Source: Macrostomum lignano (lineage: Eukaryota). Taken from it: a stretch of 64,000 bases of DNA. The DNA is taken from positions 186,001-250,000 of the forward strand of contig NIVC01001066.1 in assembly GCA_002269645.1 (NCBI GenBank). Direction: 5' to 3'. Below the pieces are notes generated by a model. The model did no database searches. It was not told where the DNA came from and was given only the letters and a program-made list of their open reading frames with translations. A program made the position numbers and the translations under genes. Positions 1-64,000 of the stretch are shown one piece after another (positions within the stretch are counted from its first letter, which is position 1; the number at the start of each line of letters is the position of its first letter).

Positions 1-178
1 CCTTTAAGAATGGCCCTGCAATCCTTTAAGAATGGCTCTGCAATCCTTTAAGAATGGCCCTGCAATCCTTTAAGAATGGCCCTGCAATCCTTTAAGAATG
101 GCTCTGCAATCCTTTAAGAATGGCCCTGCAATCCTTTAAGAATGGCCCTGCAATCCTTTAAGAATAACCCTGCAATCC
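1..178 (-). repeat. 22-bp tandem satellite (CCCTGCAATCCTTTAAGAATGG)n, runs off the window start
   Basis: About 8 visible units; reverse complement of the array at 9027-9988. Confidence 0.95.
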
Positions 179-279
179 AAAATCGGGAAATACAAAATAC
201 GAAATGTTTTAACATACTGTATATGCATCTAGCAGTCAGTGATTATACAGTCATTGACAGAGAAAAGCGCACATGATGC

Positions 280-2190
280 TCAGTCGACCTCCTCAACGGT
301 GGGTCCTCCGGCTCGCTGATGTCCAGGCTGAGGCTGACCAGACTGCTGCTGCTGCTGATGAAGCTTGGCCATGATTGGCGAGCAGCGGCTGCTGAGTTGC
401 TGCTGCTGGTGGGCAATCTCGTCCTTCTCGGCAGTCTGGTTGTTCTCCAGCCAGGAAATCACTTGCTCGCAGGCGGCCACCACCTCGGCGGAGTCCTTCT
501 CGCCCAGCTTGTCCTTGCAGTCGTTGGCAGCCTGCTTGTACTGGAAGGCGAGCGACTCGAGCTGGTTGCGGGCCGCCAGGCGCTCGCGGTGCCGCTCGTC
601 CTCCTCACGGAACTTCTCCGCATCCCGCACCATCCTGTCGATCTCGTCCTTCCGGCCCTTGTCGTTCGTGATCGTGATCTTCTCCTCCTTGCTGGTGCTC
701 TTGTCTTTCGCCGACACCACCAGGATTCCGTTGGCGTCAACGTCGAAGGTCACCTCGATCTGAGGGACTCCGCGCGGCGCTGGCGGGATCCCGTCCAGGT
801 TGAACCGGCCCAGCAGGTGGTTGTCTCTGGTGAGCGCTCGCTCGCCCTCGAACACCTGCACCGTGACGCCGCTCTGGTTGTCCGAGTAGGTGGTGAACGT
901 CTGCGTCGCCTTGGTCGGGATGCGGCTGTTCCGCTCGACAATCTTGGTCATCACCCCGCCGGCGGTCTCGATGCCGAGAGACAGCGGCGCCACATCCAGC
1001 AGCAGCAGGTCGTCGATCTTGTCGTCCTTCACGCCAGTCAGCACCGCAGCCTGCACGGCAGCTCCGTAGGCGACCGCCTCGTCCGGGTTGATCGACTTGT
1101 TCAGCGTCCGACCGCCCATGAATTCTTGCAGCAACTTCTGCACCCTCGGGATCCGGGTTGATCCGCCAACCAGCACGATCTCGTTGATGTTGCTCTTGTC
1201 CATCTTGGCGTCTCTCAGCGCTCGCTCCACCGGCTCCATCGTCTGGCGAAACAGGTCGGCGCACAGCTCCTCGAATCGAGCCCTGGTGACGCTCGTGTAA
1301 AAATCGATGCCCTCGAACAGCGAGTCAATCTCGATGCTCGCCTGTGCCGAGCTGCTCAGCGTTCGCTTCGCTCGCTCAGCCGCAGTCCGAAGGCGTCTCA
1401 CAGCCCGAGCGTTGCCGCTCATGTCCTTGCGGTACTTGCGCTTGAACTCTTGCATCAGGTGCTCAACCAGACGATGATCAAAGTCCTCGCCGCCGAGGTG
1501 GGTGTCGCCGGCGGTTGCGCGCACCTCGAACATGCTGCCCTCCGACACTGTCAGGATGGACACGTCGAACGTGCCGCCTCCCAGGTCAAAGATGAGAATG
1601 TTCTTCTCACCCTGCAGGTTCTTGTCCAGACCGTAGGCCAGTGCCGCAGCAGTCGGCTCGTTCACGATGCGCAGCACGTTCAGTCCGGCAATCGCCCCGG
1701 CATCCTTTGTTGCCTGTCGCTGACTGTCGTTGAAGTAGGCCGGCACTGTGATCACCGCGTCAGACACCTTCTCGCCGAGGTAGGCCTCCGCCGTCTCCTT
1801 CATCTTGGTGAGAACCATGGCGGAGATCTCCTCCGGGTAGAAGCTGCGCCTCTCGCCCATGTACTGCACCTCAATCTTGGGTCGGCCTCCGTCGTTCGTC
1901 ACCTTGAATGGCCACAGCTTCATGTCCCTCTGCACCGTCTCGTCTCCGAACTTTCGTCCGATCAGACGCTTCGCGTCAAACACCGTGTTGTCCGGATTCA
2001 TCGCCACCTGGTTCTTTGCAGCGTCGCCTACCAGCCTCTCCGTGTCCGTGAAGGCCACGTAGCTGGGAGTGGTTCGGTTGCCCTGGTCATTGGCAATGAT
2101 CTCCACTTTGCCTGCCTGGAACACGCCAACGCACGAGTACGTGGTGCCCAGGTCAATGCCGATTGCAGGTCCGTTGTTGCTCTTACCCAT
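280..2190 (-). CDS. hsp70: Cytosolic heat-inducible Hsp70, intronless, 636 aa (lacks LS of NDKGRLSK)
   Basis: [36 protein letters not shown] signatures; C-terminal GPTVEEVD; upstream HSEs and TATA. Confidence 0.97.
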
Positions 2191-2347
2191 GTTGTCGATC
2201 GATTAATTCGCACTTGCTTGATATACGAGTAGTAGCGTAGGCTGATGCGTCAGTTGCCTTGATGGCTTGCTTGGCTTTGCTGTTCGTTTCGTTCGCCTTG
2301 CGATCCGATTTCAATTCTTGCCTCCAATTCTGGGCCGGGTGCTTCTC

Positions 2348-2443
2348 TTTTATAGACTCCGGCCCGTTTCTAGAAGTTTCCCGCACCATCCTCCGCGAAT
2401 GCGCCGCGAGCTATTTTTAGCTCGTTCTGGAAATTTCTCGAAA
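2348..2443 (-). promoter_or_regulatory. hsp70 promoter (left arm): TATA 2348-2354, HSEs 2367-2381 and 2424-2443
   Basis: Mirror of the right-arm promoter; alternating nGAAn/nTTCn pentamers. Confidence 0.9.
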
Positions 2444-2859
2444 AAAGAATTGCTTGACAAATTTTACCGTTTGCGTCTATTTTGCCTACTTTAAGTAGAA
2501 AGTAACAAACCTGTAGTCTAATATTCTTACAAACATATTTACAATGTTGAATGAATCAAGAAATCCTGTGGAAAATGGGGTTAACGAATATTAATGATCG
2601 TTTTGGTAGCAAAGAATTCATTTTGTTATTCAATATTTATTTGTTAAAACAATCAGGTCTTTCAGATTAACTGATTCTGGAAATCGGCAATATGTATAGA
2701 ACAAGCATTGCAAGCACAAAACAAAAGTCAGAAAAGTGCTATGTTTTAAAGCCGACTCAATCTTCTGAAGTTAAACAAAAAGAAAATACAAACAGTTAGT
2801 CATTTTAATATAATTTTTTAGTTAGTGCTTATTAAGTGCACAAAACAAAATGGCAAAAA

Positions 2860-2978
2860 AGACAACAGCATTTGGTATTCCCAGGCGGTCACCCATCCAA
2901 GTACTAACCAAACCCAACGTTGCTTAACTTCGGTGATCAGACGAGAACCGGTGTTTTCAACGTGGTATGGCCGTTGCC
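2860..2978 (-). rRNA. 5S rRNA: 5S rRNA gene (left arm)
   Basis: Reverse complement of 5353-5471. Confidence 0.95.
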
Positions 2979-3163
2979 AATTACCGAGAGCACTCAACTT
3001 CAATTTATACTTCGCTACCGCCGCATTTGTGTCAGTAGGCAATACGTAACGTAAGTAATATGGCCCATTTTGTATCCACCAAGAGCCAATAGCCTCCTTG
3101 CCTTATCGGGATGATGAATCTACCAATCCTTAATTGATAGTTCTCTCTGCGTTGAATCGACAA

Positions 3164-3356
3164 TCAGATAATGACAGTCAGGTAATGGCACTCAGATAAT
3201 GATAGTCAAGTAATTGCAGTCAGATAATGACAGTCAGATAAGTGACAGTCAGATAATAACAGTCAGATAATGACAGTCAGGTAATGGCACTCAGATAATG
3301 ACAGTCAGGTAATGGCACTCAGATAATGACAGTCAGGTAATGGCACTCAGATAGTG
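3164..3356 (+). repeat. ~14-bp minisatellite (CAGATAATGACAGT) at the inner end of the left arm; mirrored at ~4995-5170
   Basis: Repeated CAGATAATGACAGT / CAGGTAATGGCACT units; arm identity ends inside this repeat. Confidence 0.85.
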
Positions 3357-4262
3357 ACTTTCCGATCTCGGCGGGAAAACTTCTGCGGGAAATTCTCATA
3401 GACCTGGATTCCGCATTCTACTAGTTGCCAACGCTTTGAGCCTATGGCTGAGACTTGAAGTTCCGTGTTGGACCAAGAGAAGAAGCGGAACAAGGACTCA
3501 AGTAACATCAGGGCAACTTAAACTACCGGGACGCGAAACAAGGCAAAATCATGGCGAAAAAAGTTGAGGGCTCGTTTGAGTCTATGGGCGCCCGATTTTT
3601 CATGCAATAAATGCTTAGCTTAGCTGCTGAAAAGACTAAGGCCACAGTATTATTTTTGCTTTAAAAGGTTCAGTAACTTGTCTAAAAGGTTTTTTATTCA
3701 GTTTTAAATTTTGTTTTTTGTTTTTTTGAGTACCAAAAAACGGCCGTACAGAGCACAATGACATACAATTAGACACGCGAGATATTCACGAAGAAAAGGT
3801 TTAAACTTAGCATGGTGTATATATCGTGGAACGGGACTGAACATAACTTATTTGAGGAGGAACTTATACGGGGACCTGTATACTGTATAGGAAAAACTGG
3901 GGAACTGAGCGAAAATTACATATATTTAAGCATGTGAGATAAGCACAAGAGAAAAAAGTTTAAAAGCATGAAATGGTGTGTGTACAAAAGTACACGGCAA
4001 CTCGTACTCGTAGAATAGAACACAGAAAATCAGGACTAAACAGAACGAATTTTAGGAGGAACCCAGATGAGGAGCAGCTAGATATGAAAGATTTCGGATT
4101 GGAAAATTTGAAACTCCAAAGACAGAATACTAAAAACTCTACCGCAAATTCACTGGCCTTCCAGTTTGCGTAGCTTTCTGTCGTGCGATGTAGTCGGCGC
4201 AGGTGCAACCTTCGATGAGCGCTTTACCAGGCCTTTAAAATAAACATTCGTAAGCCGACGAC

Positions 4263-4560
4263 TCATACTGTCGTGTCTATGGAGCCGTCGCACTTCAGTG
4301 CTGCAACAAACTTTTCATTGAAGACTTGGAGAGCGAGTGTTACCTTCGTTTTTCTGTATGCTTGAACTGAAGGATAGCAAGCTTCGTGGGTTAATTCCGT
4401 TCGTTTGACAACGTGATATTCTTCTGATTTGTACAGTCGGATCACGTCCATCCATTTGGCCGATATAATTGTCTGCACCTGGCGGTTGAATAGTTAAGGT
4501 TCCATTGGATTCAGTTTGCCAATTATTGTTCAAAACTGGCGTATGCGAATGCGCAATCGG
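4263..4560 (-). pseudogene. Degenerate P-element/THAP9-like transposase fragment in the palindrome spacer
   Basis: Frameshifted pieces NNWQTE...SAKWMDVIRLYKSEE...YP...KVTLALQVFNEKFVAAL resemble P-superfamily motifs (RNNW.TE, AKW.DL..LY, KV..A.QVF...AAL). Recognised from memory, not by search. Confidence 0.5.
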
Positions 4561-5352
4561 AAAAGTTTAGGGCAATAAAAACTGTCTGTCTGTCTGTATC
4601 AAGCACGAAGAGGGAAAGCCAGAGAAGACAGAAGGCGGATCTTTCGGTCTTTCATGTCGACCATTCTTCAACATGGGGTGTCACTTGGCCAGTGCTTTTG
4701 GCATATGTCCATGTGTTCAGTCACTTTCTAGAATGGTAAATTTTATCGCTGTGGTTATTTTTAACAATTTGTTTGTAAATTCATCCACGCATACCAGCGT
4801 ATGATCGCTTAGAATTAACATCCTTCTTACCTCAAAAATATTTGGTAGGGTTTGTCTCCAACGCTCCCGTTCTCGTGCATCTCAAGGAAGAGAAAATATC
4901 GTGTTCGGCTTTCTTCTGAGTTATAGTTTGATCTGCAGTTAAAGACGCTGCACTTTCTCGACATTTTTCACAGTCGCACAAGATCTGTCACCATTTGACT
5001 GCAATTACTTGACTATCATTATCTGACTATCATTATCTGAGTGCCATTACCTGACTGTCATTATCTGACTGTTATTATCTGACTGTCACTTATCTGACTG
5101 TCATTATCTGACTGCAATTACTTGACTATCATTATCTGAGTGCCATTACCTGACTGTCATTATCTGATTGTCGATTCAACGCAGAGAGAACTATCAATTA
5201 AGGATTGGTAGATTCATCATCCCGATAAGGCAAGGAGGCTATTGGCTCTTGGTGGATACAAAATGGGCCATATTACTTACGTTACGTATTGCCTACTGAC
5301 ACAAATGCGGCGGTAGCGAAGTATAAATTGAAGTTGAGTGCTCTCGGTAATT

Positions 5353-5471
5353 GGCAACGGCCATACCACGTTGAAAACACCGGTTCTCGTCTGATCACCG
5401 AAGTTAAGCAACGTTGGGTTTGGTTAGTACTTGGATGGGTGACCGCCTGGGAATACCAAATGCTGTTGTCT
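5353..5471 (+). rRNA. 5S rRNA: 5S rRNA gene (right arm)
   Basis: GGCAACGGCCATACCACGTTGAAAACACCGG...AGTTAAGCAACG...TTAGTACTTGGATGGGTGACCGCCTGGGAATACC...GCTGTTGTC followed by a T6 terminator; internal A/C boxes; TATAAAT at 5322 (about -31). Confidence 0.96.
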
Positions 5472-5887
5472 TTTTTGCCATTTTGTTTTGTGCACTTAAT
5501 AAGCACTAACTAAAAAATTATATTAAAATGACTAACTGTTTGTATTTTCTTTTTGTTTAACTTCAGAAGATTGAGTCGGCTTTAAAACATAGCACTTTTC
5601 TGACTTTTGTTTTGTGCTTGCAATGCTTGTTCTATACATATTGCCGATTTCCAGAATCAGTTAATCTGAAAGACCTGATTGTTTTAACAAATAAATATTG
5701 AATAACAAAATGAATTCTTTGCTACCAAAACGATCATTAATATTCGTTAACCCCATTTTCCACAGGATTTCTTGATTCATTCAACATTGTAAATATGTTT
5801 GTAAGAATATTAGACTACAGGTTTGTTACTTTCTACTTAAAGTAGGCAAAATAGACGCAAACGGTAAAATTTGTCAAGCAATTCTTT

Positions 5888-5983
5888 TTTCGAGAAATTT
5901 CCAGAACGAGCTAAAAATAGCTCGCGGCGCATTCGCGGAGGATGGTGCGGGAAACTTCTAGAAACGGGCCGGAGTCTATAAAA
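5888..5983 (+). promoter_or_regulatory. hsp70 promoter: 4-unit HSE (5888-5907), 3-unit HSE (5950-5964), TATAAAA (5977-5983)
   Basis: tTTCgaGAAatTTCcaGAAc and gGAAacTTCtaGAAa match the HSF consensus perfectly. Confidence 0.92.
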
Positions 5984-6140
5984 GAGAAGCACCCGGCCCA
6001 GAATTGGAGGCAAGAATTGAAATCGGATCGCAAGGCGAACGAAACGAACAGCAAAGCCAAGCAAGCCATCAAGGCAACTGACGCATCAGCCTACGCTACT
6101 ACTCGTATATCAAGCAAGTGCGAATTAATCGATCGACAAC

Positions 6141-8057
6141 ATGGGTAAGAGCAACAACGGACCTGCAATCGGCATTGACCTGGGCACCACGTACTCGTGC
6201 GTTGGCGTGTTCCAGGCAGGCAAAGTGGAGATCATTGCCAATGACCAGGGCAACCGAACCACTCCCAGCTACGTGGCCTTCACGGACACGGAGAGGCTGG
6301 TAGGCGACGCTGCAAAGAACCAGGTGGCGATGAATCCGGACAACACGGTGTTTGACGCGAAGCGTCTGATCGGACGAAAGTTCGGAGACGAGACGGTGCA
6401 GAGGGACATGAAGCTGTGGCCATTCAAGGTGACGAACGACGGAGGCCGACCCAAGATTGAGGTGCAGTACATGGGCGAGAGGCGCAGCTTCTACCCGGAG
6501 GAGATCTCCGCCATGGTTCTCACCAAGATGAAGGAGACGGCGGAGGCCTACCTCGGCGAGAAGGTGTCTGACGCGGTGATCACAGTGCCGGCCTACTTCA
6601 ACGACAGTCAGCGACAGGCAACAAAGGATGCCGGGGCGATTGCCGGACTGAACGTGCTGCGCATCGTGAACGAGCCGACTGCTGCGGCACTGGCCTACGG
6701 TCTGGACAAGAACCTGCAGGGTGAGAAGAACATTCTCATCTTTGACCTGGGAGGCGGCACGTTCGACGTGTCCATCCTGACAGTGTCGGAGGGCAGCATG
6801 TTCGAGGTGCGCGCAACCGCCGGCGACACCCACCTCGGCGGCGAGGACTTTGATCATCGTCTGGTTGAGCACCTGATGCAAGAGTTCAAGCGCAAGTACC
6901 GCAAGGACATGAGCGGCAACGCTCGGGCTGTGAGACGCCTTCGGACTGCGGCTGAGCGAGCGAAGCGAACGCTGAGCAGCTCGGCACAGGCGAGCATCGA
7001 GATTGACTCGCTGTTCGAGGGCATCGATTTTTACACGAGCGTCACCAGGGCTCGATTCGAGGAGCTGTGCGCCGACCTGTTTCGCCAGACGATGGAGCCG
7101 GTGGAGCGAGCGCTGAGAGACGCCAAGATGGACAAGAGCAACATCAACGAGATCGTGCTGGTTGGCGGATCAACCCGGATCCCGAGGGTGCAGAAGTTGC
7201 TGCAAGAATTCATGGGCGGTCGGACGCTGAACAAGTCGATCAACCCGGACGAGGCGGTCGCCTACGGAGCTGCCGTGCAGGCTGCGGTGCTGACTGGCGT
7301 GAAGGACGACAAGATCGACGACCTGCTGCTGCTGGATGTGGCGCCGCTGTCTCTCGGCATCGAGACCGCCGGCGGGGTGATGACCAAGATTGTCGAGCGG
7401 AACAGCCGCATCCCGACCAAGGCGACGCAGACGTTCACCACCTACTCGGACAACCAGAGCGGCGTCACGGTGCAGGTGTTCGAGGGCGAGCGAGCGCTCA
7501 CCAGAGACAACCACCTGCTGGGCCGGTTCAACCTGGACGGGATCCCGCCAGCGCCGCGCGGAGTCCCTCAGATCGAGGTGACCTTCGACGTTGACGCCAA
7601 CGGAATCCTGGTGGTGTCGGCGAAAGACAAGAGCACCAGCAAGGAGGAGAAGATCACGATCACGAACGACAAGGGCCGCCTCTCGAAGGACGAGATCGAC
7701 AGGATGGTGCGGGATGCGGAGAAGTTCCGCGAGGAGGACGAGCGGCACCGCGAGCGCCTGGCGGCCCGCAACCAGCTCGAGTCGCTCGCCTTCCAGTACA
7801 AGCAGGCTGCCAACGACTGCAAGGACAAGCTGGGCGAGAAGGACTCCGCCGAGGTGGTGGCCGCCTGCGAGCAAGTGATTTCCTGGCTGGAGAACAACCA
7901 GACTGCCGAGAAGGACGAGATTGCCCACCAGCAGCAGCAACTCAGCAGCCGCTGCTCGCCAATCATGGCCAAGCTTCATCAGCAGCAGCAGCAGTCTGGT
8001 CAGCCTCAGCCTGGACATCAGCGAGCCGGAGGACCCACCGTTGAGGAGGTCGACTGA
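6141..8057 (+). CDS. hsp70: Cytosolic heat-inducible Hsp70, intronless, 638 aa
   Basis: All Hsp70 signatures, intact [15 protein letters not shown] end, GC3-rich codons. Confidence 0.98.
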
Positions 8058-9026
8058 GCATCATGTGCGCTTTTCTCTGTCAATGACTGTATAATCACTG
8101 ACTGCTAGATGCATATACAGTATGTTAAAACATTTCGTATTTTGTATTTCATCTGTAAATATTATCTGCATTTGACTATCGAAATCTTCTCGTTTTGCAC
8201 TGAAAATTTGCATGTTATAAATATAAATAATAAAAGGAATTGTATAGTATTTTAAAAATTTAAGAAGCAATAGCTTCACCAGAAATAAACTGTTTCTTTC
8301 ATCATTATTTTCTTCAATCGTAAAAATTAGACAATCAAAATGACGGATTTGTGAGATTGAACAGCAATTCATTGATCGGCAACAGGCGATTTCAATATAA
8401 ATTTTGTTGCGCATGCTGATGTATTTGAAACACTACAGTAAATTGAATTCGCCAAACTAGCTTATCTGTAGAATCAGCTACAGGTAAACAAAAGCCGCGG
8501 ACACTGGAAGCACCGGAGGCACCGGTCGATAAAACCAAAAATCACTTATGCAGCAGCCAGCTCACTAAACTAATCCTTAATTTATCCGAAAAACTCCAAA
8601 CAGACGCTGATATTGATTTTATGGGCTCTAAGTAGTATGTACGCATCAAGTCAACATTTATAGCGTTTCATTTTGGCAAAAAGGCAAATATTAACAGAGG
8701 CGCGTAGCCAGCTTTGCAAACTGAATAAATTTGGCGGTAAAACTCTTCCATTGGAGCAGTCGGATGTTAAGAAGACAAAAAACTAGATGGCAGAGCCTAT
8801 GCAGGGAGCTGAGCGATAGGATAAATTGGTATGTATAAAAATTCAAACCTACGAAACTAAGCAGTCAGAGTATGAATGAAAGTGGCTAAAATATATGAGC
8901 AAGCCTTTTTACATGCGCTACTGTTTATTATACTCGTAAATTAAGGCAAATAATAAGGACTTGCAAGATTAAATAGGAGCGACTGGTGACGAGGCAAAGA
9001 GAAAATCTTCAAGGAGATCCTCAAGT

Positions 9027-9988
9027 ATTGCAGGGCCACTCTTAAAGGATTGCAGGGCCATTCTTAAAGGATTGCAGGGCCACTCTTTCTTAAAGGATTG
9101 CAGGGCCACTCTTAAAGGATTGCAGGGCCACTCTTAAAAGGATTGCAGGGCCACTCTTTCTTAAAGGATTGCAGGGCCATTCTTAAAGGATTGCAGGGCC
9201 ATTCTTAAAGGATTGCAGGGCCACTCTTAAAAGGATTGCAGGGCCACTCTTTCTTAAAGGATTGCAGGGCCATTCTTAAAGGATTGCAGGGCCATTCTTA
9301 AAGGATTGCAGGGCCATTCTTAAAGGATTGCAGGGCCACTCTTTCTTAAAGGATTGCAGGGCCATTCTTAAAGGATTGCAGGGCCATTCTTAAAGGATTG
9401 CAGGGCCATTCTTTCTTAAAGGATTGCAGGGCCATTCTTAAAGGATTGCAGGGCCACTCTTTCTTAAAGGATTGCAGGGCCATTCTTAAAGGATTGCAGG
9501 GCCATTCTTAAAGGATTGCAGGGCCATTCTTAAAGGATTGCAGGGCCATTCTTTCTTAAAGGATTGCAGGGCCATTCTTAAAGGATTGCAGGGCCATTCT
9601 TAAAGGATTGCAGGGCCATTCTTAAAGGACTGCAGGGCCATTCTTAAAGGATTGCAGGGTTATTCTTAAAGGACTGCAGGGCCATTCTTAAAGGATTGCA
9701 GGGCCATTCTTAAAGGACTGCAGGGCCATTCTTAAAGGATTGCAGGGCCATTCTTAAAGGATTGCAGGGCCACTCTAAAAAGGATTGCAGGGCCATTCTT
9801 AAAGGATTGCAGGGCCACTCTTTCTTAAAGGATTGCAGGGCCATTCTTAAAGGATTGCAGCGCCACTCTTAAAGGACTGCAGGGCCATTCTTAAAGGATT
9901 GCAGGGCCATTCTTAAAGGATTGCAGGGCCATTCTTAAAGGATTGCAGGGCTATTCTTAAATGATTGAAGGGCCATTCTTAAAGGATT
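9027..9988 (+). repeat. 22-bp tandem satellite (CTTAAAGGATTGCAGGGCCATT)n with occasional +4 bp variants
   Basis: Directly visible, ~40 units. Confidence 0.97.
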
Positions 9989-10461
9989 TTAGAGTTTAAA
10001 ATGAAGCAAGTGGCGCAAGTAATTTTTTATAATGCAATGCAGCAAAATTTCATTATTAAAATTTGTTGACCCATAAAGAGAAGCTTTTGAAAAAAGGTAG
10101 AGAAATAGAAAACATGATCGGACCAGTAATTTTTTAATTAAAACTATAAAAATACGCACTTCTACAATAATACATACTACTAAAAGTAATACCAGTTTTT
10201 TATAAAGCGTGATACGAATTAACTAAATAGAAACAGAAAAAAATAAAAAAACAATCGCAATACAAAATGCTAGCAAATAGATAGAAAATCGAACGAATAA
10301 AAATCAACAAAAGTTTGCTTAAAAGACAGTTATAATCATTTTAACTACTAGTAGTAGCTCGTTGTAACAAAAAAACGAATTAAAAATTAACACCGAGTCA
10401 ACAAGCGGCTCTCCAGCATCTGGGAATGTTCAATCAACTTGAACTAGCTGGCGATAATCGG

Positions 10462-13400
10462 TCAGATCAGTTGAACCCAGCTTGTAGGCGGAGGCGGCGG
10501 CCGTTCTATAGCTGACCGGCTCTGCACGAGGCGCAGCTCTCGCACTGCCCAGGGCGACTGCTGCTGCTGGCAGCCGCTGGGCTGCGGACCGCCGGAGCCG
10601 CAGCTGCCGCAGTTGCGGCGGACCTGAGTTGGTGCATAGATTGGCACATGGCTACGCACTTGGAGGTGAACACCAGATTCACTCTCTGTTGGCACTGACA
10701 GGCAGATGTCACTCACTCCAGCTACTGACACAGATGTCACTCTCTCCAGCTACTGACATTCAGATGTCACTCTCTTCAGCTACTGACATTCAGATGTCAC
10801 TCTCTTCAGCTACTGACACACAGATGTCACTCACTCCAGCTACTGACACAGATGTCACTCTCTCCAGCTACTGACATTCAGATGTCACTCTCTCCAGCTA
10901 CTGACACACAGATGCCACTTTCTCCAGCTACTGACACACAGATGTCACTCACTCCAGCTACTGACAAACAGAAGTCACTCTCTTCAGCTACTGACACACA
11001 GATGTCACTCTCTTCAGCTACTGACACACAGATGTCACTCTCTTCAGCTACTGACAAACAGAAGTCACTCTCTCCAGCTACTGACAAACAGAAGTCACTC
11101 TCTTCAGCTACTGACACACAGATGTCACTCTCTTCAGCTACTGACAAACAGAAGTCACTCTCTTCAGCTACTGACAAACAGATGTCACTCTCTCCAGCTA
11201 CTGACAAACAGAAGTCACTCTCTTCAGCTACTGACAAACAGAAGTCACTCTCTTCAGCCACTGACACACAGATGTCACTCTCTCCAGCTACTGACAAACA
11301 GATGTCACTCTCTTCAGCCACTGACACACAGATGTCACTCTCTTCAGCTACTGACAAACAGAAGTCACTCTCTTCAGCCACTGACACACAGATGTCACTC
11401 TCTCCAGCCACTGAGACACAGATGTCACTCTCTGTTGGTACTGACAGGCAGATGTCACTCTCTCCAGCTACTGACAGACAGATGTCACTCTCTCCAGCTA
11501 CTGACACACAGATGTCACTCTCTCCAGCCACTGAGACACAGATGTCAGTCGTAAACCCGCGGACTCACCTTAATGTAGTCAACGGTAGCCAGCAGCACAG
11601 TGTACACAGTAGATATGACTCTCTCCAGCACCAGCTTGGGATTATCCGGCAGCTTATGATTCCAAGCTAGCAACAGCGCAGTGAACAGATCCCCGGTGCC
11701 AACGAATGACTCGGCGAGGCGAGGCATCTGGTAGCGCAGCCGCTGTACACTACCCTCACCGCTTCCGCGAGCCACGGCCAGACCGTGCAGAATGCCGTTA
11801 GCGTCGCCAAAGTCTGTACTGGTCAGACAGACGAATTTCAAATTCGCGTGAGAACGCATCAGGGTGTCGATGGCCGCCAGAGCGGAAGGCTCGTCTGTGA
11901 CGGGCAAACCGGACAGTTGTCTGCATTGGCGGGGTGGCGAAAGAAATTAGAAAAAATTGAAAAACTTCAAAAATGTGAAGTTCACTACTCATGTGAAGTA
12001 GTAAAAATTTAATTGTATTGCTTCTTTCGTTAACTGTTTTAAATTTCCATACAGAATTGTCATTTTAATATACTCTTGCCTTAAAGGCATACAAGCTAAC
12101 GTCTTACCTGCAGCGCTAAGGTCTCAACTTTGGCGCTAAGATCTCATCTGCGGCGCTAAGATTTCATCTTTAATGCTAAGATCCCATCTTAAATGCTAAG
12201 ATCTCACCGTTGGCGCTAAGATCTCATCTGCGGCGCTAAGATTTCATCTTTAATGCTAAGATCCCATCTTAAATGCTAAGATCTCACCGTTGGCGCTAAG
12301 ATCTCATCTGCGGCGCTAAGATCCCATCTTTAATGCTAAGATCTCACCGTTGGCGCTAAGATCTCATCTTTGGTGCTAAGATCTCACCTGCGGCGCTAAG
12401 ATCTCATCTGCGGCGCTAAGATCTCACCCAGTTAACACTAATTGCTTCCAAAGCTGCATAGCAAGCGAACAAGTTTAACAAAATTAATCTTACTGCAATT
12501 CGAATTGGTTCGGCGTTAGAAAATCGGCCACTTCCAAGGCCTCTTTAAAGGCTGGCACTAGTTCCTCTGGCACGTACTGCAATGTTTATGATAAACAAAT
12601 CACATGCGCATTAATATAACAGGGCCACAGGGGGTCCACAAGATCGAATATTCACAAGATCGAATATTCACAAGATCGAATATTCACAAGATCGAATATT
12701 CACAATATCGAATATTCACAAGATCGAATATTCACAAGTTCGAATATTCACAAGCTCGAATATTCACAAACTCGAAACTTCACAAGCTCGAATCTTCACA
12801 AGATCGAATATTCATAAGCTCGAATCTTCACAAACTCAAAACTTCACAAGCTTTAATCTCCACAAGCTGGAATCTTCACAAGCTTTAAACCTCGCAGGCT
12901 AAAACCTTACTAAAGTAAGGCTAAGCCTAAGCCTAAGGTTTAAGCTTTAAACCTTACAATTTCACGAATTTTCGAACTACTAGTAAATTTTAGAAGCTTA
13001 TGAAGTTGACTGTCTACAACCATGTGAAATTTCGCGTTTGTAAAAATTACCCTAATAACTAAACAGGAACTAGTAAAAACAAAAAACTAAAAATAAGAGT
13101 TTAGTAGCGCCATTCGCTTACAAACTTGCCATTGTCGCCGAGCACAGGGTCGCAAACTGAAACGGCATTAAACTAATCATCATTTATTACTACTTAATAA
13201 GTAGCTTAGCATAATTTTCTTTTATTAAATGTAGAGACCCATCTTACAGTACAGCAGCTTTGGATTTTTCTTCTTCTGGTGTCGAACAATTTCCAGAATT
13301 TCTTTAAGCAGATCAGCCGAGAAACAGAAGCCTGGAGTGGAGAAATTCGTACACAAAAAATAATGCATCCCTAAATCGCAACATGCATGAAACTAATGGA

Positions 13401-13821
13401 AACCTGGGGTTTCCTACCTGTCAGCACATAGCTGTAATTATCAATGCTGTTCTCAGCCAGAGCACTGTACAACTCCTTCAGCTGGTCTGTGGACAGTCGG
13501 TCTCCTTTGAACACTGGATAAGCTATAAAATAATAGAAATTTAATCAAGGATTTGGTGGCAAAACAAATTGCAGCATGACTAAAGCAAGCTTACCTGTGT
13601 GGTTAGAGAATTGCACAGTATTGATAAAGTCCACATCAAAGCCTAAAACCTAACAAATGGCCAAAATGCTTAAATTAACTAATTAATAAGGCACAAATAA
13701 GAACTCATACAACTAAAAAACAAACTAATAAAAAGCTTACTTGCAAAGGGAAAATTGCACTTCGATTGCCAGCAAAACCATGAACAACATGACTTTGAAT
13801 AGAGAGCACTCGAGCATCCAT
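10462..13821 (-). CDS. pdxk: Pyridoxal kinase, 8 exons: 13821-13741, 13649-13595, 13522-13418, 13331-13248, 13156-13122, 12576-12494, 11920-11569, 10623-10462 (318 aa)
   Basis: Spliced translation [47 protein letters not shown]/...[17 protein letters not shown]...TPNQFEL/...[15 protein letters not shown]/...ELRLVQSR. All introns are GT-AG with matching phases; 957 nt total. Confidence 0.95.
10679..11547 (+). repeat. 30-bp tandem repeat (CAGATGTCACTCTCTTCAGCTACTGACACA)n filling pdxk intron 7
   Basis: Visible units; lies between donor 11568 and acceptor 10624. Confidence 0.93.
12110..12430 (+). repeat. ~20-bp minisatellite (GCGCTAAGATCTCATCTGCG) in pdxk intron 6
   Basis: Visible tandem units. 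Confidence 0.88.
12636..12890 (+). repeat. 16-bp minisatellite (TTCACAAGATCGAATA) in pdxk intron 5
   Basis: Visible tandem units decaying toward the 3' end. Confidence 0.88.
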
Positions 13822-16800
13822 TGTAATTAATTGGCTTTCTTATAGTGACTGTTTACAGTTTGCATGCATAGAAAGAATTTAATTATTTACATATATATAA
13901 ATTCAAATGGGCATGATAAATATATATTGCTTAATACATATTAAGCAATACATATTAAATACAGAGTATACATATTAAATACATAAAGTACTTAATTATG
14001 TATTTAGAATTTTAGTATTTGAATAAAAATATTAACCTTAAAGAAAACATTGACTTTATAGTTTATTCTGACCTATAAAGTAATTATTTTTATATAGGCC
14101 TAAATATTCTTTAGAATTTTAGTTTCTAAACTTTAAAGGGGTTATTGAAGCTAATTAAATGTAACAGGGGTATTTCTTCTGTCTTTATGAATGATCCCAC
14201 CGCTGTTACCAAAGTTGTAACAGTGCTCTTTGTTCTCTCTTTTATAAATCCTACTGATGTCACCAAAGTTGTAACAGGGCTTTACTTTTATCTCTATTAA
14301 TTTCTTAATGCTGGTAGCTGCTACTAAGACTATTCTATTATAAATTTATTATCCTAGAATAATCTGAGAAATGTTTCTTAGAATCAGTCTGAGTATATAT
14401 CTGAGTATTTGTCTAAGTTTTTAATCTAAACATAAGTCTGAGTACTTGGTCTGTGAATTATACTTAGAATACTATTTAGCCCTTACAAGTATTATTCTTC
14501 TGTTATTTTGGTAGCATTTACTGTTATTCTAGCCTAAGTGGTATATTAGTCTACTGGTATATATACTTCATGTATTTCTAATCCTAGGCATTACTAAGAT
14601 CAAAGGGTCACAGCCTCCATAGTTTTCTATATATTGCTAGGATCTACTTTGTCTCCTAACTACTTCTATTTTTTAGGAGTATATACTATATATGCTCTCT
14701 GCCATTTCACTTCTCTTTTGCAAGTTAATAACTTAGAAAACAGCTACTTGGAACACTTTTCAATTTCCTTACTATATTATATTGCTTGAACTGCAGGAGG
14801 AAAGTTGGTCTTCTAGCACCAAAATTTGCTTCTATTTATAATATATTTTTGTATCATTTTAAACAAATAATTAAATTGTCAAAACATTTTAGAAAAAGCA
14901 TACAGTATAACAAAAAGGTGTTTTTCTTAGATTTGCATGGATTTGAAAGTAATAGGCCTAGTTTTATAGAATAATTGTGTAATAAGAAAGAGGCCTACCT
15001 CTTAAATAATATTAATAATATAGATAGGCCTAGGCCTATCATAAACTTTTTATAAACCCAAAAATAATATTCAAGATTAGATCATTTGTAATTAAACTAA
15101 TGTTAGAGCTTGCTAGATAAGACCTTGGTTGAAAATTATTTAACACTGCTTTTGTATATGCAAAAGTATAAGTAAAAGTAATTTAAAAGCATATTGATAT
15201 AGATAGGCTATATAAGAAACAAGATGAAGACTTGGGTTACGATTTGGATCCCTAGGCCTAGCCTAGTTTAGATGGGATCTTGGGATTTTATGCCTAGGAC
15301 TAGGATTGTGATCCTATCCATTATTCTACCCTAGGCTACCTCACAATGACACCAGAGACCAGAGCAGTAAAGAGTAGAGAATAGGCCTAAATGGACAAAT
15401 AAAATTAAAGCTATTTATTTAAAATACCAGCTTAGATGATCTATAGATGTGTTTAAAATTTTAAATTTCAGTAAGCACTAGGCCTGAAGGCCTATAATCT
15501 AATAGCGTTCATATCAATATAGTCGTATCAAATCATATAGTATATGATATAATACAATGACAGGTCGATGTGCCATATCATCATAGGCCCTATATGGAGG
15601 GAGATAGCCAGATAAGTCCCGTCCCTAAAGCAGTAAAGCTTAGCTAGGGGCTACGGGAGGGCCGCAGGGGCCTAGTTTATCCATAATTTATATGGATAAA
15701 TTATAATTTTCTTTTAATTATATAAAATTATGATTAATAAATTCTAAATTCATAATTTAATTATGATTGAAAGATAATTAATTCTTTTAATTAATTATCT
15801 TTTAATCATAATTTATTTTCTTTTTTATGGTACAAGAAAATATAAGACATTTTCTTGTCTTATATTTTTTATTCTTGCAAGAAATGTAGTCTTGCAAACA
15901 GCTATATACTCTAGTCTGCTATGAATGGATACAATATTATTAAACAAGAAGAAATTAAAAAAATTATGGCATAAACTTTCCATTCGTCAACTAGGCTAGG
16001 CCTATGTTGACTGTTAGTGTACTGTTCTATGTGTTCTAGGTGTTAGTGTTAGACTGTTAGTGTGTTAGGGACTTGGGGTCAGGGATGGGCCTAGTTCTGA
16101 ATTCTGGGGCATCCCATCCCGACGCCACCCCGGCAACGACAGGTACATGTAGAAACGTAAAACGTAATCATTATAAATGTATAGATTTGGATTTTGTTAG
16201 TTGTGTAGTTGTGTGAGACTATTCAATATAATTGCTGCGCGCGCAAACTGTTATTTTCAAAGAAAACAGTTTGAAAAGTTAAAGCAGTGCAACTCGATGC
16301 ACTTATACGCTCGTAAAATCCTGAGGTGTAATTAACAGACTTTAATCGTAAAGCCAAATGTGGGCGATATCTGATTAAGGGCTTTTAATTAAAAAATGAG
16401 GAATAAGCAGAATAAATTTTGTTAAAGAGGCCTAGTCGACTCCGAAGTGATTTCATTCCTGAGCGAGCCAGATTTTTTTGAGCATGGTGTTTTATTTATT
16501 ATATCGGTATTATCGTTTGAAGCTAGCTAGTTCTTTATCATGACGTACATAACTCAGGGACTTAACAAAACTTCAAAATGATCTTGCTGGTAAGCTTCGT
16601 GAAACAAACCACCTTCATAAGGCCACAGGCAATGCAAAACTTCATATTGAAATTTTCAATCGGCTTCCACAGGTTATAATATCGATTGTAATTATTAAAT
16701 ATGTTATTTTTATAATTTTATTCATGTTTTCGTGAATTAGTAAACTTGCAATAATATTTCAAGGCTCTAAAAATAACAGATACCTATTGCATATGTACAT

Positions 16801-17703
16801 GCTAGAAGATATAATGCCATCTTCATATCGATTTCAAGAGTGCCTTCGACTCGATTTGTCAAGGTATACTCCCTATCGTACAGCTCTGGGGGCATAACGC
16901 TGGCTTCTGCGTTCTGCCATAATGGCGATCGATGTACCACAACGGGTCGGTATTAGTGCAGACCCCTTTTCCTACCAAACGACAACAGCTTCTGCTGCGA
17001 CGATGCATGTGGTACTGTATCACCGCGCCTGCTTGATTGGTCTAAGCCACCTTGTCTAAGCCAGCTGGTAGTCAAATGTTTTAGAATAATGTGTTGCGGG
17101 GGTGGGCCCCTCTCTTTGACGATGTCTATAATCTCGATGTTTCTGTTGAATTAAATAAGTCGGAGGTTCGATTTGTTTCTCTCGATCTCTAACCTTCAAC
17201 AAGATGTTTATTACTAATCAATGTAGCAGCAATTCCTAATAGGATATTGATCACGCAATTACGCAAATTTGTTAAGCAATTCAGTGAAAATGGAGCCACA
17301 GGCTACTTATCGATATTGTTGCACGAATTTACGTTTGTCCGGATTTATCTCTGTTAGATCAGGATATTAGAGTTCAGGCCCGATTGTTGGGGCAAGCTAG
17401 TGGAGCAGTTTAGGAAGCAAAGAGGCGGAGAACCGAGTGCGGCGAGAGGGCGAGGCGCGAGGCGCGAGGCGCAAAGGGGACGAGAGCGGACAAGGGCGGA
17501 CGAAGGCGGAGATTGGCTTCATTCTCACTGAACGCTAGTATATATATGATTTCTATAACGCATTTCATTGGTGTTCGCTTCACTCAATCAGATCTTTACT
17601 GCCGCACAAGCATGTGCTGTGCTTTCCTGATAGGAAAACCTTCTGAAGGTTGCATTAGACTAAAAAATAACATTGGGCATAACATGCTTAAATTAAGATC
17701 ACT

Positions 17704-19893
17704 TCAGTAGGCCACATCATCCGCGCCCACAATGCCCACAAACGGGATGCTGCTGACGTTGCAGGCACCCTTACCGGCGAAGATAAGCACGCACTCGGCA
17801 TTTCCTGACTGTCTGCAAGACCTGCTGAGCTTTGGGGTGCGCTCTGCTTGACGGTGCTCTGGTTTTAAGACGTACTGACAGCGAATTTTGTTGTTGTTCT
17901 TGTCATTGAATGCTACGAGCTCGTAAAATGCACATTGTTGCTGTCGCTGTTTTGCTATTGATCGAATGTACTCGTTTGTGTACTCGTAGAAAAACATCCT
18001 GGGTCGATGGCATATACATGTACACATGATGGATCAGTATGAATACATGTACGAAGCTACATATGTGTTATCGAACGTACTGCATGTACGCTCGTAAAAG
18101 ACAGTAAAAAAATCTCGCAGGAAAGTTAGGGATTATACTTTAATAATTATTAATTATATTTTACACATCTATTTTTTATTATAGTAGAAACTGGCAGAAA
18201 ACATATGCGCACTCGTCCATGCAATAGGAAAGCATGCATTAGTTTATTGTTGTCTTCGGCATTCTGCGTTATACAGCTGTTAAGATGCCACTTAACAGTT
18301 TTGGACACTACTGATTGCCCTGCGGCCTGCTCTGCTGAACCGCTTCGTCAATGCGATAGGCTTGACGACTTTTCCATAGAGCGTCTGGCAGCGTGGTCCC
18401 GTTCATGTACTCCATGGTGCGCTGAGATGAGCACTGTTGAACCCGGTGCAGCGGGCCGCAGGTGCTGCAGTAATAACGCTTGCACTGCATCCCGCTCGAC
18501 GTAGTGTAGAACAGGCTCTTTGGCGGTCCGTAGAATTCCAGCTGCGCTGTAGAGAAAGTACGTTTCTTGCGTTGGTGCTCCAGTCAGCGATTTAACCACT
18601 AGGCCGTTCCAATTGGTAGCTATCCCGGAATACTCCTGACCATTCGGAGAGCTACCACTGAAAGACCTTCCAGTTGGTTGCTATCCCTCCTACTGACCAT
18701 TCGGAGAGCTACCACTGAAAGACAGCGACAGTTGGTTGCTACTATCCCTCCTCCTGACCATTCGGAGAGCTACCACTGAAAGACCTTCCAGTTGGTAGCT
18801 ATCCCTCCTCCTGGTCCGAGAGCTACCACTGAAAGATCTTCCAGTTGGTTGCTATCCCTCCTCCTGACCATTCGGAGAGCTACCACTGAAAGACCTTCCA
18901 GTTGGTAGCTATCCATTCCTCTTGACCATTCGGAGAGCTACCACTGAAAGACCTTCCAGTTGGTAGCTATCCCTCCTCCTGACCATTCGGAGAGCTACCA
19001 CTGAAAGACCTTCCAGTTGGTAGCTATCCCTCCTCCTGGTCCGAGAGCTACCACTGAAAGATCTTCCAGTTGGTTGCTATCCCTCCTCCTGACCATTCGG
19101 AGAGCTACCACTGAAAGACCTTCCAGTTGGTAGCTATCCCTCCTCCTGGTCCGAGAGCTACCACTGAAAGATCTTCCAGTTGGTTGCTATCCCTCCTCCT
19201 GACCATTCGGAGAGCTACCACTGAAAGACCTTCCAGTTGGTAGCTATCCCTCCTCCTGACCATTCGGAGAGCTACCACTGAAAGATCTTCCAGTTGGTTG
19301 CTATCCCTCCTCCTGACCATTCGGAGAGCTACCACTGAAAGACCTTCCAGTTGGTAGCTATCCCTCCTCCTGGTCCGAGAGCTACCACTGAAAGACCTTC
19401 CAGTTGGTAGCTATCCATTCCTCCTGACCATTCGGAGAGCTACCACTGAAAGACCTTCCAGTTGGTAGCTATCCCTCCTCCTGACCATTCGGAGAGCTAC
19501 CACTGAAAGACCTTCCAGTTGGTAGCTATCCATTCCTCTTGACCATTCGGAGAGCTACCACTGAAAGACCTTCCAGTTGGTAGCTATCCCTCCTCCTGAC
19601 CATTCGGAGAGCTACCACTGAAAGACCTTCCAGTTGGTAGCTATCCATTCCTCTTGACCATTCGGAGAGCTACCACTGAAAGACCTTCCAGTTGGTAGCT
19701 ATCCCTTCCTCTTGACCATTCCTCTTGAGAGCGAAAACTCCAGAAAACTCCCAAAAACCAAAGACCGATAGATGTACTAGCTATCGTACGTCTTTTATCT
19801 TATGAGTTAAAATCTCAATCAAATCGAAAGCTACTCACGGTCCTCAACGAATCCAGTGTACGGCTCCGTATCTCTACCAGTCTTCTTGGCCAT
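17704..19893 (-). CDS. Unidentified spliced gene: exons 19893-19839, 18546-18312, 17998-17704 (or to donor 17775)
   Basis: MAKKTGRDTEPYTGFVED|PQLEFYGPPKSLFYTTSSGMQCKRYYCSTCGPLHRVQQC...GNQ|MFFYEYTNEY... Phases 1 and 2 match; donor GTGAGT and acceptor TTTCTCTACAG are good, the second donor (GTAGTG) is weak. No family recognised. Confidence 0.45.
18603..19730 (+). repeat. ~57-bp tandem repeat (CTACCACTGAAAGACCTTCCAGTTGGTAGCTATCCCTCCTCCTGACCATTCGGAGAG)n
   Basis: About 19-20 visible units; intronic in the model above. Confidence 0.95.
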
Positions 19894-20014
19894 TATGCAC
19901 GTAAAATTAACACAAGCTATCAATAAAATTCAATTATTAATTTGACTGTATAAATTCTCCCGCTGTAAAATATATAGGAATACGCTCAGTTTAAAACGGC
20001 GCCAACTGGCTTGA

Positions 20015-20027
20015 GTTGCTAAGCAAC
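20015..20027. promoter_or_regulatory. RFX X-box-like palindrome GTTGCTAAGCAAC
   Basis: Matches the GTT(G/A)C(C/T)..(G)(G)CAAC consensus; 122 bp upstream of the minus-strand ATG at 19893. Confidence 0.5.
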
Positions 20028-23000
20028 TTAGCCGCCAACCATGCCCCCCGGGGTAAGAAGTTTTGGTGAGAAGCTGTCGATAAAAATACACGTGGGCGTG
20101 TACTCTGGCCCAGCAGCTACAATGTACATCTGGTCAGCTATTCTCAGTGGGCCACCTGCCATTGTGCTCCTTTTCTCTCAAACTGGAACAGTTGAACCCT
20201 AAGGCATTTCTAGTCAATGTATATGCACTCCACTATAAGTAATGATGATTGTGCTACTATGAGTAGCAGTCAAGAATATGAGCCCTGGATGACACACGTA
20301 GTAGCTCGTAAATACAAGAAATTTAACCCCCTTGAGAAGTTGAGAAATGTATTTAGATAAGTTGAAAAGACTAATTATGATTCATCGGCTAAAGCTACAT
20401 GTAAGTCTGTCGAGCCTAGTTCTAGAAGCTACACAAGCGGATCACACCGAAGACAGTCAAAACTTGATACTAGTGAGATCGCCGAAAGACTCATAGAGTT
20501 CGACGGCGACGCCGCGCGGTGCTCAACAATCATTAGAGATTACTCGTAATTCAGGTCTAAACTGGTTGAGCCAAGCGTCCGCCAGACTCGCCTAGCTAAT
20601 CAGCTTGTTGGCTTTTTTGTCCAAAAGAAGTCAACAACCCAACCCCTAGGATCTTGCGGGACACCTGCTTCTGCTCGGCAGTGCCTGATCCCTCCTAGAA
20701 GAAGCGGAATGCTTGGTTGGAGGACAGCGGTGAAGCCCCCATGGCTAGAGGCAGAGTCAGAGGGATAGCAGCTCAGACAAGCCACATCCGGAACGAACTG
20801 CTTTTGTAGTCCCTAACAGAGGCTACTTGGAAGTACCACCGTAACTGTTAAACATACTGTGAGTTGCGCCACTTTGCATGCCACCAGCCCGCATATTTGT
20901 GTAGACGCAGAAATTCAAAGCTACGGATGGGACTATGGATAGACAGTGTAGAGAATTCAAGTATATATTGGTCTACCGTTTTGCTCGATTGCATTGCTCA
21001 GTGACTCTTGGTTCAACTCTGGTCTATATTACAGTGTCCTTAGTGCTAAAAAGGGCTGAGATTCTTTGAGAATAAGCTTAGGAAGGTAGGCGGCACAGCG
21101 GCAGGATGCAAGTCCAATCGCTGCTGTTATTGTTGGTGCTCTGCGTCGGAGCAGCCACTTTTGCTGCCGGTGCCAGCGTGAAAGCACCCGAATTGAGTAA
21201 GTACAACCTAAATATGATTATATTTGGTGATTAGTCCAAAAATATCCAATCTTAATAACCAAGTTACTGTATGTACATGTGACCAATAACTGAAGCCAAC
21301 GGATGCAAATCGATCGAGTAAATCGGGACCGGGTTTTCTTTGCATTGCTTCGCTGCATAATCTGCATACACCATCGCAAACACAATTATACCAAATGCTC
21401 ATGTGACCTATTCAGTAGTCTGTTTAAGTAGTATCATTCTTGTTAAAAATCATTCGCTTCCATGCAAGATGGATTGAAGAACCAACTTGTCAATTAAAGA
21501 GTTTGTTCAGGGTTCAGTTCATCGGTAGTTGTCAATTCAAATGCTTTTTTTATACGAACTATAGTGTGCTCGAACCATCGGCTTGATTTGCAGAATCTTC
21601 ACAGTCGCAGGCGTGCATCATCAACAAACGAAAAATCATGGAGGCTGCCCGCAGGTACTACAAAGCGCAATACGACACGAAACTGCTCCTCTTGAAGCTG
21701 CAGCTTCGTCGCCAGCAGCTGGCGGAGAAGAGAACCCCGCACCAGCGCAGAATTCGACGCCGAATTTCGAGATTTAAGCGCCGTGTGCAAAAGGTGAGGA
21801 AGTTGTTTAAAAGGAAGCTCAGGAAAGTTACGAAGAGGTATCAGCGAAAGGTTATGCGAAAGCTGAAGGTGAAGCCTCTGTCGAATCGAAGGATTCGCTT
21901 AGTGCAGAAGGCCTTCTTCAGAAAAGGTATCATCTCAAAGAAGGCGGAGAGAATCGCTAGAAAACCAATCAGGCTAAGGCCGTTCATTCAAGGAAAGACC
22001 ATCTGCAAGTCCCAAAGACTAAGACGAGACCTGAGACGGCTGAGGTCTCCTTGAGTCGACCGAATAACCAGACGAATTTTGAGGAAATATCAAAGGAAAG
22101 TGAGAAGAGAGATGGACAGAAGATTGAGACAGCAGAAGAGAAAGACCCGGCGTTACGTAGTTACTCAGGTTGACCGTCAACTCCGTAGACTGATAATTCA
22201 CAAGTGCTGCAGGGGTCGTGGAAGACGTCATGTACTACGGCGCAAAATCAAAGCGCTTGTGAGACACTTCCAAAGTCGGGTAGGCAATGTTCGGCGCGGA
22301 AGAAGCCGTAAAATTGTCCGCAGCTTGATTCGGCGTTATCGAAAACCTCTACGAAGAAGGCTGAGAAGGATTCTACGCCAAGTAAAGCACCGGAGTGGCA
22401 GTAGGAGAGGTAGACAGTACAACAGACAGATTAGACGAATTGTTAGGCGAATTTTGAAAAGCCGACGACCGGTTCTCAGACTTCTAAGAAGGCGTACTAG
22501 ATACCAATCCAGAAGGCGCATTAGGCCCGTAACAACCAGCAAGCGTTGGCGACTGCACCGTCGAAGAGTGCTGAGACAGCGAAGGCAACTCATCAAGAAG
22601 AAAAACCGGATCTGTGGGTATACAAAATCTGGTCGACCGTCGAAACGGGGCAAAAAATCAGGCAATTTTCTAAGTTGAGGGTGGAAAAGCAGACAAGACG
22701 CAAGCTAATAAGACGATTTGAAAAAATTAGTAGACGTCGTCGTCCAGAAGTAAAAAGGCGTCTCAGTCGAAGGCGACGAACAAAAGTAAATCGACGCCGA
22801 GCACAACGGAAGAGCCGGAGAGTCAGCCGTACAAGAGTGATTAAAAAAGTTCAGCGCCTGGTTGTCAAAGCCAAGAGAGCACTACTCATCAGTTTGAAGC
22901 AGAGGCGCACTGTTCGACGCATTCGAAGGCGTAGACGTTCTCTGAGACGCCGTTTGAGGAGGATCATCTCGAAGAGGCGCCGGTTGAAACGACGAATTAC

Positions 23001-26000
23001 CCTGGTCAGGGCCAGGCGCTCGAGATTGATTCAACGGATGCAGAAGCTCAAACGCAAAAAAGCTATCATCAACAACATGAGGAAGGGATCAGTTATCGAG
23101 AACGTCACGCGTAAGACTGTTCGAATTGATAGGCGCTTGCGCCAGCTGGCAAAACGCATTACGAAGTGCACAAAAAATATCTTCCATTTGAAGCAAAGAA
23201 AAGTCAGAATAAAGCAGAGAATTATTAAAATCTCTATCCGTCGTCAAACGCTAAGGAAACGCGGTGCTCGATTTTGCGAAGAAAGGCTCGACGTCAGCTT
23301 AAAACGTTCAGAAAGCTGAACAGAAAAAAGCGGAGATTTACTAGAGGCGTGATTAAACGAAAACTTGTCAGTCGCAGAACCTTTTTCCGGGTTGAAAGAC
23401 AATCCAGCCGAGTGCTGAGGCGTAAAACCAAGCTAGTTCAATCCAAGCGCAGAAGAAGAACGGCTTCAAAAGGACGGCGCCGCTCTCGCCGAGTTGTTGT
23501 CACTCGAAGGCTGACTGGTATGCACAGGAGGTGAACAGTATCTAGAGTGGTTAAGACATTCCACTGACTGGCCAAGAGAGTCACCAGCGCTGCCCGGAGA
23601 AAGCTAGTCAACCGAAGTAGAATCCTTCGAATTCAGAAACGCCGAATTGTGTTGTTGAAGCGACGTGTCAAAAAAATTACGCATCGCGCTCGCGTTCTGA
23701 AACGGCGAGTAACGGTGATAAAAATCCGTCGCAGAAAGCTGTTGAAGCAGCTGAAACGAGTCCAGACAAAAGGAGGACCAAAAAATGCTTTCAGACAAAT
23801 TGTGAGGAAAATATCCGTTTGCGGTCGGCGCATTCGACGGCTGCGCGTGCGAAGAATTCGGCTGAGAAGACGCATCAATAGAGCCATTCGCAGGCGCAGA
23901 GTCTTGAGGGCCAGAGCGCGTACAATCCAGCGCAGAATTGTTAGACAAGATCGAACTGTGAGCCGTTTGTATAAGAGGATTTTAGTCAGGAATATCCAAT
24001 GGAAGCTTATTGGTAAAGAGACAATGCGACGCATTGAGAAAAACAATTTGAAGGTTACATCAAGGGCAGGTAGGAGAATTTACCGGCGAAAGAAGGTCAT
24101 AAAGAAGCCATTTGTTCTGATCGGCAAAAGCAGAAAGCTGATACAGGTAGCCAAGCGTGCAGCAAAGGAGTTGAAGAATGTTAACAAAAGAGTAGAGCGC
24201 ATAATTCGAAGAATTCTCGTCACTAAGCGACGAGTTGGTCGCCTTAAGAGACAGACGCGATATCTGAGGCGCAGTATTCAACGCATCACTCAAAGAAGAG
24301 CAACTGTTAAAAAGTACATGGCAAAAGTCAGCACTAAGCGAGCACTTCTTATTAAGCGCCTAACTCTGCTCAAATTAGGAACTATTCAGAAGAAGAAATC
24401 TGGAATGTCGGTGCGCATTCTAACCCCCAATAAAAGAAAGATAAATCTGGTGTCCCGACAAATCGCCAGGTATACAAGACGGCTTCAGAGAGTGTCTAGA
24501 AGAAACATACAGTTGAAGGCAAGGATTCGCCGCATTACAAGCAGGCGACAGCGACTTAAGAAACGGGTGCTAATGCAACGGGTGCTAATGCTCAAGAAGA
24601 AGACTCAGAGAAGAAAAGTCCGTTTTAACACGCTGCTGAAACGATTTCAGAGGCGAATCGTAAAGTACAATGCCACTAATGCAAGGGTCTTGCGCTACGC
24701 AGTGCGACAGGCGAAGATCCGACTGACCAAGCGCGTTTTGTACCTGAGCAGAACGAAACAGCTTGGTAAGCATCTCAAACAAGGAAGGAAAGCGACGAAA
24801 AAAGCAAAAAAATGGATTGCTACTAACAAAAAAATCGCCAAAAAACGTGCTGTGCGACAAATCAAGAAAATACGGCTCGTATATAAGAGAATCGCACGCG
24901 CTAAAGACAGAGTGCTGGCTAGCAGACACCGAGTTCTTGTCATTAGACGACGCAGCGTTCAACTGAAGCGAAGAATCCGCAGAATCAAGGCCAGGAGACG
25001 TCGATTGAGACGGTGCATTAGGAGAGCCGATAAAAAAAGAAGAAAGCTCATCGAGCGACTCAAACAATTGAAGAGGAAAAAGTTAATAGTGCGAAGACTC
25101 TTGTCCTCGAAAACAAAGAGTAAAATTGTGATAATATACAGGATCAGCCGAATCAATACTGGTATCAAGCGACTGACTTACAAACTATCGACCTGTACTT
25201 CACGAATTGTGAAGTATAAAAGAAGGCGCGTCCAGCTAAAGACCCGAATTCGTAGAATCTCCAATCGGAAGCAACGTCTTCGCCGTCGAATAAGTTCAGT
25301 GCGCAGAAAGACGCGTCGGCAGGAGCGCAAGGTCCGACGGCTTGTTCTTAAGAAGCGACGCTTCACGAAACGAGTGTTGCGCAGGAAGCTTATTAGTCAA
25401 TCAACGATTACTCGAACATCAACGAAAAGCCGCCGCATTGTGAAGCGCATAGTCAGTCGAGTTCAAAGACTATTTGCACTAAGGCATGGCGGTAGCAGTC
25501 TCCGCCGAAACCGAAGGCGAAGCGGTCGAGCTGCCCCTGTGTTGCGCTCAAAGCGGATTATCATTTCTGGAACTAAGGTTGTTCTTCCGCGTCTTGTGTC
25601 CCCCAGGAGAAGACCTCGAAAGACGGTTGTAAAACGCAAAGTAGTTCTGATTAAGAAGCTTCGCAGAAGGCTTCTTAAGCAAAAAGCTAAGCTTGCTCGA
25701 CAACTGAATGTTCGAGCTCTGATAAGTAAAGTTGCTCGACGGCGAGTGAAGGTTCGTGTGTCGTTCAGCAAGGTTCTAGGCAGAAGGAAGTTACTCAAGT
25801 TGACAAAAAGTGAGGTAGATGCCAAGAAGCTACTGAAGTCCAAGCGGGCAGTTCCTGTTCGAAATCTAAAGAAACTCCAAGCCAGACTCAAGTCAAAGCT
25901 GCGTGTGCTGAGCCAAAGGGTTGCATCGATGACTCCGGCTTTCAGGAAGCTGGTCAAGATGAAAAAATCTGCCTACTCTGAGGATGAAAACACTATGAAG

Positions 26001-26759
26001 ACGGAAATTACAAGCAGCATTGTCAAGTCGAAGGAGGCCTGTCTGTACACAGCTGCTCAACCAGCAGAAGTGGCTGTACAAAACTGAGTACCAGACGCTA
26101 GTTACAGAGGATTAGAGGAGGGTAAGCGGGGCATTTCCACTACAATTGTTTAAGATATTATACTGACCAATTATTGATAAAAAGAATGTCTCGTTCAATT
26201 CATATGTACTTCAGAATTTGACACAGAAACTAACAAATGGGTTGTGAGATCAACTGAAACAGGTAAGTTTTTAGCTGAGGCGAATCAGAGCGCTGAATAT
26301 TTATGTTGAGTTGCTACTGCACTACTGACTTGTATCGGAATTTTCAGACTGGCCCACTTCAGCCTTGGCTGCTTTAAGGACAGTGCGTCGAAGCGCGATC
26401 TCAAGCACCTAGTTGAGACCAGCTCAGGTATGAGCCTGGCTCGTTGTCTCAAGTTGTGCAAAGACAGCGTCAAAGACATCCGTTCTTCGGCGTGCAAAAT
26501 GGAGTAGAATGCCGCTGCGGCAGCTCCTACGGCAACCAGGGCGTCGGCACTTCGTCCAGCTGCAACAAGCCTTGCCGCGGTGACCCCGCGCACACCTGCG
26601 GAGGTCTACAATGTATGGCATAACAAAATCTACTCGACTGGCCTGACTGGTATTAAATACTTCCTTCTTAGTATTAACATATAATTCGAGGGTTGGCTAC
26701 ATAAATTACATGGTCAGTGGGTCTTAGAGCAAAAAAAATACGCGCCCCTGGGCTGTACC

Positions 26760-26960
26760 GTGAAGATAGCGCGAAACCTGTCAACGAAACGTCTGACCTC
26801 GCCGGCAGGGTGCTTTCCACATCAATCAACAGTACGAATCGCTGTAGATGATGTGGCCTGACAGCTGGAGTCGCCGACGGCGCAAAAGGTCGCTTGAAAG
26901 TGACTTGCTCGTCGCTGATCTTGAAGGGTGAAGGTTGCACGTGGCTACTCGTGACTGTGT
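26760..26960 (-). mobile_element. Degenerate non-LTR retrotransposon 3' fragment (intronic)
   Basis: One minus frame reads LLRRRRLQLSGHII..., like the RRL.(F/W).GH motif downstream of RTE-type RT; interrupted by stops. Confidence 0.35.
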
Positions 26961-27605
26961 ACTGTCCATAGGGACTCATAGTAGAGACCGTGAACTTTGT
27001 TATTTCACAAATACCTGAGATGCTTCATTCTTTTGTTTGACAGAAATAGTACTAGACAACCAAAAGAGTACCTATTTACAACCTATCTGTACCTAATTTC
27101 AATGATGATGGGCACTTGCTGATCCTCAGTTCCCGTGCAATTCCCCTATGGTTCAGTGTATCTTCAGAGTCTTTACTGACAATCCAATCGAACAGGATAC
27201 AAACTGCTCAGCATTGGTTGCTTCCATGACAAGCCGATGCGCGACTTGCCAGAATTGGCACTCACGAGCAGCAGCCTGACACTATCCAAGTGTTCTCAAG
27301 CCTGCAGCAAGCTCGGCTTCAAGTACTTCGGCGTACAGAACGCCAGAGAGTGCTGGTGCGGCAACTCCTACGGCAAGTACGGCTCGGCAGGGTCGGACAA
27401 GTGCCGCTCGGCTTGCAGCGGCAGCAAGGAGGAGACCTGCGGTGGAATTTGGCTCAACAGTATCTTTAAGACTGGACTGGCCAGTGAGTTCTGGCACTGT
27501 TCTGACATTTTGAGATCAAGCATAGCTCAACCACTTCTCAAAAACTACTGATTGCATCAGTACTGCCGCGCTATCTACACATTTTTTAGATTAGCATTGA
27601 ATCGA

Positions 27606-27910
27606 AGGGGGGGGGGTTGTAGACTAGTGGCTCGAGCGTCGGACTCACGACTGAAAGGTCGGGGGTTCGAATCTCGACCCACTCGGAACAATTTGTGTCC
27701 TTGAGCAAGACACTTAACTCCGCATTGCTTCAGTTCACCCAGCTGTAAAAAGGCTGCCAGTATTAGCTGGGGTAATTGAGAGTGTGCGTGGCGACCTCCA
27801 GACCTTGGACCGAACAGCCGTACGCAGCCTTCAGATGCGCCGCGCAATAGCTGCGGCTGAGCTGTCGGTTGCACATCTGGCCATTAGGGCAGGTGTAATC
27901 AATTATTATT
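27606..27910 (+). mobile_element. tRNA-derived SINE with conserved central domain (intron 4 of the KR-WSC gene)
   Basis: A box TAGACTAGTGG, B box GGTTCGAATC, central TGTGTCCTTGAGCAAGACACTTAAC...CACCCAGCTGTAAA motif typical of V/CORE-like SINEs, (ATT)n tail. Confidence 0.75.
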
Positions 27911-29028
27911 TTTGAATTTCAAAACTTCTGCGTAGGGATAATATAATAAGGACTAATAATTAATAAGGATCTTTAAGACAGTAAATTCGAGTTTAATTGA
28001 TTTTTTCACTGGCCCATCTAATTATTTATATTTACTCAGGCGGGGGAAGCGTTACTCTCGAAGTGGCGCAAAACATCAGGACAAATGGCGGTAAGAACGC
28101 GCTTTTAGACTTGTAATTTCGCTTTCGCTTTATTTCTGTTTTTTACGCTCGTACATACTTTTGTGAAATTTATCTTGATACAGACTAAACTGATTTGGTG
28201 TTGGAATATTTAAACTATTATTTTATTGCGTACATATACGTAGCTTTTCTCAGAAACTTGCGAATAAAACTTTGACTTCCATTTTAATTATGATAACAAT
28301 AAAGTGCGAATAAGAAGATAAAAATCTGTTTTTTGGGTTTTAATTCCTTCCAGGCATCGTAACTTGTCGGTAGTTTTTTCGACTTATTTCTTTTTTGTGG
28401 AACTGCTGCTGTCATACAGGTACATACATGTAAGATTAAAATGCAATTTTTACCACTATACAGCTACAGTCATTGGGACTACGACAAAAAGCAAACAGTT
28501 AAAGAGCAAATCTAATATGCGCTTTTTATTACTTCTATTTAGCAACGACAAAATACAGTGTCAGTCAGTCAACAGACAACGTCACAGGGTGCGTTTCAAG
28601 GCCTCGGCGCGAACGTAGGCCGTATCGCCGGCAGTGTCCGGGGCGCCGCGGCATGTGCAGTGGCCCCCCTAGCTAATTGAAAACCCTGGGTACGCCACTG
28701 GTACATGCATGTATGTAGTAACGGGAAACGATTTCTGTAAGCAATTATAAACGCCTTTTACATCCCAAAACTTTTAAAGACTTAAAAAAACGACCGTAAA
28801 TATAGCGTATTTACGGTTAGCTACAGCGATTTTATACGGGAATTTTCGTTAATAATTTACATGTATTCCCCAGGACACAGTCCATTTTATTCGCTTCCTC
28901 TTTCTAATTCAATTCTCTTCCATTAGATTTTGACTCATACTCTCTTTTTGCAATAACAAATATAAAGTAAATATCTAGTATAGATCGACTGGTGCGTGTC
29001 TCTGAGTGCGCTATTTGTGATATCGCAG

Positions 29029-29151
29029 CATACTGCTGTACATGTATCCGACGATTTCATCGACTTTTTCACCAGATTTACACTCTTCCTTGCTTTGCCC
29101 CCAATCTCATGCGATGTCGAAAAATTTAGCTACCAGCGAACCTACGCTTAA
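29029..29151 (+). pseudogene. Possible hAT transposase C-terminal (dimerization) remnant
   Basis: FTRFTLFLALPPISCDVEKFS resembles L.LP.(T/S)SC..ER.FS; short and isolated. Confidence 0.3.
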
Positions 29152-29453
29152 AGAAAGCGGATGTTCTGTACGGCGTAACGGCGAATTTTTATCGCGTGAA
29201 ATATGTGCAGTTGTGCATGGCAATCTGTGTTGCCATGGAGACACTCTGCAGTCCATGGTATAAACAATTTGTTAAATGAATGTGGTTTATTGCTTGTATT
29301 TTAATTTATGAATCTTTCTAGTAAGACTACTTATGAAAATGCACTATCTTAATATTTTAGCTACATAAAAACTCCCACTGAATAAAAAATTTGTTTTAGA
29401 TTTTCAATTTTTTAAATGTAACAACAAATCTAATCTAGCTAGCCATGACTGCC

Positions 29454-30186
29454 ACGCATTTGTTTCCCGATCGATATTCAGATTGATATTCGAAAACTAA
29501 CAAAATCTCTGCTCTGCAAAAATATTTTAGAACGCCGTTTGACAGAAAAAAAAGTGCAACTAAGAACATTGCAAAAATAAAGTTTCAGCTCGATCCGGTA
29601 CTCTGGCTCGAAATGGCACCGATTTTCGATGTGCTCCCATTTAAAATACATGTGATTTTATAAGGCAGATCGATATTCGAGTTCGCTCACTTTGGCTTGA
29701 CAATTCAACATGAAATTTTACACACTAAAAAGTGCAACTAAGAAACCGATAAATATACAGTTTCAGCTCGATCCGTCACTCTGGCTCGAAATGGCACCGA
29801 TTTTCGATGTGCTCCCATTTAAAATACATGTGATTTTATAAGGCAGATCGATATTCGAGTTCGCTCACTTTGGCTTGACCATTCAACATGAAATTTTACA
29901 CACTAAAAAGTGCAAACCAGAAACCGATAAATATACAGTTTCAGCTCGATCCGTCACTCTGGCTCGAAATGGCACCGATTTTCGATGTGCTCCCATTTAA
30001 AATACATGTGATTTTATAAGGCAGATCGATATTCGAGTTCGCTCACTTTGGCTTGACCATTCAACATGAAATTTTACACACTAAAAAGTGCAACTAAGAA
30101 ACCGATAAATATACAGTTTCAGCTCGATCCGTCACTCTGGCTCGAAATGGCACCGATTTTCGATGTGCTCCCATTTAAAATACATG
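29454..30186 (+). repeat. Left TIR: ~130-bp unique tip plus ~3.4 copies of a 178-bp unit
   Basis: Units start at 29583, 29761, 29939 and 30117; the fourth is truncated at 30186. Confidence 0.93.
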
Positions 30187-30920
30187 TTAAAGGATAAATA
30201 AAAGGTGGCTGTGTCTGCATATCTATTGACTGGCGAAACTCAGATTTCCGGTTAATTGAGTGCGCGTTGGGATGTGCTCGAGCAGGGGGAAGTGGATAGG
30301 CTGGGTGGGGGTTACGGAGTGCAAACTGAGTGCCCGAACTGCCTGCCTGCGCATGCTACAGTTACTACATGATTACCGAACACCGTGTCCATTTGCAGGA
30401 TTTAAGTCAAATATTTGTTCCGGTCTTACACGGGTCACATCCTATATACTAAAAATGAGTTGTCTGTATGTGGGTAGGTATGCGATAGATTTCAGAAAAA
30501 ATGGCTCAACCGATTTTCTTCAAACTTGCACCATTCGATCAGAAATTTTCCTGGGACGGTACATGCATCTTGGCTAAAAAATTGCTCAATGATAAAGGGA
30601 TTAAATATTCGAAAAACATGCTTTTTTGCAAAGGTCAAGCAGCTCTTTCGACCTAAAATTCATTGTAAGAATGCTAGAGAAAAAAACTGACTGGCTGAAT
30701 TCTGATTGTCATAAAGATTGCATCACAACAAGTTGAAAACAGTGCCGAAGAAATGCACACACGACTTGATTAAAATTGCGTAACCAATATTGCTAACTTG
30801 AACTGAGACTGATACTGGCTGACTGAGAAATTGATTATGTCATAACTTTTTACCCCAATTGACTTGCTGTAAGAATTTAATTATAAGGGCCACAATTCAT
30901 GTACTCCAATTGAAAAGAGA

Positions 30921-30973
30921 TAGCCTAGATCCGAACAGACTGGACTGCCAACGTAGCGACCTGGGTTCGAATC
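30921..30973 (+). ncRNA. tRNA-like Pol III cassette (A box TAGCCTAG, B box GGTTCGAATC, downstream T-run); related copies at 41863-41915, 47969-48021, 50342-50394
   Basis: Four diverged copies, each just upstream of a minisatellite array; not a complete cloverleaf. Confidence 0.5.
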
Positions 30974-31039
30974 TTAGTAGTGCAAAATAATTTTTTTATA
31001 AAACACCTTGAAAACACGAAACTGCTAAACATAAAAAAG

Positions 31040-32680
31040 CACAATGTCAAACATAAAAGAGGCACCATGTCAAACATTACATGGGCACCATGTAAAACAA
31101 ATACGTGACTCTATGTCAAACATTAAAGAGCCACCATGTGAAACATTAAAGAGTCACCATTTCGAACATTAAAGAGCCACCACGTCGAACATTAAAGTGC
31201 CACCATGTCAAACGTAAAAGAGCCACCATGAAGAACATTAAAGAGCCACCATGCCAAACATAAAAGAGCCACTATGTCGAACATTAAAGAGCTAGCATGT
31301 CAAACATTAAAGAGCCACCATGTCGAACATTAAAGAGCCACCATTTCGAACATAAAAGAGCCGCCATGTAAAACATTAAAGAGCCACATTGTCAAACATA
31401 AAAGAGCCACCATGTAAGACATTTAAGAGCCATCATGTGAAACATTTAAGAGCCACCATGTCGAACATAAAAGAGCTACCATGTCAAACCTAAAAGAGCC
31501 ACCATGTCAAACCTAAAAGAGCCACCATGTCGAACATAAAAGAGCTACCATGTCAAACCTAAAAGAGCCACCATGTCGAACATAAACGAACCTTTATGTC
31601 GTACATTAAAGAGCCACCATGTCAAACATTAAAGAGCCACCATGTCAAACATAAAAGAGCCACAATGTCAAACATAGAAGAGCCACAATGTCAGATATTA
31701 AAAAGCCACCGTATCAAACATAAAAGAGTTACCATGTAGAACAAAAAAGAGCCACCATGTCGAACATAAAAGAGCCACCATGTCAAGCATAAAAGAGCCA
31801 CCATGTCAAACATTAAAGAGCCACCATGTCGAACATTAAAGAGCCACCATGTCAAGCATAAAAGAGCCACCATGTCAAACATTAAAGAGCCATGTCAAAC
31901 ACTAAAGAGCCAACATGTCGAACATAAAAGAGCCACCATGTCAAACATTAAAGAGCCACCATGTCAGACATTAAAGAGCCACCATGTCAAACATTAAAGA
32001 GCCACCATATCGAACACTAAAGAGCCACCATGTCAAACATATGTGACTCCATGTCGAATATATACGTGCCTCCATGTCACACATAAAAGGGCCACCATGT
32101 AAAACATATACATATGACTACATAACAAACATTAAACAGCCCACCATGTCGAACATTAAAGAGCCATCATGTCAAACATAAAAGAGCCACCATGTCAAAC
32201 ATTAAAGAGCCACCATGTCAGACATTAAAGAGCCACTATGTCAAACATAAAAGAGCCACCATGTCAAACATTAAAGAGCCACCATATCGAACACTAAAGA
32301 GCCACCATGTCAAACATATGTGACTCCATGTCAAATATATACGTGACTCCATGTCACACATAAAAGAGCCACCATGTAAAACATATACATATGACTACAT
32401 AACAAACATTAAACAGCCACCATGTCGAACATTAAAGAGCCATCATGTCAAACATAAAAGAGCCACCATGTCATAAATTAAAGACCCACCATGTCAAACA
32501 TTAAAGAGCCACCATGTCAAACATTAAAGAGCCACATGTCGAACATAAAAGAGCCACTTTGTCAAACATCTACGAGTCACCATGTCAAGCGTATACATGA
32601 CTCCATTTCAGACATTAAAGTGCCACCATGTCAAACATAAAAGAGCCACCAGCTCAAACATTAAAGAGTCACCATGTCAG
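31040..32680 (+). repeat. 23-bp minisatellite (CACCATGTCAAACATTAAAGAGC)n inside Helitron A
   Basis: Visible, diverged units. Confidence 0.93.
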
Positions 32681-32689
32681 ACACAAAAC

Positions 32690-33670
32690 AGCTATCTGGA
32701 GATGCGTGCTATCTGGGGGTGCTTGCTATCTGGGGGAATGCTTGCTATCTTGGGGGTTCTAGCTATCTGGGGGTGCTTGCTATTAGGTGGATGCTTGCTA
32801 TCTGGGGTGCCTGCTATCTTGGAGTGCTTGCTATCTGGAGATGCGTGCTATCTGGGGGTGCTTGCTATCTGGGGGTGCTTGCTATCTGGGGGTGCTTGCT
32901 ATCTGGGGGTGCTTGCTATTAGGTGGATGCTTGCTATCTGGGGTGCCTGCTATCTGGGGGTTCTTGCTATCTGGGGGTGCTTGCTATCTGGGGGTGCTTG
33001 CTATTAGGTGGATGCTTGCTATCTGGGGTGCCTGCTATCTGGGGGTGCTTGCTATCTGGAGATGCTTGCTATCTGGGGGTGCTTGCTATTAGGTGGATGC
33101 TTGCTATCTGGGGTGCCTGCTATCTGGGGGTGCTTGCTATCTAGAGATGCTTGCTATCTGGGGGTGCTTGCTATCTGGGGGTGCTTGCTATTAGGTGGAT
33201 GCTTGCTATTAGGTGGATGCTTGCTATCTGGGGGTGCTTGCTATTAGGTGGATGCTTGCTATCTGGGGGTGCTTGCTATCTGGAGATGCTTGCTATCTGG
33301 GGGTGCTTGCTATCTGGGGGTGCTTGCTATCTAAGGGTGCTTGCTATTAGGTGGATGCTTGCTATCTTGGGGTGCTTGCTATTAGGTGGATGCTTGCTAT
33401 CTGGGGTGCCTGCTATCTGGGGGTGCTTGCTATCTAGAGATGCTTGCTACTTGGGGTGCTTGCTATCTGGGGGTGCTTGCTATCTGGGGGTGCTTGCTAT
33501 CTAAGGGTGCTTGCTATTAGGTGGATGCTTGCTATCTGGGGTGCCTGCTATCTGGGGGTGCTTGCTATCTGGAGATGCTTGCTATCTGGGGATGCTTGCT
33601 ATCTAAGGGTGCTTGCTATTAGGTGGATGCTTGCTATCTGGGGGTGCTTGCTATCTGGGGGGTTGCTTGC
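32690..33670 (+). repeat. 17-bp minisatellite (GCTATCTGGGGGTGCTT)n inside Helitron A; remnants at ~47720-47920 and ~58430-58700
   Basis: Visible units. Confidence 0.93.
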
Positions 33671-34281
33671 TGTCCTGGGATATTTTTTTGCATTGCACTT
33701 CATTTGAGCAGTTTTTCTATTGTCTATGTGAAGGCTTTATTTGGCCGTCTTTTTGATACTTGTAGAGTGCCAGAGATTCTATCTAGATGCCCCCCATCGG
33801 GGGGCGAAGATTGCTAGTATTTATCTAATTGTGATTTGCGGTGCCAGCAGAAAAATTCTAATCCTGGACTCACTGAAAAACCGAGCCGCTGCAATTCGTC
33901 AACTGAAGCCCATAGTTCATCGATGGAAGTAGGTAAACCATTTGTGTCGTATAATTGCACCTACGAGCTACGCTCGTACAATGTGCTGATTAACTTTTTG
34001 CCTGTAAATTTAGGTTGCGATTTCAGGGGCCGGTTTTAACCTGCTCTGTAATCGTGTTTAGCCGACGGGGCCGCCCCCCTCCGCCCGTCTGTGCGTGCGG
34101 CCCGCGCGTGTGCATCCCTGCCGCAAGGTGGGGTGCTGGGTGCCGGCCGGCAGGCGGGGGTGTTGGGTTGGGGGTGGGCGGCGTCGGCCCCCTTTTATTT
34201 GTGCGCTCACGCTCTCTCGTGCGCGCTGCGAGAGCGCTTTGGCTCGTAAAATTTTTTTGCGACTATCTGGCTCTGGCTATC

Positions 34282-35298
34282 ATGCATCGTGTGGACCGAC
34301 TAACAGTCAAACAACTCAAGAGTGAGCTGGGTAGCCGAGGCCTCTCAACCGCAGGCAATAAGTCGGCCTTGCAAGCCAGACTGAGACAACACGAGGGGCA
34401 GTCACAGCTTCAAGACGGCGGGACATCGGCATTGACATCGGCATCGGCATCGCCCTGTGCGCAGGAGGAGCTCCAAGACCAAGGCCGGGACCCACGGGAG
34501 GCGGACCTGGACGGCGAGATTCGGCGGGCGCAGAAACGGCTGCAGCTCCTAGAGCTTCAAACACGCGAACGAGAGCTTCGTGAACGCGCCGTCGTGACTG
34601 CTCGTACAGAATCAGGTGAGCAGCAGAATCTTTTCGCTGAACTTATCAACCCAACAGGCCCCGTCAGCGCTAGAGCCAACCCCCGGCCGGTCGGGCAGCC
34701 GTGTCTACTCGTCAGAGACTTTGTCGATGATCTGTCAGGCCAGGCTGACGAGCTGCTCACCAGGGGCAGCTCTGGCGGCCTCGTGCTCAAGAAGTCGACG
34801 ACCAAGCTGGACGGCATGACAATTGGGCAGTGGTTCGCCGGCAGTATGAAGGTCCTGCTTCAGATACTTGAAGACACAGCGCCGCAGCTGACCAGCAAGG
34901 GCCAAGTGTACAGCACAACTGAGCAAGTCAAAGATTACGCCCAGTACAATGTCCAGGTGGCCGAGCTATTCGACAGATTCCCAGCGCACCGGGTGATCAG
35001 ATTCGACCATGACTACCGCCAGCACCGCGCAGCCAACAGCCTTCGCTGGGGCAAAGACTGCGCCCAGATGTCGATCAGGCACCTGCTCAGCATTAAGACG
35101 GACCAGTACAATCAGACAGCCAAGCGAAACCAGCCTAGCAACAAGAGCCGCGTCATGGGTCCGCGGACATCCTCAGGCCGCGAGCTGTGCTTGTCCTTCA
35201 ACAGCACCAACGGCTGCATGAGGAGCAACTGCCGATTCCTCCATGCCTGCCGAATCTGTGAGGGCAGCCACTCCGAGCAAAATCACGCAAAAAACTGA
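34282..35298 (+). CDS. Ngaro ORF1 (gag-like): N-terminal SAP domain, C-terminal Cys/His finger, 338 aa from first ATG
   Basis: LTVKQLKSELGSRGLSTAGNKSALQARL (SAP); CLSFNSTNGCMRSNCRFLHACRICEGSH. Confidence 0.85.
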   Translation: MHRVDRLTVKQLKSELGSRGLSTAGNKSALQARLRQHEGQSQLQDGGTSALTSASASPCAQEELQDQGRDPREADLDGEIRRAQKRLQLLELQTRERELRERAVVTARTESGEQQNLFAELINPTGPVSARANPRPVGQPCLLVRDFVDDLSGQADELLTRGSSGGLVLKKSTTKLDGMTIGQWFAGSMKVLLQILEDTAPQLTSKGQVYSTTEQVKDYAQYNVQVAELFDRFPAHRVIRFDHDYRQHRAANSLRWGKDCAQMSIRHLLSIKTDQYNQTAKRNQPSNKSRVMGPRTSSGRELCLSFNSTNGCMRSNCRFLHACRICEGSHSEQNHAKN

Positions 35299-35321
35299 GC
35301 AAGCGCGCCGACACGGCGCGC
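35289..35321 (+). promoter_or_regulatory. Candidate -1 programmed ribosomal frameshift signal at the gag/pol junction
   Basis: A_AAA_AAC heptamer in the gag frame just before TGA, 7-nt spacer, 8-bp all-GC hairpin GCGCGCCG-ACA-CGGCGCGC; the -1 frame is the pol frame. Confidence 0.75.
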
Positions 35322-35372
35322 GAAACCGATTTTACCCCTCCTGCTTTTAACTGCCTCGCTCAGCCCGCTCCC

Positions 35373-37934
35373 GTGCCCTGCATCGTCAAGCCTCCAGTGC
35401 GGAAGTCCGATCTGACGCAGCCAGTGGGCGATCTCTGCATCGACGCCTGGCGCTCCGAGCTTGTGGGCGACCCCGACGCTGATTTTATTCTCGACGGCAT
35501 CGAGAGCGGCTTCTCCATTGTCGATGACTTCGACTTTACGCCGTGTCTCTGCAGCAACTACCAGTCCGTCAACCGGAATCGCGACCAAGTCCAAGCTGTT
35601 ATCGGTGAAGAAATCCGGCTCGGGAGGTACGTCCCAGTCGTGGACAAGCCTGCGATGGTCTGTCCGCTGGGAGCCATTCCGAAAGACAGCTCCGGCATCC
35701 GGCTAATCCATGATTGCTCCGTCCCTCGCGGCTGCAGCCTGAACGATCACTATGCCCAACAACGGCGTCTCCGCTTCACCTCCGTCGACGAGGCCGTCAG
35801 GATGATGCAGCCCGGCTGGTTTATGGCAAAGGTGGACATCGCGTCAGCCTACCGCAGCGTGCCAATTTCTCCGCAGTGCTACCAAGCCACCGGCATCCAC
35901 TGGGACTTCGGCAATGGCTGCTCAACCTTCCTGGTGGATACGCGGTTACCATTCGGCAGCAGAGCCTCCGTCAGCATTTTCCATCGCCTCACGCAAGCGG
36001 CCCGGCGAATGATGTGTCGCAAGGGGTTCCTGGCAACCGTCGTTTTCATCGATGACTTCCTCGTCATGGCCAGGACGAAAGCCGAGTGTGACAGGGCCTA
36101 CCACGAGCTGCGCAACCTGCTCACCAGGCTTGGCTTCACCATCAACGAGAAAAAGTCGGTGCCGCCGACGACAAAGCTGCGATTCCTCGGCATTGACATC
36201 GACACCGTTCAAGCCAGTCTTTCCTTCCCAGCCGACAAAGCCGAAAAGCTTCAGCTTCTCCTTGACACCTGCCTCTCGCGGAGGAGCCTGTGCAAGGCGG
36301 AACTGCAGAAGCTGCTCGGGCACCTCAGCCACTTGTGCACTGCCGCCCAGCACGGGCGAACTTTCCTGCGGCCGCTGATCGAGCTGGTCAACAGCCTGGC
36401 GCATCCGTCCGACAGGGTCGGCGTCACGGAGGAGCTCCAGTCGCAGCTGAGGTGGTGGATGACCGCGTTGAGCACGCTGCCGCCTAGAGCTGCCTGGCCC
36501 TCGCGTCGGCCGGCTGGAGCGATTGAGTCTGACGCCTGTGACATTGGAGGCGGTGCTGTGCTGCATTTCGTCGACAGAGAACCGGTTTGGCTCTACATCG
36601 ACTGGCAGTCCGACTGTGATGGCGCGTTCAAGGAGCTGCACATCAACCTCAAGGAGTGCGCCGCCCCGCTGGTTGCGATTCTGCAGCACCAAGAAGCCTT
36701 CAGCGGCTGCTCGGTTGCAGTCTACACTGACAGCACCGCCGCCTGCGGCATCATTAACTCGGGTTCCGCCAAGCACCAAGGTATTGCCGACCTGCAGAAG
36801 CGCGTCGCCCTGACCTGCATTCAACGCGACATCATCGTCCGCGCGCACCATGTGCCTGGCCGCTTCCAGCTGCTCGCAGACCCGCTGTCCAGAGCGCATG
36901 ACCCCAGCCAGCTTGCCAACTTTCTGTTTCGCTTCTATGGCACCTGCTATGTGCCAACCAGCTTGCTTGCCTCCGCTTGCTTGAGCTCTGCCGCTGCCTC
37001 CCACCTTCTGTTTCAGGTCCGCCTCCTGTGGTCCCGGGTCCCGGCCTCTCCGCACCGGCACGTCGACTGCTCAGCCAAGGCTTCGCCAGCTCAACTCGCT
37101 CCGCCTACGCCAGCCAGTGCGCGTCCTGGATGCGATTCTGCGCCGCCCACAGACTTCAACCGCTGTCAGCGCAGCCCGCCGACGTGTGCAACTACCTGGC
37201 GGAGCTGGCGAACAACCGGCTGTTCTCAGTCAGCAGCCTATCCTGCCACCTCGCCGCCGTGTCTTGGCTCTACAAATCAAACAGCGTGGCTGACCCGACG
37301 AGGCAGCCACTGGTTCAGCTTGCCCTGCGCGGCGCCCGCCGGCTCCTCGGCGCCGCCCCAAGGAGCAAACGAGCGTTGCGGCCGGCCGACCTGCAGCGGC
37401 TGCACGGCGTGCTGCGACCTGAAGAGCCCAGGGACTGCGCATTCTGGTGCGCCTGCATCGTGGGCTGGTGGGCCATGCTACGGCGAGCCAACCTGTGCGT
37501 ATCCGGCCGGTTCGATCCGCAGCGAGACCTCAGTGCGAGCTGCATCCGGCCGTCAAGGGCGGGCGTCATCCTCGTCATTCCGAGGTCGAAGACCAACCAG
37601 TTCGGGGCGCGCCAGCACCGAGTTTTCTTGCCGCAGCTCCCAGACGGACATCCACTCTGCCCGGTCACCGCGCTCCAGAAGCAGCTGCGCATTAACCGAC
37701 CGCAGGACGCCCAGCATCACTTGTTCAGTACCCGAACCAGACGGTCCACCGCACCGCTCACCGCGCGCACCTTCGCGAGGCGCCTGTCCGCGGCACTTCG
37801 ACAGGCCGGGTTCGCCGAGCCAGCCAGGTTCTCTGGGCACTCGTTGCGTCGAGGTGGCGCTACATCCGCGGCGGAGGCCGGCATCCCCATCGATTCAATC
37901 ATGCGAGTCGGTGACTGGGCAAGCAGCGCTGTAG
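35373..37934 (+). CDS. Ngaro ORF2: reverse transcriptase + RNase H (no ATG start; frame open back through 35289)
   Basis: RLIHDCS, KVDIASAYR, LPFGSRAS, FIDDFL, FLGIDID; RNase H IESDACDIG, VYTDS, ADPLSR. Confidence 0.93.
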   Translation: MPCIVKPPVRKSDLTQPVGDLCIDAWRSELVGDPDADFILDGIESGFSIVDDFDFTPCLCSNYQSVNRNRDQVQAVIGEEIRLGRYVPVVDKPAMVCPLGAIPKDSSGIRLIHDCSVPRGCSLNDHYAQQRRLRFTSVDEAVRMMQPGWFMAKVDIASAYRSVPISPQCYQATGIHWDFGNGCSTFLVDTRLPFGSRASVSIFHRLTQAARRMMCRKGFLATVVFIDDFLVMARTKAECDRAYHELRNLLTRLGFTINEKKSVPPTTKLRFLGIDIDTVQASLSFPADKAEKLQLLLDTCLSRRSLCKAELQKLLGHLSHLCTAAQHGRTFLRPLIELVNSLAHPSDRVGVTEELQSQLRWWMTALSTLPPRAAWPSRRPAGAIESDACDIGGGAVLHFVDREPVWLYIDWQSDCDGAFKELHINLKECAAPLVAILQHQEAFSGCSVAVYTDSTAACGIINSGSAKHQGIADLQKRVALTCIQRDIIVRAHHVPGRFQLLADPLSRAHDPSQLANFLFRFYGTCYVPTSLLASACLSSAAASHLLFQVRLLWSRVPASPHRHVDCSAKASPAQLAPPTPASARPGCDSAPPTDFNRCQRSPPTCATTWRSWRTTGCSQSAAYPATSPPCLGSTNQTAWLTRRGSHWFSLPCAAPAGSSAPPQGANERCGRPTCSGCTACCDLKSPGTAHSGAPASWAGGPCYGEPTCAYPAGSIRSETSVRAASGRQGRASSSSFRGRRPTSSGRASTEFSCRSSQTDIHSARSPRSRSSCALTDRRTPSITCSVPEPDGPPHRSPRAPSRGACPRHFDRPGSPSQPGSLGTRCVEVALHPRRRPASPSIQSCESVTGQAAL

Positions 37935-38005
37935 AGCGGTACCTACCGCCTTCGGTTGAGCGCGGTGCGCCGCTGCGCCTGGCTTCACTCCTCCCCTCAG
38001 CGTGA
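36977..38005 (+). CDS. Ngaro ORF3: tyrosine recombinase overlapping ORF2
   Basis: AMLRRAN (Arg), SKTNQ (Lys), CPV, FSGHSLRRGGAT (HxxR), VGDWASSAVERY (catalytic Tyr). Confidence 0.93.
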   Translation: MLELCRCLPPSVSGPPPVVPGPGLSAPARRLLSQGFASSTRSAYASQCASWMRFCAAHRLQPLSAQPADVCNYLAELANNRLFSVSSLSCHLAAVSWLYKSNSVADPTRQPLVQLALRGARRLLGAAPRSKRALRPADLQRLHGVLRPEEPRDCAFWCACIVGWWAMLRRANLCVSGRFDPQRDLSASCIRPSRAGVILVIPRSKTNQFGARQHRVFLPQLPDGHPLCPVTALQKQLRINRPQDAQHHLFSTRTRRSTAPLTARTFARRLSAALRQAGFAEPARFSGHSLRRGGATSAAEAGIPIDSIMRVGDWASSAVERYLPPSVERGAPLRLASLLPSA

Positions 38006-38550
38006 CCTCCTCCCTGGTTTGGGATTTTTGGACTCGTTTCGTCCGCTGCCTTTGTCGCCACGCCTGTGCCTTCCCTCTTGCTGCTTTTGGCCCTGTTGGC
38101 TAAGGTTGCGATTTCAGGGGCCGGTTTTAACCTGCTCTGTAATCGTGTTTAGCCGACGGGGCCGCCCCCTCCGCCCGTCTGTGCGTGCGGCCCGCGCGTG
38201 TGCATCCCTGCCGCAAGGTGGGGTGCTGGGTGCCGGCCGGCAGGCGGGGGTGTTGGGTTGGGGGTGGGCGGCGTCGGCCCCCTTTTATTTGTGCGCTCAC
38301 GCTCTCTCGTGCGCGCTGCGAGAGCGCTTTGGCTCGTAAAATTTTTTTTTATTAATTTTCTTGTAATGCTTTTATTCCGTTGCTTCGTGACTTCCCTTTT
38401 AATCGCCTCAAATCCTAAAATATATTCGCTATCGCAGGACTCGTTTCGTCCGCTGCCTTTGTCGCCACGCCTGTGCCTTCCCTCTTGCTGCTTTTGGCCC
38501 TGTTGGCTAACTTGCTATTATAGACCATAAAGCCATGAACGTCCATCCAT

Positions 38551-41322
38551 TCCTCTCTTAATACTAAAGTTGGTGCGTTGTTTGTCTGTTTGTGTGATAC
38601 AAATCTCCTCCTAGACGACTTGCAAGTCAGCGTTGAAACTTATATTGAAAAACTGCAAATTTTCCGAGGATGGCAGTGGGCTATTTCAATTTTTTATTTT
38701 CACGTCTTAAGATCCCTAAAAAAGCAGAAGTAGTAAAACAATAGGGGAATATGAACATCTTGCGTAATTTATAATTATTGCGCCACAACAGCCGGCCTAT
38801 CTGTGCAGTGTATTCTTTCAACTGAAGGGGGTAAGCTGGGCCGGTTGACATCAATTTTTAGCGATTGCGCCACAACTGTGTGCACTGAGAACTTAACCAA
38901 ACCCCCTGTGTTGAGGGTGCTGGGGCGGCAGTGGAATTCAATGAATAAACTTGCAAGCCTTTTTAGCAGGCAGTGCACGTATGCGTACACTCGATAGTTC
39001 AATGCTTTAAATTGGGATATTTCAAACGCCAACTGTTCCTCGAGTTTTGAACTCTGAGAGAAGAGACTTATATTGCTGGAAAGATCTTTCAATGCTGACT
39101 TCGAGGATATAAGTTGTTTGCTTTAAATATGAAAGCAAAAAGCAAAGCAAAAGCAAAGACGATATTTCAATACTTTTAACTCTCTGCAAAGATTGTACTC
39201 ATTTTACGGGTTCAATGGGGGTTCGACCGACACCCCAACAGTTAGGGGGGGGGGTTGAATTTCTAACCTTCACTGCGTATTGGAAGGGGTCGGTCGCTGT
39301 GTATTGGAGGGTTGATTTAGATTGCGCAACTTTTTTCCTAATTTTACCGAGACTGATACTGAATGACTATGAAATTGGTTGCGCATTCAACTGATTCAAT
39401 TGGTTCAATTTTTTTATCGGCGCCTTTCAACACGCTGCTGTGTGTAGCTCTAACCCTAACCCTAACCCTAACCCTAACCATTGAATCCTGGGAGTTTATT
39501 CCCTTTGACGGAGAAAATTTCGATTAAGTCCAGTTTCACGGAGAGAATTTCAATGGTTTTCAGTTTCTTGGAGATGATTTCTGTCTTGCGGAGAGGATTT
39601 CGATGGTTTTCAGTTTCACGGAGAGGATTTCTGTTTCGTGGAGAGAATTTTGATGTATTTCTGTTTTACGGAGACAATTTTGATGGATTTTAGTTTCACG
39701 CAGAGGATTTCCTTGGAGTTCAGTTTCCCGGAGAGGATTTCTGTTTCGTGGAGAGAATTTTGATGTATTTCTGTTTTACGGAGACAATTTTGATGGATTT
39801 TAGTTTCACGCAGAGGATTTCCTTGGAGTTCAGTTTCCCGGAGAGGATTTCTGTTTCGTGAAGAGAATTTTGATGTATTTCTGTTTTACGGAGACAATTT
39901 TGATGGATTTTAGTTTCACGCAGAGGATTTCCTTGGAGTTCAGTTTCCCGGAGAGGATTTCTGTTTCGCGGAGAGGATTTCGATGGTGTTCAGTTTTGCG
40001 GTGAGGAGTTGGATGATGGGATTCAGTTAGTGGATTTCAGGGAATGGAATTCCGGTGATGGGAGTTCTTCCCCTTTCTCCTCCAGCGGAGGAGTTGGCCT
40101 CGTTAATACTAAAAGTGGTGCGATGTTTGTCTGTCTGTATGTTGCAATTTTTCTCCTAGACTACTTGCAACTCAGCGTTGAAACTTATATGGGTAAACTG
40201 CAAATTTTCCGGGTTGGGTTTATAGCTATTTTAATCTTTCATTTTTATATTTTAAGATCCCTAAAAAAGCAGAAATAATAAAACAATAGGGAATATGATC
40301 CACCTTGCGCAACTCTTAGTGATTGCGCCACAACAGCTGGCCTATCTGTGTAGTGTATTCTTTTAGCTAAAGGGGTGTAACTGGGCCAGTTGGCATCAAT
40401 TTTTAGTGATTACGCCACAACTTTCTCCTATCTCGGCAGTGTATTTTCTCTCCAATGGGGGAATGGGGGCATTCTCAGTGGCTGCGTGTGTACAATCGGA
40501 CCCTAGCTCACTGGCTGATTGTATAGACAATTGCGCAACGATATGTTTTCTGATTTTCAATAGGCAGCCCTGTGTATTTGTTGGACACTGTGTATTTGTT
40601 GGACAGTAAAATTCAATGAATAAACTTGCGAGCCTCCCACTGCTGCAGGCAGTGAACGGACACTCGATAGTTCAATTCCTTAAAACGGGAAATTTCAAAG
40701 CCAAACTGTTCCTTGAGTTTTAAACTTTAAGAGAAGAGACTTATATTGCTGGAAAGAGGTTGCAATGCTGAGTTAGGGGATATAAGTTGTTTGCTCTAAA
40801 TGTGAAAATTGAAAGCACAGCATTCAAAAAGTGATTTCCATACTTTTAACTTTTTGCAAAGATTGTACTCCATTTCGGGGGTTCAATGAGGGTTTGACAG
40901 ACTCCCAACAGTGGGGGGTTCAATTTCTAGCTGCACTGCGTATTCGAAGGGGTTCGGTCGCAGTGTATTGGAGGGTTGATTTAGATTGCGCAATTTTTTT
41001 GTTAACTTTAACCGAGGCTGATACTGACTGCCTGAGAAATAAGTTGCGCAATTTAATTGGTTCAATGTTTTAACGGCGCCTTTCAACACGCAGCTGTGTG
41101 TAGCTCTAACCCCTAACCATAACCAATGAATTCTGAGAGCTGGGTTCTGTTTGACGGAGAAATTTCGATTGAGTCCAGTTACACGGAGAGGATTTTCGCG
41201 GAGAGGATTTTGATGGTGTTCAGTTTCACGGAGACAATTTCTGTTTCGCGGAGAGTTCAGGAAATGGGATTCCGGTGATGGGAGTTCTTCCTCTTTCTCC
41301 TCCAGCGGAGGAGTTGGCCTCG
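38551..41322 (+). mobile_element. Two tandem diverged Helitron-like units (D ~38551-40102, E 40103-41322)
   Basis: Both start T..TAATACTAAA(A)GT(T/G)GGTGCG..TGTTTGTCTG and end with hairpin CTCCTCCAGCGGAGGAG + TTGGCCTCG|T; collinear internal similarity; D has 3x110-bp repeats at 39621-39960. Confidence 0.7.
39450..39479 (-). repeat. Interstitial telomeric (TTAGGG)5 inside unit D
   Basis: (CTAACC)5 on the + strand. Confidence 0.9.
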
Positions 41323-41989
41323 TATATACTAAAAATGAAATGCTTGGTTGCTTGCTTGTAATTGATTTTCTCCCGAACGGCTCAACCGATTTTCTTCAAA
41401 CTTGCACCATTCGATCAGAAATTTTTCCGTGACGGTACATGCATCGTGGCTAAGAAATTGCTCAATGTTAAAGGGATTAAATATTCGAAAAACATGCTTT
41501 TTTGCAAAGGTCAAGCAGCTATTTCGACTTGAAACGCACTGTAAAAATGCTAGAGAAAAAACTGACTGGTTGAATTCTGATTCTGAAATAGATTGCATCA
41601 CAATACACTTTATTTATCGTCTGTGTACTGGCTGAATTTGACACTCAATTGAATTGCGTCACAGCTTTGAGTGTGAAAGTATAGTGCAGTACTGAATTTA
41701 TATTACGTAACCATATTGTTAGCTTTCATAGACACTGGTACTGACTTGCCTAAGAAATTGATTATGTCATAACTGCTTCGCGTGACTTTTTACTCTACCT
41801 GACTTGGTGTGAGTGTTGAATTATATAAGTGGTACAAATTCACTGATAACTTCGATGAGAGCTAGCCTAGAGCTGAGCAGACCAGACTGCTAATGCAGCG
41901 ACCTGGGTTCGAATCTAAGTAGTTTAAAAGTAGTAGTGTAAAAATTTTTATTAAAAGCTTTTATTAAAGGACTAAATAAAAACACTTAG

Positions 41990-44900
41990 ATTACTGCACT
42001 CGATAAGCTAAGGATTATTGCTATTAATAAACCAAGGATTACTGCACTCAATAAACCAAGGACTATTGCTCTTGGCAAACCAAGGATTACTGCACTTGAT
42101 TAATCAAGGATTATTGCTATTAATAAACCAAGGATTACTGCACTCGATAAGCCAAGGATTATTGCTATTAATAAACCAAGGATTACTGCACTCAATAAAC
42201 CAAGGACTATTGCTCTTGGCAAACCAAGGATTACTGCACTTGATTAATCAAGGATTATTGCTATTAATAAACCAAGGATTACTGCACTCGATAAGCCAAG
42301 GATTATTGCTATTAATAAACCAAGGATTACTGCACTCAATAAACCAAGGACTATTGCTATTAATAAACCAAGGATTACTGCACTCAATAAACCAAGGACT
42401 ATTGCTCTTGGCAAACCAAGGATTACTGCACTCGATAAGCCAAGGACTATTGCTCTTGGCAAACCAAGGATTACTGCACTCGATAAGCCATGGATTATTG
42501 CTATTAATAAACCAAGGATTACTGCACTCGATAAGCCAAGGATTATTGCTATTAATAAACCAAGGATTACTGCACTCGATAAGCCAAGGATTATTGCTAT
42601 TAATAAACCAAGGATTATGCACTTGGCAAACCAAGGATTACTGCACTCGATAAGCCAAGGATTATTGCTATTAATAAACCAAGGATTACTGCACTCAATA
42701 AACCAAGGACTATTGCTCTTGGCAAACCAAGGATTACTGCACTTGATTAATCAAGGATTATTGCTATTAATAAACCAAGGATTACTGCACTCGATAAGCC
42801 AAGGATTATTGCTATTAATAAACCAAGGATTACTGCACTCAATAAACCAAGGACTATTGCTATTAATAAACCAAGGATTACTGCACTCAATAAACCAAGG
42901 ACTATTGCTCTTGGCAAACCAAGGATTACTGCACTCGATAAGCCAAGGACTATTGCTCTTGGCAAACCAAGGATTACTGCACTCGATAAGCCATGGATTA
43001 TTGCTATTAATAAACCAAGGATTACTGCACTCGATAAGCCAAGGATTATTGCTATTAATAAACCAAGGATTACTGCACTCGATAAGCCAAGGATTATTGC
43101 TATTAATAAACCAAGGATTATGCACTTGGCAAACCAAGGATTACTGCACTCGATAAGCCAAGGATTATTGCTATTAATAAACCAAGGATTACTGCACTCA
43201 ATAAACCAAGGACTATTGCTCTTGGCAAACCAAGGATTACTGCACTTGATTAATCAAGGATTATTGCTATTAATAAACCAAGGATTACTGCACTCGATAA
43301 GCCAAGGATTATTGCTATTAATAAACCAAGGATTACTGCACTCAATAAACCAAGGACTATTGCTCTTGGCAAACCAAGGATTACTGCACTTGATTAATCA
43401 AGGATTATTGCTATTAATAAACCAAGGATTACTGCACTCGATAAGCCAAGGATTATTGCTATTAATAAACCAAGGATTACTGCACTCAATAAACCAAGGA
43501 CTATTGCTATTAATAAACCAAGGATTACTGCACTCAATAAACCAAGGACTATTGCTCTTGGCAAACCAAGGATTACTGCACTCGATAAGCCAAGGACTAT
43601 TGCTCTTGGCAAACCAAGGATTACTGCACTCGATAAGCCAAGGATTATTGCTATTAATAAACCAAGGATTACTGCACTCGATAAGCCAAGGATTATTGCT
43701 ATTAATAAACCAAGGATTACTGCACTCGATAAGCCAAGGATTATTGCTATTAATAAACCAAGGATTATGCACTTGGCGAACCAAGGATTACTGCACTCGA
43801 TAAGCCAAGGATTATTGCTATTAATAAACCAAGGATTACTGCACTCAATAAACCAAGGATTATTGCTATTAATAAACCAAGGATTACTGCACTCGATAAG
43901 CCAAGGATTATTGCTATTAATAAACCAAGGATTACTGCACTCAATAAACCAAGGACTATTGCTATTAATAAACCAAGGATTACTGCACTCAATAAACCAA
44001 GGACTATTGCTCTTGGCAAACCAAGGATTACTGCACTCGATAAGCCAAGGACTATTGCTCTTGGCAAACCAAGGATTACTGCACTCGATAAGCCATGGAT
44101 TATTGCTATTAATAAACCAAGGATTACTGCACTCGATAAGCCAAGGATTATTGCTATTAATAAACCAAGGATTACTGCACTCGATAAGCCAAGGATTATT
44201 GCTATTAATAAACCAAGGATTATGCACTTGGCAAACCAAGGATTACTGCACTCGATAAGCCAAGGATTATTGCTATTAATAAACCAAGGATTACTGCACT
44301 CAATAAACCAAGGACTATTGCTCTTGGCAAACCAAGGATTACTGCACTTGATAATCAAGGATTATTGCTATTAATAAACCAAGGATTACTGCACTCGATA
44401 AGCCAAGGATTATTGCTATTAATAAACCAAGGATTACTGCACTCAATAAACCAAGGACTATTGCTCTTGGCAAACCAAGGATTACTGCACTTGATTAATC
44501 AAGGATTATTGCTATTAATAAACCAAGGATTACTGCACTCGATAAGCCAAGGATTATTGCTATTAATAAACCAAGGATTACTGCACTCAATAAACCAAGG
44601 ACTATTGCTATTAATAAACCAAGGATTACTGCACTCAATAAACCAAGGACTATTGCTCTTGGCAAACCAAGGATTACTGCACTCGATAAGCCAAGGACTA
44701 TTGCTCTTGGCAAACCAAGGATTACTGCACTCGATAAGCCATGGATTATTGCTATTAATAAACCAAGGATTACTGCACTCGATAAGCCAAGGATTATTGC
44801 TATTAATAAACCAAGGATTACTGCACTCGATAAGCCAAGGATTATTGCTATTAATAAACCAAGGATTATGCACTTGGCAAACCAAGGATTACTGCACTCG

Positions 44901-47690
44901 ATAAGCCAAGGATTATTGCTATCAATAAACCAAGGATTACTGCACTCAATAAACCAAGGACTATTGCTCTTGGCAAACCAAGGATTACTGCACTTGATTA
45001 ATCAAGGATTATTGCTATTAATAAACCAAGGATTACTGCACTCGATAAGCCAAGGATTATTGCTATTAATAAACCAAGGATTACTGCACTCAATAAACCA
45101 AGGACTATTGCTCTTGGCAAACCAAGGATTACTGCACTTGATTAATCAAGGATTATTGCTATTAATAAACCAAGGATTACTGCACTCGATAAGCCAAGGA
45201 TTATTGCTATTAATAAACCAAGGATTACTGCACTCAATAAACCAAGGACTATTGCTATTAATAAACCAAGGATTACTGCACTCAATAAACCAAGGACTAT
45301 TGCTCTTGGCAAACCAAGGATTACTGCACTCGATAAGCCAAGGACTATTGCTCTTGGCAAACCAAGGATTACTGCACTCGATAAGCCATGGATTATTGCT
45401 ATTAATAAACCAAGGATTACTGCACTCGATAAGCCAAGGATTATTGCTATTAATAAACCAAGGATTACTGCACTCGATAAGCCAAGGATTATTGCTATTA
45501 ATAAACCAAGGATTATGCACTTGGCAAACCAAGGATTACTGCACTCGATAAGCCAAGGATTATTGCTATCAATAAACCAAGGATTACTGCACTCAATAAA
45601 CCAAGGACTATTGCTCTTGGCAAACCAAGGATTACTGCACTTGATTAATCAAGGATTATTGCTATTAATAAACCAAGGATTACTGCACTCGATAAGCCAA
45701 GGATTATTGCTATTAATAAACCAAGGATTACTGCACTCAATAAACCAAGGACTATTGCTCTTGGCAAACCAAGGATTACTGCACTTGATTAATCAAGGAT
45801 TATTGCTATTAATAAACCAAGGATTACTGCACTCGATAAGCCAAGGATTATTGCTATTAATAAACCAAGGATTACTGCACTCAATAAACCAAGGACTATT
45901 GCTATTAATAAACCAAGGATTACTGCACTCAATAAACCAAGGACTATTGCTCTTGGCAAACCAAGGATTACTGCACTCGATAAGCCAAGGACTATTGCTC
46001 TTGGCAAACCAAGGATTACTGCACTCGATAAGCCAAGGATTATTGCTATTAATAAACCAAGGATTACTGCACTCGATAAGCCAAGGATTATTGCTATTAA
46101 TAAACCAAGGATTACTGCACTCGATAAGCCAAGGATTATTGCTATTAATAAACCAAGGATTATGCACTTGGCAAACCAAGGATTACTGCACTCGATAAGC
46201 CAAGGATTATTGCTATTAATAAACCAAGGATTACTGCACTCAATAAACCAAGGACTATTGCTCTTGGCAAACCAAGGATTACTGCACTTGATTAATCAAG
46301 GATTATTGCTATTAATAAACCAAGGATTACTGCACTCGATAAGCCAAGGATTATTGCTATTAATAAACCAAGGATTACTGCACTCAATAAACCAAGGACT
46401 ATTGCTCTTGGCAAACCAAGGATTACTGCACTTGATTAATCAAGGATTATTGCTATTAATAAACCAAGGATTACTGCACTCGATAAGCCAAGGATTATTG
46501 CTATTAATAAACCAAGGTTTACTGCAATCAATAAACCAAGGACTATTGCTATTAATAAACCAAGGATTACTGCACTCAATAAACCAAGGACTATTGCTCT
46601 TGGCAAACCAAGGATTACTGCACTCGATAAGCCAAGGACTATTGCTCTTGGCAAACCAAGGATTACTGCACTCGATAAGCCATGGATTATTGCTATTAAT
46701 AAACCAAGGATTACTGCACTCGATAAGCCAAGGATTATTGCTATTAATAAACCAAGGATTACTGCACTCGATAAGCCAAGGATTATTGCTATTAATAAAC
46801 CAAGGATTATGCACTTGGCAAACCAAGGATTACTGCACTCGATAAGCCAAGGATTATTGCTATTAATAAACCAAGGATTACTGCACTCAATAAACCAAGG
46901 ACTATTGCTCTTGGCAAACCAAGGATTACTGCACTCGATAAGCCAAGGACTATTGCTCTTGGCAAACCAAGGATTACTGCACTCGATAAGCCATGGATTA
47001 TTGCTATTAATAAACCAAGGATTACTGCACTCGATAAGCCAAGGATTATTGCTATTAATAAACCAAGGATTACTGCACTCGATAAGCCAAGGATTATTGC
47101 TATTAATAAACCAAGGATTATGCACTTGGCAAACCAAGGATTACTGCACTCGATAAGCCAAGGATTATTGCTATTAATAAACCAAGGATTACTGCACTCA
47201 ATAAACCAAGGACTATTGCTCTTGGCAAACCAAGGATTACTGCACTTGATTAATCAAGGATTATTGCTATTAATAAACCAAGGATTACTGCACTCGATAA
47301 GCCAAGGATTATTGCTATTAATAAACCAAGGATTACTGCACTTGATTAATCAAGGATTATTGCTATTAATAAACCAAGGATTACTGCACTCGATAAGCAT
47401 GGATTATTGCTATTAATAAACCAAGGATTACTGCACTCGATAAGCCAAGGATTATTGCTATTAATAAACCAAGGATTACTGCACTCGATAAGCCAAGGAT
47501 TATTGCTATTAATAAACCAAGGATTACTGCACTCATAAGCCATGGATTATTGCTATTAATAAACCAAGGATTACTTACTGCACTTGGCAAACCAAGAATT
47601 ACTGCACTCGATAAGCCATGGATTATTGCTATTAATAAACCAAGGATTACTGCACTCGATAGCCAAGGATTACTGCGCTTGATAAGCTTG
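41990..47690 (+). repeat. 24-bp satellite (ATAAACCAAGGATTACTGCACTCG and variants) with a 647-bp higher-order repeat
   Basis: A 23-bp deletion monomer (GGATTATGCACTTGG) recurs at spacings of 503, 647, ~454, 647, 647, 647, 647 and 311; 647 = 27x24-1. Confidence 0.95.
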
Positions 47691-49417
47691 GCTACATGTA
47701 TAGGATTATTTCTATCCAGGGATGCTTGCTATTTAGGGATTCTTGCTATGTGCAGGATGCTTGCTATCTGGAAGGATGCTTCTACATTATTTGGGGTATG
47801 CTTGCTATCTGCAAGATGCTTGCTATCTGCAGATGCTTGCTATCTGCAGATGCTTGCTATCTGGGTGGATGCTTGCTAGGAGTATTAGGGGATGCTTGCT
47901 ACTGGGGGGATGCTTGCTGTCTTGGGAATATTTTCTATTTAGGGGTAATGACTAAAATTCATGAGAGCTAGCCTAGAGGTAAACAGACTAAACTGCTAAA
48001 TGCAGGGACGATGGTTCGAATTTTTAGAGAGTAGAGTTTTTTTAATTAAAGCTTTTTAACGCCAAGACAAAAAAAATTATGGAAGCGTCATGTAAACAAT
48101 CATACAAGCGTCATGTAAACAATCATAGAAGCGTCATGTAAAAAATCATAGAAGCGTCATGTAAAAATCATAGAAGCGTCATGTAAACAATCATAAAAGC
48201 GTCATGTAAAAATCATAGAAGCGTCATGAAAAAATCATAGAAGCGTCATGTAAAAATCATAGTAGCGTCATCTAAAAATCATAGAAGCGTCATGTAAAAA
48301 ATCATAGAAGCGTCATGTAAACAATCATACAAGCGTCATGTAAACAATCATAGAAGCGTCATGTAAACAATCATAAAAGCGTCATGTAAACAATCATAAA
48401 AGCGTCATGTAAACAAGCATAGAAGCGTCATGTTAACATAAAAGCGTCATGAAAAAATCATAGAAGCCTCATATAAAAACTAATGAAAGTGTGTCATTTA
48501 AAAAATTAAGAAGCATCATGGAAGAATAAAAGAAGCATAACGTAAAAATCAAAAGAAGCGTCATGTCAGACATGAAACAAGTGTCATAAAAATTAAATGA
48601 AGCTATAGTGCTGTGCTGGGGAGAATCACTGAGACGTCAAGGCTCACAGAGAATAACTGAGATTACAGGGGGGTTTCTGAGATGTTAAAGCAAAAGTCAG
48701 AAGCTACTTCAAAGTACATGTACTTTACTTAAGTTTTTTATTGCATTCTTTGTTGGCTTGCCACGGTGGGGGGGGGGGCGCTGATAGAAGAAGAGTCATG
48801 TAAAAATAAAAGGAGCACTATGTATACATAAAATAAAAGTCATGTCAAAGTTAAAAGATTCATTTGGGAATTGCTACGATGTCAAAGCTTGGAGGGAATC
48901 GTTATAGTGCTGTGATTCTTAAAGAAGGAATCACTTAAATGCCAAGGCTTAGGGAAGAAGAATTGCTGTTATTTCAAGGCTTTAGGTTGGGTAAAAGTTA
49001 GGTTTACGTCAGGTTTGGGTTGAGGGTTAGATTTTAGCGCGTTTCAAGGTTAACAGGGGATTTTTTAGATTTCAAGGTTTATGGGGGGCATCGCTGACAT
49101 GTCAAGGCTTACGAGGGGAATCTATCTATCTATCTATCTATAGCTGAGATGTCAAGGCTCACGGGGAATAAATGAGATGTCAAGGCTAATGTCAGAAGCT
49201 ACATGTAGTTTATTGGAAAAAAGTTATTACATTATTTGTTGGCTCCTCACGGGAGGGATCACTGATAGAAAAAGCGTAATGTAAAAAAAAAGAAGCTTCA
49301 TGTCGAAGTTAAGAGATTCATTTGGGAATCCCTACGATGTCGAGGCTTGCAGGGAATCGCTTTAATGCTGTAGTAGTGCTATAGACTCTTAGAGAGAATT
49401 ACTGAAATTTCAATCCT

Positions 49418-49463
49418 TTAGGGTTAGGGTTAGGGTTAGGGTTAGGGTTAGGGTTAGGGTTAG
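49418..49463 (+). repeat. Interstitial telomeric (TTAGGG)7 inside unit B
   Basis: Seven perfect units plus TTAG. Confidence 0.92.
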
Positions 49464-50451
49464 AAAGTAGACAGATTTTTTAAGATTTCAAGGCTTATGG
49501 GAGCATCGCTGAGATGTCAAGGGGGGAGTTGATATGTTAAGGCTTGTGGGGGGGGATTGCTGACATGTCAAGGCTTACACGGGTACTGGTAGCGTACTGA
49601 AGCATACTGGTAGAAGTAGCTCTGAAAGAAGGCAAGTATGGTTGAATTTCAATGTCTGTTATAAAATTCTGCACAAACATGTTTTATTGGTACATAAGCC
49701 TGGAATTAAAATGAGAATTCGATTCCTAGCCCCCCTCCCTAAGAATTTTTTTTCATTTTAAAGGATTCGTCCCTTGCTTATTGGCCACCCCGAAGGGGGG
49801 CGCTAGTCCATATACTAAAAATGGTCTGTTTGTGTGTGCGTGTGTGTGTGATCGATTTTAGCAAAAACGGCTGAACCGATTTTCTTCGAACCTGCACTGT
49901 TCGATCAGAAATTATTCCGTGACGGTACATGCATCGTGGCTAAGAAATTGCTCGATGCTAAAGGGATTAAATATTCGAAAAACATGCTTTTTTGCAAAGG
50001 TCAAGCATCGAAATGCATTGTAAGAATGCTAGCAGAAAAACTGACTGGTTGAATTCTGATTCTGAAATAGATTGCATCACAATACACTTTATTTATCGTC
50101 TGTGTACTGGCTGAATTTGACACTCAATTGAATTGCGTCACAGCTTTGAGTGTGAAAGCATAGCGCAGTACTGAATTTATATTACGTAACCATATTGTAA
50201 ACTTTCATAGACACTGGTACTGACTTGCCTAAGAAATTGATTATGTCATAACTGCTTCGTGAGACTTTTTACTCTACCTGACTTGGTGTGAGTGTTGAAT
50301 TATATAAGTGGTACAACATCACTGATAACTTCGATGAGAGCTAGCCTAGAGCTAAACAGACCAGACTGCTAATGCAGCGACCTAGGTTCGAATCTAAGTA
50401 GTTTAAAATTTTTTATTAAAAGGTTTTATTAAAGGACTAAATAAAAACACT

Positions 50452-53400
50452 TAGATTACTGCACTCGATAAGCCAAGGATTATTGCTATTAATAAACCAA
50501 GGACTACTGCACTCGATAAACCAAGGACTATTGCTCTTGGCAAACCAAGGATTACTGCACTCAAGAAGCCAAGGATTATTGCACTTGATAAACCAAGGAT
50601 TATTTCACTTGATAAACCAAGGATTATTGCACTTGATAGGCCAAGGATTACTGCACTTGATAAACCAAGGATTATTGCACTTGATAAGCCAAGGATTACT
50701 GCGCTAGATAAACCAAGGATTATTGCACTTGATAAACCAAGGATTATTGCACTTAATAAACCAAGGATTATTGCACTTGATAAACCAAGGATTATTGCAC
50801 TTGATAGGCCAAGGATTACTGCACTTGATAAACCAAGGATTATTGCACTTGATAGGCCAAAGATTACTGCGCTTGATAAGCCATGGATTATTGCACTTGA
50901 TAAACCAAGGATTATTGCACTTGATAAGCCAAGGATTACTGCGCTTGATAAACCAAGGATTATTGCACTTGATAAACCAAGGATTATTGCAGTTGATAAG
51001 CCAAGGATTATTGCACTTGATAAACCAAGGATTATTTCACTTGATAAACCAAGGATTATTGCACTTGATAGGCCAAGGATTACTGCACTTGATAAACCAA
51101 GGATTATTGCACTTGATAAGCCAAGGATTACTGCGCTAGATAAACCAAGGATTATTGCACTTGATAAACCAAGGATTATTGCACTTAATAAACCAAGGAT
51201 TATTGCACTTGATAAACCAAGGATTATTGCACTTGATAGGCCAAGGATTACTGCACTTGATAAACCAAGGATTATTGCACTTGATAGGCCAAGGATTACT
51301 GCACTTGATAAACCAAGGATTATTGCACTTGATAGGCCAAAGATTACTGCGCTTGATAAGCCATGGATTATTGCACTTGATAGTAAAGAATGTTGCACTT
51401 GATAAGCCAAGGATTAATGCACTGGATTATTCAAGGATTATTGCTATTAATAAACCAAGGACTACTGCACTCGATAAGCCAAGGATTATTGCTCTTAATA
51501 AACCAAGGATTACTGCACTTGGAAAACTAAGGATTACTGCACTCGATACACCAAGGATTATTGCTCTTGATAAACCAAGGATTATTGCACTTGATAAGCC
51601 AAGGATTACTGCGCTTGATAAACCAAGGATTATTGCACTTGATAAACCAAGGATTATTGCACTTGATAAACAAAGGATTATTGCACTTGATAAACCAAGG
51701 ATTATTTCACTTGATAAACCAAGGATTATTGCACTTGATAAACAAATATTGCACTTGATAAACCAAGGATTATTGCACTTGATAAACCAAGGATTATTGC
51801 ACTTGATAAGCCAAGGATTACTGCGCTTGATAAACCAAGGATTATTGCACTTGATAAACCAAGGATTATTGCAGTTGATAAGCCAAGGATTATTGCACTT
51901 GATAAACCAAGGATTATTTCACTTGATAAACCAAGGATTATTGCACTTGATAGGCCAAGGATTACTGCACTTGATAAACCAAGGATTATTGCACTTGATA
52001 AGCCAAGGATTACTGCGCTAGATAAACCAAGGATTATTGCACTTGATAAACCAAGGATTATTGCACTTAATAAACCAAGGATTATTGCACTTGATAAACC
52101 AAGGATTATTGCACTTGATAGGCCAAGGATTACTGCACTTGATAAACCAAGGATTATTGCACTTGATAGGCCAAAGATTACTGCGCTTGATAAGCCATGG
52201 ATTATTGCACTTGATAGTAAAGAATGTTGCACTTGATAAGCCAAGGATTAATGCACTGGATTATTCAAGGATTATTGCTATTAATAAACCAAGGACTACT
52301 GCACTCGATAAGCCAAGGATTATTGCTCTTAATAAACCAAGGATTACTGCACTTGGAAAACTAAGGATTACTGCACTCGATACAACAAGGATTATTGCTC
52401 TTGATAAACCAAGGATTATTGCACTTGATAAGCCAAGGATTACTGCGCTTGATAAACCAAGGATTATTGCACTTGATAGGCCAAGGATTACTGCACTTGA
52501 TAAACCAAGGATTATTGCACTTGATAGGCCAAAGATTACTGCGCTTGATAAACCAAGGATTATTGCACTTGATAAGTCAAGGATTACTGCGCTTGATAAA
52601 CCAAGGATTATTGCACTTGATAAACAAAGGATTATTGCACTTGATAAACCAAGGATTATTTCACTTGATAAACCAAGGATTATTGCACTTGATAAACAAA
52701 TATTGCACTTGATAAACCAAGGATTATTGCACTTGATAAACCAAGGATTATTGCACTTGATAAGCCAAGGATTACTGCGCTAGATAAACCAAGGATTATT
52801 GCACTTGATAAACCAAGGATTATTGCAGTTGATAAGCCAAGGATTATTGCACTTGATAAACCAAGGATTATTTCACTTGATAAACCAAGGATTATTGCAC
52901 TTGATAGGCCAAGGATTACTGCACTTGATAAACCAAGGATTATTGCACTTGATAAACCAAGGATTATTGCACTTGATAAGCCAAGGATTACTGCGCTTGA
53001 TAAACCAAGGATTATTGCACTTGATAGGCCAAGGATTACTGCACTTGATAAACCAAGGATTATTGCACTTGATAGGCCAAAGATTACTGCGCTTGATAAA
53101 CCAAGGATTATTGCACTTGATAAGTCAAGGATTACTGCGCTTGATAAACCAAGGATTATTGCACTTGATAAACAAAGGATTATTGCACTTGATAAACCAA
53201 GGATTATTTCACTTGATAAACCAAGGATTATTGCACTTGATAAACAAATATTGCACTTGATAAACCAAGGATTATTGCACTTGATAAGCCAAGGATTACT
53301 GCGCTTGATAAACCAAGGATTATTGCACTTGATAAACCAAGGATTATTGCAGTTGATAAGCCAAGGATTATTGCACTTGATAAACCAAGGATTATTTCAC

Positions 53401-56400
53401 TTGATAAACCAATGATTATTGCACTTGATAGGCCAAGGATTACTGCACTTGATAAACCAAGGATTATTGCACTTGATAAGCCAAGGATTACTGCGCTAGA
53501 TAAACCAAGGATTATTGCACTTGATAAACCAAGGATTATTGCACTTAATAAACCAAGGATTATTGCACTTGATAAACCAAGGATTATTGCACTTGATAGG
53601 CCAAGGATTACTGCACTTGATAAACCAAGGATTATTGCACTTGATAGGCCAAAGATTACTGCGCTTGATAAGCCATGGATTATTGCACTTGATAGTAAAG
53701 AATGTTGCACTTGATAAGCCAAGGATTAATGCACTGGATTATTCAAGGATTATTGCTATTAATAAACCAAGGACTACTGCACTCGATAAGCCAAGGATTA
53801 TTGCTCTTAATAAACCAAGGATTACTGCACTTGGAAAACTAAGGATTACTGCACTCGATACACCAAGGATTATTGCTCTTGATAAACCAAGAATTATTGC
53901 ACTTGATAAACCAAGGATTACTGCGCTTGATAAACCAAGGATTATTGCACTTGATAAACCAAGGATTATTGCAGTTGATAAGCCAAGGATTATTGCACTT
54001 GATAAACCAAGGATTATTTCACTTGATAAACCAAGGATTATTGCACTTGATAAACAAATATTGCACTTGATAAACCAAGGATTATTGCACTTGATAAACC
54101 AAGGATTATTGCACTTGATAAGCCAAGGATTATTGCACTTGATAGGCCAAGGATTACTGCACTTGATAAACCAAGGATTATTGCACTTAATAAGCCAAGG
54201 ATTACTGCGCTAGATAAACCAAGGATTATTGCACTTGATAAACCAAGGATTATTGCACTTGATAAACCAAGGATTATTGCACTTGATAAACCAAGGATTA
54301 TTGCACTTGATAAACAAATATTGCACTTGATAAACCAAGGATTATTGCACTTGATAAACCAAGGATTATTGCACTTGATAAGCCAAGGATTATTGCACTT
54401 GATAGGCCAAGGATTACTGCACTTGATAAACCAAGGATTATTGCACTTGATAAGCCAAGGATTACTGCGCTAGATAAACCAAGGAATATTGCACTTGATA
54501 AACCAAGGATTATTGCACTTGATAAACCAAGGATTATTGCACTTGATAAACCAAGGATTATTGCACTTGATAAGCCAAGGATTACAGCGCTTGATAAGCC
54601 ATGGATTATTGCACTTGATAAGCCAAGGATTAATGCACTGGATTATTCAAGGATTATTGCTATTAATAAACCAAGGACTACTGCACTCGATAAACCAAGG
54701 ATTATTGCTCTTAATAAACCAAGGATTACTGCACTTGGAAAACTAAGGATTACTGCACATGATAAACCAAGGATTATTGCTCTTGGCAAACCAAGGATTA
54801 CTGCACTCGATAAGCCAAGGATTATTGCACTTGATAAACCAAGGATTATTGCACTTGATAAACCAAGGATTATTGCACTTTATAAGCCAAAGATTACTGC
54901 ACTTGATAAACCAAGGATTATTGCACTTGATAAACCAAGGATTATTGCACTTGATTAATCAAGGATTATTGCTATTAATAAACCAAGGATTATTGCACTT
55001 GATAAACCAAGGATTATTGCACTTGATAAGCCAAGGATTACTGCGCTAGATAAACCAAGGATTATTGCACTTGATAAACCAAGGATTATTGCAGTTGATA
55101 AGCCAAGGATTATTGCACTTGATAAACCAAGGATTATTTCACTTGATAAACCAAGGATTATTGCACTTGATAGGCCAAGGATTACTGCACTTGATAAACC
55201 AAGGATTATTGCACTTGATAAACCAAGGATTATTGCACTTGATAAGCCAAGGATTACTGCGCTTGATAAACCAAGGATTATTGCACTTGATAGGCCAAGG
55301 ATTACTGCACTTGATAAACCAAGGATTATTGCACTTGATAGGCCAAAGATTACTGCGCTTGATAAACCAAGGATTATTGCACTTGATAAGTCAAGGATTA
55401 CTGCGCTTGATAAACCAAGGATTATTGCACTTGATAAACAAAGGATTATTGCACTTGATAAACCAAGGATTATTTCACTTGATAAACCAAGGATTATTGC
55501 ACTTGATAAACAAATATTGCACTTGATAAACCAAGGATTATTGCACTTGATAAGCCAAGGATTACTGCGCTTGATAAACCAAGGATTATTGCACTTGATA
55601 AACCAAGGATTATTGCAGTTGATAAGCCAAGGATTATTGCACTTGATAAACCAAGGATTATTTCACTTGATAAACCAATGATTATTGCACTTGATAGGCC
55701 AAGGATTACTGCACTTGATAAACCAAGGATTATTGCACTTGATAAGCCAAGGATTACTGCGCTAGATAAACCAAGGATTATTGCACTTGATAAACCAAGG
55801 ATTATTGCACTTAATAAACCAAGGATTATTGCACTTGATAAACCAAGGATTATTGCACTTGATAGGCCAAGGATTACTGCACTTGATAAACCAAGGATTA
55901 TTGCACTTGATAGGCCAAAGATTACTGCGCTTGATAAGCCATGGATTATTGCACTTGATAGTAAAGAATGTTGCACTTGATAAGCCAAGGATTAATGCAC
56001 TGGATTATTCAAGGATTATTGCTATTAATAAACCAAGGACTACTGCACTCGATAAGCCAAGGATTATTGCTCTTAATAAACCAAGGATTACTGCACTTGG
56101 AAAACTAAGGATTACTGCACTCGATACACCAAGGATTATTGCTCTTGATAAACCAAGAATTATTGCACTTGATAAACCAAGGATTACTGCGCTTGATAAA
56201 CCAAGGATTATTGCACTTGATAAACCAAGGATTATTGCAGTTGATAAGCCAAGGATTATTGCACTTGATAAACCAAGGATTATTTCACTTGATAAACCAA
56301 GGATTATTGCACTTGATAAACAAATATTGCACTTGATAAACCAAGGATTATTGCACTTGATAAACCAAGGATTATTGCACTTGATAAGCCAAGGATTATT

Positions 56401-57690
56401 GCACTTGATAGGCCAAGGATTACTGCACTTGATAAACCAAGGATTATTGCACTTAATAAGCCAAGGATTACTGCGCTAGATAAACCAAGGATTATTGCAC
56501 TTGATAAACCAAGGATTATTGCACTTGATAAACCAAGGATTATTGCACTTGATAAACCAAGGATTATTGCACTTGATAAACAAATATTGCACTTGATAAA
56601 CCAAGGATTATTGCACTTGATAAACCAAGGATTATTGCACTTGATAAGCCAAGGATTATTGCACTTGATAGGCCAAGGATTACTGCACTTGATAAACCAA
56701 GGATTATTGCACTTGATAAGCCAAGGATTACTGCGCTAGATAAACCAAGGAATATTGCACTTGATAAACCAAGGATTATTGCACTTGATAAACCAAGGAT
56801 TATTGCACTTGATAAACCAAGGATTATTGCACTTGATAAGCCAAGGATTACAGCGCTTGATAAGCCATGGATTATTGCACTTGATAAGCCAAGGATTAAT
56901 GCACTGGATTATTCAAGGATTATTGCTATTAATAAACCAAGGACTACTGCACTCGATAAACCAAGGATTATTGCTCTTAATAAACCAAGGATTACTGCAC
57001 TTGGAAAACTAAGGATTACTGCACATGATAAACCAAGGATTATTGCTCTTGGCAAACCAAGGATTACTGCACTCGATAAGCCAAGGATTATTGCACTTGA
57101 TAGGCCAAGGATTACTGCGCTTGATAAACCAAGGATTATTGCACTTGATAAACCAAGGATTATTGCAGTTGATAAGCCAAGGATTATTGCACTTGATAAA
57201 CCAAGGATTATTTCACTTGATAAACCAAGGATTATTGCACTTGATAAACAAATATTGCACTTGATAAACCAAGGATTATTGCACTTGATAAGCCAAGGAT
57301 TACTGCGCTAGATAAACCAAGGATTATTGCACTTGATAAACCAAGGATTATTGCACTTAATAAACCAAGGATTATTGCACTTGATAAACCAAGGATTATT
57401 GCACTTAATAAACCAAGGATTATTGCACTTGATAAACAAAGGATTATTGCACTTGATAAACAAAGGATTATTGCACTTGATAAACCAAGGATTATTGCAC
57501 TTGATAAACCAAGGATTATTGCACTTTATAAGCCAAAGATTACTGCACTTGATAAACCAAGGATTATTGCACTTGATAAACCAAGGATTATTGCACTTGA
57601 TTAATCAAGGATTATTGCTATTAATAAACCAAGGATTATTGCACTAGCTGAGAAGCTGATTACTGCGCTGTCTAAAAAAGGGATTATTGC
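50452..57690 (+). repeat. 24-bp satellite variant (ATAAACCAAGGATTATTGCACTTG) with a 2,266-bp duplication
   Basis: Identical ORFs recur at +2266 (53228/55494, 53515/55781, 54489/56755). Confidence 0.95.
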
Positions 57691-57700
57691 ACTCGCTGAG

Positions 57701-58349
57701 TGCGCTGACCTGCTGGCCAAGGCTGGCTCCGCCGGCGCGCTATTGGGGCCGGGCCCGGGTGCCCCCATCCCCGCCTCGGTGATCAATTCCCGCGTTAAGC
57801 GCTGGACTGACTCCGAGCATCTCCGCAGGTGGCACGACACCCGGAATTGTAGGCAATCCCGTGCTGCCGTCCCCTGTCCCTCTCCTCTCCTGCGTAGAGC
57901 CCTCCTCAGGCTCAACCGCAGAGACCTCAGAGCAGTTAGCATGGCCCTCTCCGGGCATGGCTGCTTCTCTCGCCACCGCTTCCTTCAGGGCCAGGTACCC
58001 GAGGAGCGGTGCCCCTTCTGCCGCTCAGGCAGTGAAAACGCCGAGCATTTTATCTGCCACTGCCCGGTTTTCACCAGGGCCAGGCTTACTCACCTCGGGC
58101 CAAACCCGGTTCTCTCCGACGTTTGCAGGCCCGAGAGCATCCCGCTGCTCGCCCGGTACCTCAGGGACACCGGACGAGCTGATTTCTTCCCCACCGTCGG
58201 TGAGGAGGACCGCGCTGCAGGCGAGACCGACGGGTCCCCCTGAGCAACACCACTTCAACGGAAGTCGTTGGTCGCCAGGGGCTAGCGGAATGGGCGGTCT
58301 CCTCCGCCTCCTCGCTGCATCCGCCGGACGCCCCCTGCAGCTAAGTCAA
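57701..58349 (+). mobile_element. 5'-truncated RNase H-bearing non-LTR retrotransposon (I/R1 group)
   Basis: ADLLAKAGS (RNase H end), LSGHG, CPFC...ENAEHFICHCP knuckle; 12-bp TSD GCACTCGCTGAG at 57689-57700 and 58350-58361. Confidence 0.85.
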
Positions 58350-60388
58350 GCACTCGCTGAGACGTGGATTGTTGCACAACCTGAGAAAGCGAATATTGCA
58401 TTAGCGGAAGTAACATTTGCACTAGCTACTTGCTGTCTCGTGGATGCTTGCTCTCGAGGGGGGATACTTGCTATTTGGGAGAGGGGGTGCTGGCTGCATG
58501 CATGGGATTCTTTCAATCCAGGGATGCTTGCTATTTAGGGATTCTTGCTATCTGCAGGATGCTTGCTATCTGGGTGGATGCTTCTATAATATCTGGGGGG
58601 TGCTTGCTATCTGTGGTGATTCTTGCTATGAGCATTAGAGGATGCTTGCTATCTGCGATTGTTCACTTTTGGAGGGGGTTGCTTGCTGTCTTGGGAATAT
58701 TTTCTATTTAGGGAAACGATATTTTGTTGACTGTTTGTTAATTTTAGAGAAAAAGTGATTTTTTAATTTTGCAAACATCTTAGTCCGTGACAAGTTTACA
58801 CGAATAAGGTGATTTTTAAAATGTGAAGAAGGATTTAGTGTTTAAGAAAATGTGTTTTTTTATTGTTTTCCATGAACTATTTTTGCTCCTTTCTTATTGG
58901 GCGCCCCGAAGGGGGGCCGCACTAGATTGCTAGTCCATATACTAAAAATCCGGTACTTAAAATATTCCGCTAAACTACATTTCATACTCCTGCAGACAAC
59001 TCCTCGATTCGAATGTCGTCGCTCCATTCGTGGACCAAACAGCACCTGTGTTCAGAAGCAGCCCGGTGACTTTTGAGCCAGATACTTTGCCACGGACCAT
59101 GCAGAATGACGGCTATAGCTGCGGTGTGTTCGTCTGTCTGTATGCCACGGCTGTTGCAACTGGATCACCGCTACACTTCAGAAACGACACAGGATCCCTA
59201 AAAAAGTATAGGTGTCACATCTGGCAGGTTTTCCAGAATTACAGTCAAGGAGGAAGCCAGGCGACCTGCAGCACGTGCAACAGGATGGTACCTGATGCTT
59301 GTGCTAGAAATCGGACGATTGACTGGGTGGGTAGCAGCTAGTACGCTTGCTATATTGACTACACTTTAAAGGCTTTACGAGCGTACAATAGTTATGCTGC
59401 TCTCTTCGTTGAAGTTGTTCTTTCCGGAAATAGGCTAATCTACGAGTATTAACGATATATCGCCGATAAGTAGCTAGTACTAAAACCATTTCACTTGTAG
59501 GTAGCCAACAGTGGCAATAAAAGCTAAAAAGGAAGTATATATAAATTAACCATTACTGATATGCTAAATAAAATTAGGGCAATCCCATTTAACACTGAAA
59601 TTAAATTCCTTACTACAGATCGAATGCCCATCCTGCCTGAATTGGTACCACGACAAATGCGTGGCCAGTGGCCCGACCGACACCTTTATCTGTTCGAGCT
59701 GCCAAAACCTTTTTTCGATCTGAACGAACGAAGCAACTGCAAAATACGTAGTGAATTTAAGCAGTGCTTTTTTAATTTTACGAGTACATCTAGACTGTTT
59801 CTTAAAGCATACTAGGTAATCGCGATCGTATATTAGGAATTACGAATCGTGCATCTCATCGTTCCTGCAATCGCACAGTTTTTATTGTTATAATTTTCCT
59901 TTACAAACTCTCATACTCCATCAGCCAGGTGCGGATCCAGGAATTTCTTGAGTGGGGCCTAATGCAATGCTAGATCACCGAGGGCCTTGGGGCCGGATTG
60001 GAAGGGCCGGATCTGGCCCTGGGGCCGAGGGCTGTTGACCCCCTGCTACAGTATAAGTCTTAAATTAAAAGTAAGTTAATCCTCATATAGCTTCTGAACA
60101 TTGCAAGGCGAGGCAATAAATAGAATGTACTGCTTGCTTAGTATTGCTTAGGAAAGGCCATTTTTCGGGAAGCAGAGTATTAATTGCAACCCCTAATTAG
60201 ATCCGCAACCTGCCTTCTGTGAGCTATATACGAGAGCTATAGAATTTCGCGTTCCTCGTTGTCTATACTTTTCTGAATGCACCAACATCCGAACAATTAA
60301 TTTAACAATAAACGAGTCCCAAACAACGTTGTTGCCTTCGTGTGTAAAATTTATGAGAAAGAAATAACGTTTCCTATCAAAATAGAAC

Positions 60389-61190
60389 AAAATTTCATGT
60401 TGAATGGTCAAGCCAAAGTGAGCGAACTCGAATATCGATCTGCCTTATAAAATCACATGTATTTTAAATGAGAGCACATCGAAAATCGGTGCCATTTCGA
60501 GCCAGAGTGACGGATCGAGCTGAAACTGTATATTTATCGGTTTCTTAGTTGCACTTTTTAGTGTGTAAAATTTCATGTTGAATGGTCAAGCCAAAGTGAG
60601 CGAACTCGAATATCGACATCTGCCTTATAAAATCACATGTATTTTAAATGAGAGCACATCGAAAATCGGTGCCATTTCGAGCCAGAGTGACGGATCGAGC
60701 TGAAACTGTATATTTATCGGTTTCTGGTTTGCACTTTTTAGTGTGTAAAATTTCATGTTGAATGGTCAAGCCAAAGTGAGCGAACTCGAATATCGATCTG
60801 CCTTATAAAATCACATGTATTTTAAATGAGAGCACATCGAAAATCGGTGCCATTTCGAGCCAGAGTGACGGATCGAGCTGAAACTGTATATTTATCGGTT
60901 TCTTAGTTGCACTTTTTAGTGTGTAAAATTTCATGTTGAATCGTCAAGCCAAAGTGAGCGAACTCGAATATCGATCTGCCTTATAAAATCACATGTATTT
61001 TAAATGGGAGCACATCGAAAATCGGTGCCATTTCGAGCCAGAGTAACGGATCGAGCTGAAACTTTATTTTTGCAATGTTCTTAGTTGCACTTTTTTTTCT
61101 GTCAAACGGCGTTTTAAAATATTTTTGCAGAGCAGAGATTTTGTTAGTTTTCGAATATCAATCTGAATATCGATCGGGAAACAAATGCGT
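60389..61190 (-). repeat. Right TIR: tip plus ~4 copies of the 178-bp unit, inverted
   Basis: Mirror of the left TIR, including the unit-specific variant AAGTGCAAACCAG; a few mismatches. Confidence 0.93.
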
Positions 61191-61465
61191 ATGACTGCCA
61201 GCGTATTTAGTTTAAAAGCGGTAAGAATTCCATTTCCATCCCGTATCACATTAGTATTTATATAGGTAGAGCAATTTATGCTATTTCTCCATTTTCAGTC
61301 ATCAACCGTCCTCGTAAGTAAGTTATATTTCAAAGGAGCAACGCAAACTGCTTCGTTCCGAACATCTTCCAACAAGTATTAAAGCAAAAATATCTAGGAT
61401 TCTAGCTGCTACCAATAGAATAATACTCGCCTGTGCTCTACCACAAAAATAAAAGCGAAATCAAA

Positions 61466-61512
61466 ATGGACGTCAGTTTGGATGATCTTATCAAGCAGAA
61501 AAAAGTGTCAAT
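61466..61512 (+). CDS. Probable first coding exon of an ALYREF/POLDIP3-like mRNA export adaptor
   Basis: aaaATG context; MDVSLDDLIKQKK matches the N-terminal UAP56-binding motif (MDMSLDDII); GTAAGC donor. Later exons not found in the window. Confidence 0.5.
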
Positions 61513-61757
61513 GTAAGCATTCTAATTATTAACTTTCCTTATTAGGCCTAGTATTATTTCCCTGTCGGGACTCTAGTCTAAGGTTAGGCCTACATTAAAT
61601 AATTTATATAATACATGCTATTAATTATTATACAATATGGTAATAATTTGAATATATTATATGATATATAATTATATTGATATATATAGGCCAATATGAC
61701 ATGTAAAAATTGTAATATATTAGTAGGCCTATTAGTATTATAGTTTGTTTTGGGTTG

Positions 61758-62300
61758 GCACCCAGTAAAATATGGAATCTGCAGCAGAATTGGAATGGAA
61801 TAGCTCAGTAAAATGTGGAATCTGCAGCGAAATGGTAAAATGTGGAATGAGCAATGGAATCCAGTAACTTTAACTAAAATGCAAATGCAAAGTAGCTAAA
61901 GTGCATTATGATCTATTAAAGAATCTTATGCCAATGGCAATAAAGCTTTCAAAATTTTACCAAACTATTATGATAATAATTTTCAACACCTATCAGCTAT
62001 ATTATTCACAAGAGAACCTATATTACTACTTTGAGTAAGGTCCAATAGATGCTACTATTTCTAGTTCAGTTTGCCTCAATATAGAATCATATTAAAATTT
62101 CTTTATATATCCTTTTTATACAGTTACATTGCTATAGTGTAGGCAAAGCTATATATATTTAAAAATTAATTTTTTGATTCTTATATTTCATATTTTACTT
62201 TAAGTTAGTGGATTCCACAGTTGATTCCGCATTTTACCATTCCGCTACAGATTCCACATTTTACCATTCCACTGCGGATTCCATGTTTTATTGGATACCA
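61758..62300. mobile_element. MITE-like element with degenerate ~100-bp inverted ends
   Basis: GGCACCCAGTAAAATATGGAATCTGCAG... is mirrored by ...ATTCCATGTTTTATTGGATACC. Confidence 0.45.
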
Positions 62301-64000
62301 TTTAGGTCTAGGATGTAAATAGGGGGGTTATTCCATGATAGGGTCATCAAAGGTATAGAAATTTTTATAAAAATTATTTGCAAATGTGAATATTTCATTT
62401 TGTATATAATTATGTATAGTTTCATTTTTATGTAGTTTCATACACATTTATCTACCTCTAGGTATATATATTTTGTTTTGATCATGGTACCCCTGCAAAA
62501 TTTTAAATGTCCCGCGGGACTTTATAAAAAGTTTAATCTAGTTTTCAATAAGAAAAAAAGTTAATAAACATAATGCATCAAGTGCATAAATAATAAAAAT
62601 CTTTCTTTCTTATATCTAAAGACTGAAATTATAAAGTTTTATGATCTAATATAGTTCTATATATCATAATTTTTTATTTTAAAAAGTTTGACTTCCCTTT
62701 TTTTAAGTGTTAAAAACGACCATCATTTTTTTTTACAAAAAGTTGTTGTACTAATTTTCAAGAGGTTTATAAGTTGATAATTTTTTGCTAAAATATTTTC
62801 TGAGCCTATATTTAAGTTTATAGTCATTTTTGTTAGTTTATGATAAGTTTAACATGCTAAAAAAACCCTGCAAAGTTACCTAACGACCATCATTTTCTGG
62901 TATTCTGAAATCTGTTGATCTTCATAAAACCTGAATTATTATCATTTATTCCTAAATTTTATACAAAAAACTGAATTTACTGATATTCTAAAATCATGTC
63001 TTTTTTTAAATGTGAACTACTTATTCAATCTCTCTTTCAAAGTTTTTACAGTTTTGATTGTAAAGAAAAATATAGTGGAATTCAAGTCTTTTATTAAAAA
63101 TGTATACTGTCAATTACTTGTTTGATACCTTAAAATCATTTTCAACCTGCACTATCAAAAAGGTTGTTCCAATTACTAACCATGCACCTAGAACTCTCCA
63201 CTTTAGTTTGCAATGCACCTTAACACATGCCCTAATCTTCAACATAAGTAGTCTAACTAGACTCAAGTTTTTACTATCCATTGGTGCTACTGCTTATTGC
63301 CTAACAAATAATCTGTATTTGCCTTTGGTTTAGTTAATTGTTATATTCTATTCTTTCAATTCTTGAATAGATTAGGACTGTCCATCTTTATGATCATATG
63401 TTGAGTTGTGCAATCATGAAGTGATGTTTTTGTTGAAGGTGCATAAGTACGTTTGATCTGAAATGTGAAATAGGTATAATAAATTTTATGGTTAGACAAG
63501 CAAGTTATAGTTTTTATATGAACAACTATGGATTATAAAAATCTTTTAACTGAGATCTTATCTAAAAATAGAGAATCCTAATACACTTTTTAAAACTGAA
63601 GGTTGTTTTTTTGAAACAAACAACCGTCAGTTAATGACCGTCATTTAAGAAAAAATGTGTAACACAGTTCAAGTTATCTACTAAAATGTAATAATTGTTT
63701 GTAACCATTCATCTAGCTATTGTTTACTACAATTAATGATCAATTGAGACAAAAACTTGCCTGATTCGCAGGAATCTTAAACTTAAGTTATAAAGTTGGA
63801 TACATAAAATTTCACCAAAAACGACCGTCATTGAAAGTTTCTCTCTGCTAAATCAACACAGTAAGACAAATGACTTTAAAATGTATATCATCTCAATCTA
63901 GAGGTCACGCCCATAAATATAGAACTCACAAAGTCTCAATTTAGTTTGTCTTTTGTATGATTACTGATTATTATTTGCTCCAACCCAACGACCGTCATCT

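What the first reader, a model, noticed from the sequence alone, without database searches (positions are those of the whole stretch)
21106..28373. Giant secreted polycationic protein with a WSC glycan-binding tail
Seen: five separate Arg/Lys-rich ORFs, a signal-peptide exon, a WSC exon and three micro-exons join through five phase-1 introns into one ~1,675-aa model. The ~1,500-aa middle is roughly 40% R+K by eye, nearly free of D/E, not a DNA tandem repeat, and has heptad-like I/L/V spacing. Established: WSC domains bind carbohydrates, and Lys/Arg-rich secreted proteins are core components of flatworm temporary adhesives (e.g. Mlig-ap1). Inference: candidate adhesive, cement, rhabdite/mucus or antimicrobial protein with an architecture I do not recognise.
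Basis: partly seen in the sequence, partly recalled or inferred. Interest (0 to 1): 0.82.

Follow-up and report, generated by a model that had tools for sequence, protein, structure and literature searches.

The report
Broken gene for giant polycationic protein
This flatworm (Macrostomum lignano) locus carries a lineage-specific gene for a huge, extremely positively charged secreted protein ending in a sugar-binding WSC domain, but in this copy the giant exon is broken by stop codons and frameshifts, so it is most likely a young pseudogene.

Summary
The sequence features are real. There is a signal-peptide exon, about 4.5 kb of Arg/Lys-rich coding sequence (38% R+K, 2-3% D/E, 3.5-residue hydrophobic periodicity, predicted all-helical), an intact WSC exon and three micro-exons. 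Five canonical phase-1 introns link them. However, the five R/K ORFs are not joined by splicing. They are fragments of one giant exon (21594-26121), broken here by three in-frame TGA codons, two frameshifts and a pair of indels near its 3' end.

A roughly 95-97% identical second copy from Macrostomum lignano (L001) has Arg codons and the continuous frame at every one of these sites. It carries its own, different lesions. Seven repairs guided by L001 give a 1,676-aa ORF. A second, older WSC exon (26348-26650) is decayed in both copies.

The R/K body has no homologue among 1.84 billion representative proteins and is unannotated. It resembles the KR-rich adhesive Mlig-ap1 only in charge and in carrying a lectin-type domain, and it lacks Mlig-ap1's core domains.

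Verdict: a disabled copy of a novel Macrostomum-specific secreted polycation-WSC gene. No expression evidence was found. An isoform that skips the R/K exon would still encode an intact 165-aa secreted WSC protein in both copies.

The parts
21106..21196 (+). Exon 1: ATG plus a signal-peptide-like sequence (MQVQSLLLLLVLCVGAATFAAGASVKAPEL), ending in phase 1 before GTAAGT
   Evidence: Read. It has an uncharged 19-residue hydrophobic core and small residues at -3/-1 (AAG|A). No SignalP was run. The exon is 100% identical in L001.
21197..21593 (+). Intron 1 (GTAAGT...TTTGCAG), phase 1
   Evidence: It is 99.5% identical in L001.
21594..26121 (+). One giant R/K-rich exon (~1,510 codons when repaired), broken in this window
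   Evidence: Frame map. Collinear alignment to L001, where the frame runs on at each window lesion. An internal repeat alignment crosses the 23260 frameshift without a gap.
22052..22054 (+). In-frame TGA (CGA Arg in L001)
22652..22657 (+). A6 run (A7 in L001): a 1-nt deletion that shifts ORF2 to the ORF3 frame
23260..23261 (+). Extra CG (absent in L001): a 2-nt insertion that shifts ORF3 to the ORF4 frame
   Evidence: The repeat alignment stays collinear across it.
23532..23534 (+). In-frame TGA (CGA Arg in L001)
23565..23567 (+). In-frame TGA (AGA Arg in L001)
23568..26084 (+). Longest intact stretch of the exon (839 codons)
   Evidence: AF2 on residues 281-640 of this stretch gives four long helices with mean pLDDT 82.
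26039..26042 (+). CTGT tandem duplication (absent in L001). It shifts the frame, which then hits TGA at 26085-26087.
26113..26114 (+). Site where 10 nt (ACAAGACCTC in L001) are missing. Together with the CTGT duplication the net change is -6 nt, so the donor at 26121 is again in phase 1.
   Evidence: L001 reads ...SKEACTQLLNQQKWLYKTEYQTLVTDDYKTSEE|GT in phase 1.
26215..26262 (+). Exon 3, a 48-nt phase 1-1 micro-exon (FDTETNKWVVRSTET)
   Evidence: Splice signals. Conserved in L001 with 1 substitution.
26348..26650 (+). Decayed first WSC exon. Its 5' phase is wrong, a mid-exon 1-nt frameshift is shared with L001, and a window-only 7-nt insertion lies at 26607-26613.
   Evidence: Pfam half-matches in two frames. 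Alignment to the WSC2 exon is ~60% identical with non-triplet gaps.
27196..27483 (+). Intact WSC exon (phase 1-1, eight cysteines)
   Evidence: PF01822, E 4.7e-20. 98% identical to NCBI BOX15_Mlig013898g1. Three substitutions against L001. Eight Cys.
27595..27900 (+). tRNA-like SINE-type repeat inside intron 5, read by eye. It is not part of the coding model.
   Evidence: Sequence. Present in L001 too. ARAGORN calls no tRNA.
28040..28090 (+). Exon 5, a 51-nt phase 1-1 micro-exon
   Evidence: Splice sites are conserved in L001.
28354..28373 (+). Last coding micro-exon (...GIVTCR, stop TAG 28371-28373)
   Evidence: 100% conserved in L001 across ~80 nt.

Best explanation
The window comes from Macrostomum lignano or a very close relative. 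Positions 21106-28373 (+) hold a six-exon gene. In its intact form the gene encodes a 1,676-aa secreted protein made of:
- a signal peptide;
- a single 4.5-kb exon giving about 1,470 aa of R/K/I/L/V sequence (net charge about +580) that forms long amphipathic, heptad-patterned helices;
- a short acidic/aromatic linker;
- one WSC lectin domain and a short tail.

Shown: in this copy the giant exon is disabled by three Arg-to-TGA substitutions, a 1-nt deletion, a 2-nt insertion, and a 4-nt duplication plus a 10-nt deletion at its 3' end. It is therefore a young unprocessed pseudogene. At most it can still yield a 165-aa SP-WSC protein if the giant exon is skipped, because all introns are phase 1.

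Inferred: the intact protein acted outside the cell as a polycationic scaffold. It would bind and condense polyanionic glycans or glycoproteins by charge, becoming helical when neutralised, while the WSC domain added specific carbohydrate binding. That role is analogous to, but not homologous with, the KR-rich cohesive glue protein Mlig-ap1.
For: - Organism and second copy: the WSC exon is 98% identical to NCBI 'BOX15_Mlig013898g1 [Macrostomum lignano]'. Its contig (L001) is syntenic with the window at 94-97% identity.
- Lesions: every window stop or frameshift is an Arg codon or a continuous frame in L001. L001 has different lesions: TGA at the position matching window 23643, TAA at L001 6881, five 1-nt deletions and a 7-nt insertion.
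- Indel spectrum between the copies inside the exon: 5 in-frame against 10 out-of-frame, which is the neutral one-third.
- Real coding origin: 839 open codons against at most 226 in shuffles. dN/dS is 0.55, with 28 synonymous and 46 nonsynonymous differences.
- One exon, not spliced ORFs: an internal repeat alignment runs collinearly through the 23260 frameshift.
- Exon structure: five phase-1 GT-AG introns are conserved in both copies. In L001 the frame reads into the 26121 donor in phase 1.
- Repaired ORF of 1,676 aa.
- Helical and heptad character. WSC domain.
- Functional analogy: Mlig-ap1 has KR regions plus a lectin domain, and adhesion is blocked by heparin (PMC6410801).
Against: - No RNA evidence was available. 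Neither the joining of the R/K exon to the WSC exons nor expression of either is shown.
- The only annotated product at the paralogous locus is an unspliced 119-aa WSC ORF.
- The A6/A7 difference, and the 1-nt deletions in L001, could be long-read assembly errors. The substitutions to TGA are unlikely to be.
- dN/dS of 0.55, and exon divergence (1.8%) below that of introns 4 and 5 (4-4.6%), show some constraint after the copies split. Decay is therefore recent or partial.
- Without an outgroup, the direction of the 26039 and 26114 indels is inferred.
- The body contains 30 R-x-K/R-R motifs and 252 dibasic pairs. It would be exposed to proprotein convertases in a secretory pathway.
- The proposed function rests on composition and analogy only.
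Confidence: 0.68

Rival explanations
1. The locus's working product is a small secreted WSC protein. Exon 1 would be spliced directly to exon 3, the WSC exon and the tail exons, giving 165 aa. The giant R/K exon would be a phase 1-1 cassette that is now dead, was only ever optional, or belongs to a separate transcript.
For: - All introns are phase 1, and the exon-skipped ORF is intact in both copies, with 4 aa differences in 165.
- The small exons carry no lesion in either copy, while the R/K exon carries 7 in the window and 8 in L001.
- The NCBI model at L001 is WSC-only. It would not be the longest ORF if the transcript contained the R/K exon.
- M. lignano prostate glands express a small SP+2xWSC protein, RNA815_80.4 (PMC4490696). 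It is 26% identical over 73 aa to this WSC, pairwise E 1e-4.
Against: - Zero lesions in 2 x 498 nt is not significant, given 1.66 lesions per kb in the R/K exon (expected 1.65, P about 0.19; my arithmetic).
- In L001 the R/K frame reads exactly into the phase-1 donor, as expected if it was spliced to the WSC exons.
- The annotated 119-aa ORF runs through the 27484 donor into the intron, so it reflects an unspliced RNA.
Confidence: 0.25
2. The gene is functional. The lesions would be assembly or polishing errors among near-identical paralogues, or an intact allele or third copy exists that makes the 1,676-aa protein.
For: - A6/A7 is a classic homopolymer error. Many L001 lesions are 1-nt deletions.
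- dN/dS is 0.55 and the exon is less diverged than introns 4 and 5.
- An in-frame 507-nt (8 x 63 nt) expansion in L001 keeps the frame.
Against: - Three substitutions to TGA in the window and two nonsense substitutions in L001 are not typical assembly errors.
- The CG insertion, CTGT duplication, 10-nt deletion and 7-nt insertion are not homopolymer slips.
- The indel spectrum is neutral.
- No predicted protein matching the R/K body exists in 5.8 billion clusters or 1.84 billion representatives.
Confidence: 0.15
3. The five R/K ORFs are separate exons joined by short introns inside 21594-26121.
For: GT...AG pairs of 39-63 nt that restore the frame can be found at each break.
Against: - Those candidates lack the GTAAGT / pyrimidine-CAG signals of the five clear introns.
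- The 'intronic' stretches keep encoding R/K-rich peptide in frame.
- L001 reads straight through each site with an Arg codon or one or two more or fewer bases.
- The internal repeat alignment is gapless across 23260.
Confidence: 0.02
4. The R/K protein is intracellular, for example a nucleic-acid-condensing sperm or nucleolar basic protein. It would start at Met 21638, and the signal-peptide and WSC exons would belong to another gene.
For: - An ATG at 21638 opens the first R/K ORF.
- The extreme Arg content resembles nucleic-acid binders (general knowledge).
- Many furin-type motifs would be awkward in the secretory route.
Against: - A strong intron (GTAAGT...TTTGCAG) links the SP exon in the matching phase, and the frame is open from the acceptor.
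- The 3' end reads into a phase-1 donor in L001.
- Mlig-ap1 shows that secreted KR-rich giants exist in this animal.
Confidence: 0.07

Closest known systems
Mlig-ap1, the cohesive adhesive protein of Macrostomum lignano (Wunderer et al. 2019, PMC6410801; Pjeta et al. 2021, PMC8621496)
   Same: Same animal. Both are secreted giants with an extremely basic Lys/Arg-rich bulk, combined with a carbohydrate-binding module. The expected behaviour is the same: electrostatic binding to polyanionic glycans.
   Different: - Mlig-ap1 KR regions are Gly/Ser/Pro-type short low-complexity repeats ('GRK', e.g. SRKPRRKNRKSRKP), more than 3,600 aa long, flanking a C-type lectin + vWD-C8-TIL + EGF core.
- Here the body is 25% I/L/V, 3% Gly and 1% Pro, heptad-patterned and predicted helical. 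It is Arg-dominated, the only domain is WSC, and no vWD, EGF or C-type lectin is found.
- No sequence relationship was detectable. The Mlig-ap1 sequence itself was not at hand for a direct test.
- This copy is a pseudogene.
RNA815_80.4, a prostate-gland-specific small secreted protein of M. lignano with two WSC domains (Arbore et al. 2015, PMC4490696)
   Same: Same species. Both have a signal peptide followed by WSC domains. This locus has two WSC exons, one of them decayed. The exon-skipped product (165 aa) would be of the same kind. The signal peptides end alike (FAAGA).
   Different: It is a different gene: 26% identity over 73 aa, a different (AT-richer) sequence and no R/K exon. Expression of the present locus is unknown.
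WSC domain family (Pfam PF01822): yeast Wsc1-type cell-wall sensors, fungal glucan-binding proteins, and animal KREMEN, polycystin-1 and WSCD1/2
   Same: Exon 27196-27483 is a full-length WSC domain with eight cysteines.
   Different: None of the architectures I know of in this family combines WSC with a ~1,470-aa polycationic helical region (my knowledge, not tested exhaustively). The closest database protein is only the paralogous M. lignano fragment.

Membership tests
WSC domain (PF01822) | Profile match above Pfam's gathering score over the whole domain | tested here: met
   72.0 bits against a cut-off of 27.8, profile positions 2-82 of 82, E 4.7e-20 for 27180-27548
WSC domain (PF01822) | Eight conserved cysteines | tested here: met
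   Eight Cys in the exon peptide
WSC domain (PF01822), second copy at 26348-26650 | Uninterrupted domain in one frame | tested here: not met
   The N-terminal half is in frame 0 (E 0.0036) and the C-terminal half in frame 2 (E 2e-11). The frameshift is shared with L001, and the window has an extra 7-nt insertion.
Mlig-ap1-like flatworm cohesive adhesive proteins | Core of C-type lectin + vWD-C8-TIL + EGF repeats (PMC8621496) | tested here: not met
   Pfam scan of all R/K ORFs and the flanking exons finds only WSC
Mlig-ap1-like flatworm cohesive adhesive proteins | Long Lys/Arg-rich, extremely basic regions of Gly/Ser/Pro-type low complexity | tested here: inconclusive
   The body is extremely basic (R+K 38%, net charge about +578), but it is hydrophobic-rich, heptad-patterned and helical rather than GRK-type
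Mlig-ap1-like flatworm cohesive adhesive proteins | Sequence homology to Mlig-ap1 | not testable with these tools
   The Mlig-ap1 sequence is not held as text. Library searches with the R/K body return nothing at all.
Mlig-ap1-like flatworm cohesive adhesive proteins | Expression in adhesive gland cells and presence in footprints | not testable with these tools
   No transcript or proteome data could be queried
Unprocessed pseudogene (duplicate-copy decay) | Premature stops or frameshifts relative to an otherwise collinear paralogue, with introns retained | tested here: met
   Three TGA codons, a -1 shift, a +2 shift and a +4/-10 indel pair in the window, against L001. The introns are present.
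Unprocessed pseudogene (duplicate-copy decay) | Neutral substitution and indel pattern | tested here: inconclusive
   Indels are 5 in-frame against 10 out-of-frame, which is neutral. dN/dS is 0.55, and exon divergence is below that of introns 4 and 5.
Alpha-helical coiled-coil-like proteins | Heptad (3.5-residue) hydrophobic periodicity and predicted long helices | tested here: met
   FFT peak at 3.50 residues. AF2 gives helices at residues 7-113, 118-233, 237-335 and 339-359 of the fragment, mean pLDDT 82, from a single sequence. Oligomerisation was not tested.
Secreted protein | N-terminal signal peptide | tested here: inconclusive
   A hydrophobic core with small -3/-1 residues was read from the sequence. 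No signal-peptide predictor was available.

The most novel reading that the evidence does not exclude
An intact copy or allele exists elsewhere in M. lignano or a sister species, or the R/K exon is still expressed. It would make a previously unannotated class of secreted protein: a ~200-kDa, +580-charge, heptad-patterned helical polycation with a WSC lectin tail. Such a protein would act as a glycan-condensing glue, cement or seminal-fluid scaffold. It would have been built by inserting one giant phase 1-1 exon into a small SP-WSC gene.
Probability: 0.2. Interest if true: 0.7.

Novelty: new variant of a known kind. Interest (0 to 1): 0.4.

Why it matters
Only one polycationic secreted giant (Mlig-ap1) is described in flatworm adhesion, and how its KR regions work is still called enigmatic (PMC8621496). 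This locus shows that M. lignano evolved a second, unrelated polycation-plus-lectin architecture. It has a different physical design (amphipathic helices instead of Gly/Ser/Pro low complexity), and no relative was found in the protein libraries searched.

It is also a clean example of three things:
- a giant symmetric exon inserted in a small secreted WSC gene;
- rapid in-frame repeat expansion (8 x 21 aa in the second copy);
- independent decay of both available copies.

If an intact copy is expressed, it becomes a candidate glue, cement or seminal-fluid component and a template for charge-driven biomaterials. For annotation, it warns that the attractive 1,675-aa model cannot be translated from this sequence.

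Tried and rejected
- Word-indexed homology searches with ORF5 and with the repaired N-terminal 398 aa. Both had 8,000 candidates saturated by low-complexity words and gave no hit.
- Exhaustive phmmer of ORF5 against 1.84 billion representatives gave 0 hits. HMMER's composition correction may hide weak relatives.
- Exact-product look-ups for the window's HSP70 and for the 812-aa ORF are not on record. The window's own assembly is therefore not annotated in the collection.
- Pfam on all R/K ORFs gave nothing significant.
- Short-intron models for the ORF junctions were enumerated and rejected after comparison with L001.
- A literature search for Mlig013898 found no paper.
- I tried to obtain the Mlig-ap1 sequence from the PNAS supplement. 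Only Mlig-ap2 is held as text, and one search was a malformed query.
- RNA815_80.4 was checked as a possible identity for this gene. It is a different gene.
- A structure-library search of the helical AF2 model was not run, because long single helices give uninformative matches.
- Readings considered and rejected:
  - TGA read as a sense codon: both HSP70 genes end in TGA.
  - Coding on the minus strand: the longest minus-strand ORF is 164 aa.
  - A chance ORF in purine-rich DNA.
Full report
**What is in the sequence**

On the + strand between 21.1 and 28.4 kb there are five Arg/Lys-rich open segments: 21587-22051, 22055-22675, 22525-23316, 23229-23531 and 23568-26084.
- R+K is 38-43%, D+E is 2-5% and I/L/V/M/F is 23-30%.
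- TRF finds no tandem repeat apart from a 15-nt doublet.
- Hydrophobic residues recur with a sharp 3.50-residue period, at 15x mean power in the longest ORF. Over the whole body the peak is 10x, a level reached by roughly 1 in 1000 residue shuffles.
- The longest open frame is 839 codons. The maximum in 300 dinucleotide-preserving shuffles of the same 4.5 kb is 226. The sequence therefore is, or recently was, protein-coding.
- The minus strand has nothing longer than 164 aa.
- AlphaFold2 on a 360-aa piece (single sequence, so to be taken with caution) gives four helices of about 100 residues, mean pLDDT 82.

**Flanking exons**

Upstream, an ATG at 21106 opens a signal-peptide-like exon that ends in phase 1 at a GTAAGT donor. 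A TTTGCAG acceptor at 21593 leads into the first R/K frame.

Downstream there are clean GT-AG introns at 26122-26214, 26263-(26347 or 27195), 27484-28039 and 28091-28353. All are phase 1 by my reading of the sequence, checked by translation.

Exon 27196-27483 is a full WSC domain: PF01822, 72 bits against a cut-off of 27.8, E 4.7e-20, with eight cysteines.

Pfam sees it as two halves in two frames. It is about 60% identical in DNA to the intact one, with gaps that are not multiples of three.

**The ORFs do not join by splicing**

ORF1 and ORF2 are in the same frame and are separated by one TGA at 22052. ORF4 and ORF5 are in the same frame and are separated by TGA at 23532 and 23565. ORF2 to ORF3 and ORF3 to ORF4 are frame changes.

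Frame-restoring GT..AG pairs can be found at each break. None has the signals of the five clear introns, and the supposed introns go on encoding R/K-rich peptide. A 33%-identical internal repeat (ORF5 residues 380-640 against 22687-23440) aligns collinearly through the 23260 frame change with no gap. That is what an indel predicts and what an intron does not.

**The second copy settles it**

The WSC exon hits one database protein, 'hypothetical protein BOX15_Mlig013898g1 [Macrostomum lignano]', at 98% identity. Its contig, NIVC01001993.1 of GCA_002269645.1, was fetched as L001. L001 is syntenic with window 17.6-29.5 kb at 94-97% identity. It is a homeologous or paralogous copy, or a divergent allele.

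Window lesions compared with L001:

| Window site | Window | L001 |
|---|---|---|
| 22052 | TGA | CGA (Arg) |
| 23532 | TGA | CGA (Arg) |
| 23565 | TGA | AGA (Arg) |
| 22652 (ORF2 to ORF3 shift) | A6 | A7 |
| 23260 (ORF3 to ORF4 shift) | extra CG | absent |
| 26039 | CTGT duplication | absent |
| 26114 | 10 nt missing | ACAAGACCTC present |

Because of the last two changes, the window's frame runs into TGA at 26085. L001 reads ...SKEACTQLLNQQKWLYKTEYQTLVTDDYKTSEE straight into the GTAAGT donor in phase 1.

L001 has its own, different lesions in the giant exon:
- a TGA where the window has CGA (23643);
- a TAA at L001 6881;
- five 1-nt deletions and a 7-nt insertion.

It also has an in-frame 507-nt expansion, eight copies of a 21-aa unit LKTRIRRISNRKQRLRRRRRV.

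Inside the exon, indels between the copies are 5 in-frame and 10 out-of-frame, the neutral one-third. dN/dS is 0.55, from 28 synonymous and 46 nonsynonymous differences. Exon divergence (1.8%) is lower than that of introns 4 and 5 (4-4.6%). Some constraint therefore acted after the copies split, and the decay is recent.

Both HSP70 genes in the window end in TGA, so TGA is a stop codon in this genome.

**Reconstructed architecture**

Applying the seven L001-guided repairs to the window gives one ORF of 1,676 aa:
- signal peptide;
- about 1,470 aa of R (24%), K (14%), L/V/I (25%), with 3% Gly and 1% Pro;
- an acidic/aromatic linker;
- WSC;
- a 24-aa tail.

Net charge is about +578. A motif R[IL]xRIxxRxQRLxxR recurs six times, which points to old internal duplications.

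The first WSC exon is out of phase and carries a frameshift shared by both copies, so it was already dead before they diverged. The window adds a private 7-nt insertion.

Because every intron is phase 1, skipping the giant exon gives an intact 165-aa signal-peptide-WSC protein in both copies.

**What it most likely is**

Shown:
- The locus belongs to a Macrostomum-specific gene.
- In this copy the giant exon is disabled.
- No protein like it exists among 5.8 billion clusters or 1.84 billion representatives.
- It is not annotated at the paralogous locus. The only model there is a 119-aa WSC ORF that runs through the 27484 donor into the intron.

Inferred: the intact product was a secreted polycation. 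With almost no acidic residues its helices would repel each other until neutralised. The likely partners are therefore polyanions such as sulfated or acidic glycans and glycoproteins, with the WSC domain adding lectin-type binding. That makes it a charge-driven condensing or cohesive scaffold.

This is the logic proposed for Mlig-ap1, whose KR regions bind negatively charged sugars and whose function is blocked by heparin (PMC6410801).

A caveat is that the body holds 30 R-x-K/R-R motifs and 252 dibasic pairs. These would be targets for proprotein convertases.

**Comparison with what is known**

- **Mlig-ap1.** This is not a member of the family. The defining C-type lectin/vWD-C8-TIL/EGF core is absent. 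The basic region is of a different type: hydrophobic, heptad-patterned and helical, against Gly/Ser/Pro 'GRK' low complexity (PMC8621496).
- **RNA815_80.4.** The prostate-gland transcript RNA815_80.4 is a small signal-peptide + 2xWSC protein of the same animal (PMC4490696). It is a different gene, 26% identical over 73 aa. It does show that small secreted WSC proteins are made in M. lignano reproductive glands. That makes the exon-skipped product, and a seminal-fluid context, a live alternative.

**Verdict**

The parts and the five phase-1 introns are real, but the five ORFs are fragments of one broken exon. The architecture is unmatched in the libraries searched and new in detail, but this copy is a young pseudogene, the second copy is also broken, and there is no expression evidence.

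I rate it a new variant of a known kind (a secreted flatworm polycation with a lectin module), of moderate interest.

Noticed in passing
window 187-3335 and 4996-8150: A near-perfect 3.1-kb palindrome. Each arm carries an intronless HSP70 gene (280-2190 minus strand; 6141-8057 plus strand) and a 5S rRNA gene (2860-2978 minus; 5353-5471 plus). The arms are 100% complementary except for a 6-nt indel, which makes the two HSP70 proteins 636 and 638 aa (GRKDEI against GRLSKDEI).
   Followed up: partly
window 34015-38530: A GC-rich (60-64%) DIRS-like retroelement. It has an ORF with a SAP domain, an ORF with reverse transcriptase and RNase H, and an ORF with a tyrosine recombinase (phage-integrase family). 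Repeated ends lie at about 34.0 and 38.0-38.5 kb.
   Followed up: partly
window 41989-57645: A 15.6-kb satellite with a 24-nt unit (GATTATTGCACTTGATAAACCAAG) and 48-, 72- and 96-nt higher-order periods. It produces many spurious long ORFs on both strands.
   Followed up: no
window 18607-19721; L001 991-1952: A 57-nt tandem array (about 20 copies) about 1.4 kb upstream of the gene, present in both copies with different copy numbers. Other arrays: 22-nt at 9023-9988, 30-nt at 10694-11547, 23-nt at 31027-32683 and 17-nt at 32691-33671.
   Followed up: no
window about 27595-27900 (intron 5); L001 about 10355-10660: A G-run followed by a tRNA-like head (…TAGTGGCTCGAGCG…GGTTCGAATCTCGACC…) and a tail containing GTCCTTGAGCAAGACACTTAAC, which looks like a tRNA-derived SINE. 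It is shared by both copies, so it predates their split. ARAGORN and Rfam call nothing there.
   Followed up: no
L001 7447-7953: The second copy carries an in-frame 507-nt expansion in the R/K exon: eight tandem 63-nt units encoding LKTRIRRISNRKQRLRRRRRV. The window has a single unit there (25222-25290).
   Followed up: yes
window 21000-21650 against L001: Divergence between the two copies rises from about 0-0.5% in exon 1 and intron 1 to 4-4.6% in introns 4 and 5. This could reflect gene conversion at the 5' end. It was not analysed further.
   Followed up: no
window 11545-11907 (minus strand): A 120-aa ORF that looks to me like the C-terminal part of a pyridoxal kinase (by eye only, with no Pfam hit at E<=0.001). 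It abuts the 30-nt tandem array.
   Followed up: no

What the first reader, a model, noticed from the sequence alone, without database searches (positions are those of the whole stretch)
29445..61199. Half the window is one 31.7-kb Mutator/Foldback-like transposon with tandem-repeat TIRs and a perfect 9-bp TSD
Seen: the 178-bp arrays at 29.5 kb and 60.4-61.2 kb are mirror images ending in the same tip, and both ends are flanked by ATGACTGCC. Established: 9-bp TSDs and long TIRs built of tandem subrepeats are typical of Mutator/Foldback elements. Inference: subtracting nested insertions leaves a ~3.5-kb non-autonomous core (29454-30439, 33818-34011, 38511-38550, 58934-61190). The left TIR is truncated where the cargo gene also loses its 5' end, consistent with one deletion that removed the transposase. 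If other loci carry the inflated form, this family moves retroelements, Helitrons and satellites as one package.
Basis: partly seen in the sequence, partly recalled or inferred. Interest (0 to 1): 0.85.

Follow-up and report, generated by a model that had tools for sequence, protein, structure and literature searches.

The report
Nested-insertion-bloated foldback DNA transposon in flatworm
Half of this window is one dead, about 3.5-kb cut-and-paste transposon with long repeat-built inverted ends and a 9-bp target duplication, swollen to 31.7 kb by three later insertions of other mobile elements; this is ordinary for a repeat-rich animal genome.

Summary
Inverted arms 29454-30187 and 61190-60389 are 99.2% identical. 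Each arm is a 95-bp tip plus 178-bp tandem units. ATGACTGCC flanks both ends directly and occurs nowhere else in the window.

Removing a Helitron-like insert (30440-33817) restores a Ulp1-protease exon. A Macrostomum lignano protein (99% identical) joins across 33929-58995, so the DIRS-like retroelement (34012-38510) and a 20.4-kb head-to-tail array of four Helitron-like units (38551-58933) lie in an intron. The core is about 3.5 kb and non-autonomous; it keeps only the last 195 codons of a Ulp1+PHD gene.

The "Mutator" label rests on the 9-bp duplication alone. The closest relatives of the Ulp1-PHD fragment lie in teleost Ginger1 transposons. Two of those three also have inverted ends built of 176- and 183-bp tandem units, but they have TGT...ACA termini and CCGG duplications, which this element lacks. 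The best fit is the MULE superfamily, specifically Rehavkus or foldback type. No transposase and no second copy could be found.

The "moves as one package" idea has no support. Verdict: a new member of a known kind, of modest interest.

The parts
29445..29453 (.). Left copy of the target-site duplication ATGACTGCC (10 bp if the following A is counted)
29454..30187 (+). Left terminal inverted repeat: unique tip 29454-29548, then 3.6 tandem units of 178 bp (29549-30187) ending mid-unit
30188..30398 (+). 211 bp of non-coding DNA between the truncated left array and the first surviving exon; candidate deletion junction or intron remnant, ending in a cag acceptor
30399..30439 (+). First half of the Ulp1 exon (DLSQIFVPVLHGSH, catalytic His region), cut by Helitron A1
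30440..33817 (+). Nested non-autonomous Helitron-like element A1: 5' TCCTATATACTAAAAATG, 23-bp and 17-bp internal arrays, 3' GC hairpin plus CTAG, inserted between A and T
33818..33928 (+). Second half of the Ulp1 exon (IYLIVICGASRKILILDSLKN...HRWK, Asp region), followed by a gt donor
33929..58995 (+). Intron of the Ulp1-PHD gene, about 190 bp originally, now 25,067 bp because of two nested insertions
34012..38510 (+). Nested DIRS-order retroelement (PAT/Ngaro-like). It has a SAP-containing gag, RT, RNase H and a tyrosine recombinase. Its split direct repeats are A1 34012-34258 = A2 38103-38348, and B1 38025-38102 = B2 38433-38510. The repeats are identical apart from one indel.
38551..58933 (+). 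Nested head-to-tail array of four Helitron-like units: B1 38551-40099, B2 40100-41319, A2 41320-49806, A3 49807-58933. The units carry TTAGGG tracts, 24-bp satellite arrays (41989-47690 and 50454-57645), 17- and 23-bp arrays and a LINE-like fragment (about 57650-58500). The array ends in a GC hairpin plus CTAG.
58996..59326 (+). Exon with the Ulp1 catalytic Gln/Cys (QNDGYSCGVFVC) and the first half of the PHD-like finger
59619..59723 (+). Last exon: second half of the PHD-like finger (IECPSCLNWYHDKC...CSSCQ) and the stop codon
59724..60388 (+). Unique 3' internal region between the gene and the right array; it has no counterpart on the left side
60389..61190 (-). Right terminal inverted repeat: 4.0 units of 178 bp (60389-61095), then the tip (61096-61190)
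61191..61199 (.). Right copy of the target-site duplication ATGACTGCC

Best explanation
The interval 29454-61190 is a single non-autonomous cut-and-paste DNA transposon of foldback architecture in a Macrostomum (flatworm) genome. It most likely belongs to the MULE superfamily (Mutator/Rehavkus type).

Shown. It has two TIRs of 734 and 802 bp, each a 95-bp tip plus 178-bp tandem units, flanked by a perfect 9-bp target-site duplication. Its own content is about 3.5 kb and encodes only the 3' 195 codons of a Ulp1-protease + PHD-finger gene, with no transposase. The other 28.3 kb is three nested insertions: a Helitron-like element in the Ulp1 exon, a DIRS-like retroelement in the intron, and a 20.4-kb concatemer of four satellite-bearing Helitron-like units in the same intron.

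Inferred. A transposase supplied in trans made a 9-bp staggered cut at ATGACTGCC and bound repeated sites in the TIRs. The candidate site is the 13-mer GATYGATATTCRA, present once per 178-bp unit and once in each tip. An internal deletion running from inside the left array into the gene removed the transposase-coding 5' part. The three nested elements arrived after the element landed here, so the 31.7-kb form is a locus-specific fossil rather than a mobile unit.
For: TIRs and TSD. The TSD is in direct orientation while the arms are inverted, so it is not part of the arms. The motif GATYGATATTCRA occurs 8 times, all inside the two TIRs, against 0 expected.

Nested-insert model. Joining 30399-30439 to 33818-33928 gives an open exon, and the 195-aa reconstruction scores Pfam Peptidase_C48 at E=5e-11 over profile positions 84-192 of 217. 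The un-joined 138-aa version gave no C48 hit. The UniRef M. lignano protein P0001 is 99% identical and reads ...HRWK|QLLD..., which is exactly the donor at 33928/33929 joined to the acceptor at 58995/58996. Helitron hallmarks. DIRS domains and split repeats.

Superfamily. MULE TSDs are 8-11 bp and MULE TIRs are often hundreds of bp long. Rehavkus has a 9-bp TSD, TIRs of up to 400 bp, a PHD finger and subterminal tandem repeats (PMC6446971 Table 1; bioRxiv 10.1101/2024.12.02.626372). Tm1 combines foldback TIRs, a 9-bp TSD and a Phantom-type MULE transposase (PMC3169594). A MULE transposase with a C-terminal Ulp1+PHD exists (P0023, Branchiostoma), and Ulp1 is reported in hydra and lancelet Mutator transposases (PMC2836005).
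Against: The window contains no transposase of any kind (tblastn). No second copy of this TIR could be retrieved, so TIR-transposase linkage is untested. The best-scoring relatives of the Ulp1-PHD fragment are C-termini of teleost Ginger1 transposases (P0002, E=1.5e-12), not MULE ones (P0023, E=1.9e-6). Foldback TIRs with tandem units of about 180 bp also occur in those Ginger1 elements and next to an unclassified transposase, so the architecture is not diagnostic; the literature says the same (Galileo carries a P transposase, PMC3169594). The units of the Helitron concatemer differ by 5.6-14% while the TIR arms differ by 0.8% and the TSD is intact. This means the concatemer was not built by duplication in place, which leaves open either a pre-formed insert or carriage by the element.
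Confidence: 0.65

Rival explanations
1. The structure is the same, a single non-autonomous TIR transposon bloated by nested inserts, but its transposase belongs to a superfamily other than MULE. Candidates are the unclassified transposase family fused to Ulp1-PHD (P0006 type), Merlin (8-9-bp TSD, from my own knowledge), or an undescribed group.
For: Foldback TIRs evolve independently in several superfamilies (PMC3169594). The Ulp1-PHD module is fused to at least three different N-terminal enzymes among relatives: a Ginger1 integrase, a MULE transposase, and the unknown P0006/14/15 family, whose gene is also followed by a 175-bp array. No MULE domain is linked to this TIR.
Against: A 9-bp (or 10-bp) duplication is the modal MULE/Rehavkus size (PMC6446971). 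hAT (8 bp, own knowledge), P (Galileo, 7 bp, own knowledge) and Ginger1 (4 bp, CCGG; PMC2836005) do not fit. The termini are not TGT...ACA.
Confidence: 0.22
2. The whole 31.7-kb composite is the mobile unit. Under this reading the Helitron array, and perhaps the other inserts, were already inside the element when it transposed to this site.
For: The TSD is perfect and the arms are 99.2% identical, while the head-to-tail Helitron units have diverged by 5.6-14% from each other, so part of the cargo is older than the arms look. From my own knowledge, pairs of Drosophila foldback elements can move very large intervening segments.
Against: TIR identity is not a clock, because the arms can be homogenised. 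A pre-formed Helitron concatemer inserted in one step explains the same numbers (rolling-circle concatemers, PMC8268682). The DIRS split repeats are identical, which points to a very recent insert. One Helitron disrupts an exon. No second locus was found.
Confidence: 0.08
3. The Ulp1-PHD fragment is not the remnant of this element's own transposase gene. It would be a captured piece (Pack-MULE-like) of a Ginger1-type transposon or of a host gene.
For: Its nearest relatives are Ginger1 C-termini. It begins mid-domain at an intron acceptor just inside the left TIR. MULEs are known to capture gene fragments (PMC6446971; PMC3169594).
Against: The identities are all low and close to one another: 36% to Ginger1-linked, 41% to P0006-type and 30-39% to MULE-linked proteins. 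The gene sits in the position and orientation expected for a 3' end reading toward the right TIR, as in the fish elements and in L009. No integrase remnant is present in the window.
Confidence: 0.2
4. This is not a transposon at all, but an inverted segmental duplication or an assembly artefact that happens to place two satellite arrays in mirror orientation.
For: The window does contain a genuine non-transposon palindrome, the HSP70/5S locus at 1-9988.
Against: The arms end at exactly symmetric tips abutted by an identical direct 9-mer that is unique in the window. A gene split by the inserts reassembles across them.
Confidence: 0.02

Closest known systems
Rehavkus (MULE superfamily; Repbase families in Tribolium, Helobdella and others)
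   Same: [quoted passage not shown]
   Different: No Rehavkus DDE domain is present or could be compared. A Ulp1 domain is not mentioned for Rehavkus in the papers read. The reported hosts are arthropods and annelids, not flatworms. Here the TIRs are 734 and 802 bp, against a reported range of 26-400 bp.
Foldback/Phantom-type MULEs such as Tm1 of Meloidogyne and Drosophila FB
   Same: They have composite TIRs of variable length built from tandem motifs, 9-bp TSDs, and mostly non-autonomous copies (PMC3169594).
   Different: Tm1 repeats are motifs of about 14 bp, not 178-bp units. Its transposase has FLYWCH and MULE domains and no Ulp1-PHD. The termini share no sequence with this element.
Mutator transposases with a C-terminal Ulp1 (and PHD): hydra and lancelet MuDR, plant KI-MULEs, and P0023 of Branchiostoma
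   Same: The C-terminal Ulp1 then PHD order is the same. P0023 aligns over residues 5-191 of the 195-aa reconstruction (PMC2836005).
   Different: Identity is only about 30%. The MULE part cannot be compared because it is absent here.
Teleost Ginger1 transposons carrying Ulp1-PHD (loci L006 Labeo rohita, L007, L008 Gadus morhua)
   Same: They hold the best sequence matches to the Ulp1-PHD fragment. The gene reads toward the right TIR. Two of the three have kilobase TIRs containing tandem units of about 180 bp: 183 bp in cod (10.4 and 8.0 copies) and 176 bp in L007. The TIRs of the third, L006, are 579 bp without subrepeats.
   Different: They encode a Gypsy-type integrase (H2C2 + rve), end in TGT...ACA and are flanked by 4-bp CCGG (PMC2836005). 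The window element has ACGCATTTG termini, a 9-bp TSD and no integrase remnant.
Galileo (foldback element of the P superfamily in Drosophila)
   Same: It has long foldback TIRs with internal tandem repeats. It shows that this architecture is convergent (PMC3169594).
   Different: It has a 7-bp TSD (own knowledge) and a P-type transposase.

Membership tests
MULE superfamily (Mutator + Rehavkus) | Target-site duplication of 8-11 bp, commonly 9 | tested here: met
   Perfect 9-bp ATGACTGCC at both ends (10 bp if the shared A is counted). The criterion is from PMC6446971.
MULE superfamily (Mutator + Rehavkus) | Long TIRs (tens to hundreds of bp) | tested here: met
   TIRs of 734 and 802 bp, 99.2% identical.
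MULE superfamily (Mutator + Rehavkus) | DDE transposase with a MULE-type catalytic domain, or TIRs shared with an element that encodes one | not testable with these tools
   No transposase is in the element or the window. The host genome could not be searched: the look-up of encoding contigs failed, and the tip 20-mer gave only chance hits in the metagenome and prokaryote collections.
Rehavkus | Subterminal tandem repeats in or next to the TIRs | tested here: met
   178-bp units, 3.6 and 4.0 copies.
Rehavkus | PHD finger in the encoded protein | tested here: inconclusive
   A Cys/His pattern at the C-terminus gives Pfam PHD E=0.008, 16.6 bits, below the 24-bit cut-off. Homologous positions in relatives pass the cut-off. 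Whether the protein was the transposase is unknown.
Foldback-like structural class | Long composite TIRs made of a unique tip plus tandem subrepeats | tested here: met
   This is a structural class, not a phylogenetic one (PMC3169594).
Ginger1 | TGTNR...YNACA termini | tested here: not met
   The termini are ACGCATTTG.../...CAAATGCGT. The fish relatives do have TGT...ACA termini.
Ginger1 | 4-bp TSD, CCGG or CCGT | tested here: not met
   The TSD here is 9 bp, ATGACTGCC. The criterion is from PMC2836005.
Ginger1 | Gypsy-like integrase (H2C2 + rve + GPY/F) | tested here: not met
   tblastn of P0034, P0010 and P0084 against the window hits only the Ulp1-PHD exons.
hAT | 8-bp TSD and short TIRs | tested here: not met
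   No 8-bp reading gives symmetric termini. The TIRs are longer than 700 bp. The criterion comes from my own knowledge.
Helitron (nested units A1, A2, A3) | 5'-TC, 3'-CTRR, a GC-rich hairpin just upstream of the 3' end, and insertion between A and T without a TSD | tested here: met
   All three A units begin with TC and end in a palindrome followed by (ATT)GCTAG. A1 lies between A30439 and T33818. There is no Rep/helicase ORF, so they are non-autonomous. The B units share the 5' end but lack a CTAG 3' end.
DIRS order, PAT/Ngaro-like (nested) | RT/RNase H plus a tyrosine recombinase instead of an integrase, and split direct repeats A1...B1A2...B2 | tested here: met
   Pfam RVT_1 3e-16, RT_RNaseH 6.5e-4, Phage_integrase 8e-9. 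Repeats 34012-34258 = 38103-38348 and 38025-38102 = 38433-38510.

The most novel reading that the evidence does not exclude
A C-terminal Ulp1-PHD module plus subterminal arrays of nucleosome-length units (175-183 bp) may travel together as a portable 'end/chromatin' cassette that has been exchanged among unrelated transposase superfamilies. The combination was seen with Ginger1 in cod and a second teleost, with an unclassified transposase in a metagenomic eukaryote, and with a 9-bp-TSD element in Macrostomum. That is four of the five loci examined (the exception is L006). One could imagine the PHD finger reading nucleosomes phased on the arrays. The arrays share no sequence, the sample is tiny, and satellites of about 170-180 bp are common anyway (PMC8268682), so coincidence remains the likelier explanation.
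Probability: 0.1. Interest if true: 0.6.

Novelty: new member of a known kind. Interest (0 to 1): 0.3.

Why it matters
For annotation, 31.7 kb of apparent complexity reduces to five ordinary events: one DNA-transposon insertion, one internal deletion and three nested insertions. It also gives a clean, datable example of nesting in a poorly annotated flatworm genome.

For classification, it is a caution. Neither foldback TIRs nor a Ulp1-PHD gene identifies a Mutator element, since both occur in Ginger1 transposons of fish. Only the TSD length and a linked transposase can decide the superfamily.

If an autonomous partner with a MULE or Rehavkus transposase exists, this would extend Ulp1-PHD-bearing foldback MULEs to Platyhelminthes. 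It could also be of practical use as a transposon tool in a transgenesis model.

Tried and rejected
1. Other copies or an empty site. The look-up of encoding contigs with P0001, two versions of the Ulp1 ORF, the DIRS recombinase and P0023 found nothing. The tip 20-mer in metagenome and GTDB contigs gave 5 hits that extend no further than 20-24 nt, so they are chance matches.

2. Transposase in the window. tblastn with all 97 Ulp1-PHD relatives hit only 58.5-59.7 kb.

3. Identity of the N-terminal region of the P0006/P0014/P0015 family. Pfam found nothing even at E<=5. A PDB profile search hit only Ulp1/SENP and PHD. hhalign against the MULE protein P0023 aligned only the C-terminus. The AlphaFold2 model had pLDDT 43, too poor for a fold search. 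A second large homology search returned only three unnamed metagenome proteins. By eye the region has hAT-like motifs, but this is unconfirmed and I did not use it.

4. I first took the 3.1-kb inverted repeat at the window start for a second foldback element. I rejected that: it is a divergent HSP70 gene pair with 5S rRNA genes.

5. Ginger1 membership of the window element was considered after the fish loci were found, and rejected on termini and TSD.

6. Sequence similarity between the 178-bp unit and the fish or metagenome arrays: none.

7. tRNA-like stretches in the Helitron units: ARAGORN and Rfam found nothing there.

8. The LINE identity of 57650-58500 rests only on a CCHC-like ORF end that I recognised by eye. 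Pfam gave no hit.

Full report
OBSERVATION. The two 178-bp arrays are real and are mirror images. TRF reports 29549-30187 (3.6 copies) and 60389-61095 (4.0 copies), each 96% internally matched. The inverted-repeat finder gives arms 29454-30026 and 60618-61190, 573 nt without gaps at 99%. With one 2-bp indel the match runs 29454-30187 against 61190-60455 (98.9% over 736 columns; 728 matches, 6 mismatches, 2 gap columns). Each arm starts with a unique tip of about 95 bp (ACGCATTTGTTTCCCGATCG...). In-register identity between the arms (99%) is higher than off-register identity (94-96%). ATGACTGCC abuts both tips in direct orientation, and those are its only occurrences in the window. The chance of that at two fixed positions is about 4e-6. 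Because it is direct while the arms are inverted, it cannot be part of the arms. The next base is A on both sides, so the repeat is formally 10 bp. Nine bp gives symmetric termini.

HOST. A 195-aa reconstruction of the element's only gene found one close relative among 5.8 billion proteins, a 152-aa 'ULP_PROTEASE domain-containing protein' of Macrostomum lignano at 99% identity. The window is therefore from that flatworm or a very close relative. This fits the TTAGGG tracts seen.

ANATOMY OF THE INTERIOR. Three nested insertions account for 28.3 of the 31.7 kb.

(i) 30440-33817 is a non-autonomous Helitron-like element. It starts 5'-TCCTATATACTAAAAATG, has 23-bp and 17-bp internal arrays and a GC palindrome followed by CTAG, and lies between A30439 and T33818. 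Removing it fuses 30399-30439 to 33818-33928 into one open exon, DLSQIFVPVLHGSHIYLIVICGASRKILILDSLKN...HRWK. Only then does the protein score Pfam Peptidase_C48 (E=5e-11, 43 bits). The un-joined version gave no hit.

(ii) 34012-38510 is a DIRS-order retroelement with a SAP-containing gag, RT, RNase H and a tyrosine recombinase. It has split direct repeats of the PAT/Ngaro kind, and these are identical apart from one indel, so it is a young insert.

(iii) 38551-58933 is a head-to-tail array of four Helitron-like units: B1 38551-40099, B2 40100-41319, A2 41320-49806 and A3 49807-58933. The units carry TTAGGG tracts, two 24-bp satellite arrays of 5.7 and 7.2 kb, 17- and 23-bp arrays and a LINE-like fragment.

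The M. lignano protein reads ...HRWK|QLLDSNVV..., which is exactly the gt donor at 33929 joined to the ag acceptor ending at 58995. Inserts (ii) and (iii) therefore sit in an intron that was originally about 190 bp.

WHAT THE ELEMENT ENCODES. It encodes only the last 195 codons of a Ulp1 + PHD gene: exons 30399-30439+33818-33928, 58996-59326 and 59619-59723. The gene reads toward the right TIR. The C48 match covers profile positions 84-192 of 217, so the gene is cut at its 5' end. The left array stops mid-unit, 66 nt short of the right one, and is followed by 211 bp of non-coding DNA. The 665 bp inside the right array has no counterpart on the left. A single internal deletion is a reasonable reading of this, but it is not proven. 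No transposase is present anywhere in the window.

WHICH SUPERFAMILY. An exhaustive HMMER search gave 97 distant relatives (at most 41% identity) of the Ulp1-PHD fragment.

One relative, from Branchiostoma (P0023), is a full MULE transposase (ZSWIM3_N, FAR1, MULE) with a C-terminal Ulp1 and PHD. This matches published Mutator transposases of hydra and lancelet (PMC2836005).

The best-scoring relatives (P0002 of Labeo rohita, P0004 of Gadus morhua, and the P0034 family) could be placed in their genomes. All three loci are Ginger1 transposons. The gene has Integrase_H2C2 and rve exons upstream of Ulp1-PHD. The termini are TGT...ACA and the flanks are CCGG, exactly as Ginger1 is defined (PMC2836005). 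The cod element and L007 have kilobase TIRs containing tandem units: 183 bp in cod (10.4 and 8.0 copies) and 176 bp in L007. The Labeo element (L006) has perfect 579-bp TIRs without subrepeats.

A third group (P0006/14/15, from eukaryotic metagenome contigs) fuses Ulp1-PHD to an N-terminal region of about 900 aa that I could not classify. Its gene is again followed by a 175-bp array.

So neither the cargo nor the foldback architecture is diagnostic. The literature says the same for foldback ends (Galileo is P-type, FARE and Tm1 are MULE-type; PMC3169594).

What remains is the duplication length. Nine bp is the modal MULE size (range 8-11 bp). It is also the size for Rehavkus, the MULE-superfamily group described as foldback transposons with long TIRs, subterminal tandem repeats and a PHD finger (PMC6446971; bioRxiv 10.1101/2024.12.02.626372). 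Ginger1 is excluded on termini, TSD and absence of an integrase. hAT is excluded on TSD and TIR length. I therefore place the element in the MULE superfamily, Rehavkus/foldback type, at roughly two chances in three.

MECHANISM. Shown: TIRs, TSD, lack of autonomy and nested structure. Inferred: mobilisation in trans by a DDE transposase that makes 9-bp staggered cuts. The 13-mer GATYGATATTCRA occurs 8 times, only in the TIRs (once per intact unit and once in each tip; 0 expected). It is the obvious candidate binding site. More subterminal repeats are reported to strengthen transposase binding in foldback elements (Liu and Wessler 2017, as cited in the Tribolium preprint).

THE 'PACKAGE' IDEA. 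There is no positive evidence for it. One observation keeps it alive. The concatemer units differ by 5.6% (A2/A3) to 14% (B1/B2), while the arms differ by 0.8% and the TSD is intact. The concatemer was therefore not built by duplication in place. A pre-formed rolling-circle concatemer inserted in one step explains this equally well (PMC8268682), and TIR identity is not a clock. I give the idea under 10%.

VERDICT. This is a new member of a known kind, in a genome whose repeats are little described. Interest is 0.3.

Noticed in passing
window 1-9988: A palindromic locus with arms 187-3335 and 8150-4996, 99.5% identical. Each arm carries an intronless HSP70 gene (280-2190 on the minus strand, 6141-8057 on the plus strand) and a 5S rRNA gene (2860-2978 minus, 5353-5471 plus). 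Mirrored 14-bp and 22-bp arrays accompany them. It is a divergent heat-shock gene pair, not a transposon.
   Followed up: partly
L008 4473-17176 (Gadus morhua), L007 7341-16439, L006 5851-12798 (Labeo rohita): Teleost Ginger1 transposons (H2C2 + rve + Ulp1 + PHD, TGT...ACA termini, CCGG flanks) with TIRs of 0.58 to more than 2 kb. The cod element's TIRs contain 8-10 copies of a 183-bp unit. This is far beyond the 40-270-bp TIRs given when Ginger1 was defined.
   Followed up: partly
L009 1293-5066 and 6103-6594; proteins P0006, P0014, P0015, P0102: A eukaryotic metagenome family of 900-1257-aa proteins. An unclassifiable N-terminal region of about 900 aa (hAT-like motifs by eye only) is fused to Ulp1 + PHD, and the gene is followed by a 175-bp tandem array that runs off the contig.
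   Followed up: partly
window 38551-58949: Four Helitron-like units are joined head to tail. After the final CTAG comes a 16-nt copy of the A-type 5' end (TCCATATACTAAAAAT, 58934-58949), as if a fifth unit had been started. The left junction is not at an A.
   Followed up: partly
window 39450-39479, 41107-41130, 49418-49463: Interstitial telomere-type tracts, (CTAACC)5 and (TTAGGG)7.7, lie inside the Helitron-like units.
   Followed up: no
window 41989-47690 and 50454-57645: Arrays of a 24-bp satellite, 5.7 kb and 7.2 kb long, lie inside Helitron units A2 and A3. The first array has a 48-bp higher-order period. This is another case of Helitron-borne satellite DNA.
   Followed up: no
window 57650-58655; also 32691-33671 and 47712-47922: In unit A3, a GC-rich fragment whose ORF ends in a CCHC-like motif (LINE-like by eye, no Pfam hit) is followed by a 17-bp array. 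The same 17-bp repeat occurs without that fragment in units A1 and A2.
   Followed up: no
window 34015-35298: The gag-like ORF of the DIRS-like element carries a SAP DNA-binding domain (Pfam E=2e-12).
   Followed up: no
window 23649-26087: An 812-codon open frame is extremely rich in Arg and Lys and has no Pfam or PDB match. It may be a frame artefact of a low-complexity, A-rich region.
   Followed up: partly
window 10694-11547, 12095-12884, 18607-19721: Further minisatellite arrays with 30-bp, 20/80-bp, 16-bp and 57-bp periods lie outside the element. The window as a whole is unusually rich in tandem repeats.
   Followed up: no

Follow-up and report, generated by a model that had tools for sequence, protein, structure and literature searches.

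Does the 64,000-nucleotide stretch of Macrostomum lignano DNA analysed here (the window) conceal a working gene, or only the remains of one? An earlier note had described a hidden, transposon-borne gene for a SUMO protease and PHD finger, scattered over 29 kb. An Ulp1/SENP-like C48 segment followed by a PHD finger is indeed found, borne by a transposon and split by nested insertions, but the gene is not intact: the first third of the C48 domain and the transposase are missing, and Helitron A, inserted in the catalytic His codon, cannot be spliced out.

The pieces lie inside a Mutator-like element of this flatworm at 29454-61190, in which the same 9-mer abuts the outer edge of both TIRs:

29445..29453, no strand: left target-site duplication (TSD), ATGACTGCC
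29454..30187, plus strand: left TIR, a 95-bp unique terminus followed by 3.6 units of a 178-bp repeat (TRF array 29549-30187)
30188..30398, plus strand: internal left region, containing the end of an intron that lay upstream (ttgcag/G acceptor at 30398) or else a deletion junction
59724..60388, plus strand: 3′ internal region, without significant ORF
60389..61190, minus strand: right TIR, 4.0 units of the 178-bp repeat followed by the 95-bp terminus
61191..61199, no strand: right TSD, ATGACTGCC, a copy of the left 9-mer

The TIR arms, 734 and 802 nt long, are 99% complementary over 573 nt, and the window contains exactly two copies of the 28-nt terminus, against 0 expected by chance. Both the long TIRs and the 9-bp TSD (about 9 bp expected, range 8-11) are those of a MULE. 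Merlin elements, with TSDs of 8-9 bp, are also compatible with the TSD length, and so is Rehavkus, for which 9 bp is given in PMC6446971. No MULE transposase was matched anywhere in the window, either by Pfam domains or by tblastn with queries including the transposase of the amphioxus protein P0023 (see below), and the element can therefore only be a non-autonomous member of the MULEs. The internal left region holds an in-frame ATG (30369-30371) and, in translation, a stop 22 codons upstream of 30399; tblastn with the relatives gave no match there, whether to N-terminal C48 sequence or to transposase sequence. The element inserted 270 bp upstream of the start of a host gene. Without nested inserts it measures ∼3.4 kb, and it has swollen to 31.7 kb because a Helitron, a DIRS retroelement and a ∼20-kb Helitron/satellite concatemer inserted into it. 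We conclude that the carrier is a non-autonomous Mutator-like transposon, and that the Helitrons are later intruders.

Within this carrier, the coding pieces and their interruptions are arranged as follows:

30399..30439, plus strand: exon 1, first part, DLSQIFVPVLHGS and the CA of the catalytic His14 codon
30440..33817, plus strand: Helitron A, within the His14 codon, 5′ TC, 3′ hairpin and CTAG, inserted between A and T
33818..33928, plus strand: exon 1, second part, the T of the His14 codon, then IYLIVICGASRKILILDSL...HRW and AA, with a phase-2 donor
33929..58995, plus strand: intron 1, ∼170 bp originally, now 25 kb through nested elements
34012..38509, plus strand: DIRS-like retroelement in intron 1, recognised by Pfam matches and repeated termini
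38555..58950, plus strand: Helitron-like concatemer, head-to-tail, ∼4 units (approximate coordinates)
58996..59326, plus strand: exon 2, with Gln87 (59102-59104), Cys93 (59120-59122) and the first half of the PHD finger from 59267
59327..59618, plus strand: intron 2, 292 bp, phase 0, gtgggt...ctacag
59619..59723, plus strand: exon 3, second half of the PHD finger, to Cys189 (59700-59702), with the TGA stop at 59721-59723

When Helitron A is removed, CA and T rejoin into a His codon and the frame reads ...FVPVLHGSHIYLIVICGASRKILILDSL, as the earlier note had it. The two splices it proposed were also recovered: the phase-2 pair joins donor AA/gtaggt at 33928 to acceptor ctcctgcag/A at 58995/58996, and the phase-0 pair, donor TGG/gtgggt at 59326 and acceptor ttactacag/ATC at 59618/59619, completes a C4HC3 finger. 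Joined in this way (33928/58996 and 59326/59619), the frame is open over 195 codons, and its 588 nt contain neither stop codon nor frameshift. The Asp31 codon (33867-33869) lies in the second part of exon 1, and QNDGYSCGVFVC in exon 2. The frame is open although the copy is dead; either the disruption is recent or little time has elapsed.

Helitron A has the marks of its class, namely a 5′-TC, a 3′-CTRR after a hairpin, insertion between A and T, and no TSD. Its 5′ end is TCCTATATACTAAAAATG, its 3′ end consists of the hairpin CCCCCCATCGGGGGG followed by ...GATTGCTAG, and the whole insert, TCCTATA...CCCCCCATCGGGGGGCGAAGATTGCTAG, is flanked by a host A (30439) and a host T (33818). Two satellites lie within it, with units of 23 bp (31027-32683) and 17 bp (32691-33671), and its 5′ part recurs at 41376 and 49810. 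In intron 1, the original sequence survives as three pieces (∼33929-34011, 38510-38554 and 58951-58995). The DIRS-like element encodes a SAP domain, RT with RNase H, and a tyrosine recombinase, as identified with Pfam; its termini are repeated (34012 / 38103, and 38031-38102 / 38438-38509) and meet at an internal junction. In the Helitron-like concatemer, unit junctions lie near 40103, 41321, 49806 and 58935, two of them (49805/49806 and 58934/58935) reading CTAG/TCCATATACTAAAAAT; a 24/48-bp satellite fills 41989-57645, and the 3′ end is a 16-bp stub of a Helitron 5′ end (58935-58950).

What does the joined frame encode? In a profile search, the spliced peptide matched Peptidase_C48 (PF02902) with 43.3 bits, for a cut-off of 20.7 (E=5.1×10−11), which bears out the protease assignment. 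The match covers profile positions 84-192 of 217 only. The N-terminal subdomain (positions 1-83) is missing from the peptide, and tblastn searches with relatives of full length did not recover it elsewhere in the window, which therefore lacks the N-terminal third of the domain. With 104 relatives as tblastn queries, the MULE transposase fusion included, the only matches in the window were exons 2-3 (58996-59723) and 33906-33929, the 8-residue end of the second part of exon 1. The catalytic triad and the oxyanion Gln are present, as claimed before: in an alignment with 20 relatives, H14, D31, Q87 and C93 fall on the catalytic residues in the motifs HW / LDS / Q.D..SCG, Q87, C93 and G94 being invariant. 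The residue after the catalytic His is Ile15 in the window copy, versus Trp in at least 90% of relatives (alignment A1); structures of Ulp1 and SENP place this Trp in the Gly-Gly tunnel. The family profile matched SENP1/2/5 and Ulp1 at 10−28 to 10−25 (SENP1 at ∼10−28), and the top Foldseek matches of an AlphaFold model (pLDDT 81.6) were Ulp1 and SENP1/5/2.

For the second domain, the C4HC3 zinc ligands (C142, C145, C164, C167, H172, C175, C186 and C189) keep the spacing of PHD fingers. W161 and W170 are nearly invariant among relatives, with a conserved Trp preceding His-x2-Cys. On the peptide alone, PHD (PF00628) scored 16.6 bits, below the cut-off of 24; 58 of the 96 relatives matched it at E≤10−3 (best 6×10−9), and the family profile matched solved PHD fingers at 10−9 to 10−7. 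The model resembles the AL3 PHD (TM 0.67) and the BPTF PHD. Taken from profiles and a predicted structure, the assignment as a putative PHD finger is supported at the level of the family.

Could the open frame and its motifs be fortuitous, in DNA so rich in repeats? The PHD score of the peptide, below the Pfam cut-off, is what this would predict. It is refuted by the C48 match, above its cut-off (E=5×10−11), by 97 homologs at E≤10−3 with the same order, C48 then PHD, by annotated M. lignano proteins 98-100% identical to the frame, and by the fit of the model to Ulp1/SENP and PHD folds; its probability is negligible.

The annotated proteins are three gene models (P0001, P0105 and P0106), all 5′-partial. 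The junction HRWK/QLLD is found in 2 of the 3, KPIVHRWK being shared with P0001 and P0105, and TIDW/IECP in all three. As the M. lignano genome is neopolyploid, these near-identical models may represent a single locus, as its homeologs or haplotypes, rather than transposed copies. Among 15 billion sequences there was no other close protein, the next best match being 36% identical, and no intact close copy of the frame was present among public proteins. More distant relatives ending in C48 and PHD are 21-48% identical (mostly ∼30%) and come from teleost fish, amphioxus, oyster, sea cucumber and a hydrozoan. P0023 (XP_035667341, Branchiostoma floridae) has, besides C48 and PHD, a MULE transposase and a FAR1 DNA-binding domain, and aligns to residues 5-191 of the peptide with 30% identity (E=1.9×10−6).

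These data also bear on whether the locus is an expressed split gene with a 25-kb intron, making a chromatin-reading deSUMOylase that shields the transposon from SUMO-dependent silencing. Such a gene would account for four pieces open in frame with catalytic residues and zinc ligands intact, for the ATG at 30369, and for gene models with the same junctions; the conservation of catalytic and PHD residues in distant animal relatives suggests selection on the intact module. However, Helitron A lies in an exon, within the catalytic His codon, and its ends lack GT...AG, therefore no mRNA could restore the frame at the His-Ile junction. Moreover, the first ∼83 positions of the C48 profile are missing, Ile replaces Trp at position 15, and the gene models all lack the His/Asp exon, one of them being a mere intron read-through. 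We regard a functional gene as very improbable. Given the truncation and the nested insertions, this copy therefore encodes nothing functional.

We consider it probable (roughly 0.68) that the element is a non-autonomous MULE keeping the 3′ portion of a transposon-type Ulp1/SENP-like C48 and PHD module, derived by internal deletion from an ancestor with a transposase. Internal deletion is the usual origin of non-autonomous cut-and-paste elements. The autonomous ancestor would have encoded a MULE transposase with C48 and PHD at or near its C-terminus, as in the amphioxus relative and in the MuDR elements of hydra and lancelet. A deletion would then have taken out the transposase and, of the protease domain, the N-terminal third. 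Once the element was in place, Helitron A entered the catalytic His codon, and the DIRS element and the ∼20-kb concatemer entered intron 1. Movement of the element would require a transposase acting in trans and able to recognise its TIRs. Since no autonomous M. lignano copy was seen, we infer the deletion from the structure and from distant relatives only.

Alternatively, three exons and two introns of a C48-PHD gene of the host or of another transposon might have been captured in Pack-MULE style, and never have been coding sequence of this MULE lineage. The fragment has an abrupt start, ∼210 bp away from the repeats of the TIR, and has kept introns, like DNA-level captures, and the window has no transposase. 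A MULE transposase domain is recognisable in only 1 of the 96 relatives, many of the others being short gene models of unknown context. MULEs are known to acquire gene fragments (PMC6431247 and PMC6446971). Against capture, no parental full-length gene is detectable among M. lignano proteins, nor elsewhere at more than 36% identity, and the C48 and PHD arrangement is that of P0023 and of Mutator and Ginger1 transposases, the latter aligned in PMC2836005. Capture is unlikely, and internal deletion remains our preferred origin.

The locus itself is of little consequence: its cargo is truncated and dead, and the transposon around it is full of nested insertions. It mainly shows the speed at which the M. 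lignano genome stacks Helitrons, DIRS elements and satellites. The Ulp1-like and PHD pair is widespread in animals with invariant catalytic and zinc residues, from hydrozoan, oyster, sea cucumber, amphioxus and teleosts to, now, a flatworm. Judging from sequence, the module of intact relatives is most likely catalytically active, as a CE-clan cysteine isopeptidase acting on a ubiquitin-like modifier, with a PHD finger of methyl-lysine-reader type to anchor it on chromatin. Among SUMO, NEDD8 and ubiquitin, SUMO is the best guess for its substrate, and the predicted resemblance of the finger to H3K4me readers is a lead only. At the C-terminus of Mutator/Ginger-type proteins across animal phyla, the pair might act as a chromatin-targeted deSUMOylase, directed by an H3K4me-reader-type PHD to the element's chromatin or integration sites, and counter SUMO-dependent piRNA/SETDB1 heterochromatin. 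Such an anti-silencing function is speculation, to which we give long odds. If it held, M. lignano, a flatworm whose stem cells use PIWI, would preserve such a system in fossil form at this locus. The activity of the intact proteins would bear on whether DNA transposons manipulate SUMO or ubiquitin-like signalling, for post-excision repair or for escape from silencing.

How does the locus compare with known systems? Host Ulp1, SENP1, SENP2 and SENP5 are the best sequence and fold matches of the catalytic part, at an identity of only 15-24%. In host SUMO proteases the catalytic domain is complete and includes both tunnel tryptophans, whereas the window peptide lacks the N-terminal subdomain; to our knowledge, canonical host SENPs have no C-terminal PHD finger, which also speaks against capture from one. 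With plant Pack-MULEs, the locus shares a non-autonomous MULE structure, a gene fragment between long TIRs, and a position near the 5′ end of a host gene. Unlike theirs, its cargo is a module otherwise native to transposases, and no parental host gene was found in public protein sets.

Among plant elements, KI-MULEs/Kaonashi and the MULEs with ULP1 from Arabidopsis, melon, rice and maize (Hoen et al. 2006 and van Leeuwen et al. 2007, both cited in PMC2836005), compared by description, also have an Ulp1-like C48 domain and many non-autonomous or degenerate copies, but they belong to plant lineages and a PHD fusion is not their described hallmark.

Ginger1 elements (for instance Ginger1-9_HM, an integrase-like transposase with Ulp1 and PHD) have the same accessory C-terminal module, joined to a cut-and-paste transposase. 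According to PMC2836005, their transposase is Gypsy-integrase-like, whereas the window element has a 9-bp TSD and none of its 96 relatives an integrase domain. The TSDs given there are 4 bp for Ginger2 families and 5 bp for TDD-4/5, those of Ginger1 being compared with those of Ginger2.

In the literature consulted, the Ulp1-like and PHD module is treated only in a paper of 2010, with one panel of a figure and a brief discussion, and in the Repbase notes cited there; we found no earlier description with Platyhelminthes (Macrostomorpha) as host. In that paper, Bao, Kapitonov and Jurka (PMC2836005) aligned the Ulp1 and PHD modules of Mutator and Ginger1 transposases, reported Ulp1, or Ulp1 and PHD, in hydra and lancelet transposases of the MuDR and Ginger1 types, and cited the Repbase Reports of Bao and Jurka (2008/2009) for the MuDR/Mutator families of Hydra magnipapillata and Branchiostoma floridae. 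Mutator and Ginger transposons from other animals are thus already known to carry the pair of C48 and PHD. Unlike the MuDR/Mutator elements with this pair, the window copy lacks the transposase and the N-terminal C48 subdomain, has Ile for Trp, contains introns, and is broken by nested Helitron and DIRS elements. Like them, it has the C48 catalytic region directly before a C4HC3 PHD finger at the extreme C-terminus, in a Mutator-type carrier with a 9-bp TSD and long TIRs, in an animal host.

All pieces of the gene lie inside a single DNA transposon, whose ends are at 29454 and 61190. Its terminal inverted repeats (TIRs) have arms of 734 and 802 nt, 99% complementary across 573 nt, and both arms combine a 95-bp terminus with a 178-bp repeat, in 3.6 or 4.0 copies. 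In the window, the 28-nt terminus is found exactly two times, against a chance expectation of none, and the 9-mer ATGACTGCC borders both ends of the element as a target site duplication (TSD). The Mutator superfamily is recognised by this combination of long TIRs and a 9-bp TSD; Merlin elements have TSDs of 8-9 bp, and that of Rehavkus is also 9 bp (PMC6446971). Ginger1 was considered as the carrier, and was ruled out by the 9-bp TSD and by the lack of an integrase domain among 96 relatives of the encoded protein. An Rfam scan of 28000-64000 gave no match. This Mutator-like element (MULE) measures ~3.4 kb without its nested inserts, and 31.7 kb with three later insertions:

30440-33817, Helitron A, in exon 1
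34012-38509, DIRS-like retroelement, whose ORFs encode a SAP domain, RT/RNase H and a tyrosine recombinase, and whose own termini meet at an internal junction
38555-58950, head-to-tail concatemer of Helitron-like units, ~20 kb, including a 15.6-kb 24/48-bp satellite (41989-57645)

Read directly on the DNA, Helitron A begins with TC and ends with the CCCCCCATCGGGGGG hairpin and CTAG, with a host A and a host T on either side. In the concatemer, the 3′ CTAG directly abuts the next 5′ TCCATATACTAAAAAT at joints 49805/49806 and 58934/58935, and only a 16-bp 5′ stub is found beyond the last of these. The whole looks like an inserted rolling-circle multimer or a read-through product. Short telomere-like (TTAGGG)n tracts are also present in it, at ~39448-39480 and ~49419-49465. 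The 34-38 kb stretch holding the DIRS-like element has a GC content of 60-64%, compared to ~40% around it; all three ORFs of this retroelement look intact, and the copy may be young and active. Outside the MULE, ~270 bp from its right end, a host exon (61466-61513) has an ATG start, encodes MDVSLDDLIKQKKVSM and is followed by gtaag, so that the insertion hit what is probably a promoter or 5′ region, as is common for MULEs.

Other features were seen elsewhere in the window. Two HSP70 genes are arranged head-to-head (280-2190, minus strand, and 6141-8057, plus strand) in an inverted duplication of ~3.15 kb, with arms at 187-3335 and 4996-8150 and a spacer of 1.66 kb; on either side of the whole unit, a 22-bp repeat is arrayed in inverted orientation (1-178 and 9023-9988). 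The arms are 100% identical save a 6-nt indel, suggesting that the duplication is very recent or that gene conversion is still at work. The region 22079-26087, which has a strong AT skew (0.26), holds three successive ORFs on the plus strand (199, 257 and 812 aa), with no Pfam match. Tandem repeats include a 30-bp unit in 28.6 copies, within a 272-aa ORF (10694-11547), and a 57-bp unit in 19.6 copies at 18607-19721.

The earlier note had described a SUMO protease-PHD finger gene scattered over this region, and every sequence feature on which it relied was reproduced by direct reading of the DNA and scripted joining. Deleting Helitron A re-forms the His codon CA/T. The two splices, 33928/58996 (phase 2) and 59326/59619 (phase 0), both have canonical gt...ag, and the joined product of 588 nt has no stop before the TGA at 59721-59723. 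In Pfam, the encoded 195-aa peptide matched Peptidase_C48 over the cut-off (E=5.1e-11), but its PHD score, taken alone, was 16.6 bits, under the cut-off of 24. The observation is confirmed, and its interpretation partly supported.

Scanned exhaustively with HMMER, a set of 1.84 billion representative proteins gave 97 matches at E<=1e-3. The sole close match was a cluster of M. lignano fragments, the next best having 36% identity. Named relatives, mostly annotated as 'uncharacterized', come from teleosts (Labeo, Gadus, Trachinotus, Brachyhypopomus), Branchiostoma floridae, Holothuria, Pinctada, Ciona and Clytia. Peptidase_C48 was detected in 63 of 96 relatives and PHD in 58, in a constant order, with PHD at the extreme C-terminus. 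Catalytic and zinc-binding residues are conserved family-wide: in a 21-sequence alignment, Q87, C93, G94 (peptide numbering) and six zinc ligands are invariant, and conservation is 90% or more for H14, W15, D89, C142, W161, W170 and C189. The family profile matched SENP1/2/5 and Ulp1 at 1e-28 to 1e-25, and its C-terminal part matched solved PHD fingers at 1e-9 to 1e-7, among them those of KAT6A, DPF3, Alfin-like, BPTF, TAF3 and Spp1. When the peptide was modelled with AlphaFold2 (pLDDT 81.6), the structure matched those of Ulp1/SENP and, separately, the AL3 and BPTF PHD fingers.

Judging from domain architectures, the protease module appears to pair with several chromatin or DNA-binding partners. 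One relative, the 1430-aa B. floridae protein XP_035667341, unites a FAR1 DNA-binding domain, a MULE transposase, C48 and PHD. In Ciona intestinalis (P0024/P0110), the same C48 module is fused to an ALS2CR8 domain, and a metagenomic protein (P0035) has C48 together with a SET domain. For two metagenomic relatives (L001 and L002), neighbouring ORFs gave no informative Pfam match and no transposase linkage.

Three M. lignano gene models, UniProt A0A1I8HHF3 (P0001), A0A1I8HGJ8 (P0105) and A0A1I8J039 (P0106), are 98-100% identical to the translated exons, which makes this flatworm almost certainly the source of the eukaryotic DNA of the window. The junction HRWK/QLLD is found in two of them and TIDW/IECP in all three, meaning that independent annotation picked the same junctions; P0106 simply reads through the intron that immediately precedes exon 2, and is encoded at position 58976 of the window. 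Differences among the three amount to two substitutions and one terminal frameshift. Compared to window 59703-59745, P0105 has a 1-base deletion in the T-run right after the last PHD cysteine, and ends with ...QNFFRSERTKQLQIT, which is the downstream sequence of the window in another frame, instead of ...QNLFSI-stop. Decay is thus under way in at least one further copy or allele. The three models may represent homeologs of a single locus, M. lignano being neopolyploid, rather than transposed copies. A profile search of a 5.8-billion-protein set with the alignment of relatives yielded three proteins in all, none of them a new flatworm copy.

The frame in the window is truncated, yet otherwise intact. 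Its C48 match is limited to positions 84-192 of the 217 of the Pfam profile. By tblastn of 104 relatives, a set that contained a MULE transposase fusion as well as full-length C48 domains, no upstream C48 exon or transposase was detected in the window at E<=1e-3, and none that was credible at E<=10, matches being restricted to 58996-59723 and 33906-33929. The gap between the left TIR repeats and exon 1 is just 211 bp, and the reading frame meets a stop 22 codons upstream, with an in-frame ATG at 30369. Taken together, this means that the element has neither a transposase nor the N-terminal protease subdomain. The His codon is not restorable by splicing either, because Helitron A ends in TC...AG, without GT...AG. 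Moreover, the catalytic His is followed by Ile, instead of the Trp of at least 90% of relatives, which lines the Gly-Gly tunnel in Ulp1 and SENP structures. The copy in the window is a relic rather than a working, hidden gene.

We favour, with a probability of about 0.68, an origin by internal deletion from an autonomous MULE in which the C48-PHD module would have stood at the end of the transposase gene, or after it; the resulting element would need transposase supplied in trans. The main rival, a Pack-MULE-like capture in which the fragment was taken from another locus, seems rather unlikely to us. Intact relatives of the module would most likely cleave a ubiquitin-like modifier, with the enzyme tethered to chromatin through its PHD finger, and SUMO is the favoured modifier because of the SENP1/2 similarity. 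That the module serves anti-silencing, as suggested in the earlier note, is quite improbable; post-excision repair would be an alternative role.

M. lignano MULEs and Helitrons are not treated in a 2025 Mobile DNA paper, and neither Ulp1 nor C48 is mentioned in the survey of MULEs by Dupeyron et al. (2019, PMC6446971). According to Bao, Kapitonov and Jurka (Mobile DNA 2010, PMC2836005), Mutator transposons encode a Ulp1 domain in hydra, lancelet and several plants, and it is proposed to act in transposition or repair via ubiquitin/SUMO pathways, a role for which no experimental test was found in the literature searched. The domain pair on an animal Mutator-type element was therefore already known, and the flatworm host is, as far as we found, a new record for it.

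Follow-up and report, generated by a model that had tools for sequence, protein, structure and literature searches.

The gag-pol junction of a Ngaro-type tyrosine-recombinase retrotransposon in Macrostomum lignano carries a conserved slippery heptamer, A_AAA_AAC, that most probably yields Gag-Pol by −1 frameshifting, with a separate Gag-recombinase predicted to come from a spliced RNA. More generally, comparison of related junctions makes it very likely that Ngaro-type elements produce Gag-Pol by recoding. Expression of the two start-less downstream ORFs of tyrosine-recombinase retrotransposons has so far been guesswork, and we give exact sites for both. All coordinates below refer to the window, the whole 64,000-nucleotide stretch of DNA that was analysed, in which the element has the following features:

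34012-38509, + strand: complete Ngaro-type tyrosine-recombinase retrotransposon (empty-site joint, repeats, domains)
34012-34258, + strand: split direct repeat A1, matching A2 except for one indel
34282-35298, + strand: gag-like ORF of 338 aa (ORF call, Pfam, alignment)
34616-37016, + strand: GT..AG intron of 2401 nt, phase 1 at both ends (joint seen in the RNA-like runs X1 and X2)
35289-35295, + strand: slippery heptamer A_AAA_AAC in the gag frame (sequence; kept in close loci and in families)
35295-37934, + strand: pol in the −1 frame, with RT (FIDD at 36045), RNase H and a tail (ORF, Pfam)
35296-35302, + strand: gag stop TGA (35296-35298) and spacer, 7 nt in all, TGAGCAA (sequence)
35303-35321, + strand: 8-bp GC hairpin, candidate 3′ stimulator (folding)
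35329-35348, + strand: two TTTTA motifs directly 3′ of the hairpin (motif counts)
35403-35405, + strand: pol codon 37, AAG here; 12 sister copies have ATG, in the weak context CGG ATG T
37017-38005, + strand: tyrosine recombinase (YR) exon, with HSLRRG at 37838 and ERYL at 37934 (PF00589, PF13495, PF02899)
38030-38103, + strand: repeat B1, 74/74 identical to B2
38103-38348, + strand: repeat A2 (repeat comparison)
38437-38510, + strand: repeat B2, with 88 nt separating it from A2

The gag ORF encodes a SAP domain (PF02037, E 1.6e-12), a segment judged by eye to be coiled-coil-like and a C-terminal Cys/His motif, and it ends in K-N-stop. The tyrosine recombinase ORF lies downstream of RT/RNase H on the same strand, and the split direct repeats run A1-ORFs-B1-A2-B2. 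The Ngaro superfamily of the DIRS order is described, in the available portions of four sources (PMC3783388, PMC8547959, PMC4157794, PMC9210276), by the order gag, RT/RNase H, YR, by A-ORFs-B-A-B repeats and by the absence of a methyltransferase. The window element shares all of these on one strand, and differs from known Ngaro elements in its 88-nt A2-B2 spacer and in having no hydrolase ORF. In the pol tail after RNase H we found no Pfam match to a methyltransferase at E≤10, a search that a very diverged methyltransferase could escape; relevant to the same question, in several families the end of pol and the YR start lie no more than 180 nt apart. Two other classes were considered and rejected: PAT-like and DIRS1-like, both for want of a methyltransferase and the latter also for want of inverted terminal repeats with an ICR. 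The earlier note on this DNA had called the element a Ngaro/DIRS-order retrotransposon, and ORF order, repeats and domains agree with that identity; we class it as Ngaro, not PAT-like or DIRS1-like, from structure alone, which can mislead in such classification (PMC4157794, in the part available). The pol tail, which has no Pfam hit, overlaps the YR ORF. The shared stretch here is about 900 nt (37017-37934), and in three other families the pol frame likewise remains open for 727-1004 nt; in others it closes within 180 nt.

Thirteen copies in the genome, the window copy included, are 97-100% identical over the junction, and the element is therefore young. Further copies at 70-79% identity form two subfamilies (33 matches and 30 loci in the genome). 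Two close copies, L006 and L007, have an internal pol deletion in common, and L013 with L023 represents one copy split near the gag end by an insertion of about 4.6 kb.

The gag frame ends ...CAC GCA AAA AAC TGA (region 35280-35330), and all coordinates that the earlier note had given for this end and its heptamer hold. This A_AAA_AAC is the sole canonical X_XXY_YYZ within the coding part of the element; MMTV gag-pro uses the same heptamer. The note had also described a 7-nt spacer followed by a perfect 8-bp GC hairpin, and both sequence and folding agree. The stem is GCGCGCCG/CGGCGCGC with the loop ACA, has a folding energy of −15.3 kcal/mol and pair probabilities of 0.88-1.0 when folded with 400 nt of context, and is the most stable 25-nt window across the 4.5-kb element. 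Over the 70 nt 3′ of the heptamer, 5 of 200 shuffles were equally stable (z −2.5). The −1 frame is the RT frame and is open across the slip site, again as had been claimed: its ORF (35262-37934) encodes RVT_1 and RNase H and is already open 11 codons ahead of the gag stop. The junction thus combines what is found at canonical −1 sites, namely an X_XXY_YYZ in the frame of the upstream ORF, an open −1 frame, and a 3′ structure at 5-9 nt (here a 7-nt spacer and an 8-bp stem).

Across the close copies, A AAA AAC is kept at 25 of 26 assessable loci, with 4 of the 30 loci not assessable; the exception is L017, which has A AAA GAC. An RT search of the same genome gave 544 candidates, from which we scored 150 and took 80 stretches. 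The first 60 of these, with the window, fall into 16 families whose RTs are 31-59% identical; 15 of them could be assessed and one has lost its junction. Gag ends xCA AAA AAY in 14 of the 15 assessable families (AAC in 13, AAT in 1), with the stop directly after the heptamer in 13 of these 14, and pol is in −1 in 13 of the 14 representatives. The representative of F14, a single copy, has pol in +1, probably through an indel. Several individual copies are likewise out of frame through indels while their sister copies are −1.

The synonymous positions of the heptamer are as constant as its residues. In all 14 heptamer families the Ala, Ser, Thr or Pro codon has A as its third base and Lys is AAA, an outcome with a chance of about 10^-18.5 given gag codon usage and families taken as independent. 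Four-fold sites between families are saturated (1216 of 3598 identical, 33.8% versus 29.3% expected), and among invariant RT residues only Trp retains a single codon across families. The heptamer is under selection, synonymous positions included. One family, F15 (L117, L118, L121-L126), has no heptamer and no ATG ahead of RT: in 8/8 copies gag and pol share one frame, interrupted by a single TGA followed by C, which makes this junction a candidate for readthrough. Its sister family F14 has A_AAA_AAC. Family F8 (L086, L088, L090, L094, L095) has a variable stretch of 635-815 nt with 36-nt repeats between the gag stop and RT, and no YR match in the 7 kb examined.

We extended the comparison to metagenome contigs, in which an RT profile found 124 relatives; 80 were kept, 71 of them with a gag end, and these form 54 clusters at 80% RT identity. 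Here GGA, GGT or GTT was also accepted as the first triplet of a heptamer. Pol is in −1 with a heptamer in 25 clusters, in frame behind one stop in 21, in +1 in 5, and in −1 without a canonical heptamer in 3. A heptamer lies within the last 60 nt of gag at 30 of 40 −1 loci versus 1 of 24 in-frame loci (Fisher p 1e-8), against a background of 76 in 1005 control windows. The signal sought in related elements is thus present both in families of the same genome and in metagenome relatives, and the comparison strongly supports the −1 frameshift reading of the junction that the note had put forward. A rival account is that the heptamer serves as a required Lys-Asn C-terminus of Gag, or is there by chance, with no part in recoding; K337 is invariant and N338 nearly so in the Gag alignment. 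This account meets the fixed synonymous positions, the in-frame families that have no heptamer, and the metagenome heptamers themselves, which vary (AAAAAAC, GGGAAAC, GGGTTTT, TTTAAAC, GGAAAAC, GGATTTT), encode other residues and are often internal rather than terminal. Since the heptamer varies among relatives, it is not a protein constraint, and we hold this account to be extremely unlikely. Three of the metagenome heptamers rank among the shiftiest known, according to the available text of PMC5009743.

Relatives without a −1 pol carry other recoding motifs at the same place. Of 22 in-frame representatives, 16 have the stop in the context UAG-G (11) or UGA-C (5), whereas 3 of 25 −1 representatives do (p 3e-5). 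UAG-G and UGA-C(GG) are known readthrough contexts, used by gammaretroviruses and in type II readthrough, respectively (PMC3542737, in part), and the motifs recur at the junction of heptamer-less relatives. All five +1 clusters (L149, L163, L183, L172, L202) have TTT CGT in the gag frame within the last 30 gag codons, versus 0 of the 49 others. UUU_CGU is the core of the +1 shift site of influenza PA-X and is shared by amalgaviruses (PMC5009743, in the sections available), so these five junctions are candidates for PA-X-type +1 frameshifting, a mode other than that of the window element. Both likenesses, to readthrough and to PA-X, are likenesses of sequence. An ATG ahead of RT is missing at 24 of 30 frameshift-class loci and 21 of 24 in-frame loci. 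Because the junction nearly always has a recoding motif, whatever the frame, a Gag-Pol fusion as the functional product is the best explanation. In a quick tree (68 of 69 rows, those that passed a length filter of 170 aa), at least 6-7 changes between the −1 and in-frame states are needed to account for the well-supported branches, and their direction is not readable from it. Ngaro-type elements would offer a natural set for work on the evolution of recoding signals, since one and the same junction shows three recoding modes taking each other's place. At nine loci with pol in −1 and no canonical heptamer (L187, L204, L207, L209, L212, L216-L218, L220), a conserved C CCC CAA stands one codon ahead of the gag stop, possibly a non-canonical slip site. 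A search with the Gag protein gave 2012 candidates, none at E≤0.001, an uninformative result.

The recombinase ORF has no ATG ahead of its N-terminal SAM-like domain, and the pol/YR overlap contains no canonical heptamer for a frameshift into YR. A donor at 34615/16 (CAG|GTGAGC) and an acceptor at 37016/17 (TTTCAG|G), both phase 1, were predicted from sequence before contigs were compared, and the joint 34615->37017 was then found in contigs of X1 and X2, which come from two studies, with 24 letters on the short side. We tentatively take X1 and X2 to be RNA from the GT..AG joint and from gaps in their cover of flank or spacer. The joint is lacking in the other six of eight runs (X5, X8, X14, X15, X17, X18), each examined as contigs, from which rare isoforms are dropped; X17 and X18 look like DNA, and the contigs of X14 are fragmentary. 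An intron-less genomic copy was rejected as the source of the joint: at least 13 of 13 close copies run through the donor, and none is intron-less. With the intron go the last two-thirds of gag, the frameshift site and the portion of pol for RT/RNase H, and the spliced RNA would encode, in frame, a fusion of Gag residues 1-111 to 328 aa of recombinase. The splice signals recur in relatives. Almost every family examined has a pyrimidine-rich CAG|G acceptor in phase 1 ahead of YR, and phase 1 is also where the best YR acceptor falls in all 37 metagenome clusters that offer one; 7 clusters offer none. For the 5′ gag donor, the best candidate is in phase 1 in all 12 families assessed in this genome and in 36 of 40 clusters, versus 15 of 40 in a control region.

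The earlier note had stated that no ATG precedes the RT motifs in the pol frame. This is so in the window copy, where the first ATG (35655) is inside RT, but fails in 12 of the 13 near-identical copies, which have ATG at codon 37. Seven of eight sequencing runs have T at 35404, the eighth having no cover there; the missing ATG is a quirk of the window copy. Given the ATG in the 12 other close copies, an independent Pol start is possible in that subfamily. Pol could then be a separate protein begun at codon 37, either by ribosomes that reinitiate once past the gag stop or on a subgenomic or trans-spliced RNA, and since this ATG, the dominant allele of seven runs, stands just ahead of the conserved RT N-terminus, 36 codons past the slip site, the protein would be complete. 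However, at this codon the two diverged subfamilies have ATC (12 loci) or ACC (2 loci) and the window has AAG, the ATG context is weak, and most relatives have no ATG. On the other side, 7 of the 14 representatives of families do have some ATG between the heptamer and RT codon 15. Once a long ORF has been translated, reinitiation is a rare event that depends on special signals (PMC3542737, in the part available), there is no loose contig end at 35300-35400 among the matches listed, and selection on the heptamer would be left unexplained. We consider such a separate Pol very improbable.

A spliced RNA that supplies pol, which the note had named as a finding that would count against frameshifting, did not appear: contigs of the eight runs contain no splice joint into pol, and we found no conserved splice acceptor into pol in the element's own families or in the metagenome clusters. 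Contigs cross the gag-pol junction unbroken in seven of the eight runs, the eighth having a gap there. Since the element does splice, it is conceivable that the same gag donor (34615) is also joined to an acceptor close to where pol begins, and that Gag-Pol or Pol comes from this second splice. TTTTAAC...CAG at 35344-35363 resembles a branch point and acceptor, and in 6 of 15 families the best candidate is a phase-1 AG, though a weak one. Yet the candidate acceptor in the window is phase 0 for pol and the donor phase 1, which puts the product out of frame; candidates elsewhere are weak and share no common position, and 18 of 25 frameshift-class clusters have none; and the joint is missing from all eight runs. 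We think it highly improbable that pol is reached in this way, and frameshifting at the heptamer remains the reading that we prefer.

What stimulates the predicted frameshift is a separate matter. The note had proposed conservation and covariation of heptamer and stem as a check, and the two halves of it came out differently: the heptamer is kept, and the stem shows no covariation, with 0 double changes in 11 distinct rows from three close subfamilies and 147 of 500 shuffles pairing equally well. The outer six pairs are mostly kept across the three subfamilies and the loop varies. In the 14 heptamer families the structure 3′ of the site is in the top 10% of its own element in 7, intermediate in 1 and among the weakest windows in 6. 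An H-type pseudoknot was dropped by inspection, the loop being 3 nt with no complement nearby. By these comparisons the hairpin does not appear to be a conserved part of the signal.

Frameshifting could therefore be real and the hairpin incidental, the stimulator being instead the adjacent stop, the TTTTA-rich tract, a long-range structure or a protein, all of which is compatible with our main reading. This would fit the missing covariation, the 6 of 14 heptamer families that are unstructured 3′ of the site, the stop directly after the heptamer in 13 of the 14, and the occurrence of TTTTA within 100 nt after the gag stop in 12 of 15 families versus 19 of 315 background windows. It fits less well with the 7 of 14 families in which a 3′ structure, built from unrelated sequences, ranks in the top 10% of the element, or with outer pairs largely kept in three subfamilies despite loop change, and among metagenome clusters TTTTA is only slightly in excess (12 of 54 versus 72 of 660). 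An incidental hairpin is thus a possibility that we regard as the less likely one; the hairpin probably does contribute to frameshifting here. The TTTTA motifs, in the window (35329-35348) and in 11 other families, mostly read xxT TTT Axx in the pol frame.

Together these data fit a scheme in which, on the unspliced RNA, most ribosomes would stop at the TGA at 35296 and release the 338-aa Gag. In a minority, a pause with AAA AAC occupied by tRNA-Lys and tRNA-Asn would be promoted by the hairpin, 7 nt further on, and possibly by the stop next to the heptamer; a tandem slip of one base backward on A AAA AAC would then carry these ribosomes through ...HAKN-LSKRAD... into pol. The resulting Gag-Pol (RT/RNase H) fusion would be 1217 aa in the window copy, with the expected transframe junction peptide QNHAKNLSKRAD, within which trypsin would cut at the junction. 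The earlier note had predicted the transframe peptide ...HAKKLSKR; under the established tandem-slippage model the main product should instead be HAKNLSKR, and HAKK-LSKR would arise only if the slip comes ahead of Asn decoding. On the spliced RNA (34615 joined to 37017) the slip site is gone, and the first 111 aa of Gag, with the SAP and coiled-coil segments, would be fused to 328 aa of recombinase. Retroviruses use their transcript in a comparable manner, unspliced for Gag and Gag-Pol and as a spliced subgenomic mRNA for the downstream gene; the splice in the window element differs in keeping 111 gag codons in frame with the integrating enzyme, not env.

The −1 mechanism at this site is textbook, and the group seems poorly documented for it. 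In common with −1 frameshifting at retroviral and LTR-element gag-pol or gag-pro junctions, the window element has a heptamer in the gag frame, a spacer of 5-9 nt, a 3′ structure and the polymerase in −1 (PMC5009743); a survey cited there puts pol in −1 in 28 of 51 animal LTR elements, and the available text of this review contains no mention that we could find of 'DIRS' or 'Ngaro'. The element differs in its simple hairpin with a 3-nt loop and no pseudoknot, in the stop directly after the heptamer, in a pol without protease or DDE integrase, and in that about half of its sister families have no local structure. Available portions of eleven works on such elements (PMC8547959, PMC3783388, PMC6681497, PMC3266345, PMC9210276, PMC12440569, PMC7192593, PMC9341512, PMC4157794, PMC12477816, bioRxiv 2022.06.16.496473) describe, as far as we found, neither a slip site nor readthrough at the gag-pol junction of Ngaro/DIRS elements, nor a splice from gag to YR. 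The suggestion that Gag-Pol frameshifting might be undescribed in this group goes no further than these portions, and it needs amending: programmed frameshifts had already been put forward for Ngaro elements, for the YR ORF if not more widely, by Poulter and Butler 2015 as quoted in the accessible part of PMC13003380. Earlier works (Poulter and Butler 2015; Goodwin and Poulter 2004) may well propose a gag-pol frameshift too. The splice joint 34615->37017 contradicts the suggestion, made in review, that the recombinase is reached through frameshifting, and the splice reading would correct it. ORF1 has been reported to affect Ngaro target choice (PMC8547959, in part), for which a recombinase carrying the Gag SAP domain may offer an explanation.

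On balance we lean towards a joint and wider claim: that Ngaro-type elements run a retrovirus-like programme of three products (Gag by termination, Gag-Pol by recoding, and Gag(SAP)-recombinase by a conserved phase-1 splice), that the junction has switched repeatedly among −1, readthrough and PA-X-type +1, and that some families shift at A_AAA_AAC without local structure. Families of this last kind would point to an undescribed stimulator.

The insertion itself is delimited by an empty-site joint, 34011->38510 (1 letter ambiguous), in runs X8, X17 and X18. Given an empty allele in three runs, the insertion is polymorphic or its flank is repeated. The site (33700-34011 and 38510-39400) lies in high-copy repeat DNA with deep cover in DNA-like runs. 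Tandem repeat arrays flank the element at 33000-33660, 39500-40000 and about 41850-47000, the largest with a 24-nt unit in more than 200 copies, and short telomere-type (TTAGGG)n tracts, inverted and about 10 kb apart, occur at 39445-39479 and 49418-49464.
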